Shown: positions 1 through 64,000 of the stretch, in pieces
How positions within the stretch are numbered: the first letter of the stretch is position 1
Layout of the letters: every line of letters begins with the position of its first letter
Assembly: GCA_017499595.2 (NCBI GenBank)
Contig: CM039007.1
Coordinates: 1 to 64,000 of the forward strand
Direction of reading: 5' to 3'
Length of the DNA stretch: 64,000 nt
Origin: Psilocybe cubensis
Taxonomy: Eukaryota
The notes under the pieces: model-generated
The model's database searches: none
Seen by the model: the letters and a program-made list of their open reading frames with translations, nothing else
Told to the model about the DNA's origin: nothing
Program-made: the position numbers and the translations under genes

Positions 1-149
1 CTAAACCCTAAACCCTAAACCCTAAACCCTAAACCCTAAACCCTAAACCCTAAACCCTAAACCCTAAACCCTAAACCCTAAACCCTAAACCCTAAACCCT
101 AAACCCTAAACCCTAAACCCTAAACCCTAAACCCTAAACCCTAAACCCT
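1..149 (+). repeat. Terminal telomeric array (CCCTAAA)n = (TTTAGGG)n; left chromosome end
   Basis: About 21 perfect CCCTAAA units from base 1, with the C-rich strand on +. Confidence 0.97.
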
Positions 150-761
150 AAAAAACCCTAACCCTAAACCTAAACCTAAACCCTAAACCCTAAACCCTAA
201 GCCCTAACCTAACCCCAACCCTAAGCTAACTAAGTCTAACCTTAGTAGGAAGTAAGGTAGGCGTGTGAACTTCCGAAAGGCATGTGATTGTGAAGGGCCG
301 GATCTAATTTAGTACATGGGAAAAGTTACTTAGTACCTCGGGAAAAGTTCCTTAGTACCGTGGAAACATTTTTGATGGACCGGATCATGAACTGTCCAAT
401 TAAGATTCACAACAATCAATCAATTGATTGTTAGGTAAGGACCCAGGTAAGCTATTTATACTCTTGACATGAGAATATTCCCATGTCACGGTTACTCGGA
501 GCCACGTAACCAGAGTATTTTATATCCATGTGATTCACATCACAGTCAATAACCCACGATGTCAAAGAACAAAAGTGTTGGATCCACTTTTGACAGGTTA
601 CCATGTGCCACATCGACCCGTGACACTCTGTTCATCAGAGATCTGTCTAACTTGACAATAAACATTGACAGATTTGTGATAGTCGGTAAGATACATGACA
701 GCTGCGCAGCATCACTTCACGCGCTGTCATCGGATGTTCCAGAACATTCCTTCTAAGAATA

Positions 762-824
762 GCCACTGAAGAGTCTATAAAGACGAAAGGGCTGGCTGCT
801 GATAACAATCAACAGCCCTCTGGC
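762..824 (+). ncRNA. Type I hammerhead ribozyme; predicted cleavage after C820 (CUC)
   Basis: GCCA-CTGAAGA-GTCT/ATAA/AGAC-GAAA-GGGCTG...CAGCCC-TC-TGGC. The catalytic core is complete and stems I, II and III pair. Confidence 0.92.
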
Positions 825-858
825 CTTCTTTCCATTTAACTCACAGTTTAAACAAGTC

Positions 859-887
859 GCTCGCACCTCGCTTCGCTCGGTGCTCGC
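859..887 (+). promoter_or_regulatory. Conserved hairpin just upstream of the telomere-annealing site (putative RT recognition signal); repeated at the 3' end of every pLTR and fragment
   Basis: GC-TC-GCACC-TC-GCTTCGC-TC-GGTGC-TC-GC. It covaries with the family-2 copy at 26979-27013. Confidence 0.65.
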
Positions 888-931
888 TCCCCCCCTAAAC
901 CCAACGACTTTGCTATTACCCAACAGCTACT

Positions 932-2087
932 ATGTCTTCCACTTACTCTGCTGCCTTCTCTCGTGCCATGTCCCCCACCCTGGACGCACTCACCCAGGCT
1001 GTCGTCAACAACACAGTTTTTGGCGTCAACGACGAAGCTGGCCGCCACAACGCCCTCATCGACGAGTTGGCCACTGTCGTCATCAAGAAAATAGCTGAGT
1101 GCCGCTCCATTGACCAGATTGTAGACTGCGTCTTTTTTGACTATCGTGCTGCCCTTAGGGAGTTTCTCCTCAACCTCGCATCGTGGTGCGATAAGAGGGA
1201 AACAGTCAAGGCTAGCCTCGAGCGCCTTGAACTTGCCGTTAGCGCAGGCAACACCCCCAATCGCCTTCGGGTGAAGGCTCCCGAGTTCCAACTTACGAAG
1301 GAATTCGCGGATGCCGGGTCAGCGGAAGCTCTTCGAGTTTCCTCTACGTTCTCCACCGCTCGTGATGTCTTCCAAAAGGCAATCAACGACGGCGCCATTC
1401 AGGCGAAAAAGGACGAACTGGCCTTTTGGGATGATAAATGCGCACTCAATAACTGTTATGAAGCTGCTGCCCTCATCGTTAAGACAACTTACGATGATCG
1501 CAAATCCAGCTATAAGCTCCCCGTTTTCTCTACAGACAACAAGGGAGTTCGTCGAATAACAGATTGGGTAGTGTCACCGCAGAAGAAGGCTGAATGCAGC
1601 GCATTGCAAACCATTTTGCCAGCCATCTTCTCTCATATCAAACAGATTGTCAACTTGCGCCACCGCGCTTTGGCAATCAAGATTGAGAAAAAGCGGTCGA
1701 CTGCGGCAACAGCCGATGTCGAGATGGCCGATGCGACCAAACCAGGTCCATCGATTCAATCCCTTATTGATAAGGGCTTGAATGCACGTCTCAAGAAGCT
1801 CAACCTTGGATCTGTGGGCAAGAAGGCAAGTTCTCGTAACCCTTCACCCATAACTCTGGATACTAATTACTATTCTAATTACCCAGACTTTGTCTGGCCA
1901 GAATTCGTCCAAGGCTCCTCAACCTCAGGCCAAGAAAGCTGGCCCTTCGAAATTCAAACCCTCGTCGACGCCTTCGCAGAAGAAGCCCCAAACCAAGGCT
2001 TCCAACAAGGTCGACAACAAGAAGAAAGGGAAGGGGAGAGCTCCCGTCAAGAACGATCCAAAGGGAAAGGGAAAGGCAAGAGCCTAG
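932..2087 (+). CDS. Predicted spliced ORF1 protein (join 932-1825, 1887-2087; 364 aa) with a Lys-rich C-terminal tail
   Basis: AAG|GCAAGT donor, CTAAT branch and CCCAG acceptor define a 61-nt intron. Splicing joins in frame to the 1890-2087 ORF. Equivalent introns lie at 6991-7051 and 15783-15843. Confidence 0.7.
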
Positions 2088-4462
2088 ACGCGCGGTCTAA
2101 TGTAGTACCTTTTACGTCGGTAAGACCCGCCTTCCCCAACTCTATTCCTGACGATATACTCACCATGACTAAAACAGACGCAGTTTCTTTTGTACACTTA
2201 CATACGCCGATCTCATTCTTGTTGGCTGGCCAGTATCGTAGTAGTGTACACTGTAGTCCTGGTGTGGTGGTCCCTGTAGATATAGCAAATGATTTGTCAC
2301 TCGGACTCAATTATATGTTTTTTACTCTACCTTCTCAAAGTCTGATCATGCAAGCATGGAATGATTTTCAACGAAGAATAAGATGGCGTATCTATTTTTT
2401 GTTTAAGGAAGGCATGAACAAACCTTTTGATCCAGATTACGGAGTAAGCTCAAAAAAGAAAGAGAAACCTCCAGTATTACCGCAATACATGGAACTTGGC
2501 CTTTCGATGGGACGTCGGTACGTGCAACGCACGATCGCAAGTATCCCGGAAGAAGCCCTTACGGAGATGCGAAAGCACGCGTTCTCTCCTAAAAGGGACA
2601 AGATCCGTAAGTTTCTTATCGATAACAACTATGTTATTACGATGACAGATAAGAATCTTGGCCTCGCGGTGTCTGAACGCGACTGGATATTAAGGAATGA
2701 GCTCAATCTTCTTAAAGATGAACGTAACTATGAAGAGTTAGAATTCGAAGTTGCGCAAGAAGTAATGAAGAGCAAAATGATCCAGATGCAAACTCTTGCA
2801 CATACCGTCGAAGATGAACATCTGTTTCTATTTGAACTTGGGTTGTCTCGATTCTTTCTATCGAATGTACCGGAAGACGGATCATCGTTCAAGTACCCTC
2901 AATTTCATGGTATACCTAAAATCCACAAAAAACCTACTGGATTTAGGCCCATAATTCCGTGTCACTCTGTAGTATTTAATCCTGCAGCCAAGTTTGTATC
3001 AAAAGAGCTTAAGCCGATTATTAAATCGACTCCTTCAATCATTCACGGAACGAAGGATCTCTTTACGAGATTAAGCCAATTGCGTATAGACCCCAAACGA
3101 CAATGGTATTTTGTCACCGGGGATGTAGTTGCTTTCTATCCCAATATTCCGTTGGACTTGTGCATCGAAATCGTTTGTAATATGTACGAGGAATGGTTAC
3201 TCAACGCTTCGGAAGAAAACACTGCATTAGCCCATATTAATCCAAATTCGTTAGAGAATAACTTGGTTAAATTGGGCATCTTTAAACGTGCTATCGAGAT
3301 TGGCAATACGCAATTGATAACACAACATGGGTCTAGATATTTTAGACAAAAAAATGGCCTCGCAATGGGCGTCGCGGATTCTCCGGACCTTGCTAACCTC
3401 TTTGGAGCCCATTTTGAAATAAAGTCAAAAATCTTAGACCACCCAAACGTGGCCTTCTATGGAAGGTACATCGACGATTGTTTCGCAATTGTCTACGCCG
3501 AGTCCGAAGCACTTGCACTTAATCTTATTAAAGAAACAATAAAGTTCGATGGTTGTGTTATCGAATGGGCTGTTTCCTCGTCGGGATGTCAATTTCTCGA
3601 TGCTTTCATATTCAAGGAGTCTGGAAAACTTCATTGGAAGCCATTTGTCAAGACAGGAAACAACCGAGAACGAGTTCCATGGGTATCACATCATCCTTTG
3701 GACGTCAAACGTGGCGTCTACATTGGAGAGTTATCCAGGTTAGCCGTGCTATGTAGTACCAAGGAAATCTACATCGGAGCAATTAGAGACCTTAACGCTC
3801 TCTATTTGATGCGCGGTTATCCCGAAAACCTAGTCATGTCTTGGTGTAAGAAGAATATACAAGAACGTTGGGAAAAGCGATTCGCTTTACGAGTCGCAGA
3901 GCACGACGAATCCATTCTTGTACTTAAAACCAGATTTGATCAGGTATGGAATTGGTTTTCAGCTGCTGAACTTGGAAAAACTGTTACCGAGTACTGGTCG
4001 GCATGGTATGAACATGCCGAGAAAGGTTTGTATAGTGCAGACTCGTCCAGACCCCTTATCAAACCAGATCCAAATTACGTTCACGACCTCGATGATGTTC
4101 GCCCGGAGCTGTTCACACAGATCCTCGTGGACGGAGAAACTGAGTTCGTACCGGATTTGAGGAAGATAGGACTACTCGGAAGTCGTTGGATAGTATCGCG
4201 AAAACGCAATACTAATCTTTTCGACCTTGCAAATGTGTGGAAGAAAACAGTCTTTCGTAAACTGGATGAAGACATCGCTGAAAAAGGTGGTGTTGTTCCC
4301 GAAACTCAAAACGTTAATGAAACTTATCATTCTGCTTTAGTTGAAGCTGCTGAACAGATAAGTATCGAAAGTGATAACGAGATAATACTTCATAGACGTT
4401 CAATCTCACAAGAGAGGGAACATCCAGAATTCGGCAGAATATCCAAATCTTACAACCGATGA
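932..4462 (+). CDS. Penelope-like reverse transcriptase ORF (1176 aa if the internal intron is retained); no endonuclease
   Basis: RT motifs FHGIPKIHK, FRPIIP, TGDVVAFYPNIP, RQKNGLAMG, GRYIDDCF and QFLD, plus the thumb-region HHPLDVKRG. Confidence 0.92.
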   Translation: MSSTYSAAFSRAMSPTLDALTQAVVNNTVFGVNDEAGRHNALIDELATVVIKKIAECRSIDQIVDCVFFDYRAALREFLLNLASWCDKRETVKASLERLELAVSAGNTPNRLRVKAPEFQLTKEFADAGSAEALRVSSTFSTARDVFQKAINDGAIQAKKDELAFWDDKCALNNCYEAAALIVKTTYDDRKSSYKLPVFSTDNKGVRRITDWVVSPQKKAECSALQTILPAIFSHIKQIVNLRHRALAIKIEKKRSTAATADVEMADATKPGPSIQSLIDKGLNARLKKLNLGSVGKKASSRNPSPITLDTNYYSNYPDFVWPEFVQGSSTSGQESWPFEIQTLVDAFAEEAPNQGFQQGRQQEEREGESSRQERSKGKGKGKSLDARSNVVPFTSVRPAFPNSIPDDILTMTKTDAVSFVHLHTPISFLLAGQYRSSVHCSPGVVVPVDIANDLSLGLNYMFFTLPSQSLIMQAWNDFQRRIRWRIYFLFKEGMNKPFDPDYGVSSKKKEKPPVLPQYMELGLSMGRRYVQRTIASIPEEALTEMRKHAFSPKRDKIRKFLIDNNYVITMTDKNLGLAVSERDWILRNELNLLKDERNYEELEFEVAQEVMKSKMIQMQTLAHTVEDEHLFLFELGLSRFFLSNVPEDGSSFKYPQFHGIPKIHKKPTGFRPIIPCHSVVFNPAAKFVSKELKPIIKSTPSIIHGTKDLFTRLSQLRIDPKRQWYFVTGDVVAFYPNIPLDLCIEIVCNMYEEWLLNASEENTALAHINPNSLENNLVKLGIFKRAIEIGNTQLITQHGSRYFRQKNGLAMGVADSPDLANLFGAHFEIKSKILDHPNVAFYGRYIDDCFAIVYAESEALALNLIKETIKFDGCVIEWAVSSSGCQFLDAFIFKESGKLHWKPFVKTGNNRERVPWVSHHPLDVKRGVYIGELSRLAVLCSTKEIYIGAIRDLNALYLMRGYPENLVMSWCKKNIQERWEKRFALRVAEHDESILVLKTRFDQVWNWFSAAELGKTVTEYWSAWYEHAEKGLYSADSSRPLIKPDPNYVHDLDDVRPELFTQILVDGETEFVPDLRKIGLLGSRWIVSRKRNTNLFDLANVWKKTVFRKLDEDIAEKGGVVPETQNVNETYHSALVEAAEQISIESDNEIILHRRSISQEREHPEFGRISKSYNR

Positions 4463-4511
4463 AAAGAATACTAGCGCGTAAGGCGTAAAGCATTAGAAAA
4501 AAACCCTAACC

Positions 4512-4574
4512 GTAAGTATTCCTTGCTACAAAGTAACAAACATCTACTTACAAGCAACACATTGGATTAAATAG
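4512..4574 (+). other. 63-nt spliceosomal intron interrupting a telomeric tract (also at 9680-9742, 13071-13133 and 18472-18534)
   Basis: AAACCCTAACC|GTAAGT...ATAG|CTAAACC. Precisely spliced versions are present at 163/164 and 5325/5326. Confidence 0.88.
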
Positions 4575-5172
4575 CTAAACCTAAACCTAAACCCTAAACC
4601 CTAAACCCTAAGCCCTAACCTAACCCCAACCCTAAGCTAACTAAGTCTAACCTTAGTAGGAAGTAAGGTAGGCGTGTGAACTTCCGAAAGGCATGTGATT
4701 GTGAAGGGCCGGATCTAATTTAGTACATGGGAAAAGTTACTTAGTACCTCGGGAAAAGTTCCTTAGTACCGTGGAAACATTTTTGATGGACCGGATCATG
4801 AACTGTCCAATTAAGATTCACAACAATCAATCAATTGATTGTTAGGTAAGGACCCAGGTAAGCTATTTATACTCTTGACATGAGAATATTCCCATGTCAC
4901 GGTTACTCGGAGCCACGTAACCAGAGTATTTTATATCCATGTGATTCACATCACAGTCAATAACCCACGATGTCAAAGAACAAAAGTGTTGGATCCACTT
5001 TTGACAGGTTACCATGTGCCACATCGACCCGTGACACTCTGTTCATCAGAGATCTGTCTAACTTGACAATAAACATTGACAGATTTGTGATAGTCGGTAA
5101 GATACATGACAGCTGCGCAGCATCACTTCACGCGCTGTCATCGGATGTTCCAGAACATTCCTTCTAAGAATA

Positions 5173-5235
5173 GCCACTGAAGAGTCTATAAAGACGAAAG
5201 GGCTGGCTGCTGATAACAATCAACAGCCCTCTGGC
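5173..5235 (+). ncRNA. Hammerhead ribozyme (variant A)
   Basis: Same sequence as 762-824. Confidence 0.92.
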
Positions 5236-5924
5236 CTTCTTTCCATTTAACTCACAGTTTAAACAAGTCGCTCGCACCTCGCTTCGCTCGGTGCTCGCTC
5301 CCCCCCTAAACCCTAAACCCTAACCCTAAACCTAAACCCTAAACCCTAAACCCTAAACCCTAACCTAACCCCAACCCTAAGCTAACTAAGTCTAACCTTA
5401 GTAGGAAGTAAGGTAGGCGTGTGAACTTCCGAACGGCATGTGATTGTGAAGGGCCGGATCTAATTTAGTACATGGGAAAAGTTACTTAGTACTTCGGGAA
5501 AAGTTCCTTAGTACCGTGGAAACATTTTTGATGGACCGGATCATGAACTGTCCAATTAAGATTCACAACAATCAATCATTCTATTGTTTGATTGTTAGGT
5601 AAGGACCCAGGTAAGCTATTTATACTCTAGACATGTGAATATTCCCATGTCGCGGTTACTCGGAGCCACGTAACCAGAGTAATCTATATCCATGTGATTC
5701 ACATCACAGTCAATAACCCACGATGTCAAAGAACAAAAGTGTTGGATCCACTTTTGACAGGTTACCATGTGCCACATCGACCCGTGACACTCTGTTCATC
5801 AGAGACCTGTCTAACTTGACAATAAACATTGACAGATTTGTGATAGTCGGTAAGATACATGACAGCTGCGCAGCATCACTTCACGCGCTGTCATCGGATG
5901 TCTAGAACATTCCTTCTAAGAATA

Positions 5925-5987
5925 GCCACTGAAGAGTCTATAAAGACGAAAGGGCTGGTTGTTGGGATCCCCCAACAGCCCTCTGGC
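5925..5987 (+). ncRNA. Hammerhead ribozyme (variant B)
   Basis: Same core. The distal part of stem III is TTGGG/ATCC/CCCAA. Confidence 0.92.
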
Positions 5988-6096
5988 CTTCTTTCTATTT
6001 CAAACTCACAGTTTAAACTAGTCGCTCGCACCTCGCTTCGCTCGGTGCTCGCTCCCCCCCTAAACCCAACGACTTTGCTATCACCCATCAGTTACC

Positions 6097-9000
6097 ATGT
6101 CATCCCAATACTCTGCTGCATTCTCTCGTGCCATGTCCCCTACCCTGGACGCACTCACCCAGGCCGTCGTCAACAACACTGTCTTCGGCGTCAACGATGA
6201 AGCAGGCCGCCATAACGCTCTTATCGACGAGCTGGCCACTGTGGTCATCAAAAAAATAGCTGAGTGCCGCTCCGTTGACCAAGTCATAGACTGCGTCTTT
6301 TTTGACTATCGTGCTGCCCTCAGGGAGTTTCTCCTCAACCTCGCATCGTGGTGCGACAAGAGGGAAACAGTCAAGGCTAGCCTCGAGCGCCTTGAATCTG
6401 CCGTTAGCGCAGGCAACACGCCCAATCGCCTTAAGGTGAAGGCACCCGAGTTCCAACTTACGAAGGAATTCGCGGATGCCGGGTCAGCGGAGGCTCTTCG
6501 AGTCTCCACTACGTTCTCTTCCGCTCGTGATGCCTTCCAAAAGGCAATTAACGACGGCGCCGTTCAGGCGAAAAAGGACGAGCTGGCTTTTTGGGATGAT
6601 AAATGCGCGCTCAACTCTTGCTACGAAGCTGCTGCCCTCATCGTTAAGGCAACTTACGATGATCGCAAATCCAGCTACAAGCTCCCTGTTTTCTCTACAG
6701 ACAACAAGGGAGTTCGACGTATAGCAGAGTGGGTAGTGTCTCCGCAAAAGAAAGCCGAATGCAGTGCGCTGCAAACTATACTGCCGGCGATCTTTTCTCA
6801 TATCAAACAGATTGTCAACATGCGCCACCGCGCCTTGGCAATTAAGATTGAGAAAAAGCGGACGACTGCGGCAACAGCCGATGTCGAGATGGCCGATGCG
6901 ACCAAACCAGGTCCATCGATTCAATCCCTTATTGATAAGGGCTTGAATGCACGTCTCAAAAAGCTCAACCTTGGATCTGTGGGCAAGAAGGCAAGTTTTC
7001 GTAACCCTTCACCCATAATTCTGGACACTAATTATTACTCTAATTACCCAGACTTTGTCTGGCCAGAATTCGTCCAAGGCTCCTCAACCTCAGGCCAGGA
7101 AAGCTGGCCCTTCGAAACCCAAGTCGTCGTCGACGCCTTCGCAGAGGAAGCCTCAAACCAAGGCTTCCAACAAGGTCGACAACAAGAAGAAAGGGAAGGG
7201 GAGAGCTCCCGTCAAGAACAACGATCCAAAGGGAAAGGGAAAGGCAAGAGCCTAGACGCGCGGTCTACTGTAGCATCATTTACGTCGGTGAGACCCGCCT
7301 TCCCCAACTCTATTCCTGACGATATACTCACCATGACTAAAACAGACGCAGTTTCTTTTGTACACCTCAATACCCCGATTTCATTCTTATTGGCTGGCCA
7401 GTATAGATCTAGTGTACACTGTAGTCCTGGTGTTTCGGTCCCTGTTGATGTAGCAAATGATTTATCTCTTGGACTCAATTATATGTTTTTTACACTGCCT
7501 TCTAAAAATCTGATCATGCAAGCATGGAATGATTTTCAACGAAGAATAAGATGGCGTATCTATTTTTTGTTTAAAGAAGGCATGAATAAACCTTTCGATC
7601 CAGACTATGGAGTAAGCTCTAAAAAGAAAGAGAAACCTCCAATGTTACCGCAATTTATGGAACTTGGCCTTTCAATGGGACGTCGGTACGTTATTAAAAC
7701 GATCGCAAGTATCCCGGAAGAAGCCCTTAAAGAGATGCGAAAGCACGCGTTCTCTCCTAAAAGGGACAAGATCCAAAAGTTTCTTTTCGATAACAACTAT
7801 GTTATTACGATGACAGATAAGAATCTTGGCCTCGCGGTGTCTGAACGCGACTGGATATTAAGGAATGAGCTCAATCTTCTTGAAGATGAACGCAACTACG
7901 AAGAGTTAGAATTCGAAGTTGCGCAAGAAGTTATGAAGAGCAAAATGATTCAGATGCAAACTCTCGCACGTACCGTCGAAGATGAACATCTGTTTCTATT
8001 TGAACTTGGGTTGTCTCGATTCTTTCTATCGAATGTACCGGAAGACGGATCATCGTTCAAGTATCCTCAATTTCATGGTATACCTAAAATCCACAAGAAA
8101 CCTACTGGATTTAGGCCCATAATTCCGTGTCACTCTGTAGTATTTAATCCTGCAGCCAAGTTTGTATCAAAAGAGCTTAAGCCGATTATTAAATCGACTC
8201 CTTCAATCATTCACGGAACGAAGGATCTCTTTACGAGATTAAGCCAATTGCGTATAGACCCCAAACGACAATGGTATTTTGTCACCGGGGATGTAGTTGC
8301 TTTCTATCCCAATATTCCGTTGGACTTGTGCATCGAAATCGTTTGTAATATGTACGAGGAATGGTTACTCAACGCTTCGGAAGAGAACACTGCATTAGCC
8401 CATATTAATCCAAATTCGTTAGAGAATAACTTGGTTAAATTGGGCATCTTTAAACGTGCTATCGAGATTGGCAATACGCAATTGATAACACAACATGGGT
8501 CTAGATATTTTAGACAAAAAAATGGCCTCGCAATGGGCGTCGCGGATTCTCCGGACCTTGCTAACCTCTTTGGAGCCCATTTTGAAATAAAGTCAAAAAT
8601 CTTAGACCACCCAAACGTGGCCTTCTATGGAAGGTACATCGACGATTGTTTCGCAATTGTTTACGCCGAGTCCGAAGCACTTGCACTTAATCTTATTAAA
8701 GAAACAATAAAGTTCGATGGTTGTGTTATCGAATGGGCTGTTTCCTCGTCGGGATGTCAATTTCTCGATGCTTTCATATTCAAGGAGTCTGGAAAACTTC
8801 ATTGGAAGCCATTTGTCAAGACAGGAAACAACCGAGAACGAGTTCCATGGGTATCACATCATCCTTTGGACGTCAAACGTGGCGTCTACATTGGAGAGTT
8901 ATCCAGGTTAGCCGTGCTATGTAGTACTAAGGAAATCTACATCGGAGCAATTAGAGACCTTAACGCTCTCTATTTGATGCGCGGTTATCCCGAAAACCTA

Positions 9001-9630
9001 GTCATGTCTTGGTGTAAGAAGAATATACAAGAACGTTGGGAAAAGCGATTCGCTTTACGAGTCGCAGAGCACGACGAATCCATTCTTGTACTTAAAACCA
9101 GATTTGATCAGGCATGGAATTGGTTTTCAGCTGCTGAACTTGGAAAGACTGTTACCGAGTACTGGTCGGCATGGTATGAACATGCCGAGAAAGGTCTGTA
9201 TAGTGCAGACTCGTCCAGACCCCTTATCAAACCAGATCCAAATTACGTTCACGACCTCGATGATGTTCGCCCGGAGCTGTTCACACAGATCCTCGTGGAC
9301 GGAGAAACTGAGTTCGTACCGGATTTGAGGAAGATAGGACTACTCGGAAGTCGTTGGATAGTATCGCGAAAGCGCAATACTAATCTTTTCGACCTTGCAA
9401 ATGTGTGGAAGAAAACAGTCTTTCGTAAACTGGATGAAAACATCGCTGAAAAAGGTGGTGTTGTTCCCGAAACTCAAAACGTTAATGAAACTTATCATTC
9501 TGCTCTAGTTGAAGCTGCTGAACAGATAAGTATCGAAAGTGATAACGAGATAATACTTCATAGACGTTCAATCTCACAAGAGAGGGAACATCCAGAATTC
9601 GGCAGAATATCCAAATTTTACAACCGATGA
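6097..9630 (+). CDS. Penelope-like RT ORF, copy 2 (1177 aa)
   Basis: Near-identical to copy 1, with all RT motifs intact. Confidence 0.92.
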   Translation: MSSQYSAAFSRAMSPTLDALTQAVVNNTVFGVNDEAGRHNALIDELATVVIKKIAECRSVDQVIDCVFFDYRAALREFLLNLASWCDKRETVKASLERLESAVSAGNTPNRLKVKAPEFQLTKEFADAGSAEALRVSTTFSSARDAFQKAINDGAVQAKKDELAFWDDKCALNSCYEAAALIVKATYDDRKSSYKLPVFSTDNKGVRRIAEWVVSPQKKAECSALQTILPAIFSHIKQIVNMRHRALAIKIEKKRTTAATADVEMADATKPGPSIQSLIDKGLNARLKKLNLGSVGKKASFRNPSPIILDTNYYSNYPDFVWPEFVQGSSTSGQESWPFETQVVVDAFAEEASNQGFQQGRQQEEREGESSRQEQRSKGKGKGKSLDARSTVASFTSVRPAFPNSIPDDILTMTKTDAVSFVHLNTPISFLLAGQYRSSVHCSPGVSVPVDVANDLSLGLNYMFFTLPSKNLIMQAWNDFQRRIRWRIYFLFKEGMNKPFDPDYGVSSKKKEKPPMLPQFMELGLSMGRRYVIKTIASIPEEALKEMRKHAFSPKRDKIQKFLFDNNYVITMTDKNLGLAVSERDWILRNELNLLEDERNYEELEFEVAQEVMKSKMIQMQTLARTVEDEHLFLFELGLSRFFLSNVPEDGSSFKYPQFHGIPKIHKKPTGFRPIIPCHSVVFNPAAKFVSKELKPIIKSTPSIIHGTKDLFTRLSQLRIDPKRQWYFVTGDVVAFYPNIPLDLCIEIVCNMYEEWLLNASEENTALAHINPNSLENNLVKLGIFKRAIEIGNTQLITQHGSRYFRQKNGLAMGVADSPDLANLFGAHFEIKSKILDHPNVAFYGRYIDDCFAIVYAESEALALNLIKETIKFDGCVIEWAVSSSGCQFLDAFIFKESGKLHWKPFVKTGNNRERVPWVSHHPLDVKRGVYIGELSRLAVLCSTKEIYIGAIRDLNALYLMRGYPENLVMSWCKKNIQERWEKRFALRVAEHDESILVLKTRFDQAWNWFSAAELGKTVTEYWSAWYEHAEKGLYSADSSRPLIKPDPNYVHDLDDVRPELFTQILVDGETEFVPDLRKIGLLGSRWIVSRKRNTNLFDLANVWKKTVFRKLDENIAEKGGVVPETQNVNETYHSALVEAAEQISIESDNEIILHRRSISQEREHPEFGRISKFYNR

Positions 9631-10341
9631 AAAGAATACTAGCGCGTAAGGCGTAAAGCATTAGAAAAAAACCCTAACCGTAAGTATTCCTTGCTATAAA
9701 GTAACAAACATCTACTTACAAGCAACACTTTGGATTAAATAGCTAAACCTAAACCCTAAACCCTAAACCCTAAACCCTAACCTAACCCCAACCCTAAGCT
9801 AACTAAGTCTAACCTTAGTAGGAAGTAAGGTAGGCGTGTGAACTTCCGAACGGCATGTGATTGTGAAGGGCCGGATCTAATTTAGTACATGGGAAAAGTT
9901 ACTTAGTACTTCGGGAAAAGTTCCTTAGTACCGTGGAAACATTTTTGATGGACCGGATCATGAACTGTCCAATTAAGATTCACAACAATCAATCATTCTA
10001 TTGTTTGATTGTTAGGTAAGGACCCAGGTAAGCTATTTATACTCTAGACATGTGAATATTCCCATGTCGCGGTTACTCGGAGCCACGTAACCAGAGTAAT
10101 CTATATCCATGTGATTCACATCACAGTCAATAACCCACGATGTCAAAGAACAAAAGTGTTGGATCCACTTTTGACAGGTTACCATGTGCCACATCGACCC
10201 GTGACACTCTGTTCATCAGAGACCTGTCTAACTTGACAATAAACATTGACAGATTTGTGATAGTCGGTAAGATACATGACAGCTGCGCAGCATCACTTCA
10301 CGCGCTGTCATCGGATGTCTAGAACATTCCTTCTAAGAATA

Positions 10342-10404
10342 GCCACTGAAGAGTCTATAAAGACGAAAGGGCTGGTTGTTGGGATCCCCCAACAGCCCTC
10401 TGGC
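10342..10404 (+). ncRNA. Hammerhead ribozyme (variant B)
   Basis: Same sequence as 5925-5987. Confidence 0.92.
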
Positions 10405-10523
10405 CTTCTTTCTATTTCAAACTCACAGTTTAAACTAGTCGCTCGCACCTCGCTTCGCTCGGTGCTCGCTCCCCCCCTAAACCCTAAACCCTAAACCCTA
10501 AACCCTAAACCCTAAACCCTAAA

Positions 10524-10601
10524 GCCTTCTTTCTATTTCAAACTCACAGTTTAAACTAGTCGCTCGCACCTCGCTTCGCTCGGTGCTCGCTCCCCCCCTA
10601 A
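10524..10601 (+). mobile_element. ~78-nt pLTR 3'-end fragment flanked by telomeric repeats
   Basis: Starts GCCTTCTTTCT, 2 nt downstream of the predicted hammerhead cut site, and ends at CCCCCCCTAA. Confidence 0.85.
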
Positions 10602-10615
10602 CCCTAAACCCTAAA

Positions 10616-13600
10616 TCCAAAGGGAAAGGGAAAGGCAAGAGCCTAGATGCGCGGTCTAATGTAGTACCTTTTACGTCGGTGAGACCCGCCTTCCCCAACT
10701 CTATTCCTGACGATATACTCACCATGACTAAAACAGACGCAGTTTCTTTCGTACACTTACATACTCCAATATCATTCTTGTTGGCTGGCCAGTATCGTAG
10801 TAGTGTACATTGTAGTCCTGGTGTTTCTGTCCCTGTTGATGTAGCAAACGATCTCTCTCTCGGACTTAATTATATGTTTTTCACTCTGCCTTCTAAAAGT
10901 CTGATCATGCAAGCATGGAATGATTTCCAACGAAGAATAAGATGGCGTATCTATTTTTTGTTTAAGGAAGGCATGAATAAACCTTTTGATCCAGATTATG
11001 GAGTAAGCTCAAAAAAGAAAGAGAAACCTCCTGTATTACCGCAATATATGGAACTTGGCCTTTCGATGGGACGTCGGTACGTGCAACGCACGATCGCAAG
11101 TATCCCGGAAGAAGCCCTTACGGAGATGCGAAAGCACGCGTTCTCTCCTAAAAGGGACAAGATCCGTAAGTTTCTTATCGATAACAACTATGTTATTACG
11201 ATGACAGATAAGAATCTTGGCCTCGCGGTGTCTGAACGCGACTGGATATTAAGGAATGAGCTCAATCTTCTTGAAGATGAACGTAATTACGAAGAGTTAG
11301 AATTCGAAGTTGCGCAAGAAGTTATGAAGAGCAAAATGATTCAGATGCAAACGCTCGCACGTACTGTCGAAGATGAACATCTGTTTCTATTTGAACTTGG
11401 GTTGTCTCGATTCTTTCTATCGAATGTACCGGAAGACGGATCATCGTTCAAGTATCCTCAATTTCATGGTATACCTAAAATCCACAAGAAACCTACTGGA
11501 TTTAGGCCCATAATTCCGTGTCACTCTGTAGTATTTAATCCTGCAGCCAAGTTTGTATCAAAAGAGCTTAAGCCGATTATTAAATCGACTCCTTCAATCA
11601 TACACGGAACGAAGGATCTCTTTACGAGATTAAGCCAATTGCGTATAGACTCCAAAAGACAATGGTATTTTGTCACTGGAGATGTAGTTGCTTTCTATCC
11701 CAATATTCCGTTGGACTTGTGCATCGAAATCGTTTGTAGTATGTACGAGGAATGGTTACTCAACGCTTCGGAAGAAAACACTGCATTAGCCCATATTAAT
11801 CCAAATTCGTTAGAGAATAACTTGGTTAAATTGGGCATCTTTAAACGTGCTATCGAGATTGGCAATACGCAATTGATAACACAACATGGGTCTAGATATT
11901 TTAGACAAAAAAATGGCCTCGCAATGGGCGTCGCGGATTCTCCGGACCTTGCTAACCTCTTTGGAGCCCATTTTGAAATAAAGTCAAAAATCTTAGACCA
12001 CCCAAACGTGGCCTTCTATGGAAGGTACATCGACGATTGTTTCGCAATTGTTTACGCCGAGTCCGAAGCACTTGCACTTAATCTTATTAAAGAAACAATA
12101 AAGTTCGATGGTTGTGTTATCGAATGGGCTGTTTCCTCGTCGGGATGTCAATTTCTCGATGCTTTCATATTCAAGGAGTCTGGAAAACTTCATTGGAAGC
12201 CTTTTGTCAAGACAGGAAACAACCGAGAACGAGTTCCATGGGTATCACATCATCCTTTGGACGTCAAACGTGGCGTCTACATTGGAGAGTTATCCAGGTT
12301 AGCCGTGCTATGTAGTACCAAGGAAATCTACATCGGAGCAATTAGAGACCTTAACGCTCTCTATTTGATGCGCGGTTATCCCGAAAACCTAGTCATATCT
12401 TGGTGTAAGAAGAATATACAAGAACGTTGGGAAAAGCGATTCGCTTTACGAGTCGCAGAGCACGACGAATCCATTCTTGTACTTAAAACCAGATTTGATC
12501 AGGTATGGAATTGGTTTTCAGCTGCTGAACTTGGAAAAACTGTTACCGAGTACTGGTCGGCATGGTATGAACATGCCGAGAAAGGTTTGTATAGTGCAGA
12601 CTCGTCCAGACCCCTTATCAAACCAGATCCAAATTACGTTCACGACCTCGATGATGTTCGCCCGGAGCTGTTCACACAGATCCTCGTGGACGGAGAAACT
12701 GAGTTCGTACCGGATTTGAGGAAGATAGGACTACTCGGAAGTCGTTGGATAGTATCGCGAAAACGCAATACTAATCTTTTCGACCTTGCAAATGTGTGGA
12801 AGAAAACAGTCTTTCGTAAACTGGATGAAGACATCGCTGAAAAAGGTGGTGTTGTTCCCGAAACTCAAAACGTTAATGAAACTTATCATTCTGCTTTAGT
12901 TGAAGCTGCTGAGCAGATAAGTATCGAAAGTGATAACGAGATAATACTTCATAGACGTTCAATCTCACAAGAGAGGGAACATCCAGAATTTGGCAGAATA
13001 TCCAAATCTTACAACCGATGAAAAGAATACTAGCGCTTAAGGCGTAAAGCATTAGAAAAAAACCCTAACCGTAAGTATTCCTTGCTATAAAGTAACAAAC
13101 ATCTACTTACAAGCAACACATTGGATTGAATAGCTAAACCTAAACCTAAACCCTAAACCCTAAACCCTAAACCCTAACCTAACCCCAACCCTAAGCTAAC
13201 TAAGTCTAACCTTAGTAGGAAGTAAGGTAGGCGTGTGAACTTCCGAACGGCATGTGATTGTGAAGGGCCGGATCTAATTTAGTACATGGGAAAAGTTACT
13301 TAGTACTTCGGGAAAAGTTCCTTAGTACCGTGGAAACATTTTTGATGGACCGGATCATGAACTGTCCAATTAAGATTCACAACAATCAATCATTCTATTG
13401 TTTGATTGTTAGGTAAGGACCCAGGTAAGTTATTTATACTCTAGACATGTGAATATTCCCATGTCGCGGTTACTCGGAGCCACGTAACCAGAGTAATCTA
13501 TATCCATGTGATTCACATCACAGTCAATAACCCACGATGTCAAAGAACAAAAGTGTTGGATCCACTTTTGACAGGTTACCATGTGCCACATCGACCCGTG

Positions 13601-13878
13601 ACACTCTGTTCATCAGAGACCTGTCTAACTTGACAATAAACATTGACAGATTTGTGATAGTCGGTAAGATACATGACAGCTGCGCAGCATCACTTCACGC
13701 GCTGTCATCGGATGTCTAGAACATTCCTTCTAAGAATAGCCACTGAAGAGTCTATAAAGACGAAAGGGCTGGTTGTTGGGATCCCCCAACAGCCCTCTGG
13801 CTACTTTCCATTTAACTCCCAGTTTAAACTAGTCGCTCGCACCTCGCTTCGCTCGGTGCTCGCTCCCCCCCTAAACCC
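10616..13878 (+). mobile_element. Family-1 copy 3, 5'-truncated and capped by telomeric repeats; RT frame open to 13021
   Basis: CCCTAAA joins directly to TCCAAAGGGAAAGGG (ORF1/RT boundary). The 3' pLTR is complete. Confidence 0.9.
13739..13801 (+). ncRNA. Hammerhead ribozyme (variant B, stem I extended to TAGCCA/TGGCTA)
   Basis: Core and all three stems are intact. Confidence 0.92.
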
Positions 13879-13910
13879 TAAACCCTAAACCCTAAACCCT
13901 AAACCCTAAA

Positions 13911-14088
13911 CTTCACGCGCTGTCATCGGATGTCTAGAACATTCCTTCCAAGAATAGCCACTGAAGAGTCTATAAAGACGAAAGGGCTGGTTGTTGGGAT
14001 CCCCCAACAGCCCTCTGGCCTTCTTTCTATTTCAAACTCACAGTTTAAACTAGTCGCTCGCACCTCGCTTCGCTCGGTGCTCGCTCCC
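13911..14088 (+). mobile_element. ~180-nt pLTR 3' fragment including a hammerhead (13957-14019)
   Basis: Flanked by CCCTAAA tracts on both sides. Confidence 0.85.
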
Positions 14089-14139
14089 ACCCTAAACCCT
14101 AAACCCTAAACCCTAAACCCTAAACCCTAAACCCTAAAC

Positions 14140-17100
14140 CCTAAACCCTAAACCCTAAGCCCTAACCTAACCCCAACCCTAAGCTAACTAAGTCTAACCT
14201 TAGTAGGAAGTAAGGTAGGCGTGTGAACTTCCGAAAGGCATGTGATTGTGAAGGGCCGGATCTAATTTAGTACATGGGAAAAGTTACTTAGTACCTCGGG
14301 AAAAGTTCCTTAGTACCGTGGAAACATTTTTGATGGACCGGATCATGAACTGTCCAATTAAGATTCACAACAATCAATCAATTGATTGTTAGGTAAGGAC
14401 CCAGGTAAGCTATTTATACTCTTGACATGAGAATATTCCCATGTCACGGTTACTCGGAGCCACGTAACCAGAGTATTTTATATCCATGTGATTCACATCA
14501 CAGTCAATAACCCACGATGTCAAAGAACAAAAGTGTTGGATCCACTTTTGACAGGTTACCATGTGCCACATCGACCCGTGACACTCTGTTCATCAGAGAT
14601 CTGTCTAACTTGACAATAAACATTGACAGATTTGTGATAGTCGGTAAGATACATGACAGCTGCGCAGCATCACTTCACGCGCTGTCATCGGATGTTCCAG
14701 AACATTCCTTCTAAGAATAGCCACTGAAGAGTCTATAAAGACGAAAGGGCTGGCTGCTGATAACAATCAACAGCCCTCTGGCTACTTTCCATTTAACTCA
14801 CAGTTTAAATTAGTCGCTCGCACCTCGCTTCGCTCGGTGCTCGCTCCCCCCCTAAACCCAACGACTTTGCTATTATCCATCAGCCACTATGTCATCCCAA
14901 TACTCTGCTGCTTTCTCTCGTGCCATGTCCCCCACCCTGGACGCACTCACCCAGGCCGTCGTCAACAACACCGTCTTCGGCGTCAACGATGAAGCAGGCC
15001 GCCATAACGCTCTGATCGACGAGCTGGCCACTGTGGTCATCAAAAAAATAGCTGAGTGCCGCTCCGTTGACCAAGTCATAGACTGCGTCTTTTTTGACTA
15101 TCGTGCTGCCCTTAGGGAGTTTCTCCTCAACCTCGCATCGTGGTGCGATAAGAGGGAAACAGTCAAGGCTAGCCTCGAGCGCCTTGAATCTGCCGTTAGC
15201 GCAGGCAACACACCCAATCGCCTTAAGGTGAAGGCACCCGAGTTCCAACTTACGAAGGAATTCGCGGATGCCGGGTCAGCGGAGGCTCTTCGAGTCTCCA
15301 CTACGTTCTCTACCGCTCGTGACGCCTTCCAAAAGGCAATTAACGACGGCGCCGTTCAGGCGAAAAAGGACGAGCTGGCTTTTTGGGATGATAAATGCGC
15401 GCTCAACTCTTGCTACGAAGCTGCTGCCCTCATCGTTAAGGCAACTTACGATGATCGCAAATCCAGCTACAAGCTCCCTGTTTTCTCTACAGACAACAAG
15501 GGAGTTCGACGTATAGCAGAGTGGGTAGTGTCTCCGCAAAAGAAAGCCGAATGCAGTGCGCTGCAAACTATACTGCCGGCGATCTTTTCTCATATCAAAC
15601 AGATTGTCAACATGCGCCACCGCGCCTTGGCAATTAAGATTGAGAAAAAGCGGATGACTGCGGCAACAGCCGATGTCGAGATGGCCGACGCGACCAAACC
15701 AGGTCCGTCGATTCAATCCCTTATTGATAAGGGCTTGAATGCACGTCTCAAGAAGCTCAACCTTGGATCTGTGGGCAAGAAGGCAAGTTTTCGTAACCCT
15801 TCACCCATAATTCTGGATACTAATTATTACTCTAATTACCCAGACTTTGTCTGGCCAGAATTCGTCCAAGGCTCCTCAACCTCAGGCCAGGAAAGCTGGC
15901 CCTTCGAAACCCAAGTCGTCGTCGACGCCTTCGCAACGCAAGCCTCAAACCAAGGCTTCCAACAAGGTCGACAACAAGAAGAAAGGGAAGGGGAGAGCTC
16001 CCGTCAAGAACAACGATCCAAAGGGAAAGGGAAAGGCAAGAGCCTAGACGCGCGGTCTACTGTAGCATCATTTACGTCGGTGAGACCCGCTTTCCCCAAC
16101 TCTATTCCTGACGATATACTCACCATGACTAAAACAGACGCAGTTTCTTTCGTACACTTACATACTCCAATATCATTCTTGTTGGCTGGCCAGTATCGTA
16201 GTAGTGTACATTGTAGTCCTGGTGTTTCTGTCCCTGTTGATGTAGCAAACGATCTCTCTCTCGGACTTAATTATATGTTTTTCACTCTGCCTTCTAAAAG
16301 TCTGATCATGCAAGCATGGAATGATTTTCAACGAAGAATAAGATGGCGTATCTATTTTTTGTTTAAGGAAGGCATGAATAAACCTTTTGATCCAGATTAT
16401 GGAGTAAGCTCAAAAAAGAAAGAGAAACTCCCAGTATTACCGCAATACATGGAACTTGGCCTTTCGATGGGACGTCGGTACGTGCAACGCACGATCGCAA
16501 GTATCCCGGAAGAAGCCCTTACGGAGATGCGAAAGCACGCGTTCTCTCCTAAAAGGGACAAGATCCGTAAGTTTCTTATCGATAACAACTATGTTATTAC
16601 GATGACAGATAAGAATCTTGGCCTCGCGGTGTCTGAACGCGACTGGATATTAAGGAATGAGCTCAATCTTCTTGAAGATGAACGTAACTACGAAGAGTTA
16701 GAATTCGAAGTTGCGCAAGAAGTGATGAAGAGCAAAATGATACAGATGCAAACGCTCGCACGTACTGTCGAAGATGAACATCTGTTTCTATTTGAACTTG
16801 GGTTGTCTCGATTCTTTCTATCGAATGTACCGGAAGACGGATCATCGTTCAAGTATCCTCAATTTCATGGTATACCTAAAATCCACAAGAAACCTACTGG
16901 ATTTAGGCCCATAATTCCGTGTCACTCTGTAGTATTTAATCCTGCAGCCAAGTTTGTATCAAAAGAGCTTAAGCCGATTATTAAATCGACTCCTTCAATC
17001 ATACACGGAACGAAGGATCTCTTTACGAGATTAAGCCAATTGCGTATAGACTCCAAAAGACAATGGTATTTTGTCACTGGAGATGTAGTTGCTTTCTATC

Positions 17101-19272
17101 CCAATATTCCGTTGGACTTGTGCATCGAAATCGTTTGTAGTATGTACGAGGAATGGTTACTCAACGCTTCGGAAGAAAACACTGCATTAGCCCATATTAA
17201 TCCAAATTCGTTAGAGAATAACTTGGTTAAATTGGGCATCTTTAAACGTGCTATCGAGATTGGCAATACGCAATTGATAACACAACATGGGTCTAGATAT
17301 TTTAGACAAAAAAATGGCCTCGCAATGGGCGTCGCGGATTCTCCGGACCTTGCTAACCTCTTTGGAGCCCATTTTGAAATAAAGTCAAAAATCTTAGACC
17401 ACCCAAACGTGGCCTTCTATGGAAGGTACATCGACGATTGTTTCGCAATTGTTTACGCCGAGTCCGAAGCACTTGCACTTAATCTTATTAAAGAAACAAT
17501 AATGTTCGATGGTTGTGTTATCGAATGGGCTGTTTCCTCGTCGGGATGTCAATTTCTCGATGCTTTCATATTCAAGGAGTCTGGAAAACTTCATTGGAAG
17601 CCATTTGTCAAGACAGGAAACAACCGAGAACGAATTCCATGGGTATCACATCATCCTTTGGACGTCAAACGTGGCGTCTACATTGGAGAGTTATCCAGGT
17701 TAGCCGTGCTATGTAGTACCAAGGAAATCTACATTGGAGCAATTAGAGACCTTAACGCTCTCTATTTGATGCGCGGTTATCCCGAAAACCTAGTCATGTC
17801 TTGGTGTAAGAAGAATATACAAGAACGTTGGGAAAAGCGATTTGCTTTACGAGTCGCAGAGCACGACGAATCCATTCTTGTACTTAAAACCAGGTTTGAT
17901 CAGGTATGGAATTGGTTTTCAGCTGCTGAACTTGGAAAGACTATTACCGAGTACTGGTCGGCATGGTATGAACATGCCGAGAAAGGTCTGTATAGTGCAG
18001 ACTCGTCCAGACCCCTTATCAAACCAGATCCAAATTACGTTCACGACCTCGATGATGTTCGCCCGGAGCTGTTCACACAGATCCTCGTGGACGGAGAAAC
18101 TGAGTTCGTACCGGATTTGAGGAAGATAGGACTACTCGGAAGTCGTTGGATAGTATCGCGAAAGCGCAATACTAATCTTTTCGACCTTGCAAATGTGTGG
18201 AAGAAAACAGTCTTTCGTAAACTGGATGAAGACATCGCTGAAAAAGGTGGTGTTGTTCCCGAAACTCAAAACGTTAATGAAACTTATCATTCTGCTTTAG
18301 TTGAAGCTGCTGAACAGATAAGTATCGAAAGTGATAACGAGATAATACTTCATAGACGTTCAATCTCACAAGAGAGGGAACATCCAGAATTCGGCAGAAT
18401 ATCCAAATCTTACAACCGATGAAAAGAATACTAGCGCGTAAGGCGTAAAGCATTAGAAAAAAACCCTAACCGTAAGTATTCCTTGCTACAAAGTAACAAA
18501 CATCTACTTACAAGCAACACATTGGATTAAATAGCTAAACCTAAACCTAAACCCTAAACCCTAAACCCTAAGCCCTAACCTAACCCCAACCCTAAGCTAA
18601 CTAAGTCTAACCTTAGTAGGAAGTAAGGTAGGCGTGTGAACTTCCGAAAGGCATGTGATTGTGAAGGGCCGGATCTAATTTAGTACATGGGAAAAGTTAC
18701 TTAGTACCTCGGGAAAAGTTCCTTAGTACCGTGGAAACATTTTTGATGGACCGGATCATGAACTGTCCAATTAAGATTCACAACAATCAATCAATTGATT
18801 GTTAGGTAAGGACCCAGGTAAGCTATTTATACTCTTGACATGAGAATATTCCCATGTCACGGTTACTCGGAGCCACGTAACCAGAGTATTTTATATCCAT
18901 GTGATTCACATCACAGTCAATAACCCACGATGTCAAAGAACAAAAGTGTTGGATCCACTTTTGACAGGTTACCATGTGCCACATCGACCCGTGACACTCT
19001 GTTCATCAGAGATCTGTCTAACTTGACAATAAACATTGACAGATTTGTGATAGTCGGTAAGATACATGACAGCTGCGCAGCATCACTTCACGCGCTGTCA
19101 TCGGATGTTCCAGAACATTCCTTCTAAGAATAGCCACTGAAGAGTCTATAAAGACGAAAGGGCTGGCTGCTGATAACAATCAACAGCCCTCTGGCTACTT
19201 TCCATTTAACTCACAGTTTAAATTAGTCGCTCGCACCTCGCTTCGCTCGGTGCTCGCTCCCCCCCTAAACCC
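14140..19272 (+). mobile_element. Family-1 copy 4 (5' edge blurred in telomeric repeats); hammerheads at 14720-14782 and 19133-19195
   Basis: 4413-bp period. Both pLTRs share the diagnostic TGGCTAC...AAATTAGTC tail. Confidence 0.9.
14889..18422 (+). CDS. Penelope-like RT ORF, copy 4 (1177 aa)
   Basis: RT motifs are intact. Confidence 0.92.
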   Translation: MSSQYSAAFSRAMSPTLDALTQAVVNNTVFGVNDEAGRHNALIDELATVVIKKIAECRSVDQVIDCVFFDYRAALREFLLNLASWCDKRETVKASLERLESAVSAGNTPNRLKVKAPEFQLTKEFADAGSAEALRVSTTFSTARDAFQKAINDGAVQAKKDELAFWDDKCALNSCYEAAALIVKATYDDRKSSYKLPVFSTDNKGVRRIAEWVVSPQKKAECSALQTILPAIFSHIKQIVNMRHRALAIKIEKKRMTAATADVEMADATKPGPSIQSLIDKGLNARLKKLNLGSVGKKASFRNPSPIILDTNYYSNYPDFVWPEFVQGSSTSGQESWPFETQVVVDAFATQASNQGFQQGRQQEEREGESSRQEQRSKGKGKGKSLDARSTVASFTSVRPAFPNSIPDDILTMTKTDAVSFVHLHTPISFLLAGQYRSSVHCSPGVSVPVDVANDLSLGLNYMFFTLPSKSLIMQAWNDFQRRIRWRIYFLFKEGMNKPFDPDYGVSSKKKEKLPVLPQYMELGLSMGRRYVQRTIASIPEEALTEMRKHAFSPKRDKIRKFLIDNNYVITMTDKNLGLAVSERDWILRNELNLLEDERNYEELEFEVAQEVMKSKMIQMQTLARTVEDEHLFLFELGLSRFFLSNVPEDGSSFKYPQFHGIPKIHKKPTGFRPIIPCHSVVFNPAAKFVSKELKPIIKSTPSIIHGTKDLFTRLSQLRIDSKRQWYFVTGDVVAFYPNIPLDLCIEIVCSMYEEWLLNASEENTALAHINPNSLENNLVKLGIFKRAIEIGNTQLITQHGSRYFRQKNGLAMGVADSPDLANLFGAHFEIKSKILDHPNVAFYGRYIDDCFAIVYAESEALALNLIKETIMFDGCVIEWAVSSSGCQFLDAFIFKESGKLHWKPFVKTGNNRERIPWVSHHPLDVKRGVYIGELSRLAVLCSTKEIYIGAIRDLNALYLMRGYPENLVMSWCKKNIQERWEKRFALRVAEHDESILVLKTRFDQVWNWFSAAELGKTITEYWSAWYEHAEKGLYSADSSRPLIKPDPNYVHDLDDVRPELFTQILVDGETEFVPDLRKIGLLGSRWIVSRKRNTNLFDLANVWKKTVFRKLDEDIAEKGGVVPETQNVNETYHSALVEAAEQISIESDNEIILHRRSISQEREHPEFGRISKSYNR

Positions 19273-19287
19273 TAACCCTAAAACCCT

Positions 19288-19369
19288 TGGCCTTCTTTCC
19301 ATTTAACTCACAGTTTAAACAAGTCGCTCGCACCTCGCTTCGCTCGGTGCTCGCTCCCCCCCTAAACCC
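19288..19369 (+). mobile_element. 82-nt pLTR fragment beginning exactly at the hammerhead cleavage site
   Basis: AAACCCT|TGGCCTTCTTTCC...CCCCCCCTAAACCC matches 821-902. Confidence 0.88.
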
Positions 19370-19387
19370 TAAACCCTAAACCCTAAG

Positions 19388-22300
19388 CCAGTGCGCTGGC
19401 ACGATCAGTACGGGTGGATCGCCTTCATACCCTTGGCGCCATCATTCGTGTCCTTGCCGTTTAATTTTTTGTGCTGGTCTCCAAAGATTTTGCGCAATAA
19501 ACCGCACAAGTCTCCGGCCACGTATGAAATGGAGTGGCACAGCGTAAAAGAATGGCGCCAATTGGATGAAAACATAACCCTTCTGTGCGAAAAGATCCGC
19601 TTATGGTGTCGCGTTCCTGGAACCCCACCTCCTAGCCCCAAAAGCTTCGGTTATGATCTCAGGTATAGCTCTGAAGCAGACGCGCAAAGGAGCTTTGAGG
19701 CCACCCGAAACGCGTTTATCCTGTGGATGGGCTACCTGTCGTATCTCGTCGCCCAAAGTCGTCGCGAGATCTATTCAAAGCACATCAAGCACGATCCCAA
19801 AAGCCCCGTCCCTGCATGGCATGAACGCCTCCGCGCTGAGCATCCTGACATCTCAGAAGTATGGCTGGATGGCTTGTATCATTCCAACGTATTTTCGTTT
19901 AACGCCAGAACCCCTCGTGTCGGCATGGTCTACGAGTTGAGCAGCACCCACGCGACACGCCCTCCCATCGAATGGCTTCTGGAACACCATGTTCCAGTCT
20001 ATTATCCGTGGCGGATGCGGGAAGAGGAAATCTTCCTCACCCATAAAATACTCAATCTCGAACTTCGCCCCCCGCGCGACTTGTTGGCGGCGACACTTAC
20101 AGACCTATTCAAGTCAATGGACGTGTCTCTCGCAGCCGCCTTTGCGCGCAAATTTTTTAATAAATCTCATTCGACGGAGGGCCTCACGATGAAGTTGCTG
20201 GGAGATGAGTACTCCACTACTTTGGTGTATTCTATCCTCAGTAACGATTTCGCCCACAACTCAGAGGCATTGGACCAGCACATGTCCCAGCCGTATGAAG
20301 AATTGGAACGGAAGCTCCAAAAGAGAGACGAGGAACAGCGTCAGCTCGCCATTGACAGCGCCAACCTGCCTACGCTGCGCATGATTGAACTGGCGAATGA
20401 AAACCACAAGCTGCTGACCTCCGTGCATGACGACTGGGATGCTTACTGGGCTGCAAGGGTGGAAGAACGGCGACGGATTCTGGCCAAAGAGACGCCAGAA
20501 GCTAGACAGGCTCGGCTGAACCGAGAGAACAACCCATCGGTGGTACGTAGCAAAGTATTTGTCTGGAAAACGCTGGTGTCCACAGAGGGAGCCAGCGTTT
20601 ACATGCGCGAACACATCGCAACGTCACGAAACAGCATCGAGGAGGCCAAACTTTGCCCACACCGCAAGGTCTACAACGGTGTGACCGACGAATGGGATCT
20701 CTGTCGAGATTTGGAACCACCAGCCGAGTTGGCAGGCGCATCCGCAATGTTGGACCAGCGCAATCAGGCACAGACAAGGCCTGCTAGAGGCCAGCATCGC
20801 CGCGGTAGAGGTGTACGTCCCGCAAAACAACCCAGGCAGCACCCGAAACCAGCACCTGCCGAGGAAGAGTGGGAAGGCGTACCCTGGTACGACACCATTG
20901 AACCTGACCCCGATGCGCCGGTGGCCTCAACGTCGGCCCTTCCCCCCGCTCGTAATCCTTCCCCACCCCCTTTGCCTCCAAACAACCCGCCTGTCATTGA
21001 GGTTCCGACACCCTCGTCATCGCGAGATAGACCCCGCCGCGCACCCACGACACCCCCACGGCCCACACTAGGACGCCGACCGCGCAGTCGCTCGCCAACA
21101 CCCCCAGAGGTTGCAACGCGCTCTCGCCCACGAGCACGTCGTTCCCCAGAGAGCGAGTCGCGGGTCCAACAGAGCCCCCCTGCCGTCGTCGAAGATTTCG
21201 AGATGGAGGAAGCAGGCCCATCTGTTGAGGATGAAAATGCGGATGTTGAGATGACCACGGACGCGCCCGCCACGGATGTTGTGCAACCCCAGCCCATTAC
21301 ACCCGACAACGATATGGTCAGATGCCTGCGCCAATCTTACGGCTACCTCCCTGGCACAACGACGACGCCCTGTGCCGCTGCAGACTGGGATGAACTGGTC
21401 GAAACCTTTGGGTTTACAGAGTTACTTACCCCAGAAGTTGCCCTGGACGCTCAACAACACATCAAACAGTTTTATCTGGCTTGCATTGAACCCACAAGCA
21501 CAGAAATGCCCGCCGCCCTCTCTGACCTCAATACGCACAGCCTGACATCCCTGTCTCGTCTGCTGGACCTCTCGCAAATACACCGCCCCCATGAAAATCT
21601 GTTTGTTTTTTCAGAACCTCGTTCAGAGGAACACGAGTGGATGTTGGGTGTCGAAACGGCGGAGATCGCCCTTTACGTGTGTCGGCTCAGGTTAGAGCAC
21701 TCCTGGGCTCGCATCGACTCCCTCACAAAAATGCTGCTGGAGAGAGGTGTGCCCTGTCGCACTCTCATGGGCATTGAAATGTCGGGTCGCTGCTCCACTG
21801 TCCAGGAGCCGTACACCCCTCGATCTGTCCGCCCGTCAGCGTATAAATTTGGTGTTGATGACTTTGAAGCATACCGATTGCAATGCGAGAACATCATCAA
21901 ACACCAACAACACGGTCGGGCTGCCTTGCTGAGGGGTGGATTGGTGGGTAGGATAGCCAGTGAGTTTCTGAGCGTCGACGATGGGCTGGCTGGCCCCTCT
22001 AAGGAAATCATTCAGAACCGGCAGGGGTTCATCGTGCCAGCTGGCGACACGACTTGGTGTTATTGCGACGACCAGCTCACCGAGAACGAGCTGTCCATTA
22101 TATGCGGCACCTACACGCTGTACACAGGTATGTTTTCCTTGTTTATTCTCAATTTTATGCACTAACAACATTTTTCTCAGCTACTAAAGGTCAAATAACT
22201 GTAAAATCGTGGTTCCCTCCCCCGAACCTGTGGCAGGTGCCCCCCAGCATGAACGGATCACAATGGGTGGAATGGACGCCTGCCAACGAGGCATGGTACC

Positions 22301-22485
22301 GTGAACGCGTAGAAGACATCCGCACTCGGCAGGCCCAGCCATTAACAAGAGTGCAATGGAAATCAATATTGCGCGGCACTCCTCCCAGTAGGAAGCTTCT
22401 GGCGGCAGCGTCTCAACGAGCTCAGGCCTTTGTCAACGGGCACGTACCGGTGGTGCCAACTTATCGTGTTCGCCCAGGCCTGTAG
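19388..22485 (+). CDS. Large hypothetical protein, probably 5'-truncated by telomere addition; intron 22128-22180
   Basis: The 924-codon frame is open from the telomere junction. A GTATGT...CTAAC...CTCAG intron joins YT|ATKGQITVKSWFPPP in frame. The middle is Pro/Arg-rich. Function is not recognised. Confidence 0.75.
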
Positions 22486-22724
22486 TTACATTGTCAATGT
22501 AAGTGTTTTTTCATTTAAGAATAGCCCATTCTAACAAAAATATGTAGATATATGCGTGTTTTTTTGGTCAATATGTCATATAAATTTATTTTTTGGTGTC
22601 TACACAAGAGAGCTCGCGTGAGATATATACAAGTTGATATCAGGGTAAGATGACTAGTTATAAAAAATCTAACAAAATTACAGTACAGCAAGGCCGAGGT
22701 GTATCAAATACAAAACAGCGAAAT

Positions 22725-23550
22725 GGCAGCGACAGGAGGCGAGTAGAGGCAGCGCGGCGGCAGCGACAGGCGGCGACGGCGGGACGACAGGCGGCGACGG
22801 CGGAATGACAGGCGGGGAGGGGAGGCGGCAGTGGCAGCGGCGGCCCGGTGTGGCGGCGCAACAACACGCAGCAGAGTGCGTGTCGTGGTGGGCGGCGAGT
22901 GGACGCGACGGCGGGACGACGCGCGGTGACGTCGTGACGACAGGCGGCGACGGCGGGACGACAGGCGGCGACGGCGGGACGACAGGCGTTGACAGCGGAA
23001 TGACAGGCGGCGAGGCAGGCGGCAGCGGCAGCGGCGGCCCGGTGTGGCGGCGCAACAACACGCAGCAGAGTGCGTGTCGTGGTGGGCGGCGAGTGGACGC
23101 GACGGCGGGACGACGCGCGGTGACGTCGTGACGACAGGCGGCGACGGCGGGATGACACGCGCTGACGGCGGAATGACAGGCGGCGAGGGAAGGCGGCAGC
23201 GGCATGACAGGGGACGAGGAGAGGCGGCAGCAGCAGCAGCGGCACGGGTGTGGCGGCGCAACAACACGCAGCAGAGTGCGTGTTGTGGTGGGCGGCGACT
23301 AGACGCGACGGCGGGACGACGCGCGGTGACGTCGTGACGACAGGCGGCGACGGCGGGATGACACGCGGTGACGGCTGAACGACAGGCGTCGAGTGGAGGT
23401 GGCGGCAGCAGCAGCGGCCCGGAGGTGGCAGCGCAACAACATGCAGCGGCAAGCGCAGGCGTCGGGCAGACGGCGAGCGCAAGCTTTGGGACGGCGAGCG
23501 CTGGCGTTGGGACGGCGAGCGCAAGCTTTGGGACGGCGAGCGCTGGCATC
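22725..23550. repeat. GC-rich nested tandem repeats (~190-200 bp unit x3 built from GGCGACGGCGGGACGACA-like subunits)
   Basis: GGTGTGGCGGCGCAACAACACGCAGCAGAGTGCGTGT recurs near 22847, 23041 and 23247. Confidence 0.85.
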
Positions 23551-23865
23551 GGGAGACAGGCGGGAGGCCGGCCTCCAGTGCCTGTCAAAAATTTATTTTT
23601 AGACGGAGGCCGGCCTCCAGTGCCTGTCAAAAGTTATTTTTAGACGGAGGCCGGCCTCCAGTGGCCTCCATCAATTTGGAGGCCGGCCTCCATAAATTAC
23701 ACATTTAATTACGTAGCACCTCCGTATGTACAAAATAAAATATTTTGAAAGTGTATTTGGGGGTTTTTGGGGTCCAGGAATCCGAATCTGGCATCAGATT
23801 TCAGGAATTCTGAACAGGAGGCCCAATGCAACGAAGGCCCCCCCTTCGGGGGGGAATAAGCCTAG
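23550..23865 (+). mobile_element. Terminus of a large DNA transposon (copy 1), superfamily unresolved
   Basis: Four GGAGGCCGGCCTCC palindromes, then a C7-TTC-G7 hairpin (23838-23854) and AATAAGCCTAG. The same end occurs at 41700-42121, and homology stops abruptly there. Confidence 0.75.
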
Positions 23866-26033
23866 ACGCGTGGAAAGATTTCGAAAGACGGGTGCGTTGG
23901 CGCCTGTACTTCTCCTTTATACAAAAGGAGTCTGATTATGATCCTGACTTTGAGTACGAACGCACTCCCAGTGAATACGTACCTAAGTTTCCGCAATATA
24001 TCGAAAGAGGGTTCGCTCGCGGTGAAGCTTTTGTATCAAAAGCAATTCTTAATATTCCGCCCGAACAAGACAAGGACATTAGAAAATCGTTCAGTCCGAG
24101 TTATTCCTTAATCGAAAAGTTTTTACTGGATAACGACTATGTTGTTACTGGAACAGATAAGAACCTAGGCATCGCGGTGTCCGAACGAACCTGGATCATT
24201 AATAAATGTCTCGAATTACTTAGTAATCCGCTCGATTACGAGTGCATTACTCCCCTAAGAAGAGACAAATTCTTTAAGCTACAATGCGATACTGCTGTAG
24301 AACTAGCTAACTTTGCGCTAGTTAATAAAGTGCGATACTACGGCCAACTTCAACACTTCTTGCGGTCCAACGCACCTCCATACGAGTTAGTTGGCGGAAA
24401 GTGGAAGTGGGATGATAATAATCCAGTGAAGGTGCCTGTCTTTTACGGGATACCCAAAATTCACAAAACACCCGTAAAGATGCGGCCTATTATACCGTGT
24501 CACTCCGCGATTCAAAATCCCGCGGCCAAATATTGTAGCAAAAAACTTAAACCGCTTATCAAGGCGGCGCCATCCATTATACATGGAACCAAAGACCTGG
24601 CGATAAAATTAAGTAAGCTCGAGTTGAATACGAGTCGTCAGTACTTTATTGTCACTGGCGACGTAGTTGCCTATTACCCGAATATACCAATCGATTCATG
24701 TCTACAAATTGTGTCTGATATGTACGACGAGTATTATACGGCCGAAGAGAATAGAGCATGGGATGAAGATCCCGACTACGTCCCGATTTCACCCGATGAA
24801 CACGAACTGTTCAGACGATGCTTGAGATTCGGAAATACTCAGCTTATAGCACAGTTTCAAGATAAATTCTACTTGCAGAAAAGAGGATTAGCGATGGGGG
24901 TCGCGTCTTCGCCGGACTTAGCCAATCTCTACGGCTGGCATTTCGAGCGCGCAAGTGGAATTATGAATCACCCGTCCGTAGCTTTCTATGGCAGGTACAT
25001 CGACGATTGTCTTGCAATCGTTTACGCTTCTTCAGAACTAGAAGCCGTAAACATTATGAAGACTTTAACATTCGCCGGCTGTGTAATAGAATGGTCCGCT
25101 TCAAAGGCTCAGCCTTTCCTCGACATGCTTCTCTACATCGATTTTGCCAATAATCGACGTCTAGAACACATGCCGTACCGCAAGAGCGGAAACCATCAGG
25201 AAAGAATTCCATTCGTTAGCCATCATCCCATGGACGTCAAAAGAGGCACGTTCATCGGCGAGATGAGTAGGATGGCCACCCTCAGTAGTACTATAGTCCA
25301 CTACCGAGATGCGATCAAACAACTTGTTGCTTTGTATATCGCGCGTGGTTATCCGAGCGGCTTGGTATCTAAATGGATGCGAGAAAACATCAAAGTACGA
25401 TGGCAAAAACGGCTGAATGTCCCTGTCCGTGCGCACGAAGACGTACTTGTTCTCAAATCAGAATTTAATACCGCATGGAATTGGTTTTCCGCGCAAGAGC
25501 TCAAAGACGTACTTGTGGAATATTGGCAGAACTATATGATAAAAGCTGCCAATGGGTCGTTCGATGATGAATACCCCATTTTGTCCCATCGTACTGGAAG
25601 CCTGGAAGGGCCGACCATTCCCTATGAGGTGCTTACGCAAATCAGAGTGAGTGATCTGCCTTCTCCTTTCCATATGGTGGACATCAGGAAAATTGATGTC
25701 CCACGAAGAAGAATTCTTGTGTCGCGGAAACGCACCAAGAATCTTTTCGACTATACAAGTCTTTGGAAAAAACTCGTCGTTGAGAAGCTCGACAAGGATG
25801 TTCTTAATCCTGACGACAACGCTAATATGGCGCATGATATTAACAACGCCTCGAACGATTCCCGCTCCGGTGGGTCTCTAGTAGGGCCGCGCGAAATTGT
25901 GCTGCCAGGCGAAGTCGACGATGCTCCGTCTCCCATGTCTATAAATCTTCACGCGGGAAGTGATGATCCCATGGAAGGCGATTTGGAGTACGTCGAACGT
26001 CAAGATGTCCTTCTCGATAACTTATTCAGATAA
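23866..26033 (+). CDS. Family-2 Penelope-like RT, N-terminally truncated
   Basis: FYGIPKIHK, MRPIIP, TGDVVAYYPNIP, QKRGLAMG, GRYIDDCL, PFLD and HHPMDVKRG. The first ~12 codons of the listed ORF (from 23826) come from the transposon end. Confidence 0.88.
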
Positions 26034-26879
26034 AGCAGCACACGCTTAGATGTGTAAGGGTCTACACATAGGCCTTCTGCGGCGTGTCTAAACTAGACGT
26101 TTAATGCTAAAACCTGGTAATTCCTCTTCTGTTGTTGTATGACTTCGTCGAGGTTCTGTCCTGCTAGTTTGGGAGTGTAATTAGATTTCCCTTGGGGTCG
26201 CCCATCTAGTAAAGATCAGGCAGTACGCTGGAAACAGCTGGTCTGGGCCTTAGGGTATCCAGTCAGTGACTGCTCCAACGTCCCGATTCCGAAAGGACAA
26301 AGGTGGTTCGACTCGTGAACGAATGAAAATGCATTACTCTGATGGCTTGCCATAGCCGTAATGGATAAGTTCAGCACTCTTGCGTTATAATATTATTCCT
26401 AACGAAAACCTATATTTGTTTTCACAGGACTTACGGTCCAACCGCGCTCGTCGATGAGGGTATCGGCGAATATTCTTGGGAAGCGGTGTCCACATAACCA
26501 GTGGTAGAGAGTTTTTAACACATTCTAAAAAAACCCTAACCGTAAGTCGACTCGATTAATCTCGAGATACTTTGTTGTATTGATTATTCGGCGGTTTTGG
26601 CTTTAGCTAACCCTAAACCCTAAACCCTAAACCCTAAATGCCCTAACCCTACTAGCGTGGTAGGGTTGTCACATGACGTGATGAGTCACGCGACCTAGTA
26701 AGTCACATGACTCGGCCGGCATTTCGGCGATCAAGCCGAAATTCAAGCGGAGTTTAAAATTCGGAGATATTACTAATCCTCGGAGAAATTGCCAAACTTC
26801 GGAACAACAAAGGTGAAAACTCGCTCCGAGGTTTCTTTAACTTCGGACCTCGGATTAATATAGGTAAAATGGCTATATA

Positions 26880-26949
26880 TGGACCTGATGAGCCTTATAA
26901 AAAGGCGAAAAAGTGGAAGGGAGCTTCTCCAAGCCCCCACTTTTGTCCA
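26880..26949 (+). ncRNA. Type I hammerhead ribozyme of family 2; predicted cleavage after 26944 (UUU)
   Basis: TGGAC-CTGATGA-GCCTT/ATAAA/AAGGC-GAAA-AAGTGG...CCACTT-TT-GTCCA. Confidence 0.88.
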
Positions 26950-27015
26950 CAAGCCTTAGGCCATCCAGCCTTTTCTAACCAACTCGCAGCTCGCTTCGCT
27001 CGCTGCTCGTTGGGC

Positions 27016-27047
27016 ACCCTAAACCCTAAACCCTAAACCCTAAAACC
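27016..27047 (+). repeat. Interstitial telomeric tract marking a former chromosome end
   Basis: Four CCCTAAA units between the family-2 element and unrelated sequence. Confidence 0.85.
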
Positions 27048-30000
27048 ACTGACGACAATGTCTTGCACCCAACGTGGTACACAGCGAGGAATTCTCTGGC
27101 AAGGTTTGTCAGCGCCGTCTACGATAATCATGGTGCGTCTACTCACTGTCATGCTCCCAGTGTACTTTAGCTTCAGATACATTCGACGCGTCCAACATCA
27201 ATCCAACCGCATTACATTACGAATCGACTCACCATGGCGTCGCATTCTGCGGACACACAGCAGACGAGCCTGGTTGGGAGGACGTGATGTCAAGGTGCGT
27301 CATTACCATTCCACGTGGTGGGTAATGGGCGACTGTGCAGCGAGGAACGGGGCCAGCACCAGTGTGTCGGATGAAAAATTAGCTCTTATCGCTCACCATG
27401 ACATCGTGCTCAGCGGGAACGGCTGCCGACGAGATGGACGCGACGAGAGGACTTCGGAGGGCACGTACACTGGAGGCCCGCTCAGACGGCAATGTTTTGT
27501 CAAGACAAAGACAGGGGACAAGTAGTGGGTTGGGTTGGTTAACAAGCCATGGGGGCGGTTTGTCTGCGCATCATCAGATGTGTCATCCTGTGCGGTGCCA
27601 CACACGTTCTGCCATGGTCCGTCAACGCTGTCAAGGATAATCATGCTGCTAATGCTCACCGTTGTGTGTTATGTTTCTTCTAGTATCCAACATCAAACCA
27701 TGTCCCGCACATCACGAGTCACTCTCCACAACCGCGTGCGCACGCTGGACAAGGGTACAAACGAAACCGCCACTTGAAGATCGAGGTGTGGGTGGTGGTG
27801 GCATCGAATCAGCGAGTTGATAATAGTGGGGCGGCCGGCTTACCCACGTGTCGGCATTGTGAATTGTGTTGTATGTTGGAAATACAGGGTTCGAGGCGCT
27901 AGAATGTGCGCAATGGCATTAATGACATTGAAGGGTGAGTTGCATACTCGAATTCGTATCTTCAATCTGACTATTGCGAAACTACAGACATCCTAGTCTA
28001 TAGATATATTACCATACCGCAGAGACCTTCAACAAGTCTGCGAATCAAACGAGCACTCCGAGGATTGCAGATCTTGATTTGTGAATGGGATGACTCGGAC
28101 CTCGTTCGCTGCGTCGAGAAATCTCGACATGATCTCTCGTAGCTGACATGTCGTTATCTCGCTAGGAGACACACGGGGACCTACTTACGTTGCGGCATAA
28201 ACTATCTGTGGTGTGATGTCTGGAAACACCGCGATCTTGGAATGCGGGTAGGAGGGTTGCTTCCACTAGCTCGAGTCCAAGGATCCATCGACTTGTAATT
28301 CGGTGTGTTGGGACGTAATGAATATGTTCTGGTGACGATGGTGAGTTCTCAATTCATTCTAGGCCTTGTTTCCGATGTTTGAATATTGGTGTTTTGAGCA
28401 GGTGTGTTGTTATTCGAACCTGGATGTGTCGTACTTGAACACTTTCTCGTGTTTATTGCAAACCTGGATCCGAAATTTTGTGATTACGGATTACGGTATG
28501 TACTAGTCTCGTTTCCAAGACCGATTTATTGCACTGATAGCAATCCCGGTCGATTTACAACTCGAAGATGTCGAGATGTGAATGGAGGAGAGGTTTGTAC
28601 AAAGGTATTGTGCGAATATACGGGTAGGTTCTGAGCTCTGTATTCTGGGAATACTAACTTTGTTTTTCTGAAGGTCTTTGTGTTTGATATGCATGCGTTG
28701 AACGATGCATTCGAGCATACTTTGTTTTGGAAAGATATGCTCTGCTCTTCGTGTGGTATGGCTCAACATTCTCATTCTCAGCTGAACCACCGTTCTCATT
28801 CACAGAAGTATCCCTCACAGATTGTTCATTAAACGTACATATTTCTTCACTCCTCAATTACCATGTTTTCGCTCTTTCTCAATTCCACAGAAACTCTATG
28901 TACGTGCTTGTCCGATTCATCTTTTACATTCTAAACTAACATTCTTCGTTGCCAAATTGCTTACGACAGCCCCTTGATGGCGCTAGCACCGCAAAGGATT
29001 GGGCAGGCGAACAGGAACTTGCGTTTCCAACGGCGAACTTGGGTGATTTGGGGGAGGAGTACATGTCGGAATGGGATGTTAACTTGTAAGTTTACATTGT
29101 TGAATCTTCCCGTTCCACTCGCTGTGTGGATATACCTGGTATGTACGATTAGGGTGTTGTTTCTGCAGTGCGCTAACGGATACCGTTGTGTGTACTCGAC
29201 TATTTAGAAGTGTATGTGCAGTTTTTCATTTACAACGACTTTGATTTGATTGAAGAAATTCTACAACTTGCACCTCGTCTATCCGTATTCAAACCTACTG
29301 TGCATTTACAGACCGCCTTTCCATTCCCCCTCAAACTCTTAGAAGGTCAGGAAACCTTTAATTACGCTTAAACGAACCCGGTGAGTAAATTCCGCACCAT
29401 CATAGCTCATATGCATCAGGATGTATTTTGCCTTCTTATTTACGTTTGACAGGACCCTACATACGGCATGCACACAGGAGTCGAGGGTTGTGTGTTAACT
29501 GGGTGCGTTCTGAGCGGGATACGGCGATTTGAACATTGAGACGAAGAGGGCCGTGTCAAGATGTTTGCAAGATTCTTTTCACTGCTGACTAGTTATGTGC
29601 ATTGCATACATATGTAGTACGTAGATACATTGAAATATAGCTGATATTTGTGTATCTACTAATCTGAATTGAATGAGATGAAGAAATGAACGTGGAATGT
29701 GTTGCACCTCATTGAAATTCAACTTTCGAGAGTCGTATCTCCACACTGGAGTTGATTCAGCTCAAACGGTTGCAACCACATCTGTAACCTACCTATACCT
29801 ACCCTCTCAAATACTGCAAACTCTCCCAAATGAACTGAACCGGCGGAAGCGCCCTATTCAGCACACCACACCTCCAACGTTACCTTCCAATTTCCGTTCG
29901 CTTCTGAGTCAAAAATGCAATATATTAGCATGGAGACTAGTGATTACATCACTTACGACATATGCAGAGGCCGTTGAATGTGCAGGGGTGCAGTGGAAAC

Positions 30001-33000
30001 GCGCGTTTTTGAGAAGATTGACCCGAGAGGAGGGGTGCGAGGAGAAGAAGTTGACATACGCCGACAACCGAATTTTGCGCTTGGTTCGGAGGTGGCCTTG
30101 GAGGACAGGTGGTACGTCAGCGCCGATTACAATTGTCCTGGTGTTTGCTACTTACCATCGTCGTTCCAGTGGCCATCCTGTCAAACCAACGCTTTCGCAT
30201 CATGAATGAACTCGCTGTCGCGTTCTGCGGGAATGTTGCTCATGAAAGGTGCGTCAGATGGGGAGCATTGTGAGCACACTGTCTTGCAAGGGAAAATGTC
30301 GCGTTGACGCTGCGAGGAGGCGTGTCAGCACCAGCATGTCGGGTGTTCTTACTACTCACCATGGCATCGCGTTTGACGGGCTTGGCTGCCGACGAGAGGG
30401 GCTTGGATGGACAAGACAAGAGGGTGTTCTGTCAAGGTGCGTCAGGTGTTGTGTGACTGCAAGGATTACCTTGCGAGGCGGAAATGTTGCGTGGAGCTGT
30501 GTAGCGACGAGGCAGGTCAGCACCACTGCATCGTTGACCGTTTGAAACTTACCGTGTCGCGGTCAACTGTGTGTCGTTGACTCGCTGTTGGTAACGCCGT
30601 CAGCGCTGTCGTCATCAGAAGACAGGCATCAAGACTTACCGTGATGATGCAGATGCTATTGGAGACGAGAACGCTGGGGGAAGAGGTTGTGAGACTGGAC
30701 AAGGTAGAGAAGCCATTTTGTGTGTTTGGCTGTGCCAAACAACCATTGTTAATGTGCACGGTCGCCACTCTTGAGCCACATCGTTCAATAAGTTCTTGTC
30801 TTGCTTTTCTTTTTTACACAATGCTGACAATTCTCTGCAAAGTGTGATTCGATTTTTGGACGTCCGCGGTGCGCCATTGCGAGGTTAAACAAAGGTATGT
30901 CCCGTCTGTGACTTTGCTGATCCATTATTGACACGATGTTGTAGTTTTATCTCGACACTATATATCGATTTCCAGTGAACAGGACAGCAATTTTGAGGTC
31001 ATATCAACTGTAAGTTGAAGTCTCGTACTTGTTTCAAGCCGCCCTTAACCTTTTTACTCAGATTTTGCACTCGTGATGCTCTGACGCAACATATCAACGT
31101 CCGCCGAGCTGGGGTGTCGTGCCGCGGCCCTTGCTTCTCAAGACAATGTATGAAGTTTCCCTGATCCTCTGGATGTGTACGACAGCACATGATTTGGTAA
31201 GTACTCGGTGTCATGTTTTTCCTGACCTATACTTATGCTCTTGTCACAGTTTTAACCCAAGACGATGTATTGACATCTGCTGAGCCGTTTGGTGCTGGTA
31301 TGCTGACTATATCATGTATATCGAGCCTCTGCTTACCTGGAATTGTTAGTTATGTTCCCGACGCAATGTATTGCTTTCCGGCGGCCTGGATTGACTTATT
31401 ACGGGTGAGTTGAATCTATTATTTGTATCGAATCTCTGTTTACCTGGAACTATGGTCATGATCTCACTTTGCGTATCGCTTTCCGGTGGCCTGGATATTG
31501 GGTCCATGGCGATATCAAGTGGTACGCACTGCGCCTTGTAATGACGAATCGGGCGTTCTCAACGGCATGCTTCTCAACATCACGTTACGAATCCGGCCCA
31601 TCGTCATCGTCAACCCCCAAATTAAGAACATCGACTGTTCACTTCACTACAAGGAGTGTTCAAGCCGTCTTTGTTAATCATGCGGAATTGTGTTCGGGTG
31701 CGTATTCCCCTTGTCATCATGCTCTCTCTGAACAGCCTTATATACAGACCTCGTGCAGCATGTGTTTGTGCTAAACAACACCACCGCCCTGCTCTGCGTG
31801 CGCAAATTGTACAATAACCATGTCGCGATTGCTATCGACGTCACCGTCGTCATTCACATTGGAGGAAGAGCGGCATTGAGGGTTTGGTTGATTTCCTTGA
31901 CAATGAAAACTACCTGCACAGACTGACCAACGACGTCAAACATGTTCTGCGCAATATCGACGCCACGACGCTCATCGTGAAGGACATGCTTTGGATGGGA
32001 AGCATGCCGGATGAGGTGTGCGGTGAGTTTTTTTTCTTTCTCAACGCAAAACACCCATCGAAGGACGCCCACAAGACCCACACTCTTGTCGAAATCCGCA
32101 CCACCAATCACATCTCAATTCAATCCCCATCCCGACCTTCGCTGACACCGAGACGCTCTCCCCCCAAGTCATCTCGACCTTTACTGGGGCCATATCGTGT
32201 AAGGATAGTGCAATCTTCAATTGCATTGTCGATACGAAATGGTACGCTTTGCAGTTCAAGAAGATTTCGGGGGGAGGGGAGGTCGAGGAGCCCCGCATGC
32301 TCAACGGTGTCCTGCTCCACAAAATGTTGCACACCCGGTACACCATTAACGGTTAACGTACTCGCCGTACGAGCCAGCGGCCGACTCAGCGGTCTCTTTA
32401 CCCACCACCACCTCCTGGCTCTCGTCCTCATGTACGGCCGTTGTATCTTGTTTCCCCCCTCCTTGAGAGCAAGATTGTGTGCTAGCTTTACCTCACTCAC
32501 CGGCTGTAGTCCGCGTGTCATCGTCGCCTTGTCCATTTCAGCGCAGTCAAACTGGAACAAAAACGCGAATGCGAATAAAAGAAACAGAAAGTCGCACAAC
32601 CAGACTCCCCGAGGCGATACAAGTGTATACACGTACTCAGATCTGAACATCGATGGTCTCTAAACATGGTAGACACGTGTGGGTCTGTGGGGGAATGTAC
32701 TGGAGGTGGAGATGCATCGTGTTGACGATCTTGAGGATACGCTGAACATCAGCGCAAGGGTTCGAGATGGGGGAGTTGTGACGGAGTACGCGTGTTTGCG
32801 GGAGATCGAAGATCGTGAGTTAGTGGTTGTGTTTGTTCGTCTTTGCTTACCTTCTTCCTTGTCCTTTCCCGCCTTCAAGCTTCCTTCTTATGCCACTTCT
32901 TAGCATCCAAAATTTGTCCCGCTGAGTCAACACCCGCCCCGCTGCCGAGGATAAAGGTGTCCGCTAACGAAGACACTTTATGTGACCCAAAAAAACATGT

Positions 33001-36000
33001 CCGCCTCTTTCCTCCCTTGCTTCCCCTCCCCTCTATTCCACTCCATCTCCTGCATCTTCTCCTCCAGATGCCAGGCACCTCAAAAAATCCCATTATATCG
33101 CGTGAAAAGGCTTGGTTGATAGCGAGATTGACTCACGAGGGATTGCTGTTGTTACGCCTTGACTGCGGCCTTGTACCATGGGGGTTGGTAAGGTTCTTGC
33201 CGGGTTCGTGTTGTTGAGGTTGAGATGATAATGAGAGTTGAAAGAGGGGATGCTCGGATGTTGTGGGGTGTTGTGGTTGTCTGTGTGAGTGTTCTTTGTG
33301 GATATCAAATGCCGGCTAACTGTGCAGTTGAAAGATTGATGACAATGGCTAGTAAGCAACGTGCGACGATGGACCCAGTATGCGTTCGGAACAGGTCGAG
33401 TAAGAGCAGGTGTTGTGGGTACCTTTTTCTCATCCCGCCCCTCCTCCTCTGCTCAGCTCAGGGGGTCTCTCCCCTCTCCTCTGCTCTCCAATTTTCTCCT
33501 GTTCGCTCCACCTCCAGGTAAGCTAACACTGAGCTGGGGATTTGCCGCCGCGACTGACAACTTCTTTTTGTTGTTTGAATGCCAGGTCATCATCTGTGAA
33601 GACCCGAGGTAAGCAAACCAGCACAGGCGCGTCCAGAAACTCACCTTGACACCCACACAAACCCTTTGACACAACGGCGACCTTACCCGTGCAGCTGGTG
33701 AAGAACGACGTGGTGCCGTCATTAATGAGTCCCAGACATAACAAAGTCAAGGAAAAACATTCTCACTCACCTCTTTCCGACGCGTTTCTTTCAGTCAGCA
33801 GCATCTCAAAGGTCATCGTGTCGTCTGGTGCCCAAAGGTGAGTAGTCCAGCACAGACGTTTTCGGCTACTCACCTTGACACATAGACGCCACGTCGATAC
33901 ATTCAAGCCGCTCGACGCACACAAGACCCCTCAAAACGACGACCTCGACTATCACAACGTTGTCAGTGAGTCCCAGTATAATGAAATGACAAAAAACTGC
34001 GCACTCACCTCATCCCGACGCATTTCTTCCAGCCAGCCACCCGTCGAATGCCAGGTCATCGTTTCGGCTGACCCCCAAAGGTGAGTGATTGTGCACAGAA
34101 GTTTTTGGCTACTCACCTCTGACACATAGGCGCCACGTCAACACAAGCACCCTTGCCGCACACAAGACCCCTCAATACCACAACCACGACCATAACCAAC
34201 CGCGTTCGCTGGTGAAGATGCACAACAACATTGTTGTCCAAAGACACAATATAACGGACACGCACCTCATCCCGACGCGCCTCTTTCAGCCAGCGGCTTC
34301 TTGAATGCCAGGCCATCGTGTCGTCTGGTGCCCAAAGGTGAGTATTAATGACTCTGGTATGCTGTGTGCAGCGTACTTAAATTCTCTCAAATTAGTGATG
34401 CGTCAGTGTAGTGGAATGTAAGTTGTATTTTTTTCTATACACTTTTTTGCATATCTCAATCTGTTTATACACACCATCTACCACCCCGCATGTGCGTATG
34501 GCGCATACACAAAGAACCTCCGCCTTTTGGACCCTCGACCAACCTACACCGCTTCATCCTCGTATTCCCATGCTCCCCTTTCCATCGAAGACCTTCCAAC
34601 TCATCGGTACGTCTACATTTTTAGCTTCGCCGATACTACACACTAACACACGATTAATATAATCTTCAAGTGTCTTTGGATCGTTGAATCCATCGTGAAG
34701 ACAGCCCCGCACCTTGTGTGAGATTGCACTGGCAGGACGGACACTAGGAGCGTGTACCAACCACCAGGTGAGCTATCTTACATTATTGACATCCTTAAGT
34801 GGTCTCTAAGAAAATAGCAATTCAGCATTTCAGGGACAGGAACTCACCGGTTTGAACAGACGGTCATGACGTGTTGTGTATGTCCTTTTGATTTTTGCTT
34901 TCAGACAACATTTAGCTTATACACATGAGATCGTATGTACGTCCGCGCAAATGGAATGTCAATTTGTTCTCCAGATTCAAATCAATCCGAACAGGCATTG
35001 GAGAACAACAAACAGAAGCGACTTTACCGTGCCAATTTCGCAACGGAGCGTTTATCAAATCAATATGCCGCTCCTCGTCTCCCCATCCGTTTTTACACCA
35101 CTTTTCAAACGTATGTATTCAGCTTGATTCTATATATGGACTAGTGCTAATTATCTGCGTAGCGTTGCCTTGAGAAACTACTTGGATTATGGAGGATGTC
35201 TTGTTTGAAGGAGACACGTGGAGGCTCTCCCGAGCCGTTTCACGCATTTCACGGGCTTTTGGAGAGTCAAAAGACGTTGAATTAGACACGCCCCTATGTC
35301 AGTATGTAATAAAAACTGATGTAATGTTCGGAACTTGTGTTATTGCTCGCGTTTTCATGCGGACGGACATGCAGGTACACACCCTTTAAATGTGTTTCTG
35401 TGCATGTATTGCCGTTTAAACGATCATGCTGTCCTGTATAGCCCTCTAGTTAGGTACTTGTGTACTTTTTAAGACGTGAGTGAAATGATAAATAACAACA
35501 CTCGTTGCAGCATGCTACGTACATGGAATGTGGTTCTGCATTGTTCTCGGGGATTGGAGGGGTGGGGCATTTTGAATGGTGCATTTGGGTGGGTGTAGAT
35601 AAGAGATTTCGGTGTGGATGTGGTGTTGGTGTAGTGTAGAAGAGATGCGGGTGTCTTGTACATGCCCTCATCGTCTAATCGATACTCTTACTCCAATATG
35701 CTAATGTTCAGGAGCCCCTGATGGATGTTGTTTTCTTGATTCAGTCTGTGAGTGAGTGTTAAAGTTGTACTGCAGCTGCTAATCCGTTGTGGAAATCAAT
35801 ATCGTGGAGTTGCATGCAGTTAAGCGCCGAAATGAACAAGTTCTATATACATATAATTGAATGCACAAATCTCGTATAAAGACGATCCATATACCTACCA
35901 GCATACCAAAGATTTTCAAACACTCCAAGGCATCCGCAAAGCACAACTTATTGTGCAATTCCATCCCATGTAACCGGATTCTCTCCTCCTCGCCCAAATC

Positions 36001-36324
36001 GCCGTTACACGACATTTCAATGCATTTTTTTTTCGATTTTGATCCGATATGGTACTAGGCTCGGCTATTCATAATGTCAGAGCGCACTAGCGGGGACACT
36101 GTGTTCAATTTTCTGCATCCAAAAGATGGAATATGTACGCACTGCAACGAACACGAAATGTGCAAAGCATCAATTTCTGCTCGTAGTGTACGTACGTGCA
36201 TACGAGTCTTGAATGCGTGAATTGAATACCGCATTCCACAAATCACAGTAAATCAAACATAGCAGTTTACCAACTGCACCAGAACGCCGTGAAATGCACA
36301 TTGGATAAATTGGTACATACACAC

Positions 36325-36492
36325 CAACCCTAAAACCTGCTACATATATAATTGTATTTACCAACCCTAACCAGCCTAATCTGTGCTTTTATGGTATTAT
36401 CAAATCCTAACCAACCCTAAAATCTAAACCCTAAACCATCCTAATCTGTATTTTTGTGGTCACCACCAACCCTAAACTATAAACCCTAACCA
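36325..36492 (+). repeat. Degenerate telomere-like motifs within a short ~60-bp imperfect repeat
   Basis: Several AACCCTAA(A) motifs alternate with CTAATCTGTG/TTTTGTGG-like spacers. Confidence 0.55.
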
Positions 36493-39400
36493 ACGCTAAT
36501 ATGTGCTTTGTGGGAGCCTCCGTCGTTAATATGTAAAAAAGCTGGATGTACTTGAATCAAAGTTGAACAAAGTTGAACATGGATCAAAGCCACACACTCG
36601 GTTTCAACGTACCTGGGCAGTAAACAAAGGAATACAGTTGTTCCATGGATATTATGTGTATTAGCATACTATGGGCCGATGTGGAATATGTAATATAGAG
36701 AGAATCAAACACTCACACGACTGTTGGGTGAAAAATGAGAGTGGCATTCGTTAAGCGCCCAAAACATACGCCGTGAGTACTAATGCGACATTAGCGGCGA
36801 CATTAGGAAAGCGAGAATGCATTGAATTGAGGGTACGGGGATCATATACCTCGTATTTCCCGTCCGTATTTTGCACGTATAGCAAATAATGGTTGAATTA
36901 TACACCTCTGACATATTACAAGTCTAAGCTAAATGAAAAAATCAGTATTTTCTATGAATTGAAATTTAATGGATACTCGCCATAATCACACCTCCCACTT
37001 GTCATTTTCTAGATTCGTGTTAATGACACATTCAAATGAAAGATATATTTGATACTACTCACACATTCAATAGCAGTAACATGGTACACCGATAGTCAGA
37101 CTCGAAACGATAACTCAAAATGTCAAGTCATCTATCCTTCCCTCCTGCCCCATTTCGCTGTTTCTCACCTTTTCAAACGCCGTTTCTTCTGGAACGCATG
37201 TGAGTATCTCTGCCTATTACCATATGTATCCGAGTGACGTGAGTTGGGATGCTGTGTAGACGGACAATTAGTGGACTTGAGATTGAAAGCGAATGAAGGC
37301 ACACCTACGTTATCCTTGTTTTCTGGAACTCCAAGCGTGTTTGCATAATCTGTCCTTGTATGAGTAAAGCTGGGAGAATATATTGTATACTGAATGACGT
37401 ACAATGGTTGATAATGTCCTCAGCAATTCTGCAAGAACTAATCGTCGTGATACGCACCTAATATCCATGATTTTGTATGTACATACCATTCTCATACGGC
37501 CGCCACGCGTTCAAAGTATCTAGGTATTCAATTCAGTGTATTGAGGTCGTATGAGAATGGTATTTCAAGTTGATACACAACTCACTGGACTTGGATATCT
37601 GAATCTCGATTCTCAACCCTCCTCCATCCCCCATTCACCCTAGCTCTCATTTGCAAACAATTTCTTTGCTTCCAGGTGTTTGAAATATTCCCATCAGTCC
37701 TAAACATAATTACAACACCTGTCAGTGGAGATGTAACTGAGAACGAAGGAAGTGCCAACAAAATTTTTATGAATGCGTGGAGAACCTGGACATTGGTTCT
37801 GAATGGAGAACGGTGCTTATGGTTGTAATTGAGGTGTGTTGCATGTTTGGGAGACTTGGGGGTTACAATACCTTTATCTGGGTGGCGCTCATAGGGAATC
37901 TACTAGAGCTGAGTGCAGTCGAAATTGAACCGACACCTGTTTGAAGTTGAATCCCAATACACCAATTCACATTCACATCTCATTCTTCAACACCAGCCTT
38001 CTGTGCAGGCTACCCTACCCATCAAGACGCCGCGGGATACGAGTGTATGTTTTGTAGGACACTTGCAGGTAAGTAATACGCTGTTCGACATGGATATGCG
38101 TTGACACGTAGCTGTTTGCGACAGCGACAAGCCTCTGCCAGCGGCGGACCGGTGTTGAAAATGTAAGTTGTTCCGTGTTTTGCTCGTCGGGTACCACTCT
38201 TGATTGACCGCCCCATAACAGTGTTGAATCGACCTGGAAGTCGACGCCGGCGACGGACAACGACGCCTAGGTAAGTAAATCAACGCACTTTTTGTTGAGA
38301 ATCTGCCTGAACTGACCTTGACACGCAGCATTCTCTGCAATACAGTAGCTGACATCCAACCACACCTTCTTGTCCATCATTCCAAGCAGCATACACGCTT
38401 TTGGCTTGCACAACCTTGGATCCGGCGATGTTGAAGTTGGATGAGGGCGAAGGGTGGTACCGCTGGAGTGTTGCGAGGTGAGTACACTGTATAACACAGT
38501 TAACAAAGCGGACTCACTAGAAACCCAAACGTTTCCAGTTGGTACATATCTTATTATAGCCTGCTCTAGTATTGCTTGGATAGCAAATTTGATGTTAATA
38601 TGGTGCTACAGAACCCGGAAGCCCGCTGCAACACGTACTCAGTGACATTCAGCGCAAGCTCGTAAGAACGACGTGGTGTACGTATCATGGCCGTTTGCTG
38701 CATTTTGGTCATTTGAATGGCATCGGGGTACACAATTGGGTGCAGTGATGTCCGGTTGAAGACTTGGTGGTGCGTGGTATAGAGATAATGGTCAAAAATG
38801 GGACAGGTTCACGCTGAGCCGTGAACCTGCTTATTTCTCACATTTTGACAGTTTCACAAGTGCTATGGTATTATTTGAGTACTACAGAGATGAATTAATA
38901 TGTCCTGTACCTGAATTAGTGCGTAAATAAAGTTGAGTGCGGCTGAGCAAAGATGAAAGTGTCAAAACATGTTAAGCGCCCGAATACACCCTCAACGAAA
39001 TCAAACAAAAATGAAGAAATACCTGAATGTTAAACTCATTTCGTAGACTCCCCTGTACAGGTAGACTACGCAGTACACCCCTTAGTACTCATACCATCCA
39101 TAGAAAGTCAACAATCACAAAAGTTTTATCAAAATTTTCAACACACGTACATGTCCACATCCTCTCCCTCCCCCAATTCGCAATTCCAGCCTGTTTCCAA
39201 CGTTTACTTTCGTTACAGGTCTTCTCGGGCACTAGCGGGGACATGCTTGGCTCGGATATACTGCCGTTATGCGCCCTAGAAGGTCAGAAGAAATGAGGGA
39301 AACAACATCGGTCCCATTGCATTTTGGAGGATTCAACTTACCTGGAGAGCGATTCTGCGTCGTTTCCGCGTCTGTCCCGGATTTTGGAGCCTCTGAGTAC

Positions 39401-40429
39401 GTTGTTGGTGGTGCAGGACTGCCGATTGTGCCCGGATTAATGATTGGTAGGTCGGAAATTTTGTTCTAGTCGCGTATCGTTGTGCGGAGTCATGATTGGA
39501 ATACCCTCATCATTCCAATAATGCTTTTACCTAGTGTACGTCTTTTTCAATGTAAAGTAGCCCCTGATTGGAAGGGGAGTCGTTACCTGGACTGTCTGTA
39601 TGACTTTGGGATTCACTGTGCCTGGCGTACGATATTCAAGTTTACATTGAATACGAACATCAATTAAGCTCCGAGAATGCACATCTTTGCATACAACGCA
39701 AATAACACTTTAATCAGAGATCACATACCTATACTCGGCTGATATAGGAGTCAGCAGGTTTTAGGGTTTAGCCGTACGAGTCTTGAATGCGTGAATTGAA
39801 TACCGCATTCCACAAATTGCATCGCGATACGTTGAAATGGGGGATATTGGTCCAGATCTGCGCAACGGCCAACCGGTCCAGCATCGCGTAACACTGCAGC
39901 AAAAGACAAGGGAGTATATTTGGGCTACTTCCGACATGCAGCGGACACTAGTAGGTATATAAGGACGACTGACCTCGGCAATACCCTTCATTCCCTCATC
40001 CCCTCTCTTTTTCCCTCTCAGAGGTGTCCAGCACTTGTGCCCGCTCCCTTTTTATATGCCCCCTCCGACAAGTCGATGTTGACGGGCGTTGCAGCAGGTG
40101 TCTGACGGTGGGCGTTCTGGAGCATGGACAATGGTGAGCCTGACGGTGTGCAATGTGTGGGACAACACTGACGTACCTTTGCCCATTGTTGCGGTTTAGG
40201 GTTTCCGCGCGACGTGGCCGACGACACGGTATGTATCCTTTTCTTGCATTCTCTTGCTCTGCCCTCCGCTCAACGCCATTCAGCTCGCCCTCTCCGCTGT
40301 CCTACGCCTCGCAACTACGTGAATGCACCGCAACACCATGAGTATCGGAGTCCGCCCTTGCATTCTGAGCCGCTCCTGACCATCACCCTCGTAGAACATT
40401 ATTGCCGACGAGTGAAGGATCTGGGAGGT

Positions 40430-41423
40430 AGGATTTAGGGTTCTCGGCAAGAACGTCAGAAGTGTCTGCAAATGCGGTGCGAAGAGGATAGGATGTGTGC
40501 TCGCGAGCGGTGTGAGTGTCGAGAGGAAGGTGGATAGGTAGTGGTAGTTGGACGTTTTTGGTCGTGAGAGTGCGTATGTGTATGTAGAGGAAGATGTAGA
40601 TGGGGGAGGGAGGGGAGCGTGTAATGGTGGTTAGGAGAGCGCGTTGGAGAGGGCTGGGAGGGTGTTGAGCATTGGTGAGAGCAGGGAAATGGACTGTGCG
40701 AGTTGTGTGGCGTCTGCTGAAGAGAGGAATGCTACGGACGCCAGGAGCGCTGCATGGCGGACCTATTCAATACCATACGTTGTATAAACCACCACCACTA
40801 CCACAAAAACCCAGCCGTCAGCACCTTCCTACCGAAATTATAAAGTAAAGCAGACACACCTCGATATTCTCTGGATCCTGCAAGCCGCACTGAAACACAC
40901 CGAGCATGGCATTGATCTGGAGGTCCATCACAAGGTTCGGACATCCCGCAAAAACTCTATACGCGCTCTCCCTCAACATCCACCCGGGCACCGCACCACC
41001 ACCCACACTGCCTGAACCCTCCTCACCTCCAAGCCCCTGTGCATGTGTCATACTAAACGCCTGCGCCTGCAACGCATGCCACGGTCTACCCCTCGCCATC
41101 CCCTGATTCGCAACATCACATATCATATCCACCGTCTTCCGCCTCACACTCCCCGCGCACTCATGTGCCAATGAGAACAGCAGTAACCGCTCGAGGGGGT
41201 TGAGGGTCTGATGCGAGAGGTGGTCGTACAGCAAGGAATGGTTCGCGTGTGTGGTGTGCGAGGGTATGTGCTGCTGTTGCTGCTGCTGTCGGTGGTGCTG
41301 TTGTTGTTGCAGTTGTTGGTGGATGTCAGGGCCGGGGGCGGGCGGGCCGCCATTATTCACTGTGAGAACAGGTGCCGGGAGGAAGAGGCGGCGGCGGAGG
41401 AGAATGCGCGAAAGCGAGCGCAT
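40430..41423 (-). pseudogene. Importin-5/Kap121 (importin beta-3)-like N-terminal HEAT fragment with a retained intron (40763-40859) and a premature stop
   Basis: LYDHLS..TL..LERLLL, VRRKTVD.ICDVANQGMARGRPWHALQ, LRESAYRVFAG.PNL, then spliced IE|VRHAALLASVAFL...NALS*, then HYLSTFLSTLTPL..THPILFAPHLQTLLTFLP. The family was recognised from memory. Confidence 0.7.
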
Positions 41424-41494
41424 CGTCTATATGCACGGATTCAGGAAGAGATAATGTAAGCAAACACAGACAAACACAAAGGCTTCCTCTGCCG

Positions 41495-42121
41495 CGTGTC
41501 GTTGTGGGCGGCGAGTGGACGCGACAGCGGGACGGCAGCCGGCGAGGGGAGGCGGCGCGGCAGCAGCGACAGGCGTCGAGTGGAGGAGGCGGCGGCAGCA
41601 GCGGCCCGGGGGTGGCGGCGCAACGACACGCAGTGGCGAGCGCAAGTGTCGGGACAGCGAGCGCAGGCATTGGGATGGTGAGCGGAGGCGTCGGGGGCGG
41701 TGAGACAGGCGGGAGGCCGGCCTCCAGTGGCTGGCGTGTACGAGTGGAGGCTGGCCTCCACTCACGCGTACAACGCGCGTACGAATCGAGGCCGGCCTCA
41801 GGTGGCCTCGACACGTTTATTTTTAGACGGAGGCCGGCCTCCAGTGCCTGTCAAAAATTATTTTTAGACGGAGGCCGGCCTCCAGTGACCTCCATCAATT
41901 TGGAGGCCGGCCTCCAGTGGCCTCCATCAATTTGGAGGCCGGCCTCCATAAATTACATATTTAATTATGTAGCACCTCCGTATGTACCAAATAAAATATT
42001 TTAAAAGTGCATTTGGGGGTTTTTGAGGTCGAGAAATCCGAATCTAGCATCAGATTTCCGGAATTCTAAACAGGAGGCCCAATGCAACGAAGGCCCCCCC
42101 TTCGGGGGGGAATAAGCCTAG
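41495..42121 (+). mobile_element. Terminus of the same large DNA transposon (copy 2)
   Basis: GC-rich subunits, five perfect GGAGGCCGGCCTCC palindromes, a C7-TTC-G7 hairpin (42094-42110) and AATAAGCCTAG. Confidence 0.75.
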
Positions 42122-45100
42122 AACAATTACATGTTCGATTAATGTCGATGGGACAATTCCTGTCGTCCGGCATGACCATAGAAGGAACAGCTAAAGTCCT
42201 TCGGTTCTTTGATTTGCCTAAAAAATCATATGGCCTGCAAGCCAGGGCAGATTCAATTGAATCGAACAGACATCCAATGTATTGGGTACATACGCGCATT
42301 GTCTCTGGAGAAGACATTAGCACGTTATCTTCGACTCTTCAAGAGTCAAGTGACCTTTGGCATCGACGCCTTGGTCATCCCTCTGACGATGTTCTAAGAC
42401 ATTTTAGGGACTCCACTAAGAACTTTCCCAAAATAAGTGTACCCAAGGACAAAAATGTCTGTGAAGGCTGCGCGAAGGGTAAAATGACTGATAAGTCATA
42501 TGACGAAAACCCCAAACACGCGAAGAAGCCTTTTGATCGTATTCATTGTGATCTCAAGACATTTTCTGTTTATTCCTACCAGAAGTGTAAATACTTTATG
42601 TCCTTTTTGGACGACCACACCCCACACGTATGGCTCTACTTTCTTAAAAAGAAGAGTGATGCCGCTGCGGCTGTGAATTCTTTCGAGAAAATGGTGGAAA
42701 AACAGTACGGTACCTCCGTCAAAGAATACTTCTTTGATAATGGCGGAGAATTCATTAGTACCGAGTTCTTGGAACGGCTACAAAATGCCGGTACACGTGC
42801 CTGCTTTACAGCTTCCTATGCTCATCAGAGCAATGGTCGAGCTGAAAGACTAAACAGGACAATTATGGAAAAGTCTGAAGCGATGAGGCATTACGCCTGT
42901 CTACCGGATAGCTGGTGGCAATTTTGCTGTGCCCACGCTGTCTTCCTATACAATAGGACTCCGGTAAAACGCATCGAGTGGAAGACACCCCATCAGGCCC
43001 TTAAGGGGGAGTTACCTGATGTGTCTAAAATTAAAACTTTGGGATGCGCAGCTTATGTGTACCTACACAAGGAGCAGCGTAAAAATAAGTTATCACCGCG
43101 TTCCGAGTTGATGACATTCCTCGGCTACGAATCTAATTCGGTGATGATCTTTATGAGATCTCCGAATAATGTGGTCTTTCGTGCGAACAAGGCCCTATTC
43201 GATGAAACCTTATTCCCAAAGTGTGAATCTAAGAGGAAGATTCCACCCAACACACGCTTTAATCCTCCAAAACCAAAGGGACCCTCCTTTGAAATCGGCT
43301 ATGGAAGTGAGTCGACAGATTCCGATAACGACGACTTTCCAATGCCACCTCTGCCGAAAGAGACAGGCGATCAACCGAGCCCACGGTCCGCCAGTCCTCC
43401 AAGTTCTATGCCAGGGCCTAGTTCACGTCCTCCTCGTGACGATGACGATGATCAGGATGACGATCAGGGATACGTAACACCTCCCACGTCAAATCAAAGA
43501 CCAAAAATGCCTGATACACCTGTCAAGCCTCCGCCCAGAAGGTCGGATAGAACTCGGAAAGTACCAGAGCGGGAAGGCAATGTTTACCGACCCGGAACAA
43601 CAACCGATAAAGATCGACGTAAGAAGCTGCAGACTGTTTCACACGGAGTGGCATCCGTCCCTGATTACGTGCCACTTACTCGATCTAGTAGCAATCGCAA
43701 TGTTGAATCTGGTATCCCTAATTCAGGGACGGAAGGGGGAGTAGCAAACAATCTTTTCGCGACATTACTTTCCAAACGGGTCTGCAAAATTATCTGCACT
43801 GCTGATTATGGTCTCACAAAGGATGTCCGTGACTGGACCCTGCGTGATTTGCTGAAATTACCAGCTGACCAACAGAAGGAATGGAGACAAGCCATGAAAG
43901 ACGAGTTAGAGGTCCTCGTCAAAAGAGAGGTCTATGAGCTTGTCGATCTCCCTAATGGCCGAAAAGCCATCAAATGCAGATGGGTCTACGACATCAAAAC
44001 TGATGGTCGGAAAAAGGCTCGTCTGGTAGCCAAAGGCTTCTTACAGATAGAAGGCCTAGACTACGATGAGTTATTCTCACCTGTGGTCATGCTACCAAGT
44101 GTTCGCACAATATTTGCCCTTGCCGCACTCGAAAGGTGGAAAGTCTGGTCCCTTGACGTCATATCGGCCTTCCTTTATGGGCCGTTAGACGAGGAGATAT
44201 ATATGGAACAGCCTGAGGGCTTTGTTCTAAAGGGACAGGAGAAGAAAGTACTCCGGCTTAAAAAGGCAATTTATGGGCTCAAACAAGCCGCACGAGCATG
44301 GTGGTTCGAGCTAGACAGGAGTTTAAAAGAGCTCGGATTCACTAGACTATACTCGGACGCCGGCATCTTTATCTCACGTCATACCGACGGCACATTAGCA
44401 ATAATGTTTGCCTATGTCGACGACATCCAGATCACCGGACCTAACTCCAAACTCTCACGACAGAAGAGAGATCTCTTCATGAAGAAGTGGGATTGCCGGG
44501 ATCTTGGAGAATCACGGGAGTTTCTCCGCATGGCTATTGATTACAAAGATGGCAAAATCCTCTTAAGTCAAGCCAACTATTTGGAGAAGGTTCTAACCCG
44601 GTTTGGCATGAGTGATGCTAAAGCTGCTAGAACTCCCTTACCCACGGGCTATCGCCCAATGCCGTTCGATGGTACTAGTTCGGCACAACTTCGCTCGCAG
44701 TACCAATCAGTGATTGGTTCCTTGCTTTACCTAATGCTTGGAACTAGACCTGACATTGCCTATGCAGTGACTCAGATGGCAAAGTTTGCTTCCAATCCAT
44801 CTGAAGACCACATGAACAAGGCTAAATATATTATGCGGTATCTTGTTGGCACACGCAAATATGCCTTAGTTTATGATGGGAAGTCTCGCGCTGGCCTATA
44901 TGCCTATTGTGACGCCTCTTATGGAGATGACCAATCAGAGCTCGACCTTAAGCGTCGGTCTGCACAAGGCTACTTCTTTAGCTTGGCAAATGCCGCGGTC
45001 ATGTGGAAATCACAGACACAGAAGTTAGTCTCAATGTCGTCTACTATGAGTGAATACATGGCACTCTCCGACTGCGCCAAAGATTGCGCATGGATTAAAA

Positions 45101-45381
45101 ATCTATTTGCGGAACTGGCCAAACCAATTTCCCACGTCCCAGTCTATGCGGACTCACATGGTGCAATATTCAACGCACAGAATCCCGTGACACAAAAAGG
45201 GATTAAGCACGTGGAGATTCGCTATCATTACATACGGGAACAAATAGAGCAAGGCACACTCAAATTATATGCAGTTCCGACTGCTGATAACATTGCCGAT
45301 ATGTTTACCAAGAATCTAGGTCCTGATCTATTCTTGAAACATAGATCCGCTCTTGGCCTTGAGTTTTACCCGCTAGATTAG
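42122..45381 (+). CDS. Copia pol (integrase, RT, RNase H), open frame
   Basis: LWHRRLGH...CEGC zinc finger, IHCDL / DNGGEF / NGRAER integrase triad, KARLVAKG, YVDD, YCDAS and ADMFTK. Confidence 0.93.
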
Positions 45382-45440
45382 TCCGTTCATGGAAACAAGT
45401 AGAGTCCCGCCTTATGGCGCGCGCACCACTTGAGGGGGAG

Positions 45441-45759
45441 TGTTGAACGACTATTATTAATAAAGTTCACGTTCGACCGTGTGACTCTCAGAGTCATATG
45501 ATAAGTCATGTGAATAGATTACTAAGTAGATAGATGACTAAGTACTATACAGTAGTTACTGTCACTAGTCACATGTAACGCACTCTAGGTGTATATAAGG
45601 GCGACGCTAGTGCCCTCTAATGATAAGCGGTTTTCACAACCCACTCGAGTAGCTACAACTCAAGTAACACAACCCAAAGGGTAAGTATTAAGTCAAGTCC
45701 TTAGCCACTGCGTACATAGACTGTGTAGAGTAGTTTTGGGCACATTATGCTGCTCAACA
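45441..45759 (+). repeat. Copia 3' LTR (319 bp)
   Basis: Begins TGTTGA right after the PPT, ends TCAACA, and has an internal TATATAA. Confidence 0.85.
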
Positions 45760-45823
45760 GTTTGGTTCTCGGTTCAGCAAAAATGGGCCCTGAACCGAAC
45801 TGAACTGAACTTCGGCATCCTTA
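45760..45823. mobile_element. Possible right-end remnant of a MITE into which the copia element inserted
   Basis: GGTTC/GAACC and (CTGAA)-type subterminal repeats ending CGGCATCCTTA. No partner end is seen. Confidence 0.4.
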
Positions 45824-46384
45824 TGTAACAAAGTATTCTCAAACTCCTCGATCTGTCGGGACAATTTCTGATACCTAGTCAGTAAACCCAAACAGAAGTG
45901 GTTTATCAATCCCACTTACATAGAGTGGGTGCTCCGTTGTTAGCGATGTCAATAATGGGCGGCTCAGCAGCATGGATTGGAATCCATGGAACCTGCACCG
46001 AGAGGGTTTGCCTGGGATGTTTACAGTCAGCCTTAGCCGGTCTCGCGAGCATTTAACCTACTTGATTCTTTTACACTGTGACTTTCAGCATTTATAGGCT
46101 TCCATCTCGGACGTTTTAACGAGGACGTCTAAAGAATGTCAAAAAATGTCAGCTCCAACCTTTCAACAATGATTGAGGGTCAAGAGTGCATACCGTGCTT
46201 GATTTCTGAGGGCCTGGTCATGAACCTGAGCCATGCATGCTAACTCTAAACCCGCTAGAGCTGAGATCTTGAGCAGTGACTTGGCTCGACACACTGCCAT
46301 CCATGCAGACACTAATAGCTGTGCTATCAGAGTCTGAGCGCCGCTCCTTTGATCAGAAAGTGTAAACGGCGGGGACCTTGCAGC

Positions 46385-49120
46385 CGTCAAAGAGAGGAGT
46401 GTAGCAATAGACAGATAAGACTAAGTAGCACGAGGATACTGAGATTGGCTTGAGTTGAGTTATGCGAATTGCATTGAACATCGTAGATCGCGCGCAGAAT
46501 GTCAAAAAATGTATCCAGATGTCTTTATCAAACCTCACTTCACAATATGGCACGGTCTGCTCAAAGATTACACGGTTATCTAAAGTTACATTTATAAAAG
46601 TTCCACGTTGTTCGTATGCCATACGGTGACCAGTTACTAAAGCCTCCATTACCTCGTCTTCTTCGGTTATATAACTCGTCCCGGACTGAGCCATAAGGTT
46701 CACAAGTCACGATGATATATGCTCACTACCCATTCCTTCACAGGCCAGCAACAGTGACATAAGTCAACACAGTAATAGCCAATACGCGCACTGCAATGAA
46801 AGACCTTCCCTTGTCTGTGACAACAGTTCCTGGTACTTATGAGTGTGATATAGCTGTCGACCGACTCAGACCTTCTATATGCTTTCAGACTAATTGCAGA
46901 CCAGGTAAAAGAAGCATACCACGATGTCCATCCATCCATCAACGATGCCCAAGACCTGTGAAATGCTTCAAACCCAGGATAAGTAGCTGGTAATCGACTC
47001 TTGATCATGTAGGTGGTCTGCTTAAGGCTCCAACCGTTTAGTTTCCGTTTAAATTTTATTACAAACTAAACGGAAACGGTAATAAACAGTTTACAAACGT
47101 TTATAAACGTTTGTAAACAGTAAGCTCGAGGGTGGCTACAAGGGCAGGCGTTCAACAGCGTTCAACGCATCATTTGTCCTAATGCGGCCGATTTGCCAAG
47201 GAAGATAATAGTTGGCACCTAATTGGTACAAAAATGGGACCAAAACAAGAGTGCAAATGAGTTAGTTTGGTGTAAAGAATAAAAGATGAATCATTTGATG
47301 TAATACGCACCCAATATTGTCCAAAAAAGAGATATACTTTAGCACAAAAATCTGTTACCGTTTGAACCGTTTATAAACGTTTGTAAACTGTTTAGCAAGG
47401 CTCGTAAACTAAACGAAACGGTAAATGGTATATACCGTTTACAAACGATAAACAAACGAAACGGTTGGAGCCTTAGGTCTGCTGAATAGATCCTGCCATG
47501 TGTTGTTCCCATACCGTATCTAGCTTAAAGGTCATGAGCGGAACTGATAAATAAGAGAAACTTAAACAGACCTCAGAGCGCAGCGAGACACAGAAGAAAT
47601 TGTCAAGAGTCTAAGACTCGTACTCAGGGAGCAAGTCCGATTCTATACGCCTGCTTCAAAGTCGCATATATTCACCATACCCATACCGACGACCATGTTC
47701 CTGGCGACGGTAGTGAAGAACGCCCTCGTAACTGATGAACTGAAAATCACATACGTGCGCGGCGCAAAAAGAGTGAATGCGAGTTCAACGAAAGCTAGGG
47801 CGCTAACACTCGATCAGTAACCAGACCCAGAACAAACGTGAATCAAAAACATTGAAACCGAAGGCAGGGAATCGCATTAACATGCCGAAAACTCACCGCG
47901 TCATATATCAACCCATGCTGATCCCACACCTTGACTTGACTCGCAGCACCTCCGCAACGCCCAACATCCTTCACACGCGCTGTTGTCACGCATGCCTGGC
48001 ACCTCACCCTCAACCCCCTTTCCTACGTATTGATGCGCGTATATGCTTCCGGGATACGCTGGAATTTCGTGTCCTACATCACTCTGAGATACTGAGGTCG
48101 AGTTGAGAAACGTTCGTCCGGTTGAGAAGAGAAATGAGGTTATGGGGTTGTGGGCAGCATTGTGGAGATAATATTGAACGGAAGTCGCAAAAGGGAAGAG
48201 ACCGTTTCTGAATACCACTTTTGAGTTGTACAGAGAGGCTAATAATGTGATACGCACCTAGTATCTGTACCCAATACTGCTTGTACCCAACACGGTACCT
48301 GACTAATTGCATACCGACCTTCCAACCCGCAGCATCAGTGTTGATATTGGCCCGGTGGAGGAATGTTGCTGGGCAAGGGGAATGAAAGTTAGCATGATTC
48401 TGTCAATGGATGGAGGGCTGGAGCCTACGTTGACAGTCTGCTAGAGTCTCACGCTCCGATAAAAACCCGGCTGAACCATGCCCACCGTGGTAAGTGGATG
48501 TGATGACAATGAGCGTGGGAGTGCTGATGAGTGATATTGTGGTGATATCTAAAGGAGAACAGAGAGTCAGCGTACCTATTCCGACCTTAGTCCAGATGTC
48601 TCTGGGCATTAGAAACCACTTTCCTACCCAACACGCCGCTTTGCGATAAATTGCTCAGCAAGAAATTTGCGATCGATGTCAAGGAGGAAACATCCGGATC
48701 TCCGTGAGTCAATATGCCGCGGATACGTGGTCATAGTTCCGGTGGTCACCCACAAAGACGTCATCCTGAGTATCTGAAGAAATGATAGGACACAAATACA
48801 ATCGCAGACAACACCTGAAGCTGGCGATTGGATTCGTATCCGCCACGGAGTAAGTACATTCTCACGCTGACGGCCATCAATTATTAATTCTCAGATTCGG
48901 GAACAACCGAGTAACATCAAGATAAACCAAGAGACATGCCGTTAGACTACTGTTGTACCACAGTTATTTGAAGGTAAGAGAAATGTTTACTACTTCAAAT
49001 GTTGATAATTTTCCTAGAGTAACAGGAAAAAATCAAAAGAATAACCAATTCACGCGAAACAAAGGAAACAAAGGATGTCAACAAATTTCTTTCAGCTCAA
49101 GTTGCAACGCGTTGACATGA
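46385..49120. repeat. Diverged direct segmental duplication, copy 1 (copy 2 at ~59162-61342); contains a decayed minus-strand ORF of unknown function
   Basis: Collinear shared blocks, e.g. ATAACTCGTCCCGGACTGAGCCATAAGG, TTAAAGGTCATGAGCGGAACTGATAAATA and GGAGTAAGTACATTCTCACGCT. Confidence 0.88.
47023..47475. mobile_element. Non-autonomous hAT-like MITE (453 bp)
   Basis: TIRs TAAGGCTCCAACCGTTT / AAACGGTTGGAGCCTTA, an 8-bp TSD GGTCTGCT (47015-47022, 47476-47483) and AAACG/CGTTT subterminal repeats. Confidence 0.9.
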
Positions 49121-51601
49121 ATATAGACAAGGTACGCTGATGTCCAATCTTGGGTAAGGCGGTTCAAAAGTGAAGTACTTCTATCCCTGTATAACAGTGA
49201 GAACTTGATTTGGGGAGTACATGAAGTCTGGCTTGAGCCGTGATCACGACAACAAAGCAGAGGGTGAGTGTAAGTTTGGGGAGTTGGCAGGGTCCAAACA
49301 ACGAGGCCAGGGAGGGAGAGAACATTAGATAGAAGGAGAAAGTGGTGGTAGAGGTGGAAGCAATGGCAGACCAGAGTTCGATCCGAGATAGTTGTCAATG
49401 TGTGGAGCTCAGCTGCATCGCATCAATCAGAGTGAGGAGAGCGGCGTGGTCTGAGTAATAAACGGGAGAAGCGGGATGGAAGTGGGCTGAAGGTGTGTAC
49501 ATGCTCAGCTGGAATGGAATGTTGGAAAGGGAATGCGGGTGCAAGTGGTACAAGACAAAACCACCCACAAAGAGGTGGTTGGTGGAACAAAGCGGGAACC
49601 CGGCGGGTATGGACTCTGTGATAAGCACGAAGTCATACTCACCTACGACCTTTGTTCGCGTCGACACTAACGTTATGCGTGACGGACAAGAACAAGCTGT
49701 TCTTGGTGCTTGTGAAGGTAGCAACATGGGAAACACGTTGCATGGCTGCCACTCGTTCGGGATGGGCTACAGACAATGAGCAGCAGTGACACGTGGAGTT
49801 CAAGTTGCTGGAAGGAGGTGGGTGGAAGTGACACTGGTGTTTAACAAGTACACATGCGTATTGGACGTGACGCGTGAAGTGTCGGACGTGAATTTTGAAT
49901 CGGTAAATAGGTGGGTGAAGGGCGGCGCGGGCATTCAGTATGCATGAGGGCCCTGGTCGTGAGAAATTGGGTGGGAGGTTGTTGGCGTTTTCAGTGTCCA
50001 TGTCAAGGTCCTACTGCTACGTTCCTCTCGCTTGCGCCGCCGGTCAAGTTAGAGTTTACGTGCTTTGCCGACGGTGGTAACGATATCCAGAGCAATGCTG
50101 CTGTTGTAGGACTTGTGCACAGGGTGTTTGGTGGTGACAGTGGTGTTGAAAAAAAAAAAAACATACTGCGCGATGTCTATGTATAGAACGTAATAGTTCA
50201 GAAGAGGATGGGGAACGAGGATAAAGAAACGCACCCCAAACACCAAACTCTGTAATCACCAATTCAGCTAGAATCTTGATGTAGTCAAGCGGACGGCCAA
50301 AGATATTCCGCAGTCGAAGGGGAGCCGAGTGCGTAACATTCTTGTTGAAAAGCCCACCACTGAGCATGCGTGAGTCCTCAATCCCCCCATATGACATCTT
50401 CTCGAGATGCAGCGCGTACCACTTGTCGACGATGGTGAGCACCTTGCTGAGCGTGACGGTTGGCACAGTGCATACCGTGAGTTGGCTCATGAAGTTGCGC
50501 TATCGTGATACAAATTAGTGCCGATGGTAGTTAAGATGACTAGGAGTGCTAGTGAGGACTTCTCGGTGTCAGCGGAGGCGGGCATGATGATGGGAATTGC
50601 GACGAGGTTGATGATGCACATACGACGAGGACTGGGTTCCTGTGGTGCGTGTTGAAGGGGATTTTGTATTGAAAAAAACAAGAAAACTCGCCTAGAATGA
50701 TGGCATTTGTCGTACTATCTGCTTCGCTGATCATTTTGCATCCTATCCAGCTCAAGCACGTTCTTTGAGGAGGGACTCAAAACTTCATTTTTGCCTGAAA
50801 AATGTTGTTTTAAAACGAGAGTCAAGGAAGTTTTAACAGAAAAAAGCGTTCATCAGTATGCAATTGGACTAGCGAGGCAACACAACAGGATGCAACGATC
50901 CTGTTGTCCGACGACGTGGATTACTTTGAAGCGGAGATTAAAACCATCCTGTATATCCACCTGGGGATTTTAGGGTCAGTCATTAATACCTACCCAGTCT
51001 AACAGGTGTGCTGTTTCCATTTGGAGAATAAAGACAACGTTCATATCACCCGCGGTCGGTGTGAGTTTGACAGGAGTGTGGGAATTGGATTGAGGGTGTT
51101 TTGTTCCTGCAAATGCTCAAATGGGAATGTCTTGTAAGTTTGTTGTAAGTCGTCGTCGCCAGGATGAAAAGACACGTAATACGCCATTTCACCAAGTCCA
51201 CTGCGTCAGAAACTTGTCAGAAACGACTGGGTACAAACCTACGAATCCAAAAGCACATGGAAATACCAGGTCAAAACAATATTGGCATCATGAAAGTGCT
51301 TAAACTATAAATTATAGTCGATCTAATCACCACCGAGACCCGGTTGAAGCTCTCCGTACCGCACTATCCCACACGCTGAATTTTCTGTCAGAAAACAATA
51401 AACATGGAGTGCTGTCATTCTTGTCGATGGCAACGTGTGATGTTGATGATGCTGGGTATGTTAATCACTACACTATTCACAGTAAGTAGGTATGTATTGT
51501 CATAACAACCTTTCTACTGGTTCGCGTCACTGTTACCTATTCTGCTATATAATGGCTAGTACTCGACACCGAACCTCTAAAATCTCTTGCATTACTTTCC
51601 A

Positions 51602-54600
51602 ATGCAGCAAATCTCCAACGTGCGCACTTTGATGATCAATGGAGGGAAATTCACGCAGGCGCGCAATGTCTACGAAGCAGGGAAGGACGCAGGCGAGTTC
51701 TATCAATGTCTGAATTTACACATATGCTTAAATAAGAGTGCCAGGTTTACATCTACTCGAAAAATACATAGCTTTAGACGCAGTATACGACTCCGCGGAG
51801 CGGTTCCTAAATGCTCAATGTCACCCAGGCACCCGAGAGCGGATCATCGAGACCATCATGGAGTGGATTGACGACCCGACTCCTGAAAAGCAGGCCCTGT
51901 GGCTCTATGGTGCCGCAGGCGCCGGAAAATCTGCAATCGGCCAATCCATTGCCACGATGCTTAAGGAGTGTTCTGCGAATCGCAGATACGGTTCGAGCTT
52001 TTTCTTTGCAAAGGGCGTCCCTGGACGTGGAGATGGGAACAAACTATTTTCTACCATTGCCTATGAGCTTGCCATCAATTTTCCTGAATACCGCGCCGTA
52101 CTTGACACCATCATGCAGGAGAATCCTACACTCCCCACCAAGTCCATTAACATTCAACTTCAAAATCTCATTATCAGACCACTTGCAAAAGTGCGCAATT
52201 GGCCGGCCCATCACCCAGTGGTCATCATCGACGGCCTGGACGAGTGTTCCGGAGAGAAGCGTATGCAGGTCGGAATTCTGTCGACCATTGCGAATTCCAT
52301 TATTCAACATCACATCCCGCTGCGCTTTCTAATTATCAGTCGTCCTGAGTACTGGATTGCCGATGCGTTTGAAACTGGACGTTTTAGCTCTATCGTAAAA
52401 CGCCTCTCTCTGCAAGACGACCTTGAAGCCAACGCTGGGATAAGAACTTATCTGCGTGATGAATTTAATAGAATCTACGACGAAAACATCGAAGTAATGC
52501 ATTCTATTCCTCGCACGTGGCCTGAGGATCACATCATCGACGGATTCGTTCATCTCGCTTCTGGTCAATATGTTTATGCATCCACTGTCATAAAATTCAT
52601 CGGAGATTCCCTACATTGTGATCCCTTTGAACAGCTTCGCATATTGTGCTCACTGGACCCTCATGATGCTCAAGCATTCTCTGAACTGGACCAGTTATAT
52701 GCCGCCATTTTGTTGTCTTATCCACACTGGGACAGGCTTAAACTTGTTCTGAGTGTCATTGCGTACTACGGTTATACCAATTCTGAAAGCCTCATGGAAC
52801 TTGTTCTTGGTGTTCCTCCTTCAGAGCTGCGTCAAATTTTGCGGTCAATGCGATCCTTAATTTACATGACAGAACCCAAATGTTCTCCACTGTTACAAAG
52901 CCTGATACCAACTTTTGGCATCCCAAGATATGAGACACCATGGCTTTCATTCCATCACCTATCATTTAATGAATTTTTAGCAGATCCTTGTAGATCAGGG
53001 AAATTCATGGTCGACAAATTTTCCATGTTGGTCCACGTATTCTGTGTTGATATACGGCATTTGAGAGAATTGCTACAAGGCAATTCCGATATTGATGAAA
53101 TAATTGATCGGTATATTTTTTGTACTGCCGCATATTATAACCATATTGATATTCGATTTTCACAGCATTGGAGCATCCCAATATCACCTAGGTCTTCCAC
53201 AAAGAGCTGTCCGTGCTGTCCTCCGTCATATTACAAAACTTACGAGCTCAGAAATGAGTATTATTATCAATGAGCTCACATCTCTCTACTCAACACTGGA
53301 TGGGATCTTATTCAACACAGACAAATTTATTCCTCGATCCAAGCACATATTGTGGATCCTTTCAAGGTTCAAGGATTCGCTACTACGTGATTTGTGCTGG
53401 AGAAAAGAGAGAATCAGAAATAAATTGACGTCTCTACTGGATCTACTACAATCACTTCAACGACTTGTAAACATGGCGTTCAGTATTTCAGCGCAGGAGG
53501 TTCTCAAGACCATCCCTATGGACGGGCCCATTTTTGGATATTTTGTCAGGCGTAGCTGGAACCAGGGCACAAAACTCTCATTCAATATTGCAAGCTTTCG
53601 GGACATAGGCGAGAAGATGAATATTACGCACGATGTCATTATATCGGAGCTCCAAAGTATACACGACATCGTGAATATCTGTCAAGTAAACGGAGGGCTC
53701 GTGGAAACCATTATCGACTTATTCACAGAGGAAATCGACAAAATACCGAAAGCGTGCTTGCGTCCATCCCTATTAGCAGAGTGGGAAACTCCAGGTCTCA
53801 TCGATGTGGTTGAACAACTTAATCAACTCCTCAACACAACTGAAGACGTGCCGGATTTGCTATTGAGAGCAGTTGCCAACTTCTTGCATTGCCCAGCACA
53901 GTCAGATATCCACTCACAAGAATATTTCCAAGTGCCCCACAAGATGATTATACTTAATATTCTCATGCATCCGCAGCTTCCGAAGTCTCCAGAACACCTC
54001 GCAAGATATGCGGCAGGTTCATTGGACTGGTTCCGCAGACAATTGGTATTTCACATTTAGCCTCTATAGCCGACACATGCACTAATTTTATCTGGTAATA
54101 GACAGGACCAAATAGACGTGTACTTGAGGAACACGATGGCACACTAATTTTAAGATTGGAGAGGGCAGCTAGAGCCACGTTCCTTGCCCTCCTATCATTA
54201 TACATCAAACATTCTTCATTCTTCGTCGTTAGCGCTATGCTGAGTGATAATTACCCGACAGAGTATCAGGACCAACACCATATTATGGACGTATCTCCGA
54301 TGATTGATGGCACATACCTTGTTTCGCGGTATGTAGACACCGAAGGTGCTAACACTGAATCATGGCTCACATCGAGAGTTCTCAATGAATGCCTGGAGGA
54401 GGTTGAGAAGTCATTGGGTTCCCAACATCCTCAGTGGCCCATTCAACCCTCGGATTGGTATCCCCATCTTGCTGCATTTCTTCTTAATGTATTTGCAGAA
54501 AGCTTTTACGTCTCTACTGAAGAAAAGCTTTACGTATTCAGCGTGTTGATATCAAATAGCTTTTCCCCAATACTGCTCCAGTGCATGCCTTATGCAATTC

Positions 54601-54935
54601 CAACCCAGGAGAACCTAAAAAAGATTAGATTAATGCGCCATTTATGGCATAAAGTCCATCGAAGATATCGATGGAGACCTGCGGCTGGATTCAGTGACCT
54701 TACCATGGAATTTTTGGCGGTGCGGCATTTCCTTCGCTCCCAAATTTTTGTATACTCATGGTTATATCAGAAATATGACCGCAAAACGTTTTGTGGCATG
54801 GAATACGATAATTTGATTTCTTGGCTGGTTGAACTGAGAGCGACAGAGTCTCGCAGAATTCTTGGGGTTAATATTAGTGACGATATCAATTATAATATGT
54901 ACACGACAGACGAGGAGGGGCCTGGTACACAGTAA
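51602..54935 (+). CDS. NACHT-domain (NLR-like) protein; 4 exons (51602-51692, 51745-53110, 53166-54045, 54102-54935), 1056 aa
   Basis: CHPGTRE, Walker A WLYGAAGAGKS, Walker B VIIDGLDEC and FLIISRPE. Three 52-56 nt introns (the first GC-AG) join the ORF pieces in frame. Confidence 0.88.
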
Positions 54936-57620
54936 AAGTACCGTTCTTCATCTATATGTATGTAATAGATACATCCATGGTTGCTACACTTCCCTTGTCA
55001 CAAAATAGAGGGAACCTCTGCTTGGTCGTTGTATTCTTACATGAGAGCACTCTGAGAATCATCAGAAATGCATGAGGTGTATAATTGAAAAATCTCCAAG
55101 AAGCCAAAAGCCTCAGCGCGTGACTGCGCTACCGGCCCTTAATATTTAATAGTAATACATCACCCACATAATGATGCCTCACTTTGTCACCTCCAAGAAT
55201 ATCAGAGACGAGTGAATTCTCGTATATTCCTAACGGAAATCCCAACTATAAGTGTAATTTTTGATGTTAGATGACTCCTATATTCGCTGTACGGAAATTT
55301 GAGTAAGCAGACATAGTTTACTTGATGTAGTCCCTCAACATGATAGAGCATGATAGAGAGAATATAAAAACTTACATTGGATATACATCGCCCAGTGGAC
55401 GTCAGAAAGAGTAAATAGCATTGCTTTGGAGAATTTTTATAGCGCGCAGACCTAAATATATAAATTATATATCTTAGGCTGATCTTAGGTGCCCATACTC
55501 CAAGGCACAAGGTGTATTTACAACGAGTTCGTCGATCTTGTGACGACAGATCATCCTTTCGTGACAACACATCCCTGGCAGTGGGATATGACAGAAAATG
55601 GCGCACAAGCTGCCTGGAACATTTGTGAGAATAAATAGTATGACATAGTCAGTTTTTACTACTCAAATCAACACCCGAAATTGTTCATCTGCCTCAGATT
55701 CTATGTGTACCTGCGCAACATGGCATGTTCTCCTCACTCGGCATGCACCGGCACCTTTATCCTGAGGAAATATTTGTGACATATTGACACACCTGTCACG
55801 CGCAGTGTCTGCACTCGCGTGCACTTATTTTTTTCTATCTGCCACGAAAGCCTACGTGGCCCTCAATCACCGAATGCCTTCCAAGTCGCTCATAGAAAGC
55901 AGATCAAATCCCAACGCATGCATATAGCACTTCGCCGTTCATCTCTTCTCTAAAACCACTCCAACGTAATATCCTCCCACACGCTATCGTAACGACAAAC
56001 TCGAATATGGGCTGAGTGAACAAGAGCAAAAGAGGGAGAGGAAATGACAACATTATACATGCCACATGTGTTCCAAGGTGTGTCCATTCCCTATTCCATC
56101 TCTTTTACTTCTCATGTCTGCTCTCACTCGGTATCCTCGTCTTTCTGACCCCACCATATGCCACCGTTTCAACTCTCTGCCTCCGCCCCTGATATTGACA
56201 TGTTCCCTTCGCTATCGTTGGCCTACTGGGCTTGTTTATGGCACATACACAACAAAATTACGTTTTTCCGACCCCGACACAAACCATCATGCTCCTGTCA
56301 TCGTTGCAGACCTTTGTGCTTGAACTAGGGAAGCTGTTCTTCGAGTCACCGCCCGCCGTGAGTTGAGACTATAGTCTCGAAGTCGACGGGTGTATGTTCG
56401 CCGCGACTTAGGACACCATGAGGGCACAATCGGTAGATGAGGTTTGGTTTAGATTTAGGTTCGTATGCATGGCTTTCTCTGTCTTCGAGCGCGTGCTGGT
56501 ACTGGAACCAGCGCCGCTACACCTAATATCTTTATTTGGTCGCTATTATGACATGTACCCAAGACTTGAGTGAGTGTCCGTTCTCTCTACCCCTGCTGGA
56601 CAACATCGCTCGCTGAACCAATCTGTAAAGACTGAAACTGACGTGTAGGTTGCTCTGAGCGCGCAAGCGACTGTAACAAGGTCGTTTATAATGTGCGTCG
56701 CACCTTATTTTCCAAAATATGCGCATGAGCCAGAAGCTATCGTGTGTTGGGCGCTTCAAAGCGGAAAATATGGATCTTCCTCTCTATTTTGCTTTACACT
56801 TTACGCATTCTCAGACTACTTTGATGTGTATTGAGCCATTAACTATAAGATGGGTTCCAGGATGTGCTCTGGCAATCACAAAGCCCACTACTGATCCGCT
56901 CGCACTGAATCGTACATATGCAATGTCTCGTTTGCTTTACGGAGACGTTGAAAGGGACTCGATGGGCCCAGTCCAGGTGAAATAAGGGGGTGGTCTGTGA
57001 TATATAGAGGTGATAAGATAATGGGATCGGATGAGAGAATTTAACGCCTTCCTCTATCGCTGCCCCGTGTGAGCTTGAAGGGGAGAAGTGGGAAACGGTG
57101 GACTCGTTCGGGTTTAGAATGCCGTGGTCGGCAGTGTTGCGGTGCACGCACTCCACGGCGACAATGCAGCTCGTGAACTCTCTTCCATACTCACACTGTT
57201 GACCGTATAGCGGACAGCTCCGCCTCCTTCTCTTACACTGGCCTTCCAAATAAATGGCTGAAGCATTATCTCACACTCCCTCAGTCTCCCTGACGCGTCA
57301 GAGAGTACCACTCAGGATAGGATATCTCCTTATTGGCACTAGCTGTCTTAAATCCGTCATGTCTGTCTCCTTTCATTGATTCCAATGACCACAATCCACA
57401 TGAATTACGGAGTTCAATCATTTTTATGGAGCGTTTACTTCATTGCAGATATGCGCTCCCACCATGATACAAAGTGTAAAGTTCAAAGGAAGAGCGGTTT
57501 CATCTTGTGTTGAACATTTTATTCCTTCTTAGATCGACAAAAAGGTGAAGCTTTGAATAGCTTTTGGGAAGCAATGTCGGATCGGAAAGGGAAACGGGAG
57601 TTATAGCTGAAGGAGTCATT

Positions 57621-57732
57621 TTACCCTCCGAGAAAGGGTTTGGTGACGTCGAAGGTACAGTAGTCACTGTGGATTGGAGCGCAGAATTTGCCTGAATTCT
57701 GGTCGATGGGGAAGATACCCACGCATGTTCCC
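57621..57732 (-). pseudogene. Degenerate duplicate of the last forkhead exon
   Basis: Reads GNMRGYLPHRPEFRQILR versus GTLRGHLSHRPEFRRILR, then frameshifts. Confidence 0.65.
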
Positions 57733-57988
57733 AACAAAAATAACAAAAATAAATTAACACACAAATTGAACAAACGGAACCGTTACTGAAAGTATAATCC
57801 AAGCGGTCAAATGACTGAAGGATCTGGGTCCCTCAGGTAAGTAATATAATCGATAGTGACATAACCAGGATGTGAAATACACAAGCATTACATGGTGGCA
57901 AGGAGAAGTTAATAGGTGGAATAGAAAGCACAATGAGAGCCGATTTAAAGAAATATCTAGTGTAGTCAGGGGAATTGGCCTCTACGTT

Positions 57989-59136
57989 TTACCGTTCGGG
58001 AAAAAGCTTGGTGACGTCAATGGTCCAATAATCACCGTGTGCATCTGGCCTCAAAATTCGCCTGAACTCAGGTCGATGAGATAGATGGCCACGCAACGTC
58101 CCCTTCAAACATGATAAATTACATGACAATGCAAAATGTGCAAAAGGAAACTTGAGCTTACCCGCCATTTTTTGCCATATAGTGTTGCTTTAAGTGCTGG
58201 GTACTTCCTGATGAGATATGTTTCAATCTCTTCAAATGTTGCTCTATGTCCTGGGGAGCAACATGTGGTGAGCATGAGCACCTTTACTTTGTTGTAATAC
58301 CACGTGTCTATTCCCTGTGGCCACGCATCCTCCAAACGGGCATTGGGAGCTAGACCCAGAATCCGAGCGACAACACTATCCGTGTGCTCTTCGCAAGGCA
58401 ACGCCGCCACTTGAGCCGCGGTTAACACCCCCGTGCTAGCCTGCTGGTGCTTTCGCCTTCAGAACCACAGGTGCGCGCCTCCGAGACTTCCTTGTGGACG
58501 CCTAAAGATGTCAAACAATGTCAGCCTTCGGGCCTTGAAATGATGACTAGGATTCGAGAGTACATACCTTCTTTGCGTTCTGAGAACCTATTCCTGAACT
58601 TTTACGTTTACGCAGGCCAGCAGTATCCGATGTGGATGACGAGGAAGATATGTGGCTTGAAGGTGGCATGTAGATGGGGGGACCGTATCCCGGGTATGGG
58701 ATGACATTGCGATATGGTTGACAAGAAGTCTGGTTATTGCAGAATTTTTAGTGAATGACTATGTTGAAAAACGACAAAATCTCCTTACCAAGTAACTTGG
58801 CCATAAAAATTTAGGTCGTGATGGTTTATGGGTATATGAAGGGGTATGCAGCTGTTGCTGAAGAACCGAACTATTGCATGTGTCGAGACGTTGGGAATTG
58901 GCGCTTGGAGGTGAGTTTGTTTGACGCTCTTTCTTCTCTGATTCCGTGGTTCTATCCGGGCCAACGCTCGAATTTGTGTTATCGGAGTCCGAGCTGTAGT
59001 CGTAATTTATAAAAGCGTCCATCTCCCGGTACCTGATGTCTACGTCAACGCTAGACGCATCAGAGTCAGACTGCGGAGAGTGTACAACTGCAGGGTATTT
59101 GGGTGACAAAGTATGATATAGGTTTTGCATGGTCAT
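57989..59136 (-). pseudogene. Divergent forkhead-domain gene copy with a 2-nt deletion upstream of the domain
   Basis: Inverted copy of 62942-64000. The domain reads CCSPGHRATFEEIETYLIRKYP...KKWR|GTLRGHLSHRPEFRRILRPDAHGDYWTID. A frameshift near 58445 gives GCA GGC TAG. Confidence 0.72.
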
Positions 59137-59161
59137 ATTTCGGGCAGCAGCGCCAGTGGCA

Positions 59162-61342
59162 CGTCAAAGAAAGGAGTGTAGCGATAGACAGATAATACCA
59201 AGTAGCACGAGGATACCGATACTGACTTGAGTTGAATTTGTCGACAAGGAAGCATTATGCGGGTTGCGTTGAACATCGCAAATTGTGTGGAGAATGAAAT
59301 GCGTAGCCAGGTGTCTTTATAAGCCACCTCTTCATAATATGGCACAGTCTTCTCAAAGATTACACGGTTATCTACAGTTACATTTATAAAAGTTCCACAT
59401 TGTTCGTATTCCATATGATGACCAGCTACTAAAACCTCCATTACCGCGTCTTCTTCGGTTATATAACTCGTCCCGGACTGAGCCATAAGGCTCACAAGTC
59501 ACGATGATATATGCTCATTACCCATTTCCCCTAGACCCCAGATAGTGACATAAATCAACACAATAATAGCCAATACGCGACGCTGCAAAGAAACACCTTC
59601 CCTTGTATATGACGACAGTTCCTGGTACTGATGGGTCTGATATAGCCGTCGACCGACTCGGACATTCTATATGTTTCCAAACGAGTTGAAATCCAGGGAA
59701 AACAAACATACCACGATGTCAATCCCTCCATCGACGATGCCCAAGAACTATGAAATGCTTCAAGCCCATACCGTATCTAGATTAAAGGTCATGAGCGGAA
59801 CTGATAAATATGAGAAACAGAAACAGGCCTCAAAGCGCAGCGAGATGCAAAAGAAATTTTCAAGCGTCTAAGGCAAGACCAATTCTATACGCCTGCCTCA
59901 AGGTCGCATATATTCACCATACCCATACAGATGACCGGGATTCTGGTGACTGTAGTGAAGAACAGCCTCGTAACTGATGAACTGAGAAACGCATACGTGC
60001 GCGGCGCAACATATTGTAAATGCGAACTGATTAAAAGCTAGGGCGCTAAAATTCGATCAATAAGCAAACACAGAACAGTCTTGAATAAAAACGATAAAAC
60101 GGAAGGCGGGGGAATCGCATAAATAAGCCGAAAGCTCACCACGTCATATCTCAACTCATGCTCAGCCCACACCTTGACTCACAGCACCTCCGCATCGCCC
60201 ACTATCCTTGATGCGCGCTGTTGTCACACACGCATACCACCTCAGGCCTCATCCCCATTCCCCTTTCATAACCACTGATGCGCGTATATGCTCTCCAAGT
60301 AAGTCGGCGTATCGTATTCTGTGTCACTCTGAAAGTCTGAGGCCGAGTGGAGAAAGGTTTGTCCGGTTGAGGCGAGAGATGATGTTGTAGGGTTGTCGAC
60401 AGCTTTTGTGGAGGCAACATTGAAGGGAAGACGGAGAAGGGAAGTGACAAGCTGTGGAAACCGATCTTCGTCTGTACAGAGAAGCTACTGATTCGATGCG
60501 CACCTGTTTCCAATTGTATCCGATACCATTAGTAGCCTACACGGCACCCGACGAGTTACATACCAATGTTCCAACCCGCGATGTGATGTATTGGTATCAG
60601 TTTGGTGGAGGGATGTTTCTGGCCAGAGGGAGGAGCGTTAGCATGATGCTTTCAAAGAAGGGAGAGTTGAAACGTACATCGACAGTCTGTGAGTGACTCG
60701 TTCTGAACCCCCAACAAAAACCCAGCTGACCCACGGTAAGTGGAGGTGATGACGATCACCGTGGGAGTGCTGATATAGGGATTCAGAGTTCCCACTCTGA
60801 TCATGTTCCGGATGGTTGGGCATTAGAAGGTCCTTTGCTACCCAACCTGCCGTTTTGCAATATAATTAAATGCTCAGCGAGAGGTTTGCGATCGACGTCG
60901 AGGAGGAAACATCCGGATCTCCGAGTTGATATGCCGCGGATTCGTGACCATATTTCCGGAAGCAGAGTCGCAAAATGTCACTAACAAAGACGTCATCGTG
61001 AGTACCCGGAGGAATAGAACATAAATGCAATCGCAGTCAACGCCTGAAGCTGGCGATTGTATCCGCCACGGAGTAAGTACATTCTCACGCTTACAGCCAT
61101 CAATTATTGATTCTCAGATTCGGGGACAGCCGAATAGCAATAAGACAAGCCTAAAGGCGGGAAGACATGCCTTTGGACTACCGGTATAATGTAGTTCCTA
61201 CAGTTCTTTGGGTATATATACTACATCCAATCTTCATATTAAGCCTTGAATAACACAAAAAATCAAATAAATATCTAATTCACGCGGAAACAAAGGATGT
61301 CAAGAAATTTCTTTCAGCGCAAGTCGCGACGCGTTGACATGA
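59162..61342. repeat. Segmental duplication, copy 2 (lacks the MITE and its flanks)
   Basis: Collinear with 46385-49120. Confidence 0.88.
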
Positions 61343-62941
61343 TAGGAAAGGTGCGCCAATATTAATCGTGAGTCAAGCGGTTCCAGAGATGCAATATTTC
61401 CATCTCTGCATATATATATGCTGTAGATATATCATTACATCTGGTTGATGTCAACACCAAGTAAGTAGGATAACAGCTGGCTAACACCCGTGAAAATAAG
61501 AGAGAAGACCCGCATTAGTGAATTTTAACATGAAAATCAAGGATAGACATTTATGTGGTTAGGGTTTCCTAACACCAATGACTCGACAGTAAGAGACCGT
61601 CGGCTGCTAATTAGCGTGAGTACTATCTCACGTCTTCAGCAAAGGTAAGCCACAACTCCTTTGAGAACATAGCCATTCAGGTTCTAGCCTTTCTCGGTAG
61701 CTCCACCTTGATGTCGATTTCAACATTATGAACGACTCTGTGCAGTATTCCATGTACAGTGGATTTCAAAAAGAAACTTGGTCAAAAAGCCTTTCGGAAT
61801 GTTACTCCATCACATAAAAAAAGATTAACATCCCGGTTATCGAGAGATCAACAACGAGGTTCAGTTGCATCGATCACCGCCACCCTATCAAGTGGCTCTT
61901 TGGATCATCACAGAACATCTATTATTCTGATTCTATGATGATCCGCGGCGCGAGCTGGGCGCTGCCAGAGCGTCTAGATAAGACCCAGCATACCGGCACC
62001 TCAAGAGGGATGAAGGACAGCCAGGTGAAGTCGTCGTTACTTTTTTTTCCCATTTTTGAATCGACGGACATCTCCCTCCCAAATTCTCCTCGCCAGCGCG
62101 GATGAATGGAGCGCTCCGGGAAGCGACACGACTGGTGAGTACAGAGAAGAAACCCTGCACACGCTCTCTTTAGGAGGAAGTTTCTCACCAGGAAAAGGTC
62201 CGCGAGCAGGCGTGGACGCAGCGGCCGACCGGTTAGAAGCCGCTTGAGTGGCCCTGCCTATTCGGGGGTGGATGCAGATCAGAAGGCGTTTAGTGGCGGC
62301 CGTGATATCCCCCATGCTCTTATGCTCACGGAGGGAATACACTCACTCACTCCAAAGGACTTGTAATTCATATTAACCCTCATGGGCGCCTAATTCCACG
62401 TATAGTATCGATCAAGGACTTGAGTTAAAGTAAGCACAGTACGTCCTGAATTACTCTCTTTAATAGACATAACGAAAGACCTCTCGTAACCCAATAACTG
62501 TCATGTCGCACTGGTGTTCTAAAAATGAGCCGTGGGTCAACTACGACCCTTGATACATTAACAAGTAAGATTACACACGCGTCGAACACGTCTAGTCTTC
62601 TCTGATGTTCTAGGATACGTGCCTTGTGAGTCGTGTATCCTCGATGTCTTCATCTACACGTTGTTTGACAATGACATCGTGCCTGCGTGAGAAATCGACG
62701 AAGAGAACAATGGACTTCTAGGATTAACATGCAAGTAGCTTTTAGGCTGCTGTTTGACATACCAAATCTGGAGATTTCGAAACACCTCATGGCAGCACAT
62801 TTGACGCTCCGATAGATTTTGGTGAGTCAATCACTGCAAGTTTTAAACGGTGCGTTTTCTTCCCCTTCACTTTCGCTTCAAAATATCCCCTCTCACTTGC
62901 CTTCACAGCTCAATCTTTCCACTAGCGCTGCTGCCCGAAAT

Positions 62942-64000
62942 ATGTCCATGCAAAACCTATATCAAACCTCGTTACCCACATACGCTGCGGTTGTGCACTC
63001 TCCGCAGTCCGACTCTGATGCGTCTAGCGTCAACGTTGACATCAGTTACCGGGAGATGGACGCTTTTATAAATTACGACTACAACTCGGACTCCGAGAAC
63101 CCAAATCCAAGCGTTGGCCCGGATAGAACCACGGAATCAGAGCAGAAAGAGCGTCAAACAAACTCACCTCCAAGCGCCAACCCCCATTCCAACTCCCAAC
63201 GTCTCGACACATGCAATAGTTCGGTTCTTCAGCAACAGCTGCATACCCCTTCATATACCCATAAACCATCACGACCTAAATTTTTATGGCCAAGTTACTT
63301 GGTAAGGAGATTTTGTCGTTTTTCAACATAGTCATTCACTAAAAATTCTGCAATAACCAGACTCCTTGTCTACCATATCACAATGTCGTTCCGTACCCGG
63401 GATACGGTCCACCCATCTACGTGCCACCTTCAAGATACATATCTTCCTCGTCCTCCACATCGGATACTGCTGGCCTGCGGAAACGTAAAAGTTCAGGAAT
63501 AGGTTCTCGGAATGCAAAAAAGGTATGTACTCTCGACTCCTAGTCATTGTTTCAATGCCCAAAGGCTGACATTGGTTAACATCTTTAGGCGTCCACTCGG
63601 AAGCCTCGGAGGCGCGCACCTGTGATTCGGAAGGCGAAAGCACCTAAGCAGAATACCACGGGAGTGTTAACCCCGGCTCAGGTGGCGGCTTTGCCTTGCG
63701 AAGAGCACACGGATAGTGTCGTCGCTCGGATTCTGGGTCTAGCTCCCAATACCCGTTTGGAGGATGCGTGGCCACAGGAAATGGACCCGTGGCGTTACAA
63801 CAAAGTACAAGTACTGATGCTCACAATATGTTGCTCCCCAGGACATAGAGCAACGTTTGAAGAGATTGAAACATATCTCATCAGGAAGTACCCAGCACTT
63901 AAAACAACACTATATGGCAAAAAATGGCGGGTAAGCCCAAGGTTTCCTTTTGCACATTTTGCATTGTCGTGTAATTTTTCATGTTTGAAGGGGACGTTGC
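62942..64000 (+). CDS. Divergent forkhead (winged-helix) protein, running off the window; introns 63302-63360, 63523-63588 and 63931-63990
   Basis: Canonical GT-AG introns give one continuous frame, with basic NLS-like RKRK and RKPRRR and forkhead-like helices. Confidence 0.78.

Follow-up and report, generated by a model that had tools for sequence, protein, structure and literature searches.

Seven telomere-capped blocks of an apparent Coprina-type Penelope-like element at a Psilocybe cubensis chromosome end, and how they may have been added

The first 19,386 nt of the window, the 64,000-nt stretch of Psilocybe cubensis DNA analysed here, are a chromosome end: (CCCTAAA)21 is followed by seven head-to-tail blocks of a single retroelement. 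We consider it moderately probable that a Coprina-clade, endonuclease-less (EN-less) Penelope-like element (PLE) extended this end seven times through a five-step cycle. Blocks were mapped by BLAST self-comparison and direct reading of the sequence (Table 1), with unit coordinates running from u1 = 821, the first base past the hammerhead cut, to u4411 = 5231. The 21 perfect CCCTAAA units lie at 6-152, at the window start, and the terminal location, the ORF directed away from the end, the 5' telomere caps and the 3' reverse-complement telomere repeats hold for 7/7 blocks. Caps range from 21 units (B1) down to at most one; that of B2 is essentially its own telomere-like leader, on which B1 is seated with no more than one added repeat. 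In B1, self-BLAST aligns 164-820 with 4575-5231 and 5232-5313 with 821-902, each at 100% identity, and 150-163 is A6-CCCTAACC fused straight onto exon 2. The exact 5' boundary of B6 is masked by telomere repeats at 14100-14165. Blocks diverge from each other by 3-5%, have distinct truncation points and caps, and are mosaics: the 5' ORF of B6 resembles that of B2, its middle resembles B4 and its 3' part B1. The self-BLAST map and direct reading bear out the original observation of at least seven successive additions that end at the same site and carry telomeric caps.

Table 1 Features of the chromosome end and of a second element family in the window.
Feature	Position	Strand	Details
Terminal telomere, C-strand (CCCTAAA)n	1-149	.	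chromosome end to left; direct reading
B1, newest	150-5313	+	leader + pLTR, u1-4411, u1-82
B1 parts			spliced leader + pLTR 150-820; full monomer 821-5231; terminal S 5232-5313
B2	about 5315-10484	+	layout of B1; E1 remnant 5315-5325, exon 2 from 5326, then pLTR; full monomer 5984-10400; S 10401-10484
B3	10524-10604	+	S-only mini-addition, u3-82; starts 2 nt past predicted hammerhead cut
B4	10615-13878	+	u1236-4411, u1-82; 5' truncation inside ORF
B5	13910-14099	+	u4305-4411, u1-82; 5' truncation in pLTR, hammerhead uncleaved, site variant CCCACCCTAAACCC
B6	about 14153-19276	+	layout of B1; leader truncated within tract T, pLTR, monomer 14779-19191, S
B7, oldest	19288-19369	+	S-only mini-addition, u1-82; starts exactly at predicted hammerhead cut
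Remnant of original telomere, onto which B7 was added	19370-19386	.	unique DNA afterwards
Type-I hammerhead, one of 8 family-1 copies	758-830	+	core CTGAAGA at 766; helix II 773-784, GAA 785-787, helix III 788-819, C17 at 820, predicted cut 820|821
Other predicted cuts			5231|5232, 5983|5984, 10400|10401, 13797|13798, 14015|14016, 14778|14779, 19191|19192
S segment, u1-82	821-902	+	hairpin, then C-run and telomere-complementary site 889-902
Single ORF, 1176 aa	932-4462	+	N-terminal region, DKN motif T572-G577, RT motifs with YIDD 846-849, thumb
Leader exon 1 (E1)	4497-4511	+	A7 + CCCTAACC
63-nt spliceosomal-type intron	4512-4574	+	GTAAGT..TAG, between AAAAAAACCCTAACC and CTAAACCTAAACC, splitting telomere-like tract
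Further intron copies	9680-9742, 13071-13133, 18472-18534	+	
Exon 2	4575-5231	+	telomere-like tract T (about 4575-4640), pLTR body P up to cut
Family 2, divergent Coprina-like copy	23814-27044	+	5'-truncated, now interstitial; direct reading
Family 2 parts			ORF remnant 23814-26033; E1 26527-26541; intron 26542-26606; tract from 26607; hammerhead core 26885, cut 26944|26945; hairpin 26986-27006; (CCCTAAA)4 27017-27044

The element is apparently a Coprina-type, EN-less PLE of Psilocybe cubensis. Its ORF (1176/1177 aa) is intact in B1, B2 and B6 and shares 98-99% identity with proteins that carry the name Psilocybe cubensis; 240 relatives were found, and identity to the Lentinula edodes protein P0112 is 45% (PMC13159263 mentions a Coprina-1_LeEd). 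No second ORF of at least 100 aa is present on the sense strand of the unit. The residues T572-D-K-N-L-G577 and Y843 G844 R845 I847 D848 D849 do not vary among the 24 sequences aligned, the former named DKG/DKN as a PLE-type N-terminal motif after PMC13159263 and PMC8557442. A Pfam scan of the ORF gave no match to an RT domain, while precomputed PF00078 annotation exists for some relatives; no GIY-YIG family was found in the 1176-aa ORF at E≤1, in a scan of limited sensitivity since it also missed the RT. When an AF2 model of residues 401-1120 (pLDDT 74.1) was compared with the PDB using Foldseek, TERT chains took every one of ranks 1-12, with E-values of 1.2e-7 to 1.1e-6 and low TM-scores of 0.28-0.38; the G2L4, group II intron and LINE-1 RTs ranked below them. 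In this model the RT fold is closest to TERT, as a ranking of folds and not a phylogeny. Pseudo-LTRs (pLTRs, partial tandem) carrying the hammerhead are present. Motifs, fold ranking and the lack of a detected endonuclease family agree with the original reading of an EN-less Penelope-like RT accompanied by a hammerhead. Host and family are new for the Coprina clade, namely Psilocybe cubensis with its TTTAGGG-type telomeres. The window also holds a second family, whose ORF is 46% identical to that of family 1 over 664 aa; the ORF downstream of this copy is unrelated.

All seven blocks terminate at one C-rich/CCCTAAACCC site, after which telomere repeats continue in phase. The sequence CCCCCCCTAAACCC, with at most one mismatch, occurs nine times against 0.03 expected, and none of 100 shuffles reached nine. 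Three of these sites are inside full copies, about 30 nt upstream of the ORF start (889, 6054 and 14846), and six are block ends (5300, 10471, 13865, 14086, 19259 and 19356); at 10592, where the remaining block ends, the site is present as an indel variant, CCCCCCCTAACCC. Priming at the internal CCCUAAACCC of the RNA can be taken as established because 7/7 junctions are located there, in phase with the telomere repeats, as had been anticipated together with the hairpin beside the site. The block-ending site lies 69-82 nt 3' of the predicted hammerhead cut, behind a hairpin at 859-887 (core stem 863-867/879-883, apex UC-GC-UUC-GC-UC). In 37/39 elements examined a CCCTAA(A) unit is found 42-76 nt past the cut, and in relatives the site is likewise preceded by a hairpin with an invariant apex. 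For a selected set of hairpins (12 of 39 metagenome apex-motif matches passed the stem criterion, and 10 were used together with 2 window copies), 88% of cells are paired vs. 63% in shuffles, with 0/500 shuffles equalling the observed value, and both sides have changed in 7/9 pairs.

The predicted hammerhead cuts delimit a monomer of 4411 nt (821-5231), matching the unit of about 4.4 kb proposed at the outset. The ribozyme has the type-I layout, with the core CUGANGA ... GAAA ... UH, three helices and an open helix I; in family 1, helices I, II and III comprise 4, 4 and 7 bp. Our parser identified 45 hammerheads in 40/80 metagenome relatives and none on reverse complements or shuffles, and across the 40 loci helices I-III vary in sequence yet remain paired. 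Rfam gave no hammerhead match at gathering score, the best sub-threshold hits being RAGATH-1-hammerhead (23-29.1 bits vs. 56.3) and Hammerhead_3 (19.5 vs. 48.5); a long helix III is a fungal PLE hammerhead variant (PMC4209133). Two of the four truncated blocks begin at the predicted cut (B7 at +0 nt, B3 at +2 nt). These are the only two S-only blocks in the window, and none occurs in 80 metagenome loci. From the starts of B7 and B3, at the predicted cut or 2 nt past it, we infer that the hammerhead cleaves transcripts in vivo, giving RNA ends at u1 and u4411, so that the start of the S segment would correspond to an RNA 5' end.

The leader supplies a separate RNA signature. The intron is missing from the 5' leaders of B1 (163|164) and B2 (5325|5326), where E1 abuts exon 2, and is retained in all four internal copies; in B6 the leader ends within the tract, which leaves no splice state to be read. 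The leaders of B1 and B2 are therefore spliced, in line with the expectation of a telomere-splitting intron and of insertions that finish in a spliced tract. A spliced leader also opens locus L035, and L009 and L010 have one in their proximal blocks, with family-specific irregular E1 sequences. A regular expression detected the intron in 14/80 metagenome loci, to which the L008-L010 family and family 2 are added, for a total of at least 17 soil-metagenome relatives plus the second family in the window. The C-run spanning the splice junction is exactly 3 in 18/19 cases, and in 13/19 the 12 nt around the junction form a perfect telomere repeat.

Within B1, within B2 and within B6, the upstream pLTR+S (about 695-704 nt) matches the downstream one without a single difference. 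From block to block these copies show 4-32 differences, and lineages differ at 4-34 positions, all altered in both copies. Gene conversion is an alternative source of such pLTR identity. Similarity also breaks at the cut: B1 and B6 have 0/621 differences up to it, then 4/84 and 49/598; B2 and B4 have one pLTR difference before it and six within the first 25 nt past it; and two copies in L009 stay identical over some 115 nt before the cut and about 5 nt past it, diverging from there on, the terminal S of L009 being of the L010 type. All eight P|S junctions inside blocks are seamless, without added bases, which is equally expected from an RNA that was never cut. We favour the view that the cut-aligned breaks and identical pLTRs reflect a joining of cleaved RNAs, and that, as first proposed, hammerhead-delimited RNAs would be joined during cDNA synthesis. 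The original run-off/jump scheme gains partial support from the S-only starts at the cut, the identical pLTRs and the breaks, the jump between cleaved RNAs being a putative step.

In the cycle that we propose, the telomeric G-overhang would pair with the internal site of the sense-strand RNA and prime cDNA there (step 1), on transcripts that the hammerhead probably cuts at u1/u4411 (step 2). The cDNA may then run out where the RNA was cleaved, with telomerase healing the end to leave the 82-nt S-only B3 and B7, or it may continue onto the hammerhead-made 3' end of another element RNA, an unspliced 4.4-kb monomer (step 3). A ligated or circular monomer would yield the same DNA at this step. From the monomer 5' end the cDNA would move onto a short spliced leader RNA (E1-T-P), presumably a capped 5' cleavage product defined by the TSS, and end at or near its 5' end (step 4). 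The new end would thereby finish in a telomere-like G-strand tract, directly usable by telomerase or by the next element (step 5).

The strongest competitor, possible but in our judgement rather unlikely, keeps the element and the priming site and derives each full block from a single read-through RNA that starts at E1, exceeds unit length and was not cleaved. The cap-proximal intron would be spliced and the distal copy retained, RT would initiate internally at the last S site, and hammerhead cleavage would be a side reaction that gives only dead-end 82-nt additions. Such an RNA yields the exact block layout without any jump and makes 8/8 internal P|S junctions seamless. Moreover, unprocessed multimeric RNA is the dominant template in PMC11167929, where hammerhead mutants have no effect on insertion. 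Tandem sources for read-through RNAs exist, as many relatives assemble as tandem/circular contigs, and k-mer-sized end overlaps occur in 19/80 loci. On the other hand, separately inherited pLTRs would be expected, yet 3/3 full blocks have 0 differences vs. 4-34 between lineages, and the breaks at the cut in B1/B6, B2/B4 and L009 are left unexplained. A transcript from a downstream E1 in this array would, in addition, cross telomere repeats and a second leader, a layout seen in none of the blocks.

Subtelomeres recombine, and the blocks are mosaics, so that the array could mainly stem from chromosome ends recombining at the DNA level (break-induced replication, unequal exchange or gene conversion) after a few original insertions, instead of from seven independent rounds of reverse transcription, with pLTRs homogenised by gene conversion. 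We regard this as improbable: template switching predicts mosaics equally well, every block has its own 5' end and telomere-cap length, 7/7 share one RNA-templated end site, and RNA signatures are present in the two starts at the ribozyme cut and two at the spliced junction. That all or part of the array is an assembly artefact is very improbable, even though 4.4-kb repeats at a contig end are hard to assemble and, according to PMC13159263, a tandem Coprina copy needed collapsing in another fungus, given that the 3-5% divergence, distinct truncation points and caps show that the blocks are not simple duplicates and that 53-59% of sampled words recur in three other runs, which is not independent proof.

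Our preferred reading is only partly new. Telomere attachment through a hammerhead and adjacent reverse-complement telomere repeats is known already: EN-minus PLEs attach to G-overhangs via reverse-complement telomere repeats beside the 3' hammerhead (PMC8557442 and PMC6431247). The suggestion that the complete cycle is unpublished therefore holds in part, the core idea being in print and the fine structure adding to it: S-only starts at the cut, identical pLTRs, breaks at the cut, and a spliced leader alongside a retained intron. Neither S-only additions at the cut nor spliced leaders were found in the texts compared here. As a more speculative extension, which we advance tentatively, the hammerhead might make three modular template RNAs (the 82-nt S, an unspliced coding monomer and a capped spliced leader) that a TERT-like RT strings together at the chromosome end. 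The S RNA, with its 5' hammerhead end, hairpin and C-rich site, could be a minimal telomerase-RNA-like template, addable alone as in B3 and B7, and intron removal would fuse two half-tracts into an in-phase telomere repeat, a ready-made telomere seed per insertion. If true, this would make Coprina elements an extant intermediate that links retrotransposition with telomerase, and hammerhead purpose, pLTR origin and intron retention in PLEs would be jointly explained.

The Coprina clade of endonuclease-deficient PLEs was reportedly described by Gladyshev and Arkhipova in 2007. According to PMC13159263, Coprina elements likewise encode, in a single ORF, an RT that has a DKN motif and thumb and no GIY-YIG domain; they are found at chromosome ends with ORFs towards the centromere, with telomere repeats on their 5' ends and between element and chromosome, and have direct terminal repeats with a hammerhead within the repeat. 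In Coprina-1_Alen of A. lentis, the same source reports a 104-bp segment in the 3' repeat that is missing from the 5' repeat in 12/13 copies; by our comparison it looks like the leader intron described here, a reading that PMC13159263 does not give. The present array differs in preserving S-only additions from the ribozyme cut and spliced leaders. Athena elements, or Terminons, of bdelloid rotifers are said to have been described by Arkhipova et al. in 2017. According to PMC6431247 and PMC8557442, they share an EN-less PLE RT and head-to-tail terminal arrays truncated by telomere repeats, but Terminons are giants that reach 40 kb and carry many accessory ORFs, and Athena possesses two ORFs, whereas the unit here is 4411 nt with one ORF, as in Coprina. 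Terminon membership was rejected on this basis, as the unit does not span tens of kb with accessory ORFs. In the Terminon model, the hammerhead fold exposes the repeats; here, with the predicted cut 68 nt upstream of the site, cleavage would detach the site from the body, and the DNA suggests that cleaved RNAs are re-joined.

In Poseidon PAc of Anolis, an EN+ PLE, the hammerhead cuts 26 nt past the ORF start, and RT begins inside the RNA, in a stem-loop at 111-118 nt of the ORF (PMC11167929). Its start in or beside a stem-loop about 85-92 nt past the cut (in vitro) parallels the 69-82 nt here, as do the tandem and pLTR organisation; the start site here differs in being complementary to the telomere overhang. 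In this PLE, the only one studied in vitro, cleavage is dispensable and no RNA-seq reads end at the cut (PMC11167929). Retrozymes resemble the element in that a hammerhead-delimited monomer RNA is copied and DNA products are tandem, but, according to PMC5680766, PMC7229834 and bioRxiv 10.64898/2026.07.22.740005, they are short and non-coding with demonstrated circular RNAs, whereas this is a 4.4-kb autonomous element. Retrozyme membership was rejected, as the unit encodes its own RT. Circular RNA is one way to seamless joins and cannot alone explain the spliced leader. HeT-A/TART/TAHRE are telomeric non-LTR retrotransposons of Drosophila, a host without telomerase. Their arrays, too, are terminal and head-to-tail, the chromosome end priming reverse transcription and the copies being 5'-truncated to varying degrees, but they belong to another RT class and have poly(A) ends instead of telomere-complementary sites; here, canonical repeats cap every block. 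With telomerase, finally, the element shares a modelled RT fold closest to TERT and, as we propose, a short C-rich template-like site that follows a hairpin in an 82-nt RNA and is copied onto the G-overhang. It would differ in that the cDNA reads through the hairpin to the RNA end without a repeat-addition cycle, and it differs in that the element supplying the template also encodes the RT.

Because the window opens with 21 perfect CCCTAAA units (motif count), we read its left edge as the chromosome end; the outward-running G-rich strand is the minus strand. A BLAST self-map and direct reading place one element family (family 1) at positions 150-19386, in seven head-to-tail copies whose ORFs are oriented inward. 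These stacked blocks, B1 (newest) to B7 (oldest), are listed in the table together with neighbouring features; unit positions run between two successive predicted hammerhead cuts, with u1 (= 821) directly past the first and u4411 (= 5231) directly ahead of the second. All seven blocks terminate at the same C-run/CCCTAAACCC site, followed by in-phase telomere repeats, and the site motif occurs nine times against 0.03 expected. The original prediction of successive additions that share one end site, each followed by telomere repeats, thus holds throughout the array. Of the nine, three represent the internal site that the element itself carries about 30 nt upstream of the start codon; the CCCCCCCTAAACCC sites are therefore ruled out as independent junctions, three of them being internal 5′-UTR copies of an element-encoded site. 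The ORFs of B1, B2, B4 and B6 are mosaics of one another (B6 is like B2 up to about 2056, like B4 at about 2057-2320 and like B1 from about 2321), a pattern suggesting that lineages have often undergone template switching or recombined with one another.

Element blocks and neighbouring features in the window (pLTR, pseudo-LTR; u, unit position)
Feature	Position	Strand	Content
B1	150-5313		leader + pLTR, full monomer, u1-82
B2	about 5315-10484		leader + pLTR, full monomer, u1-82
B3	10524-10604		u3-82 only
B4	10615-13878		u1236-4411, then u1-82
B5	13910-14099		u4305-4411, then u1-82
B6	about 14153-19276		leader + pLTR, full monomer, u1-82
B7	19288-19369		u1-82 only
878-aa ORF	19529-22165	+	directly inside the oldest telomere remnant; middle rich in proline and arginine; no Pfam family matched
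Direct repeats	23540-23700		about 60 nt each, with palindrome GGAGGCCGGCCTCC; just upstream of the truncated family 2 copy
Family 2 copy	23814-27044		divergent Coprina-like element, 5′-truncated
ORF downstream of family 2	27037-27525		no homology to the element N-terminus
Copia-type retrotransposon pol	42070-45381	+	gag-pre-integrase, integrase core, RVT_2 (E 5.7e-67)
ORF with NPHP3_N/NACHT-type NTPase domain	51732-53273	+	domain typical of fungal NLR-like genes

Each of B1, B2 and B6 carries an intact ORF of 1176 or 1177 amino acids. The nearest proteins, named Psilocybe cubensis, share 98-99% identity; further relatives are hundreds at 35-72% identity, on environmental contigs whose length is roughly that of the unit, and one from Lentinula edodes at 45%. 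A Pfam search of the ORF gave only a noise match, and no PDB sequence matched the RT region. In the alignment the TDKNLG motif is invariant and RT motifs including YIDD are present, and for an AlphaFold model of residues 401-1120 (pLDDT 74) the 12 best Foldseek matches are TERT chains, with group II intron and LINE-1 RTs ranking below them. Neither the ORF map nor the Pfam scan revealed an endonuclease domain in the element. Since a TERT-like RT without endonuclease is combined here with a terminal location, pLTRs and a hammerhead, the element fits an endonuclease-deficient Coprina-type Penelope-like element (PLE), as judged from these features. Among 80 related loci from soil metagenomes, 19 contigs of about unit length (L002, L008, L016, L019, L021, L027, L029, L031, L032, L034, L038, L047, L049, L064, L067 and L079 among them) have identical ends of k-mer-like length (77-139 nt), as expected if the elements were perfect tandem or circular, DNA or RNA.

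Rfam at curated thresholds yields no hammerhead match, weak hits being the only ones, at all eight copies. The type-I architecture is nonetheless complete, with CUGAAGA, a 4-bp helix II, GAAA, a long helix III, UC and the helix I partner, and the cut is predicted between 820 and 821. According to passages in PMC4209133, hammerheads of the fungal PLE variant have a long helix III, and this variant was shown in Serpula to cleave as a monomer. A simple parser finds the architecture 45 times in 40 of the 80 metagenome relatives, and not once on reverse complements or in shuffles of those relatives; helix sequences vary between loci with pairing kept. Of the four 5′-truncated blocks in the array, B7 begins precisely at the predicted cut and B3 two bases inside it. 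Given truncation points distributed across some 4.5 kb, a pair of starts within 3 nt is very unlikely to be due to chance. The B7 and B3 starts imply that RNAs with a hammerhead-made 5′ end would be present in the nucleus, and that RT would initiate at the site whatever lies downstream. A search of the 80 metagenome loci for further fragments consisting only of S (u1-82, from the cut through a hairpin to the telomere-complementary site) or for altered upstream contexts at the cut gave a single, trivial match. Very short 5′-truncated S fragments are present in relatives (L023:4470-4560, L004:4415-4470 and L015:2666-2790), stacked between an element end and the next block's leader; none starts at the cut, and S-only additions are thus not peculiar to the window.

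Of 39 elements examined, 37 have a CCCTAA(A) unit 42-76 nt past the cut and shortly upstream of the start codon. Ahead of this unit lies a hairpin. Its apex (UC-GC-UUC-GC-UC) is invariant in both families of the window and in part of the relatives, and the outer stem is altered on both sides (GCACC/GGTGC versus GCAGC/GCTGC here). In a selected set of 12 hairpin sequences, 88% of cells are paired versus 63% in shuffles and seven of nine pairs have changed on both sides, the three innermost outer pairs being enforced because selection required at least three contiguous outer pairs. That requirement left 12 of 39 apex-motif matches in the metagenome loci, ten of which make up the set together with two window copies. 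Other relatives have a different hairpin in the same place.

Downstream of the ORF, the element reads A7-CCCTAACC, then GTAAGT..63 nt..TAG, then CTAAACCTAAACC. The intron is kept in all four internal copies, whereas at the 5′ end of B1 A6-CCCTAACC is joined directly to CTAAACC (between 163 and 164), and B2 starts with the same intron-less join (between 5325 and 5326); B6 is truncated inside the tract and uninformative as to splice state. L035 shows the same contrast between a spliced start and an intron-bearing copy, as do the proximal blocks of L009 and L010, in which exon 1 is irregular and specific to the family and so leaves no ambiguity. The intron lies at the same position in family 2, in the L008-L010 family and, by a strict pattern, in 14 of the 80 loci. 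The splice site falls inside a telomere unit, with a C-run of exactly three across the junction in 18 of 19 cases and a perfect CCCTAA or CCCTAAA repeat, per each element's repeat type, in 13 of 19. These comparisons show that the predicted intron inside the telomere unit is conserved across divergent fungal elements with either CCCTAA or CCCTAAA as the host repeat. Because the leader is spliced and the body unspliced, we infer that the template must be a sense RNA that met the spliceosome. Intron loss via RT slippage on microhomology is ruled out, both exons being complete at the junction, as is a single circular RNA as the sole template, since the two passes differ in splice state. Judging from these leaders, the new DNA end terminates in a telomere-like tract; B1 sits on the leader of B2 with at most one repeat added between, so the B2 tract did serve as the next primer. 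That the body keeps its intron through cap loss after cleavage is a guess.

In all three full blocks (B1, B2 and B6), no differences separate the upstream pLTR+S copy (about 700 nt) from the downstream one; between blocks there are 4 to 32, each in both copies. We favour a single template sequence as the source of both pLTRs of an insertion. The 621 nt that lead up to the cut are the same in B1 and B6, which then differ at 4/84 and 49/598 positions, B2 and B4 have one pLTR difference before the cut and six in the following 25 nt, and the two copies in L009 are identical until about 5 nt past the cut, the terminal S of L009 beyond that point being of another lineage, the one present in L010. 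Both the pLTR identity and the breaks at the cut would be predicted if hammerhead-ended RNAs were made separately and then joined; the identity would equally follow from a ligated monomer. The reading to which we give slightly better than even probability is therefore a composite one, in which priming would occur at the S site, RT would run off, or continue, at hammerhead-made RNA ends that are thereby joined, the body would be copied from the unspliced monomer, and the last segment would be copied from spliced leader RNA, probably the capped 5′ cleavage product. The strongest alternative, one read-through RNA left uncut, of which the cap-proximal intron alone is spliced, would give the same block layout and seamless joins and agrees with in vitro work (PMC11167929), but it leaves both the pLTR identity and the similarity breaks at the cut unaccounted for: a longer-than-unit RNA copied from the parent would carry two separately inherited repeats, between which drift would be expected. 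We consider this template possible but rather doubtful. DNA recombination as the source of the array is improbable, and misassembly even more so.

Further inward, the family 2 copy is 46% identical to family 1 at the amino acid level and has its intron, tract, hammerhead and hairpin plus site in the same layout. It terminates on an old (CCCTAAA)4 tract that is internal today, at a distance of 27 kb from the current end, and we read this tract as a fossil chromosome end; the lack of homology between the downstream ORF and the element N-terminus indicates that family 2 ends at this old telomere. The telomere unit is CCCTAAA (TTTAGGG, 'plant type') at 1-152 and in all internal caps; TTAGGG telomeres are reported for most Agaricales. 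Exon 1 of the element retains a CCCTAA-type unit, and relatives carry one or the other type throughout. Among the papers listed in a literature search on telomeres and Penelope elements of Psilocybe cubensis, none named the species or dealt with its telomere unit.

The array is informative because its joins bear on three stated questions about PLEs. The function of the hammerhead is described as 'still unclear' in a passage of PMC8557442, the use of sense or antisense RNA as template is unresolved (PMC3846280), and in the only in vitro study (PMC11167929) the hammerhead did not need to cleave and RNAs with an end at the cut were not seen. On all three, this chromosome end and its metagenome relatives provide DNA-level evidence, in the form of insertions starting at the ribozyme cut, one template per pLTR pair, similarity breaks, and a spliced leader with an unspliced body. 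The resulting predictions are concrete and addressable by RNA end-mapping in a culturable fungus; should they hold, it would become clearer how a TERT relative builds chromosome ends.

The element belongs, from its sequence features, to known PLE biology and is not a new system. Passages in PMC8557442 and PMC6431247, both citing Gladyshev & Arkhipova 2007 and Arkhipova et al. 2017, describe attachment of endonuclease-deficient PLEs to G-overhangs via short reverse-complement telomere repeats beside a 3′-terminal hammerhead. An endonuclease-containing PLE begins RT internally, in a stem-loop at nt 111-118 of its ORF, which the hammerhead cuts at nt 26; in vitro, cleavage was not required, and RNA-seq gave no reads with an end at the cut (PMC11167929). 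The skeleton of the telomere-extension cycle put forward in the original prediction is thus already contained in these sources. For the intron-split tract, the spliced leaders and the cut-site ends we found no earlier description in the literature searched, the scope of which did not extend to Gladyshev & Arkhipova 2007 and Arkhipova et al. 2017. A probable parallel comes from Ascochyta lentis, in which 12 of 13 copies have a 104-bp segment in the 3′ repeat that the 5′ repeat lacks; the passages of PMC13159263 that describe this segment do not name it an intron, and by analogy with the elements analysed here it is probably the same leader-intron contrast.

Follow-up and report, generated by a model that had tools for sequence, protein, structure and literature searches.

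Endonuclease-deficient Penelope-like elements attach to the G-rich overhang of chromosome ends by means of reverse-complement telomere repeats that lie beside a hammerhead motif, as laid out in the available parts of the reports on them (PMC8557442, PMC6431247). Since 2003 it has been asked where the flanking repeats of Penelope-like elements come from, and how their introns are kept up despite RNA-mediated copying. Earlier proposals for their replication have invoked antisense templates and unspliced sense templates (PMC3846280) and, in the accessible passages of another report, a circular RNA that is copied more than once (PMC4209133). In Coprina-1_Alen of Ascochyta lentis, as described in the accessible portions of PMC13159263, the ORFs lie between copies of two direct repeats, R1 (63 bp) and R2 (255 bp). 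The 5' copies of R1 and R2 abut each other, whereas the 3' copies are 104 bp apart, and one of 12 full-length elements has kept these 104 bp at the 5' end. The pseudo-LTR of Penelope of Drosophila virilis contains an intron of 75 nt and transcription starts 46 nt ahead of it, both spliced and unspliced RNAs are found, and the intron is kept in genomic copies; the accessible passages of this report contain no mention of Penelope repeats that differ by an intron (PMC2377424). According to the same passages, Penelope differs from the elements considered below in possessing a GIY-YIG endonuclease and in being inserted inside chromosomes (PMC2377424).

The window analyzed here, namely the whole 64-kb stretch of Psilocybe cubensis DNA (contig CM039007.1, positions 1 to 64,000), has its left end at a chromosome end, with the C-rich strand on the plus strand in the form of a terminal telomere array of about 21 perfect CCCTAAA units (1-149). 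Behind the telomere lies an array of four elements (E1-E4) and three fragments, all on the plus strand and head-to-tail, spaced by about 2-9 telomere units, with unique DNA from ~19387 onward. The sense strand of every copy is on the C-rich strand and its 3' end is centromere-ward. The complete elements, i.e. E1 (150-5313), E2 (5315-10484) and E4 (~14100-19272), possess a single ORF each, of 1176-1177 aa (932-4462 in E1, 1176 aa; 6097-9630 in E2, 1177 aa; 14889-18422 in E4), which is preceded by a 5' repeat (150-902 in E1, 5315-6067 in E2, ending at 14859 in E4) and followed by an intron-bearing 3' end, while E3 (10616-13878) is 5'-truncated within the ORF. The remaining members of the array are two short additions comprising 82 nt of the repeat 3' end (10524-10605, with telomere repeats on both sides, and 19288-19369) and a 188-nt 5'-truncated repeat fragment between telomere tracts (13912-14099). 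The units of the array end in C7 followed by TAAACCC and then pass into telomere units, the terminal telomere unit of each 3' repeat being CCCTAAACCC and continuous with the telomere repeats. Further along the plus strand lies a divergent second family (23814-27035, with an RT ORF at 23814-26033), whose 3' end is similar to that of the array elements (family 1) and which has no 5' repeat copy within the 64-kb window; the last ~45 nt of the repeat are the sole repeat part with similarity (81-89%) between the two families. The arrangement of the array is the one described, in the available text, for endonuclease-deficient Penelope-like elements (PMC8557442, PMC6431247), and the best explanation for the left end of the window is a chromosome tip with successive additions of endonuclease-less Penelope-like elements of the Coprina type.

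Pfam searches with the 1176-aa ORF recovered no match at E<=0.01 and, at E<=5, only an irrelevant sub-threshold hit to DUF6026 (E 0.073). Neither a GIY-YIG endonuclease nor an integrase domain was detected in the ORF with Pfam up to E<=5, the translation contains no GIY..YIG motif, and a phmmer search of the reverse transcriptase (RT) part against PDB sequences yielded 0 matches at E<=1. The protein, in which an N-terminal gag-like part is combined with the RT and no endonuclease was found, contains PKIHK and YIDD, which we take to be RT motifs of the Penelope-like family. It also contains a DKN motif (in MTDKNLG), which the accessible text of PMC13159263 gives as typical of Penelope-like elements. 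Among 5.8 billion proteins 194 relatives were recovered, and those closest among the named ones, all hypothetical proteins, belong to Psilocybe cubensis (98-99% identity) and, in one case, to Lentinula edodes (45%). When RVT_1 was searched for in six homologues with E values near 1e-190 or lower against the ORF, P0110 scored above the cut-off (34.7 vs 29.6 bits), P0073 and P0018 scored just below it, and three gave no match. A collection of viral contigs yielded no relative of the element. The element displays the features of Penelope-like elements, namely the RT motifs, the lack of a GIY-YIG domain, a terminal position with the 5' end telomere-ward and telomere-capped, and a hammerhead motif; it does not display those of LTR retrotransposons, there being no integrase and the addition at ends occurring without target duplication. 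With the Coprina clade, as characterized in the available parts of PMC8557442 and PMC13159263, it shares a single RT ORF without GIY-YIG, a basidiomycete host, a chromosome-end location, telomere-facing capped 5' ends, a 3' reverse-complement telomere unit and a hammerhead in the flanking repeat, the label 'Coprina type' resting on this architecture and host.

The two repeats of E1 differ by a single precise removal. The 3' UTR of E1 closes with an A7 run and CCCTAACC (4497-4511), which form the end of exon 1 and are followed by a retained 63-nt GT..AG segment (4512-4574) and the 3' pseudo-LTR (4575-5313). The 5' repeat at 150-895 equals the element's own 3' repeat minus 4512-4574, base for base. 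From the junction 163/164 the match extends 14 nt upstream, through an exon-1 remnant at 150-163 (six A + CCCTAACC), and 732/732 nt downstream to the repeat end, so that the sequence-only reading, which had seen in 150-200 a spliced junction with six of the seven A's, is borne out. The body of the 5' pseudo-LTR from exon 2 onward (164-902, with C7 + TAAACCC at its end) is identical to 4575-5313, and in-silico removal of 4512-4574 gave an exact match of 140 nt at 150-289 in the first kilobase, where nothing but the query slice itself set the limit. A second spliced junction, which had been proposed at 5325/5326, was likewise recovered: the E2 5' repeat matches its own 3' repeat after removal of the intron at 9680-9742 over 11 nt upstream (the exon-1 remnant 5315-5325) and 735/735 nt downstream, and this match includes repeat irregularities specific to E2. 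A 24-nt junction word occurs in the 64 kb only at 153 and 5315 with one mismatch allowed (chance expectation 0.00, 100 shuffles), and it is not present in the other telomere-type tracts of the window.

The E1 junction, with its A6 run, is the one unambiguous case, and those of E2 and of a metagenomic relative (L013, see below) each hang on a single irregular unit. In E2 the junction is told apart from a telomerase-capped truncation only by one CCCTAA unit, in place of CCCTAAA, and by the register, and irregular units of this kind are also seen in ~3 of the ~50 other repeat units of the window. The 5' repeat of E4 starts (~14100) within regular CCCTAAA units, at least 13 nt past the junction, and carries no information on splicing. 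At the other end of the elements the picture is uniform: as had been claimed for the four 3' pseudo-LTRs, all of those of family 1 keep the intron (4512-4574, 9680-9742, 13071-13133 and 18472-18534), with the bodies of the 3' repeats following at 9743-10484 in E2, 13134-13878 in E3 and 18535-19272 in E4. The single 3' repeat of the second family in the window also has an intron (26542-26606), located behind an A7 run and CCCTAACC (26527-26541). That the 5' repeats end within the A-run is not borne out as a rule, as the 5' boundaries relative to the junction vary from -14 in E1 and -11 to -5 in E2 to at least +13 in E4 and about +11 in the relative L011. All of them lie within the telomere-like tract and the unique 3' UTR is never reached; this spread is compatible with an RNA that ends at the A-run, with some sequence then being lost and the end healed.

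The removed 63-nt segment is located inside the telomere-like tract and has the form GTAAGT...ATAG, with a branch-like CTTAC ~24 nt before the 3' end. With its GT..AG ends, a consensus 5' splice site, a fungal length and conserved signals around a diverged interior, it has, by its sequence, the properties of a spliceosomal-type intron. The sequencing runs listed as containing the stretch in whole or in part (17, of which 12 share half or more of its sampled words, from nine studies) include none recorded as RNA, and the removal is thus read from DNA copies. A protein-guided scan of metagenome contigs recovered 22 loci whose best segments have 30-74% amino-acid identity, and 15 of these display a GT..AG segment of 49-66 nt at the same place, bounded by telomere-like units. 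The segments of the relatives start with GTAAGT, GTGAGT or GTAAAC and end in AG, their interiors differ between families, and they are often preceded by an A-rich run and a unit ending in ...TAACC and followed by a tract starting with CTAACC or similar. The telomere unit has 7 nt (CCCTAAA) here vs 6 nt in the metagenome relatives; with 6-nt units splicing would give a perfect telomere repeat across the junction, and the spliced state would therefore be nearly invisible. In L013 (45% amino-acid identity, from an unrelated sample) exon 2 (126/126 nt) directly follows, at the contig start, the final 10 nt of exon 1 with their irregular CC, whereas an intron of 58 nt is present in the 3' copy. The intron is missing from the 5' repeats of L006 and L011 too, but these are ambiguous or truncated. 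Many of the contigs, L001, L009, L010 and L013 among them, are of unit length with overlapping ends; a reading of these as tandem arrays was discarded in favor of assembly repeat collapse, and their long-range order was discounted.

Given the precise removal of a GT..AG segment in the sense orientation, the observations support the 5' repeat being a reverse transcript of spliced sense RNA. Similarly, the intron-bearing 3' repeats support their derivation from unspliced sense RNA, and the orientation of these repeats together with their telomere-repeat junctions fits reverse transcription that is primed by the G-rich overhang and has sense RNA as its template. Of the earlier proposal that spliced and unspliced RNAs are both used in one insertion, this part therefore stands: exact GT..AG removal on one side and intron-bearing 3' repeats on the other indicate that both RNA states were copied from sense RNA.

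The alignment of the seven repeats, with E1, E2 and E4 of this one chromosome end as the complete elements, further indicates when the spliced copy would have been made. The 5' and 3' repeats of the same element show 0 substitutions and 0 indels over ~730 columns in all three complete elements, vs from 3 substitutions and 1 indel up to 27 and 3 between repeats of different elements (26 and 4 for E1 vs E2). Inheritance of both repeats through a full-length RNA would let them diverge, and their perfect covariation hence points to one source for both in each cycle; the identity within elements, taken with the differences between them, makes it most likely that the spliced 5' copy is remade at each cycle rather than simply inherited. 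Since the source carries the intron, it would be a 3'-type repeat. A copy of the 3' repeat made from DNA, e.g. by break-induced or t-loop synthesis, was rejected as it would bring the intron along, and the 5' copy must accordingly have passed through spliced RNA. E4 is a mosaic with E1-type repeats at both ends and an E2-type ORF1, for which a single crossover suffices under rebuilding of the 5' repeat from the 3' repeat, whereas inheritance of both repeats would take two. Both repeats thus appear to be re-derived in each cycle, in an LTR-like manner, from the parent's intron-bearing 3' repeat.

The boundary between the 5' repeat and the 5' UTR is equally regular, consisting of exactly one telomere unit in all three elements and in the relatives L001, L002, L006, L007, L009 and L013. 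The constancy of this single unit, vs the variable telomerase tracts between additions, argues for continuous or precisely switched synthesis across it. The within-element covariation runs through 75 nt downstream of the hammerhead site, to ~45 nt from the repeat end, and any template switch must therefore lie within the last ~45 nt.

The hammerhead itself is situated at 762-824 in the E1 5' repeat, with predicted cleavage after ...CAGCCCTC (820/821 in E1), and at ~26881-26948 in the second family. Rfam RF03152 aligns three of the repeats at 26.8-29.1 bits, below its gathering score of 56.3, and in 14 of the 22 metagenome loci Rfam gave no hammerhead at E<=0.5. A descriptor of our own recovers a type I hammerhead in eight copies of the window (seven repeats and one fragment) and at 15/22 of the relatives' loci, with invariant cores CTGANGA and GAAA and covariation in all three helices; in the minimum-free-energy fold of 748-840 helix II is formed and the full hammerhead is not. 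Among the three short additions, two start at or close to the predicted cleavage site, one with the first base after it (+1, 19288) and the other 2 nt downstream of that point (+3, 10524), which suggests hammerhead cleavage in vivo. Alternatively, a polymerase might have halted at the junction in the hammerhead fold and so given these starts. Repeat variants also recombine within ~14 nt of the cleavage site, E3 and E4 having the same downstream variant with different upstream variants. A TATA-like TTTAAA ~40 nt before the repeat end was considered as a start-site signal and rejected, as it is not conserved in the relatives.

The reading that we favor, to which we would assign a probability of about one half, is a two-template scheme in which an unspliced RNA serves for the body of the element and a second, spliced RNA for the 5' repeat. 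In this scheme copying would begin at the terminal telomere unit of an unspliced sense RNA and proceed across its 3' repeat and ORF. On reaching the single telomere unit of the repeat/5'-UTR boundary, or a point no more than ~45 nt away from it, synthesis would change templates and continue from the 3' end of another RNA, which is spliced and has the same repeat. This RNA would then be copied up to the telomere-like tract and the A-run at its 5' end, and telomerase would extend the telomere-like cDNA end thus formed. Transcription of the second RNA probably starts near the A-run, as the case of Penelope of Drosophila virilis suggests by analogy. Two considerations count against the scheme: trans-acting RNAs of co-expressed variants should sometimes give mismatched pairs of repeats, and none of the three complete elements has such a pair; and the consistently unspliced state of the first template (four of four 3' repeats in family 1 and the one in family 2) is left unaccounted for. 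A stronger, retrovirus-like form of the scheme, which we advance more tentatively, holds that a dedicated short spliced repeat transcript makes splicing a built-in part of replication. Such a transcript would start at the A-run, end in a telomere unit and pair with the end of the nascent cDNA; it would rebuild the promoter-bearing 5' repeat and leave a telomere seed at the new tip, and it may also prime the second strand.

Of the alternatives, the one that fares best, even if unlikely in our estimate, replaces the two templates by one longer-than-unit RNA that is transcribed from tandem or circular DNA, with one repeat being read twice. Such an RNA would start near the A-run, run through repeat, ORF and repeat, be spliced only at the cap-proximal intron and be copied in a single pass from its telomere-primed 3' end, so that identical repeats, the seamless one-unit junction and a 5' end limited to the A-run would all result with no need to switch templates. 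The sequence-only reading had placed spliced and unspliced RNAs at separate steps of one insertion, and this part of it is one possible reading, as the same data fit one longer-than-unit RNA spliced only at the 5'-proximal copy of the intron. However, two identical introns in one RNA would have to meet opposite fates almost every time. Moreover, the window contains no tandem or circular form with shared repeats, its 3' repeats running instead into telomere units or into the 5' repeat of another element, and the metagenome contigs with overlapping ends are what assembly repeat collapse is expected to produce and hence lend this alternative no support.

It is rather improbable that the asymmetry goes back to a single ancestral loss of the intron from the 5' repeat, with full-length RNA being copied ever since and gene conversion keeping the repeats identical. 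The intron is admittedly so close to the 5' limit of the homology, a mere 14-21 nt being shared on its upstream side, that conversion could miss it, and subtelomeres recombine readily. Nevertheless, the contrast between 0 differences within each of the three elements and up to 27 substitutions plus indels between lineages would call for many conversions per lineage, and the E4 mosaic would take two exchanges. The same asymmetry in L013 and in the ascomycete element, of which one copy in 12 keeps the segment at the 5' end according to the accessible description (PMC13159263), would further imply repeated events.

A still less probable candidate invokes two successive additions, with an element devoid of a 5' repeat being added first and a separate short spliced repeat RNA later. 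Repeat-only short additions are indeed present in the array (10524-10605, 13912-14099 and 19288-19369), but independent additions are flanked by ~3-9 telomerase-made units, unlike the boundary of 5' repeat and 5' UTR with always exactly one, and independent events should often pair different variants, which is seen in 0/3 elements. Finally, an origin of the junctions without splicing, through slippage deletion, an irregular telomerase stretch or an assembly or polishing artefact, can practically be set aside: the telomerase-made tracts of the window do hold occasional CCCTAA and CCCTAAAA units, by which the E2 junction taken alone might be explained, but the E1 junction of A6 + CCCTAACC is not obtainable from telomerase repeats, the observed product is not the one expected from a deletion between the CTAA microhomologies on either side, the removed segments keep the form GTAAGT/GTGAGT...AG across families despite their differing interiors, polishing would pull copies toward one sequence rather than yield three distinct matched pairs, and a junction-bearing contig (L013) is also found in an unrelated metagenome.

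Set against other systems, the locus is closest in its asymmetry to Coprina-1_Alen, in which the 5' and 3' ends differ in the same manner, although the 104 bp are not called an intron in the available passages and the element is known to us from its description rather than its sequence (PMC13159263). That element differs in having two ORFs and an ascomycete host, and its 5' repeat reaches 63 bp upstream of the missing segment, as opposed to 14 nt or less here (PMC13159263, in the parts accessible). LTR retrotransposons and retroviruses also have terminal repeats that are identical within a copy and different between copies; this pattern implies that a single template region gives rise to both repeats anew in every cycle, and it allows the upstream copy to serve as a promoter. 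Unlike in those elements, there is no integrase here, priming would occur at the chromosome end and the repeats differ by an intron. TART and HeT-A of Drosophila belong to the non-LTR (LINE-like) elements and have poly(A) tails, their host lacks telomerase, and to our knowledge they have neither a hammerhead nor an intron asymmetry. Resemblances to the present elements are found in their telomere-specific head-to-tail arrays, the available text describing perfect non-terminal repeats in TART, and HeT-A arrays that are LTR-element-like 'from promoter to promoter' (PMC5537684).

The circular-RNA rolling-circle model for Penelope-like elements and retrozymes, as presented in the accessible passages of PMC4209133 and 10.64898/2026.07.22.740005, is consistent with the locus in that each repeat has a hammerhead, the repeats are identical and the repeat joins the ORF seamlessly. 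However, a single circle predicts the same intron state in both repeats, and these states differ in E1 and E2. For this clade the unequal intron states thus argue against the single-circle form of the rolling-circle model, at least as the available part of PMC4209133 presents it. The position of the sense strand on the C-rich strand, taken together with the spliced junction, indicates that the sense RNA is the template, and hence argues, for this clade, against the model of antisense templates, a point that bears on the choice between antisense and unspliced sense templates left by PMC3846280.

The element type, the telomeric arrays, the hammerhead and the retention of the intron are already known. 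The literature searched, which lay outside the founding Coprina paper, was not found to state that the 5' repeat is a spliced form of the 3' repeat, nor that the repeats are identical within an element or that both are rebuilt from one source per cycle. Against this background the locus provides a natural marker, in that one repeat would have come by way of spliced and the other by way of unspliced sense RNA from one source sequence. If splicing is indeed a built-in step of replication, as in the retrovirus-like form of the two-template scheme, it would explain the upkeep of the intron in these elements. The locus further points to an LTR-like regeneration of a promoter-bearing repeat, and it has a bearing on how a relative of telomerase returns a new chromosome end to telomerase.

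The repeats (5' and 3' pseudo-LTRs) of the four head-to-tail Coprina-type Penelope-like elements of family 1 (E1-E4) are mosaics of sequence variants, with the breakpoint situated at most about 14 nt from the predicted cleavage site of the hammerhead motif that each of them carries (window 813-860 and the corresponding sites of the remaining repeats). The upstream part of the repeat is B-type in E3 and A-type in E4; despite this difference the two elements have in common a downstream variant beginning with TGGCTAC, in which helix I of the hammerhead motif comprises 6 bp instead of 4 bp. Three short additions between telomere tracts consist of repeat sequence only; relative to the same predicted site, one of them (10524-10605) starts at +3 and another (19288-19369) at +1. 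These two additions look as though reverse transcription had copied onto the chromosome end nothing but the 3' product of ribozyme cleavage.

Farther inward than E1-E4, window 19373-27045 holds a second, divergent family of telomere-type Penelope-like elements. Its RT ORF (23814-26033), which displays 46% identity to residues 473-1115 of E1, lies downstream of a 930-aa open frame (19373-22165), for which no Pfam family was found, and of internal tandem repeats (approximately 22.7-23.6 kb). As in family 1, an A7 run and CCCTAACC precede an intron (26542-26606), which is followed in order by a telomere-like tract, a hammerhead motif and the 3' end; the 3' ends of the two families are 81-89% similar across about 60 nt. 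The 64-kb window contains no 5' repeat copy of the second family.

The host telomere unit at window 1-149 is the 7-nt CCCTAAA, while several metagenome loci with related elements (L003, L006, L013 and others) possess 6-nt CCCTAA units. The closest named proteins come from an agaric, yet the host unit here is of 7 nt, and the unit that closes exon 1 of the window element is still of the 6-nt type (CCCTAACC). On another metagenome contig, L017, a sub-threshold match to the Rfam group I intron (2067-2326; score 32.7 bits, gathering cut-off 50, E 1.6e-4) is positioned 3' of a related element.

The copia-type polyprotein frame at 42070-45381 (Pfam RVT_2, rve and gag_pre-integrs) and the NLR-like frame at 51732-53273 (NPHP3_N with a NACHT-type P-loop) are ordinary subtelomeric content. 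In the metagenome locus L020 (1060-1110) the 3' repeat stops at a C-run followed by TAAC and abuts non-telomeric DNA without a telomere tract; its element has 67% identity in a short matched C-terminal segment, the value for the same family in L002 being 74%. Here the element may have been added not to a telomere but to an end that was broken or healed. In the window, the interstitial telomere tracts at 26611-26638 and 27017-27045, which lie 26-27 kb inward of the chromosome end, mark former end positions that were buried by later additions.

Follow-up and report, generated by a model that had tools for sequence, protein, structure and literature searches.

Endonuclease-less Penelope-like elements (PLEs) are the closest retrotransposon relatives of telomerase. 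To our knowledge, the way in which they choose a chromosome end and start there is understood only in outline, as a ribozyme combined with a telomere-complementary stretch. In the available portions of two reports, which summarise Gladyshev & Arkhipova 2007 and Arkhipova et al. 2017, the ends of Athena/Terminon and Coprina PLEs consist of a terminal-repeat hammerhead and a short reverse-complement telomere stretch that pairs with the G-overhang (PMC6431247, PMC8557442), and the available portion of the latter contains neither 'hairpin' nor 'stem-loop'. For the pLTRs of fungal telomere-associated PLEs, the ribozyme passages of Cervera & de la Pena 2014 (PMC4209133) give type I hammerheads with a large or long helix III, and describe no downstream hairpin and no insertion starting at the cleavage site.

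Penelope-like elements at a chromosome end

The window, by which we mean the whole 64-kb stretch analysed, opens on ~200 nt of (CCCTAAA)n, which identifies it as a chromosome end read along the C-strand. PLE units are arrayed head-to-tail with telomere repeats in between, comprising three full units, one unit with a 5'-truncated body, one 190-nt fragment and two ~80-nt fragments. Self-comparison revealed a layout of pLTR (~700 nt), 10-nt tail, ~3.7-kb body, short telomere tract and pLTR, with pLTR pairs that are 100% identical within a unit (3/3 units) and 94.8-99.3% identical between units. The main features of the host elements are as follows.

1..200, + strand: terminal telomere tract, C-strand (CCCTAAA)n, of which the inner part (151-200) is a spliced junction of exon 1 and exon 2 (3' UTR plus telomere-like tract)
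202..892, + strand: 5' pLTR of unit 1, 100% identical to the 3' pLTR at 4611-5303
932..4462, + strand: RT ORF of 1176 aa, an N-terminal region followed by a PLE-type RT (FRPIIP, GDVVAFYP, GLAMG, YIDD)
4513..4575, + strand: spliceosomal-type intron of 63 nt (GTAAGT...TAG), splitting the telomere-like tract between 3' UTR and pLTR
23826..26033, + strand: family-2 RT ORF, 5'-truncated, with 46% identity to family 1 over 664 aligned residues

The 1176-aa ORF has 413 homologues, the best of which show 99% identity and carry names of RT-domain proteins from Psilocybe cubensis. Its RT core scored 27.3 bits against RVT_1, slightly below the cut-off of 29.6; the whole ORF had no Pfam match at E<=0.01, a PDB sequence search with it returned no match, and no endonuclease domain (GIY-YIG) was detected in it with Pfam. 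The ORF ends ~170 aa beyond a thumb-like region. The units sit at a chromosome end, with centromere-facing ORFs, telomere-repeat spacers, frequent 5' truncation and pLTRs, and the pLTR hammerhead motif adjoins reverse-complement telomere repeats, as expected of a Coprina-type element. The host is a Coprina-type endonuclease-less PLE, a clade assignment taken from architecture and the literature rather than from a tree holding named Coprina references. The published picture of such elements, as given in the available parts of PMC8557442 and PMC13159263, matches this locus. An earlier note, written from the sequence alone, had supposed PLE RT hosts at a telomere, and this is borne out by the RT motifs, the homologues, the (CCCTAAA)n end and the family-2 RT. 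The host element, its telomeric habit, its pLTRs and its hammerhead are known already.

The intron occurs in both families and at many loci. In unit 1 (151-200) and unit 2 (~5313-5345) alike, the distal flank holds the precisely spliced junction with a unit-specific repeat pattern, and the proximal copy of the junction retains the intron in both units, as it does in one of the metagenomic relatives described below (L010). A spliced distal copy together with an intron-bearing proximal copy implies that the intron is functional. The same pattern in units 1 and 2, distal junction spliced and proximal unspliced, argues against deriving the pLTR-body-pLTR arrangement from one circular RNA that had been copied 1.15 times; it suits either a change of template to another RNA that had been spliced, or a long RNA that had lost its cap-proximal intron but kept its last one.

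In both families the pLTR carries a hammerhead 34-42 nt upstream of the hairpin that is our subject.

762..824, + strand: type I hammerhead of family 1, GCCA-CUGAAGA-(GUCU AUAA AGAC)-GAAA-(GGGCUG...CAGCCC)-UC^UGGC, with predicted cleavage at 820/821
5177, 5929, 10346, 13743, 13961, 14724 and 19137: CUGANGA starts of the other family-1 hammerhead copies
26881..26948, + strand: hammerhead of family 2, GGAC-CUGAUGA-(GCCUU AUAAA AAGGC)-GAAA-(AAGUGG...CCACUU)-UU^GUCC, with predicted cleavage after 26944

CUGANGA and GAAA cores, three helices, a cleavable H17 and an open helix I are all present, as expected of type I. Across the window and 80 related loci, a hammerhead descriptor gave 51 RT-sense matches and none antisense, compared with 0-1 in shuffles. 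The Rfam hammerhead models, run at relaxed E-values, stayed below gathering (RF00008, 19.5 versus 48.5 bits; RF03152, 23-25 versus 56.3).

The hairpin, its relatives and the start of insertion

Between the hammerhead cleavage site and the body lies a segment of 82 nt, hereafter the X module, which holds the hairpin and the tail.

821..902, + strand: X module, from hammerhead cleavage site to tail end, the smallest unit inserted alone
859..887 (core 863-883), + strand: family-1 hairpin, GC-TC-GCACC-TC-GC-TTC-GC-TC-GGTGC-TC-GC
893..902, + strand: tail CCCTAAACCC, 1.4 telomere repeats, complementary to the G-overhang
5274..5294, + strand: second copy of the hairpin core
6028-6048, 10445-10465, 10566-10586, 13839-13859, 14060-14080, 14820-14840, 19233-19253 and 19330-19350: identical family-1 cores
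10524..10601, + strand: mini-insertion flanked by telomere repeats, starting 2 nt inside the predicted hammerhead cleavage site
19288..19369, + strand: mini-insertion flanked by telomere repeats, starting exactly at the predicted hammerhead cleavage site
26979..27013, + strand: family-2 hairpin, CCAAC-TC-GCAGC-TC-GC-TTC-GC-TC-GCTGC-TC-GTTGG, three helical segments with UC/UC loops between them
27017..27043, + strand: telomere-complement tract behind the family-2 hairpin

In family 1, the hairpin at 859-887 is followed by TCCCCCCC (a C-run) and TAAACCC up to 902, and the tail is 10 nt long at each of the three pLTR-body junctions. The 12-mer TCGCTTCGCTCG occurs 11 times in the window, always on the + strand, against an expectation of 0.16, corresponding to ten hairpin copies of family 1 and one of family 2. 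A hairpin ends every unit, 3-10 nt ahead of the tail CCCTAAACCC or a longer (CCCTAAA)n run. The earlier note gave both hairpin sequences exactly as we find them, and the stem swap to which it drew attention (GCACC/GGTGC versus GCAGC/GCTGC) is real. Its statement that every insertion includes the hairpin also holds, since all family-1 unit ends carry one, including those of both ~80-nt units and the 190-nt unit. It had further called the two pLTRs otherwise unalignable, which is true of blastn (a match of ~60 nt only) but overlooks the hammerhead, the intron and the telomere-like tracts common to both. At gathering score, Rfam had 0 matches across the 64-kb window. Two other identities were considered and discarded: a cUUCGg tetraloop, whose register is incompatible with the stems, and a part of the hammerhead, from which the hairpin is 34-42 nt away and whose core motifs it lacks.

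The mini-insertions locate the start of the module. One begins at the predicted cut (0 nt) and the other at +2 nt, which argues for ribozyme cleavage in vivo, and the existence of both suggests that the ~82-nt X segment can act alone as a template. X plus tail forms the 3' end of 10/10 family-1 units, whereas the internal telomere tract, which at 20-27 nt is longer than the tail, forms the end of 0/4 bodies, and complementarity alone thus does not pick the start site. Judged by the end-points of these copies, the X module is shown to be insertable alone and insertions always to begin there, a pattern that would agree with a positioning or specificity role for the hairpin-tail module.

One explanation places the element at the RNA level: the sense hairpin, putatively bound by the RT or a host factor, would position the tail for pairing with the G-overhang. 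Priming at the hairpin module and never at the longer internal tract speaks for this, as does the insertion of the 82-nt module on its own. The topology is also that of template-boundary helices, in that a stem-loop is joined through a short linker to an A-B-A' tail (CCC-UAAA-CCC), and according to the available part of one report PLE RTs fall in one clade with TERT and UG RTs, including DRT10 (10.1101/2025.10.16.682844). The earlier note had compared the hairpin to telomerase template-boundary elements. The likeness stands as far as a helix lies 5' of a short tail with alignment and templating parts, but it fails on function: all ten family-1 insertions and the family-2 copy contain the hairpin together with sequence from its 5' side. 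Read-through by the RT is seen in 10/10 copies, and there is no boundary stop.

We next turn to relatives of the element. From metagenomes, 80 loci were fetched by RT homology only (37-74% identity to the query). Of the 80, 18 contain the exact 11-mer TCGCTTCGCTC; its orientation is invariably RT-sense, and a telomere-like tail nearly always follows directly. More generally, the apex TCGCT-N-CGCTC recurs among the relatives with stems that are unrelated in sequence yet complementary (for example, GCACGAC/GTCGTGC, ACAAACT/AGTTTGT, ACACTGC/GCAGTGT and AAAAAATC/GATTTTTT). For a covariation analysis, we assembled 20 distinct 35-mers from the window and the metagenomes, chosen by apex only and aligned without gaps; three apex matches within coding sequence and one overlapping match were omitted. 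In the mirrored structure, 70.0% of cells were paired compared with 50.4% after shuffling (0/500 shuffles as high), with slid registers at 20-40%, and the covariation score was 0.418 compared with 0.155 (again 0/500). The alignment thus shows a stem kept by compensatory changes and an almost invariant apex. The covariation claimed in the earlier note is weak on two families alone, and the 20 apex-anchored sequences make the case strong.

These figures bear on the possibility of structure without function, in which low-complexity (TCGC)n-like sequence would have been conserved by descent. TCGC-like words are indeed frequent nearby, and family 1, folded as a single sequence, does not stand out. 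Against it, unrelated stems stay complementary across RTs that are only 40-75% identical, and none of the 500 shuffles reached the observed pairing or the observed covariation. The data contradict this reading, and we consider it hardly credible.

A covariance model built from these 20 sequences, of the kind that the earlier note had proposed for searching fungal genomes, returned 45 matches at E<=1, 43 of them RT-sense, in the window and 23 of the 80 loci. The hairpin occurs in many families other than the original two, and the absence from other families that would have counted against the earlier note is thus not what is seen. An unbiased set was formed by 41 distinct X modules, delimited from the hammerhead cut to the first telomere-like word. 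Of these, 22/41 held a C-UNC-G hairpin having 7 or more Watson-Crick pairs, compared with a mean of 0.5 in shuffles (maximum 3) and 1.06 in random windows from the same loci (maximum 5); a C-GNA-G hairpin on the sense strand was found in 0/41. The 19 X modules without a hairpin, mostly with short X (47-56 nt), had no significant substitute fold (z of their 3' parts against shuffles, +0.6 to -2.7). They exclude a hairpin universal in Coprina and indicate that it is not essential for Coprina-type priming.

In an RT tree (FastTree, 71 rows, 11 of 82 having been dropped for short or interrupted matches), the hairpin appeared in all deep clades and its absence was concentrated in one derived clade; labels were automatic, the 'GNA' labels of L003-5, L013, L043 and L046 being probably chance hairpins elsewhere in the locus and the motif-bearing loci L019 and L054-58 being labelled unknown. 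Tail type tracks the host repeat, with the same hairpin found beside tails of the 6-mer CCCTAA and the 7-mer CCCTAAA type. Among the hairpin-bearing fungal elements, module length was 59-82 nt and tail length 5-11 nt.

Which strand folds

The hairpins show a marked polarity. Within the apex only the central triloop base varies; among the 20 rows it is T sixteen times, G three times and C once, and L041 has TAC. Across 27 hairpins, 30 of the 32 2x2 internal loops were 5'-UC-3'/5'-UC-3', and the 1x1 helix mismatches comprised eight A·C, two C·A, four C·U and no G·U, in a sample that is not independent, several loci being near-copies (~7 independent families with A·C versus 0 with G·U). The hammerhead helices of the same elements have 17 G·U among 587 pairs. 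Read on the complement, the triloop becomes GNA closed by C-G, the UC/UC loops become tandem 5'-GA-3'/3'-AG-5' in a C-GA-G context, and the A·C mismatches become G·T wobbles. The minus strand of the family-1 hairpin, for example, reads GC-GA-GCACC-GA-GC-GAA-GC-GA-GGTGC-GA-GC. All 20 alignment rows have an antisense GCGNAGC (N free; A, C or G observed) or CCGAAGG, the apexes being GCGAAGC, GCGCAGC, GCGGAGC and CCGAAGG; the CCGAAGG type is found in L001, L010-12, L042, L049, L052 and L061.

Such apexes are known from single-stranded DNA. In the available portion of a 2026 review (PMC13037366), the d(GCGNAGC) mini-hairpin has a Tm of 76.5 C, is nuclease-resistant and binds SSB poorly; its stability goes beyond what conventional thermodynamic models can explain, its RNA counterpart is far weaker and TTC-loop hairpins are ordinary. 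As natural examples the review cites the G4 origin, ssiA (CCGAAGG) and N4 (GCGGAGC), which are priming or promoter sites on ssDNA. Two adjacent G-A pairs, according to the available part of PMC11014236, do not destabilise B-DNA.

Folding pointed the same way, with unequal force. With RNA parameters, the antisense strand gave the better fold in 24/24 cases, by a mean of -4.6 kcal/mol; with DNA parameters it did so in 23/24, by a mean of -1.6. Fold z for sense RNA was -1.9 in family 1, a thermodynamically unremarkable value, and -3.4 in family 2; for the complement it was -4.2 and -5.2, respectively. With DNA parameters, z of the complement was -1.0 in family 1, which is not significant (37/200 shuffles equally good), and -3.3 in family 2. 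Because conventional models miss mini-hairpin stability, the nearest-neighbour folds used here may understate that of the antisense strand. Standard pairs made up 73.2% of the structure antisense versus 70.0% sense, 3 points apart, and the covariation score was 0.486 on the complement versus 0.418 on the sense strand. The mismatch spectrum may be in part compositional, the sense strand being pyrimidine-rich overall.

The lack of G·U, the A·C and U·C mismatches and the GNA loop of the complement together suggest that the complementary DNA strand has been selected to fold. An RNA-level element would also be expected to have a nearly invariant apex, as a site of protein contact. The absence of G·U beside ten A·C mismatches tells against it, since the odd features destabilise the RNA and stabilise its complement; moreover, the UC/UC loops number one to three per hairpin at variable positions, a poor fit to a fixed protein footprint, and the apical UC/UC is missing both in the closest relative (L001) and in L010-12. 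Together with the read-through described above, this leaves the RNA-level explanation somewhat unlikely in our judgement.

We favour the joint reading that the hairpin is a conserved Coprina-type cis element whose fold is selected chiefly in the first-strand cDNA (G-strand), a reading to which, going by the sequence evidence, we assign a probability of roughly 0.4. As the hairpin lies between hammerhead cut and tail, it is the first structured sequence copied from a tail-annealed telomeric G-overhang. First-strand cDNA is an obligatory intermediate; its single-stranded folded state, with sheared G·A pairs, is putative. In the mechanism we propose, the telomeric G-overhang would anneal to the tail and the RT would extend it through the module, whereupon the first ~35 copied nucleotides, beside the telomeric primer, would snap into a compact DNA hairpin. 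The RNA hairpin would be kept weak so that the RT can read through it. The DNA hairpin could also help the purine-rich cDNA to leave the pyrimidine-rich 3' module of the template, and would leave a compact, double-strand-like and protein-refractory structure at the junction of telomere and element. In known ssDNA replicons, such structures mark the places next to which primases and polymerases begin. A pyrimidine-rich RNA paired with a purine-rich DNA is the weaker kind of RNA:DNA hybrid.

Several points weigh against a folded cDNA. Neither hairpin matches a 35-bp RNA:DNA hybrid in stability, and the antisense advantage predicted with DNA nearest-neighbour parameters is small. In addition, cDNA primed at the 3' module has the hairpin at its 5' end, from which a second-strand primer would fill only a short gap toward the old telomere; of the hairpin copies, only that in the 5' pLTR has a position suited to priming across the body. 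The cDNA-level and RNA-level readings are not mutually exclusive, and the latter retains genuine support.

The cDNA hairpin might, further, be a start signal for C-strand synthesis. In this specific version of the favoured explanation, the mini-hairpin would be the entry point at which host Pol alpha-primase/CST, or the RT, primes the second strand (C-strand), with the 5'-pLTR copy priming across the body. The siting of natural mini-hairpins at ssDNA priming and promoter sites is in keeping with this, ssiA having the very apex of the CCGAAGG-type loci listed above, and on the cDNA strand a G-rich motif resembling the telomere repeat is always found directly next to the hairpin. The 5'-truncated copies, however, hold just the 3' hairpin, which is wrongly placed for priming the body, and we judge the version improbable.

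Position relative to the gene raises one further alternative, an expression element: the hairpin might belong to the 5' UTR of the RT mRNA, to its start site or to the core promoter. Where a pLTR adjoins a body, 45-70 nt separate the hairpin from a downstream ATG, which follows close behind the tail, and a TATAAA is conserved in the loop of hammerhead helix II, ~85-100 nt upstream of the hairpin. Compensatory stem changes speak against a factor site in duplex DNA, however, and an RNA structure in the 5' UTR should tolerate G·U and show no antisense preference. An expression element is, accordingly, very unlikely.

Relation to known systems

If the cDNA-fold reading is right, the hairpin would be a rare cis signal working as folded first-strand cDNA, and the d(GCGAAGC) mini-hairpin, a chemical curiosity, would be linked to telomere biology. 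In either case, the hairpin joins the ribozyme and the telomere-complement as a third conserved part of the PLE start module. Between them, the covariance model and an arm-swap mutant design open the choice between RNA and DNA to direct test. In the literature searched, the hairpin, its covariation, the cut-site mini-insertions and the cDNA polarity were not found, and Gladyshev & Arkhipova 2007 and Arkhipova et al. 2017 may bear on them.

Going by the available portions of the reports cited at the outset, Athena and Coprina share with this locus an endonuclease-less telomeric PLE, a hammerhead and a telomere-complement stretch, and the hammerhead of PMC4209133 is the ribozyme type found beside the hairpin here. 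The rotifer telomere stretch, as described there, lies directly downstream of the ribozyme fold, whereas here a spacer of 34-42 nt and a covarying hairpin come before the tail.

Telomerase RNA and DRT10 offer a second comparison. The DRT10 ncRNA has a stem-loop (SL5) just upstream of its template, which is required (10.1101/2025.10.16.682844, available part), and as far as these sources go the likeness consists in a stem-loop directly 5' of a short A-B-A' template in the service of a TERT/PLE/UG-clade RT. Unlike in those systems as there described, the stem-loop here is always copied through and its RNA stem is weakened by pyrimidine mismatches. A bolder reading is that the ~82-nt RNA freed by the hammerhead could be a free-standing template, made up of a 5' end cut by the ribozyme, the stem-loop, a short linker and an A-B-A' tail of 1.4 telomere repeats, on which the Coprina RT would work in a telomerase-like manner at chromosome ends, with the stem-loop as a leaky boundary and the mini-hairpin as the mark of read-through. 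We regard this reading as rather improbable. Were it true, the elements would be a living intermediate between retrotransposon and telomerase, and theirs would be the first eukaryotic retroelement signal selected as folded single-stranded DNA.

Retroviruses provide a parallel in TAR/cTAR, a hairpin in the R region (the terminally repeated leader) whose complement, in the first DNA made, folds as cDNA. No sequence or family relation connects it with the present hairpin, and the transcription role of TAR has no counterpart seen here.

The apex itself matches d(GCGNAGC) and d(CCGAAGG) as presented in the available portion of PMC13037366, the antisense strand here having exactly such an apex, in which N is free and the closing pair is C-G. 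No mini-hairpin in a eukaryotic retroelement or telomere was found in the literature examined, parts of which were available. The known mini-hairpins in that portion belong to phage and plasmid ssDNA origins and N4 promoters, and the hairpin described here extends their apex by tandem G·A and Watson-Crick segments.

Short insertions and the hammerhead cleavage site

Two very short insertions in the array, each of about 80 nt and bounded on both sides by telomere repeats, have start points that coincide or nearly coincide with the predicted hammerhead cleavage site:

10524-10601, mini-insertion starting 2 nt inside the predicted cleavage site
19288-19369, mini-insertion starting exactly at the predicted cleavage site

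These start points provide genomic evidence for cutting by the hammerhead in vivo and for reverse transcription of the cut RNA. The loop of hammerhead helix II, found in the window at 772-781 and 26895-26905, is almost always UAUAAA(G) or UAUUUAAA across the window and L001-L030, a set of metagenome loci fetched by RT homology. This word resembles a TATA box, is located ~45-50 nt upstream of the cleavage site and may represent a promoter signal overlapping the ribozyme.

Terminal repeats, RT ORF and an intron in the telomere-like tract

Three units of the window carry pLTR pairs that can be compared directly:

202-902 and 4611-5303, first pLTR pair
5361-6067 and 9781-10484, second pLTR pair
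14159-14859 and 18572-19262, third pLTR pair

Within-unit pairs were 100% identical in all three cases, with up to 5.2% difference between units. Identity within units despite divergence among them therefore implies either that one template stretch served for both pLTRs or that the two were inherited jointly. The family-1 RT ORF (932-4462) is uninterrupted over 1176 aa; two annotated P. cubensis relatives, P0003 and P0004, are 1080-1081 aa long. An in-frame stretch near 1828-1887 of this ORF has intron-like ends (GCAAGT...CAG).

Separately, a conserved GTAAGT...TAG intron interrupts the telomere-like tract that links the 3' UTR to the pLTR, with the following copies and related flanks:

4513-4575, 9681-9743, 13072-13134 and 18473-18535, intron, family 1
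about 26542-26605, intron, family 2
151-200, distal flank with junction, unit 1
about 5313-5345, distal flank with junction, unit 2
about 4764-4790 of metagenome locus L010, related case

Upstream of the 5' pLTR, the flanks of units 1 and 2 contain the junction in exactly spliced form, with a repeat pattern particular to each unit, and each unit retains the intron in its downstream copy of the junction. The corresponding flank of unit 6 consists of plain telomere repeats.

One metagenome locus, L045, has an additional hairpin of the same type:

3131-3165 of L045, hairpin with apex TCGCTCCGCTC (complement, GGA)

It lies where the terminal repeat begins, immediately downstream of a telomere-like tract, and its orientation relative to that tract is the reverse of the usual arrangement.

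Subtelomere beyond the array

The element array ends at 19386, and is followed by:

19387-22165, region containing a 924-aa ORF that begins directly after the last telomere tract
22700-23700, minisatellite and then ~45-nt repeats, between this ORF and the family-2 element
42082-45381, Ty1/copia-type polyprotein ORF (RVT_2, rve, gag_pre-integrs)
51738-53273, NPHP3_N/NACHT-type NTPase ORF

The 924-aa ORF matched no Pfam family and does not resemble the RT. The minisatellite is G+C-rich, with units such as GGCGGCGACGGCGGGACGACAGGC, and the ~45-nt unit includes GGAGGCCGGCCTCC palindromes.

Tails and telomere repeats

Among the metagenome loci, the same hairpin is accompanied by tails of either the CCCTAA or the CCCTAAA type, and the tail therefore tracks the telomere repeat of the host. 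Tails at pLTR-body junctions of these loci are just 5-11 nt long. The telomere repeat of the window, at 1-200 and in all internal tracts, is a 7-mer of the TTTAGGG type rather than TTAGGG, with 6-, 7- and 8-nt variants in the short tracts separating units. A TTTAGGG-type repeat is likewise reported for Stropharia rugosoannulata (PMC8874372).

Follow-up and report, generated by a model that had tools for sequence, protein, structure and literature searches.

The window analysed here, 64,000 nucleotides of Psilocybe cubensis DNA, opens with about 21 perfect CCCTAAA units on the plus strand (positions 1–149). Because it is the C-strand that stands on the plus strand at the window start, this is the left end of a chromosome with a 7-mer (TTTAGGG) telomere. 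Behind the terminal telomere, one element family is arrayed head to tail, with its sense strand on plus and with interspersed telomeric tracts, all in the same orientation. All features described below lie on the plus strand.

The outermost element, copy 1, begins with a 14-nt exon remnant (e1′, 150–163, AAAAAACCCTAACC) that is fused straight to a pLTR-like tail, T_up (164–902). The tail is followed by an open reading frame (ORF) of 1176 amino acids (932–4462), which encodes a reverse transcriptase (RT) whose predicted fold resembles that of telomerase. The stop codon is separated from the inner tail by a 34-nt 3′ untranslated region (UTR), a telomere-like exon end (e1, 4497–4511, AAAAAAACCCTAACC), and an intron of 63 nt whose donor directly adjoins this exon end (4512–4574, GTAAGT..TAG). 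The inner tail, T_down (4575–5313), opens with a second telomeric tract (e2, 4575 to about 4640) and has its 3′ end at 5303–5313. T_up and T_down of copy 1 are 100% identical, and each contains a hammerhead ribozyme motif, with the core at about 766–820 in T_up (predicted cleavage after 820) and the motif at 5152–5236 in T_down (predicted cleavage after 5231).

About two telomeric repeats past the 3′ end of copy 1, and before T_up of copy 2, stands AAACCCTAACC (5315–5325), which is consistent with a spliced e1′ remnant. Copy 2 (5326–10484) comprises T_up (5326–6067), an ORF that extends to 9630, the intron (9680–9742), and T_down (9743–10484), and its two tails are again 100% identical. It is followed by a mini-copy (10524–10597), which runs from the predicted hammerhead cut (within 2 nt) to the end of T and has telomeric repeats on both sides. 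In copy 3 (10615–13878), the ORF is 5′-truncated and carries a telomeric-repeat cap, the intron (13071–13133) is kept, and T_down starts at 13134. A 177-bp 3′ fragment of T (13912–14088) lies between telomeric tracts, and its hammerhead was uncleaved in the template. Copy 4 (14150–19276) has an ORF that extends to 18422, the intron at 18472–18534, and T_down at 18535–19276; its tails differ in their flanks only, and the 5′ end of its T_up lies inside the e2 tract, merging into perfect repeats. A second mini-copy (19287–19372) begins at the predicted hammerhead cleavage site. Further inward lies a member of a second family, with an RT ORF fragment of 739 amino acids (23814–26033) whose 5′ side is broken by a repeat common to 41829–42122. 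This family 2 element has the same exon end AAAAAAACCCTAACC (26527–26541), an intron of 65 nt (26542–26606, GTAAGT..TAG) with the hairpin CTCGA-ttaatc-TCGAG at 26551–26566, and a tail (26607–27044) composed of an e2 tract (26607–26651), a hammerhead (26868–26964), and 3′ telomeric repeats (27016–27044).

Self-comparison of the window showed that a tail of about 740 bp, T, stands on both sides of each full-length body, with an identity between copies of 95.4% to 100%. The first 60 nt or so of T are degenerate telomeric repeats; then come 22-bp repeats, a type I hammerhead, about 80 nt more, and the end CCCCCCCTAAACCC. The hammerhead has a long helix III, which fits the account of ribozymes in fungal Penelope-like elements (PLEs) in the available text of PMC4209133, and its core was found in every T of the window. 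Rfam matches to the hammerhead were sub-threshold, with 23–25 bits in family 1 and 19.7 bits (E 0.067) in family 2, and none reached the gathering score in the window and 20 related loci. A hammerhead descriptor gave 18 plus-strand matches in 15 of 80 related loci (the best 80 of 130) and none on the minus strands; in the window it caught four and overlooked five of the eight family 1 copies with the same core. The start of each mini-copy falls no more than 2 nt from the predicted ribozyme cut, which is indirect evidence that the ribozyme cleaves in vivo and that the RT runs off at the cut end. A candidate TATA box, CTATAAAG at about 775, was rejected, as this sequence forms the helix II loop of the hammerhead.

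The ORF of copy 1 is 98–99% identical to P. cubensis proteins in UniRef and NCBI, and 245 relatives were found at E ≤ 1e-3 among 8000 candidates scored. Pfam hmmscan of the window proteins P0001–P0003 assigned no family and left the RT unrecognised even at E ≤ 10; precomputed PF00078 matches are listed for relatives of the ORF. A PDB sequence-profile search with the window protein gave no useful match, and a scan of viral contigs found no relatives. With the AlphaFold model of residues 430–1100 (pLDDT 78, pTM 0.71) as the query, Foldseek ranks 1–10 in the PDB were all TERT (best 7lma_A, E 6.5e-8), followed by a group II intron RT, then by the G2L4 RT and picobirnavirus polymerase, and then by LINE-1 and R2. 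The residues T572 D573 K574 N575 L576 G577 showed no variation in two sets of 12 and 19 aligned sequences; they form the DKN motif, a conserved motif upstream of the RT core that is named in the available part of PMC13159263. No Pfam match to a GIY-YIG endonuclease was found in the ORF, which stops about 75 residues past its last conserved block; because Pfam overlooked the RT as well, its silence on the endonuclease is weak evidence. The 5′ ends of the array face the chromosome end and carry a host-repeat cap, and the 3′ ends carry C-strand repeats. Taken with the predicted fold and with the hammerhead in the terminal repeat, this telomeric placement, its orientation, and the C-strand repeats at the 3′ end identify the array as a PLE of the Coprina kind that is apparently endonuclease-less. 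Coprina-type elements add themselves to chromosome ends. According to the available portions of PMC8557442 and PMC6431247, Coprina and Athena elements have an RT nearest to telomerase, lack the endonuclease, are telomeric with the 5′ end toward the chromosome end, have a host-repeat cap, and form head-to-tail arrays.

An earlier, sequence-only reading of this DNA had placed an intron inside a telomeric tract, at the same position in two diverged families, and this proved exact. In family 1, the exon end (4497–4511) is followed by the intron (4512–4574), and the tract resumes at 4575 with CTAAACCTAAACC. In family 2, whose RT is 44% identical to that of family 1, the same 15-nt exon end precedes the intron, and the tract continues from 26607 with CTAACCCTAAACCC. 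The exon flank and donor are identical, as had also been claimed: the 17-mer AAACCCTAACCGTAAGT occurs exactly five times in the window, always on the plus strand, at 4501, 9669, 13060, 18461, and 26531, where shuffles lead one to expect 0.01 occurrences. The split arrangement is present in four family 1 copies and in one family 2 copy. The further claim that the intron interiors are unrelated stood for these two families, as their alignment score was −16 against a shuffle mean of −12.9, with 424 of 500 shuffles scoring at least as high. It did not extend to other families in the sense of featureless interiors, since a hairpin with a TAATC loop, described below, is common to many of them.

We then turned to relatives from metagenome contigs, where 252 stretches were matched, 130 encoded a relative, and the best 80 were kept. 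Some of these loci are closely related to each other, and their best-segment identity to the window protein was 31–66%. An intron in the telomeric tract was found in 53 of the 80 loci (best 80 of 130), and the motif is conserved well past the two families in which it had been noticed. This count comprises 42 loci recognized by the loosest of three detectors and 11 added otherwise, via the looser detector only or by eye. The strict detector reported the arrangement in 17 of the 80 loci. The looser one reported 25, with no match on the minus strands and one match in 20 shuffles, and the loosest one reported 42, with 46 matches on the plus strand as opposed to none on the minus strands; 20 shuffles yielded 23. 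Of the remaining loci of this set, 17 had less than 600 nt after the ORF match and were left unjudged, and 10 with a tract or enough flank showed no clear intron.

Depending on the family, the donor follows CCCTAACC, CCCTAAC, CCCTAA, CCCTA, CCCT, CCC, or CCCTAAACC. There are seven splice phases among the families, and hosts with 6-mer and 7-mer telomeres are both represented. The register shift over the junction was zero in 20 of 29 strict matches, where chance predicts about one in six or seven, and perfect 7-mer continuity was seen in L057 and L058–L062. Because the register is kept over the junction more often than expected by chance, this comparison of loci points to selection acting on the joined telomeric tract. 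The 37 distinct introns are 49–67 nt long and have canonical donors, including GTAAGT (13), GTGAGT (8), and GTATGT (6). Their acceptors are TAG (26), CAG (10), and AAG (1), and a CTRAY-like branch site is present in 30 of the 37. The 63-nt segment is a genuine spliceosomal intron with ordinary fungal signals. In eleven loci (L018, L027, L031, L032, L035, L040, L051, L048, L053, L057, and L068), an upstream intron stands before the short exon. The string TATAG upstream of the short exon was rejected as a TATA box, as in several families it is the acceptor of this second, upstream intron.

The two ends of copy 1 differ in their splicing state. Positions 150–170 read AAAAAACCCTAACC joined to CTAAACC, which corresponds to 4498–4511 joined to 4575 onwards. 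When 153–910 was aligned with 4498–5321, the sole internal difference was a 63-nt gap, 4512–4574, and the break showed no microhomology. Such fused junctions were also found in the related loci. In L009 (position 4766), an unusual exon end, of the L008/L010 variant, is fused to the tract after a T end and about two repeats (24 of 24 nt match), and in L010 (position 4669), the L009-variant exon end is fused to the tract in the same arrangement, with no mismatch in 24 nt. The first 10 nt of the L035 contig are its own exon sequence, joined directly to the tract, and its downstream junction keeps the intron. L004 is similar to these three and ambiguous. In L042, a 57-kb DNA contig, the upstream tail is without exactly a 65-nt GTAAGA..TAG segment, which the downstream tail keeps; this segment contains the hammerhead core and is a second, non-telomeric intron. 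Body-to-tail junctions always looked different: the intron is kept at five of five in the window, and among the 80 loci (best 80 of 130), the fused junctions of 40 curated introns never stand directly after a body.

The retro-copied exon-exon junctions in window positions 150–170, L009, L010, and L035 show, as DNA records of past RNAs, that the intron is evidently spliced in vivo. By the same token, they and the kept introns show that spliced and unspliced RNAs were both reverse-transcribed. The sequence-only reading had held that splicing joins the flanks into one C-strand tract, and this joined form is present as DNA at all four places and, in a less distinctive form, at window positions 5315–5332. 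Wherever the copies are informative, spliced RNA is the source of the outer repeat, and the inner one comes from RNA that kept the intron. The upstream tail of L037 keeps the intron; the upstream repeat of this locus extends into the 3′ UTR. Many of the metagenome contigs are circular assemblies, in which outer and inner repeats are indistinguishable.

The exon remnant at distal ends is 14 nt long in copy 1, at most 11 nt in copy 2, and 13–17 nt in L009 and L010. Beyond the remnant or the tract come either telomerase-type repeats or about two repeats and then the preceding T end. The copy 2 junction (5315–5325) is consistent with splicing and less distinctive than that of copy 1. It is also readable as variant telomeric repeats, and such variants occur at other linkers.

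As to where copying starts, the window contains eight element 3′ junctions, belonging to copies 1–4, the two mini-copies, the 177-bp T fragment, and the family 2 element. All eight lie at the end of T and are followed by variable telomeric repeats; neither the donor nor the long tract that follows the acceptor has any. Judged by these junctions, which show the same position throughout, reverse transcription evidently starts at the end of T and never at the split tract. The tract after the acceptor was thus rejected as a priming site on the basis of 0 of 8 junctions.

This distribution also bears on an alternative that the sequence-only reading had offered, in which the first step of splicing would cut the transcript at the donor and leave an RNA whose end is AAACCCUAACC; in the version considered here, this end would pair with the G-overhang and prime reverse transcription. 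It is known that the spliceosome performs 3′-end processing of a fungal telomerase RNA, that of fission yeast, and the likeness is that there, too, a splice donor adjoins a telomere-related RNA sequence. Moreover, the C-strand motif of the present elements ends the exon directly at a strong donor. However, the elements described here differ from the fission-yeast RNA in undergoing complete splicing, as documented by the whole exon-exon junctions that were retro-copied, and in having no element end at the donor. The location of all eight 3′ junctions at the end of T likewise argues against first-step cleavage, and the branch sites and acceptors are ordinary. Genomic copies ending in body, AAACCCTAACC, and telomere were not seen. 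We thus regard this route as very improbable, and this part of the earlier proposal was not upheld.

The intron interiors of many families share a structural feature. The sequence TAATC was present in 17 of 39 distinct introns, compared with a mean of 4.5 and a maximum of 10 in 1000 shuffles. It usually lies 12–17 nt past the donor, in the loop of a hairpin whose stems are wholly different between families. For the analysis of covariation, 16 sequences were chosen solely by a YTAATC loop at a curated intron. In these, 78.6% of the cells of a 7-bp stem were paired as compared to 47.2 ± 3.9% after shuffling, with none of 500 shuffles as high, and the covariation score of the hairpin was 0.856 against 0.252; in slid controls, 31–43% were paired. 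Seven TAATC-loop matches after GTNNGN elsewhere in the loci had only 0–1 flanking base pairs. Hairpins with a TAAT loop were found in 24 of the 39 introns, compared with 4.2 ± 1.9 after shuffling. In the window, the hairpin is present in family 2 (26551–26566) and absent from family 1. It is also absent from the nearest relatives of family 1 (L001, L002, L005–L010, and L014), which keep the intron and its retention. A reading of the motif as a palindromic kissing loop was rejected, because CTAATC loops are not self-complementary.

How could one insertion come to carry a spliced and an unspliced end? We favor, with moderate confidence, the view that spliced RNA supplies the outer tail and thereby gives the cDNA an end of G-strand repeats, which would serve as a telomere seed or primer. 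The suggestion of a telomere seed had already been made from the sequence, and it fits the joined form at distal ends, which directly abuts either repeats of the telomerase type or the preceding copy's 3′ end. That splicing acts as a switch, as the same reading proposed, is conjectural. According to this scheme, the G-overhang would prime at the T end of unspliced RNA, the genomic template, from which the RT would copy T, the intron, and the body. The RT would then move to a spliced RNA, which it could reach through homology within T or by jumping from one ribozyme-cut end to another. This second RNA could be a leader transcript that, like that of Penelope, begins in the short first exon; alternatively, any spliced RNA might serve, with the surplus cDNA later cut back to the first suitable telomeric seed. 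The product would end in the exon remnant, the cDNA end being an uninterrupted G-strand run. Telomerase could extend the G-strand end, as at copy 1, or this end could prime on the RNA of the next element, giving the junctions of about two repeats. The tails are identical within a copy and up to about 4% apart between elements, which suggests that every transposition makes the outer T anew, with a spliced version of the inner T as its model. The inner T would be the source of the outer one, because the intron cannot be regained. The intronic TAATC hairpin may mark the unspliced template RNA or keep the RNA unspliced.

A more elaborate form of this proposal divides the roles between two isoforms: the template would be marked by the hairpin or kept unspliced by it, and the spliced isoform would serve only to rebuild the outer repeat. 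Through its in-phase exon junction, the cDNA would end in a perfect G-strand run, a de novo telomere seed for telomerase and a primer for the next element. We put this division of labor forward as a tentative possibility. Retroviral packaging signals, located downstream of the major splice donor, are present only in unspliced RNA and select the genomic template, and in the telomeric arrays of the Drosophila elements HeT-A and TART, each element can supply its neighbour with a promoter or leader that lies in its own 3′ end. Both belong to element classes unrelated to PLEs and provide an analogy only.

Two other copying schemes were considered and rejected. Rolling-circle copying of one circular unit RNA explains identical tails, but not one spliced and one unspliced junction, and faithful copying of an RNA with two tails cannot keep the tails identical while copies diverge.

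Several observations stand against a seed made by splicing or against the steps proposed for it. The tract after the acceptor is already telomere-like for about 60 nt, and splicing adds only 7–17 nt, so a seed does not strictly need splicing. The 5′ end of copy 4 lies inside the tract without a visible exon remnant, and the scheme offers no reason for the RT to stop inside the exon remnant. The upstream intron before the short exon in eleven loci argues against a transcription start inside this exon, at least for read-through RNAs. Last, there are the upstream tail of L037 with its intron, the ten loci with a tract or enough flank and no clear intron, and the family nearest to window family 1, which is without the TAATC hairpin.

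The main rival to a spliced telomere seed is a plain leader intron of the Penelope type, a pLTR 5′-UTR intron as in Penelope or Chlamys. Transcription would begin a few bases before it, the intron near the cap would be spliced out, and its role would be post-transcriptional, in export or translation, or promoter-linked. The spliced outer tail would then be a by-product without any seeding, and the telomeric flanks would be there only because the pLTR opens with a telomeric tract. Precedents exist: in the accessible part of PMC2377424, Penelope transcription starts 46 nt before a 75-bp pLTR intron, most transcripts are spliced, and deletion of the intron abolishes reporter expression while the RNA is not lowered. 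A pLTR 5′-UTR intron is likewise described for Chlamys-3_cRei in the available text of PMC8557442. It would also suit a nearby start site that the outer tails end 7–17 nt before the junction. However, the register is held at seven splice phases and in 6-mer and 7-mer hosts, which points to selection on the joined repeat itself, and what remains of the exon is in each case its telomere-like part. In several families, moreover, the short exon has its own upstream acceptor. On balance, we find a plain leader intron rather unlikely.

A different emphasis would make the hairpin the main content of the intron, as a signal carried by unspliced RNA that either marks the template or, when bound by protein of the element, blocks splicing, with the telomeric flanks being secondary. 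The strong covariation, the invariant loop at 12–17 nt past the donor, and the 0–1 flanking pairs at the seven TAATC matches elsewhere all speak for a dedicated signal, as does the keeping of the intron at all body-to-tail junctions. Yet family 1 and its nearest relatives have no hairpin and still keep both the intron and its retention, and from these sequences, such a primary role appears quite improbable. Least credible of all is that the segment would not be an intron, but a 63-nt insertion in the inner tail or a slippage loss in the outer tail. Both flanks are repetitive, which favors slippage in principle. However, in copy 1, L009, L010, and L035, the missing segment starts precisely with GT and stops precisely with AG, and the two sides of the break share no bases, which makes slippage unlikely. 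The second, non-telomeric intron of L042 is likewise exact, and conservation of the donor, branch, and acceptor signals contrasts with divergent interiors. We consider the chance of an insertion or slippage to be close to negligible.

PLEs are the closest relatives of telomerase, and the locus provides DNA-level snapshots of how such elements work, as it holds spliced and unspliced templates in one insertion, run-off copies at ribozyme cuts, and constant linker junctions of about two repeats. The splice junction is held in telomeric register over many fungal lineages with 6-mer and 7-mer telomeres. Three processes become directly testable: the formation of the terminal repeats, the choice of the template RNA, and the hand-over of the element end to telomerase. 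If the spliced seed is real, the formation of chromosome ends by the sister lineage of telomerase would include a spliceosome-dependent step, and if the unspliced template is indeed kept by the hairpin, this would explain the long-puzzling retention of introns in PLEs. How PLEs build their terminal repeats and keep their introns is called unknown in the available text of PMC8557442 and PMC3846280. Within the accessible portions of PMC8557442, PMC6431247, PMC4209133, PMC3846280, PMC2377424, PMC13159263, and the preprint 10.64898/2026.07.22.740005, we found no description of an intron inside a telomeric tract; the supplements, Gladyshev and Arkhipova 2007, and Arkhipova et al. 2017 may have one.

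Among the known systems, Penelope of Drosophila virilis is similar in having a short intron in its terminal repeat, tens of bases past the start and beside the hammerhead; its spliced and unspliced RNAs coexist, and its genomic copies keep the intron. Penelope differs from the elements described here in its endonuclease, its insertion into chromosome interiors, and its lack of telomeric flanks (available parts of PMC2377424 and PMC4209133), and these parts contained no report of Penelope repeats that differ in splicing state. Chlamys-3_cRei from Chlamydomonas resembles the present family in its transcription start in the pLTR and in a 5′-UTR intron across the pLTR boundary; it differs in the length of this intron (398 bp), in being endonuclease-positive, and in having no telomeric repeats (PMC8557442, text as available). 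The Coprina and Athena elements share the reverse-complement telomeric repeats that adjoin a 3′ hammerhead and an RT nearest to telomerase. However, their accounts, in the portions of PMC8557442 and PMC6431247 that were accessible, give several short 3′ telomeric stretches and no in-phase intron, outer tail from spliced RNA, or intronic hairpin.

A possible counterpart is Coprina-1_Alen from Ascochyta lentis, whose ORFs lie between direct repeats of 63 bp and 255 bp. According to the available text of PMC13159263, 104 bp separate the 3′ repeats, and these 104 bp are reported between the 5′ repeats only for the copy on chromosome 13. The authors leave the 104 bp uninterpreted and do not call them an intron, and our comparison is by description only. 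As described there, the upstream repeat of Coprina-1_Alen, other than in the chromosome 13 copy, is without the internal segment, like the outer tails of the present elements.

The tail of the Penelope-like elements, T, carries a predicted hammerhead ribozyme, and two mini-insertions of 74-86 bp flanked by telomeric tracts (window 10524-10597 and 19287-19372) bear on its activity. Both run only from the predicted cleavage site as far as the end of T. They look like run-off cDNAs from ribozyme-cut RNA, which points indirectly to ribozyme cleavage in vivo. At L042, one of the related metagenome loci, the downstream tail holds a 65-nt GTAAGA..TAG segment (8454-8518) enclosing the hammerhead catalytic core, and the upstream tail is missing exactly this segment (at 3860-3870). 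Because the core lies within the removable segment, splicing and self-cleavage are predicted to be mutually exclusive fates of the RNA in this family.

When two elements directly adjoin, a linker of only about two telomeric repeats separates the T end of one from the exon remnant of the next (window 5304-5325; related loci L009:4748-4778 and L010:4651-4681); at other window junctions the number is 6-10. The shortness of the two-repeat linkers suggests direct priming or template switching between successive element RNAs, without telomerase. The host telomere itself is built of a 7-mer, CCCTAAA (window 1-152), whereas the end of the exon and some of the tract following the acceptor are 6-mer-like, CCCTAACC (window 4504-4511/4575-4640); among the organisms that harbour the related metagenome loci, both 6-mer and 7-mer telomeres occur.

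An additional intron of 52-82 nt lies just 5' of the telomere-like exon in L018, L027, L031, L032, L035 (for example, L035:4400-4486), L040, and L051, and likewise in L048, L053, L057, and L068; in these loci the exon is a micro-exon of 12-39 nt. The interior of this second upstream intron is conserved, showing either CAGACGGTATTAACCG or a branch site of the form TACTAACC, and could fold into a small hairpin whose loop is TATTAA. The intron is absent from both window families. Every tail also carries, at the equivalent place, a 22-bp unit, TTAGTACCTGGGAAAAGTTAC, repeated in tandem 2.3-2.7 times (window 309-366, 4720-4777, and 5465-5514), which may serve as a promoter element or bind a protein.

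Deeper in the window, an open frame of 930 codons (19373-22165), which had no match in Pfam, begins directly at the telomeric tract 19360-19387, and this start resembles a chromosome end that was healed at an earlier time. It is followed by GC-rich tandem repeats of 21, 42, and 194 bp (22747-23663). A ~300-bp repeat is present at 23563-23866 and, with 91% identity, at 41829-42122, upstream of a pol ORF of copia type that contains motifs of integrase and RT (42070-45381). The repeat also adjoins and truncates the RT ORF of family 2, the second, diverged element family, so that the two ORFs share their first 17 residues. The window further contains two inverted copies of a sequence of about 1.08 kb, 91.9% identical to each other (58093-59159 and 62919-64000), and diverged direct repeats (46385-49193 and 59162-61412).

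Follow-up and report, generated by a model that had tools for sequence, protein, structure and literature searches.

Short retroelement inserts that begin at or near a predicted hammerhead cleavage site at a chromosome end of Psilocybe cubensis

Layout of the chromosome end

The window, that is, the whole stretch of DNA analysed here, comprises the first 64,000 nt of contig CM039007.1 of Psilocybe cubensis (assembly GCA_017499595.2). Telomere repeats of the form (CCCTAAA)n fill its first 200 nt. A probe made of two such units gave 74 matches, all of them on the + strand, and the left edge of the window is therefore the chromosome end, read on the C-rich strand. Self-BLAST and direct reading revealed that the first 19.4 kb are a head-to-tail stack of a single retroelement family (family A), the successive pieces of which are parted by 14-70 nt of telomere repeats (Table 1). 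In addition to the units U1-U4, this stack includes two very short inserts, hereafter mini-inserts 1 and 2, each consisting of an element tail. Family A is followed by a second family (family B). A further copy of the latter starts at 27045, right after a 29-nt telomere tract, at a position equivalent to the start of the 5′ UTR, and is therefore without an upstream pLTR of its own. No mini-insert of family B was found.

Table 1. Coordinates of the features at the chromosome end and of orphan tails in metagenomic relatives
Feature	Position	Strand	Remark
Terminal telomere tract (CCCTAAA)n, C-rich strand	1-200	+	
U1, full-length element, Coprina-type EN(-) Penelope-like by its architecture	201-5303	+	self-BLAST, direct reading
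U1 pLTRs	201-902 and 4612-5313	+	identity 702/702
U1 RT ORF, 1176 aa	932-4462	+	
Hammerheads of family A other than that of the U1 downstream pLTR, type I	759-828, 5922-5991, 10339-10408, 13736-13805, 13954-14023, 14717-14786, 19130-19199	+	
Hammerhead of the U1 downstream pLTR, type I	5170-5239	+	predicted cut 5231/5232
Predicted cuts, family A	after 820, 5231, 5983, 10400, 13797, 14015, 14778, 19191		
Tail of U1, 72 nt, predicted 3′ cleavage product	5232-5303	+	
Telomere tract between U1 and U2	5304-5357		
U2, full-length	5358-10474	+	95.5% identity to U1
U2 pLTRs	5358-6067 vs 9775-10484	+	identity 710/710
Telomere tracts flanking mini-insert 2	10475-10523 and 10598-10614		
Mini-insert 2, U2-type tail, 74 nt, opens GCCTTC...	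10524-10597	+	5′ end at +3 of the predicted cut
U3, 5′-truncated within the ORF, telomere-repeat cap	10615-13868	+	5′ end = U1 position 2056
178-nt insert including an entire hammerhead	13911-14088	+	starts 104-105 nt 5′ of its own predicted cut
U4, full-length, helix I of 6 bp (TGGCTA type)	14159-19262	+	
U4 pLTRs	14159-14859 vs 18572-19272	+	identity 701/701
Irregular telomere tract between U4 tail and mini-insert 1, 25 nt	19263-19287	+	units of 7, 6 and 8 nt
Mini-insert 1, U1-type tail, 72 nt, TGGCC..., C17 absent	19288-19359	+	5′ end at +1
Telomere tract 3′ of mini-insert 1	19360-19386	+	
Family B, second Coprina family, 5′-truncated element	19387-27015	+	
Family B hammerhead	26879-26951	+	predicted cut after 26944; tail 72 nt
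Orphan tail in relative L015	2731-2774		start at +16/17
Orphan tail in relative L023	4523-4544		start at +25
Orphan tail in relative L026	from 4710		start at -12

The runs of telomere repeats that part the inserts measure just 14-70 nt and become irregular by the junctions, for example at 19263-19287 and 5304-5357, where units of 6, 7 and 8 nt occur. Such tracts may have been copied from the ends of element RNAs or made in error-prone first rounds, rather than by telomerase at steady state. About 36 kb from the end, on the + strand, there is a cluster of short degenerate telomere-like repeats (36326-36489); it may be a former chromosome end, now internal, at the inner limit of the retroelement pile. 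Host telomeres are built here from the 7-mer CCCTAAA, an unusual unit for an agaric; a literature search on the Psilocybe telomere repeat gave nothing relevant. Among the metagenomic relatives of the elements, some have the 7-mer (L003, L008-L010, L053 and L057-L062) and others the 6-mer CCCTAA, both at their 3′ ends and in their internal tracts, and this difference presumably tracks their hosts.

Identity of the elements

Each full unit of family A contains a 1176-aa ORF with the motifs TDKNLG and RYIDD, both of which are invariant across 16 aligned relatives. Searches with the RT ORF retrieved 320 homologues at E≤0.001, the closest being Psilocybe cubensis proteins with 98-99% identity. A Pfam scan of the ORF at 932-4462 detected no RT family at E≤0.1 and just a weak match to DUF6026; PF00078 is precomputed on a database protein that is 98% identical. 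The GIY-YIG domain is absent both from this Pfam scan and from the precomputed domains of the best 120 of the 320 homologues. Protein-based scans of viral contigs and genome contigs returned 0 relatives. Family A is telomeric in position, has pLTRs and has a 3′ end joined to telomere repeats. With its fungal host, single RT ORF and published architecture, it matches the Coprina-type EN(-) Penelope-like elements (PLEs) as described in the accessible parts of PMC8557442, PMC13159263 and PMC6431247, an assignment that draws on these features.

The two pLTRs are 100% identical inside each full unit, and 95.5-99.4% identical between units, which points to a single template having given rise to both copies at every insertion, as in true LTRs. 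The linker from the upstream tail to the 5′ UTR is CCCTAAACCC in U1, U2 and U4 alike. Together, the identity of the pLTRs and the common linker suggest that one template regenerates both pLTRs, either via a template jump or via terminal redundancy, and an RNA end of defined position close to the hammerhead might play a part in this regeneration.

Hammerhead motif and predicted cut

Each family-A pLTR harbours, 71-74 nt 5′ of the telomere repeat, a motif of the form GCCA-CTGAAGAG-helix II-CGAAA-helix III-TC^TGGC, with the predicted cut located 3′ of the C in ...CAGCCCTC^TGGCC. The core of this motif (CTGAAGAG...GAAA) occurs 8 times in family A. All elements of the catalytic core (CUGANGA, GAAA and U-H before the cut) are present in these 8 copies as well as in the family-B copy. 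Family A has a C at position H17; over a set of 35 distinct motifs, U and C each occupy this position in 16 and A does so in 3.

We searched the window and 80 metagenomic loci encoding RT relatives (474,151 nt) with a strict descriptor of the three helices. It matched 47 times on the sense strand and never on the antisense one, nor did any of 20 shuffles give a match, and 45 of the 47 motifs have a telomere-type hexamer 41-80 nt downstream. Bare cores followed by CCCTAA within 60-220 nt number 55; the full descriptor is passed by 45 of them, and several of the 10 failures resemble hammerheads with one mismatch. A covariance model made from 10 sequences gave 52 matches, all 52 on the sense strand. 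MAFFT misplaced the 3′ strands when aligning 34 hammerheads, and the covariance-model alignment was used instead. In the resulting alignment of 42 distinct sequences, which was fitted to the model and hence favours the structure, 91.9% of cells are paired and 14 of the 16 pairs display changes on both sides. None of 500 shuffles reached the observed pairing or covariation values, and sliding the partners by 1-3 columns left 33-50% of cells paired. As for folding energies, 1.0-2.8 kcal/mol separate the hammerhead fold from the lower MFE in family A; in family B, the MFE structure contains the same three helices and the core-enforced fold is 1.3 kcal/mol higher.

At the gathering score, the Rfam hammerhead models had 0 matches in the whole window. 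The best sub-threshold matches were to RAGATH-1-hammerhead (26.8 bits; gathering score 56.3) and Hammerhead_3 (19.5; gathering score 48.5). In the variant found here, helix I is short (4 bp in the TGGCC type and 6 bp in the TGGCTA type), whereas helix III is long. A scan of viral contigs for the hammerhead-core pattern found 0 occurrences. The available portions of PMC4209133 characterise the hammerheads of fungal telomeric PLEs that have a large helix III as stable, active monomers, and include in vitro kinetics for the motif from Serpula lacrymans. Taken together, the type-I hammerhead motif is real in family A and its relatives, and self-cleavage is predicted for it here. Because the hammerhead is well supported by the descriptor, the covariation and the fold, the cut site is fixed independently of insert boundaries.

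Three model-found hammerhead homologues have an altered GAAA core box (L012 1239-1306, L019 53-120 and L021 370-437). They are probably inactive variants, as judged from this box, on elements that otherwise look intact.

The tail downstream of the predicted cut

The tail with which the element RNA ends contains a hairpin, a C-run and about 1.4 telomere-complementary repeats. In the U1 tail, the conserved hairpin has the stem GCACC/GGTGC around TCGCTTCGCTCG, and a run of seven C adjoins the telomere repeat. Across families, the centre of the hairpin is TCGC-TTCG-CTCG or CTTCGG, and its stems covary (GCACC/GGTGC, GCACGAC/GTCGTGC, GCCCC/GGGGC, GCAGC/GCTGC, CAACTTT/AAAGTTG and others). In many Coprina-like families, 5-10 nt separate the tail hairpin (5270-5300 in the window) from the telomere repeat that follows. 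Both mini-inserts retain this hairpin, which is probably the recognition element of the RT.

Two mini-inserts begin at or next to the predicted cut

The preliminary description of this DNA, made from the sequence alone, had placed the start of one short insert immediately 3′ of the predicted scissile C and that of a second one 2 nt further in, and both placements agree with our analysis. Position 19288 is the T of TGGCC and is preceded by a telomeric T, so that C17 is absent; the insert at 10524 begins with the second G of TGGCC, that is, at +3. For the first insert, described as 82 nt long (19288-19369), the start holds; its span is identical to U1 5232-5313 (82/82) and resolves into the tail of 72 nt and a further 10 nt of telomere repeat. 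Both mini-inserts are, as had been stated, sandwiched by telomeric repeats, and both keep the tail hairpin and the telomere-complementary end, features that a template would require. Mini-insert 1 differs in sequence from the tail of the neighbouring U4 and is therefore not a local duplication. Moreover, since one mini-insert carries a U1-type tail and the other a U2-type tail, they represent separate events.

The region is highly repetitive, and tail copies between telomere tracts might in principle be mis-joins in a long-read assembly; the public contigs, which measure 58-420 nt, leave the junctions unconfirmed. However, the two mini-inserts differ from each other in subfamily sequence as well as in the length and irregularities of the flanking tracts, and comparable orphan tails are present in independent metagenome contigs. 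We regard an assembly artefact as highly improbable. Public contigs placed on 4650-5303 showed no joints and no telomeric loose end at 5232, an outcome that carries no weight, since a piece across the junction would be anchored by only about 30 nt; their loose ends at 5221 correspond to loop-III subfamily variants.

We mapped 144 transitions from telomere to non-telomere sequence in 81 sequences (the window and the 80 metagenomic loci). Only 19288 and 10524 are within 3 nt of a cut site. Four of the 144 fall within the last 150 nt plus tail of an element, namely these two, that of the 178-nt piece and one in L023. If three short inserts are placed uniformly over the last 250 nt, the probability that at least two ends hit a 3-nt target is 0.00043; it becomes 0.0021 with all 6 short inserts, relatives included, 0.012 under the harshest uniform null tried and 2e-6 across the whole 5.1-kb unit. 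Two of the three short family-A inserts start at +1 or +3. On the G-strand, mini-insert 1 reads ...GGCCA-A-GGGTTTT..., which would fit run-off of the RT at a cleaved RNA end followed either by the addition of an extra A or by direct alignment of telomerase. Mini-insert 2, two bases short, might reflect incomplete run-off or nibbling.

Ends away from the cut and alternative explanations

None of the three orphan tails identified among the 80 metagenomic relative loci starts at its own cut (Table 1). The search for orphan tails was repeated with 8 extra hammerheads found by the covariance model and yielded no new short inserts; a ninth model-found hammerhead (L049), with no telomere-type hexamer after its tail, was left out. 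The segments between telomere tracts in relatives, 33 of which were listed, are mostly the intron-like piece considered below or whole pLTRs rather than mini-inserts. Two of the orphan-tail junctions are located on telomere-like microhomology, CCTAC in L015 (2720-2735) and CCCCAAC in L026 (4700-4722), with little or no tract between copies, which suggests a direct template switch onto the 3′ end of the next RNA. Similarly, the full-length family-A units begin inside a degenerate telomere-like tract at the 5′ edge of the pLTR. With the junctions of relatives and the full-length starts on telomere-like sequence, and the family-B copy at 27045 right next to a telomere tract, such sequence in the nascent cDNA generally sets the ends of inserts, which makes it the chief competitor of a ribozyme origin.

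These junctions bear on the possibility that the mini-inserts are ordinary products of 5′ truncation, or of erosion at the terminus, that were then healed. Their ends would lie where a G-rich or telomere-like 3′ end allowed telomerase or the RNA of the next element to engage, and their closeness to the cut would be coincidental and would have been helped by the upstream CCCT. In addition to the microhomology in L015 and L026, the internal telomere-like tracts at the ends of the full-length units and of the family-B copy at 27045 are consistent with such a process, and BLAST extends the match of mini-insert 1 by 4 nt into CCCT with a 1-nt gap. Telomere-capped 5′-truncated copies are, moreover, the norm for such elements in the accessible text of PMC6431247. 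However, microhomology at CCCT on uncleaved RNA would have retained C17 (CCCTCTGGCC), which is absent; the junction of mini-insert 2 (TAAA|GCC) is devoid of microhomology; and two independent ends fall within a 3-nt target, with probabilities of 0.00043 to 0.012 under uniform nulls. All in all, truncation with healing appears unlikely as the source of both ends.

The preliminary description also pointed to an insert that extends across the cut, and the 13911-14088 fragment does so: it includes the whole hammerhead and starts 104-105 nt upstream of the cut. Together with L026, which likewise spans the cut, this fragment makes it clear that uncleaved RNA serves as a template. RT might have arrested on uncleaved RNA, having copied the tail and melted helix I, with a stall at the base of helix III, after which the freed end would have been healed by telomere addition. 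Helix III begins one base 5′ of C17 and has 7 enforced pairs, to which the U2-type adds 5 inner pairs, so that an RT halted just ahead of this helix, by one or a few bases, would generate ends at about 0 to +3, within about 1 nt of where run-off would leave them. Against arrest, the helix III structure was passed by four family-A units and by the 178-nt fragment, L026 ends within the 3′ strand of helix III rather than ahead of the helix, and the tail hairpin, which is equally stable, does not give rise to a second cluster of stall-type ends. Furthermore, the 3′ end of a stalled product would presumably be buried in an RNA-DNA hybrid, as opposed to the free end left by run-off. Arrest at helix III, which predicts nearly the same end as run-off, appears to us unlikely.

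No full-length unit (0/3) begins at +1 of its upstream pLTR. It follows either that cleavage is inefficient on ORF-bearing RNA or that such cleaved RNA is not used as a template. The same result weighs on the idea of a transcription start site (TSS) at TGGCC within the pLTR, with a short RNA copied up to its capped 5′ end. A TSS in the pLTR has precedent in Penelope and Chlamys elements (PMC8557442, in the part available). Nevertheless, the transcript would have to be 72 nt long, and full-length copies would be expected to begin at +1 of their upstream pLTR, which none of the three does. Copying up to a capped RNA end often adds an extra G, and there is no such G at the mini-insert junctions. 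A start site at this position seems to us very unlikely.

A possible origin of the mini-inserts from self-cleaved RNA

We hold, with moderate confidence, that the mini-inserts are cDNAs of the 3′ product of self-cleavage that were subsequently re-capped. According to this scenario, elements would be added one by one to the G-rich overhang of the Psilocybe cubensis chromosome end. The sense strand of every element points from the chromosome end to the centromere. The tail (72-74 nt) would anneal to the overhang and recruit the RT. Immediately 5′ of this tail, the type-I hammerhead of the 3′ pLTR would cleave itself in vivo and release a small tail RNA endowed with a ribozyme-made 5′ end and all 3′ cis signals. 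Priming on the G-overhang annealed to the CCCUAAA end of this RNA, RT would copy the tail and run off after 72 nt, or stop or be nibbled 2 nt short. Telomere repeats would then be added to the new DNA end, the source being telomerase or the repeat-bearing RNA of the next element. The outcome would be a telomere-tail-telomere mini-insert with its 5′ edge at the position of the cut. U1-U4 and the 178-nt fragment, being longer, would stem from RNAs left uncleaved at the 3′ hammerhead.

Run-off from self-cleaved RNA, with subsequent capping by telomerase, had already been proposed in the preliminary description. The run-off proposal is supported in part by the ends at +1 and +3, which come from separate events, and, in the insert at +1, by the lack of exactly C17; it is weakened by the number of events, only two with one of them 2 nt off, and by the relatives and full-length units, none of which (0/3 in either case) starts at the cut. 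Two cases cannot prove ribozyme activity in living cells; they may be a genomic trace of such activity. For an animal PLE, the accessible part of PMC11167929 reports that no RNA-seq reads begin or end at the hammerhead site and that cleavage is dispensable in vitro. A more far-reaching version of the scenario is also conceivable, in which the hammerhead routinely works in vivo, its product is a self-sufficient mini-template of about 72 nt corresponding to the tail and copied by the RT of the element onto chromosome ends, the mini-inserts are regular, countable telomere patches and the cleaved end is a strong-stop-like transfer point from which identical pLTRs are regenerated at each insertion. 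The identity of the pLTRs within units and the common linker agree with this version without proving it. We consider this version doubtful.

Relation to known systems

EN-deficient PLEs of the Coprina and Athena types, with a 3′ hammerhead and reverse-complement telomeric repeats, were reportedly described by Gladyshev and Arkhipova in 2007, Cervera and de la Pena in 2014 and Arkhipova et al. in 2017. The elements of family A resemble Coprina/Athena PLEs, as far as these are covered by the accessible parts of PMC6431247 and PMC8557442, in their telomeric location, head-to-tail piles, pLTRs and 5′ truncation by short telomere tracts, as well as in the type-I hammerhead near the 3′ end and the telomere-complementary repeats at the 3′ end itself. 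The long helix III is shared with the fungal PLE hammerheads presented in the available text of PMC4209133. Unlike in rotifer elements, where in the sources at hand the repeats are immediately 3′ of the hammerhead, a hairpin-bearing tail of 71-74 nt intervenes here. The function of the hammerhead in PLEs is called unclear in PMC8557442, in the part accessible to us.

The closest functional analogue may be the HDV-like ribozyme of R2, the self-cleavage of which makes the 5′ end of the RNA and is mirrored in the 5′ junction of the insertion (PMC3774820 and PMC3414825, accessible portions). The R2 ribozyme belongs to another class and its cut sets the 5′ end of a functional full-length element. 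Unlike in R2, the cut considered here is 72 nt from the 3′ end and would give a non-coding, dead-end insert. In retroviruses, minus-strand strong-stop DNA is a short cDNA extending from the primer to the 5′ end of the RNA, and is an obligatory intermediate transferred to the other RNA end; by contrast, the short product in family A would be fixed in the chromosome and re-capped. Retrozymes, too, involve a small, ORF-less RNA processed by hammerheads and thought to be copied by a PLE-type RT (10.64898/2026.07.22.740005 and PMC7229834, in the parts available). They have two bounding hammerheads, circularise and insert in tandem inside chromosomes, whereas here a single cut would yield a linear 72-nt piece that is added at the chromosome end.

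The element type, the 3′ hammerhead, the telomere-complementary repeats and the telomere-capped 5′-truncated copies have thus already been published. We found no mention of inserts beginning at the hammerhead cut in the PLE literature, the coverage of which was incomplete, so that a prior mention is possible; the footprint of the cut at the edge of a mini-insert is possibly new. If the run-off reading is true, chromosome ends record the 5′ end of an RNA made by a ribozyme, self-cleavage in vivo can be measured from assemblies alone and the 72-nt tail suffices for priming at the telomere. If the coincidence dissolves with more data, the mini-inserts are ordinary 5′-truncated copies of a known element.

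An intron-like segment between the RT ORF and the downstream pLTR

An intron-like segment, GTAAGT...TAG, is located at 4512-4574 on the + strand, in the internal telomere-like tract that separates the RT ORF from the downstream pLTR, with further copies at 9680-9742, 13071-13133, 18472-18534 and 26542-26606. Intron retention is known for PLEs; an intron at this tract is not mentioned in the portions of the PLE literature examined. The pattern GT[AG]NG[TC]...YAG, with a length of 43-102 nt, occurs 24 times on the sense strand, spread over 20 of the 81 sequences, and never on the antisense one. Relatives with the segment include L009 (3798-3856), L030 (14544-14607) and L058 (3353-3419). By its sequence, the segment looks like a retained spliceosomal intron, and its excision would join the two half-tracts into a single, nearly in-phase run of telomere repeats.
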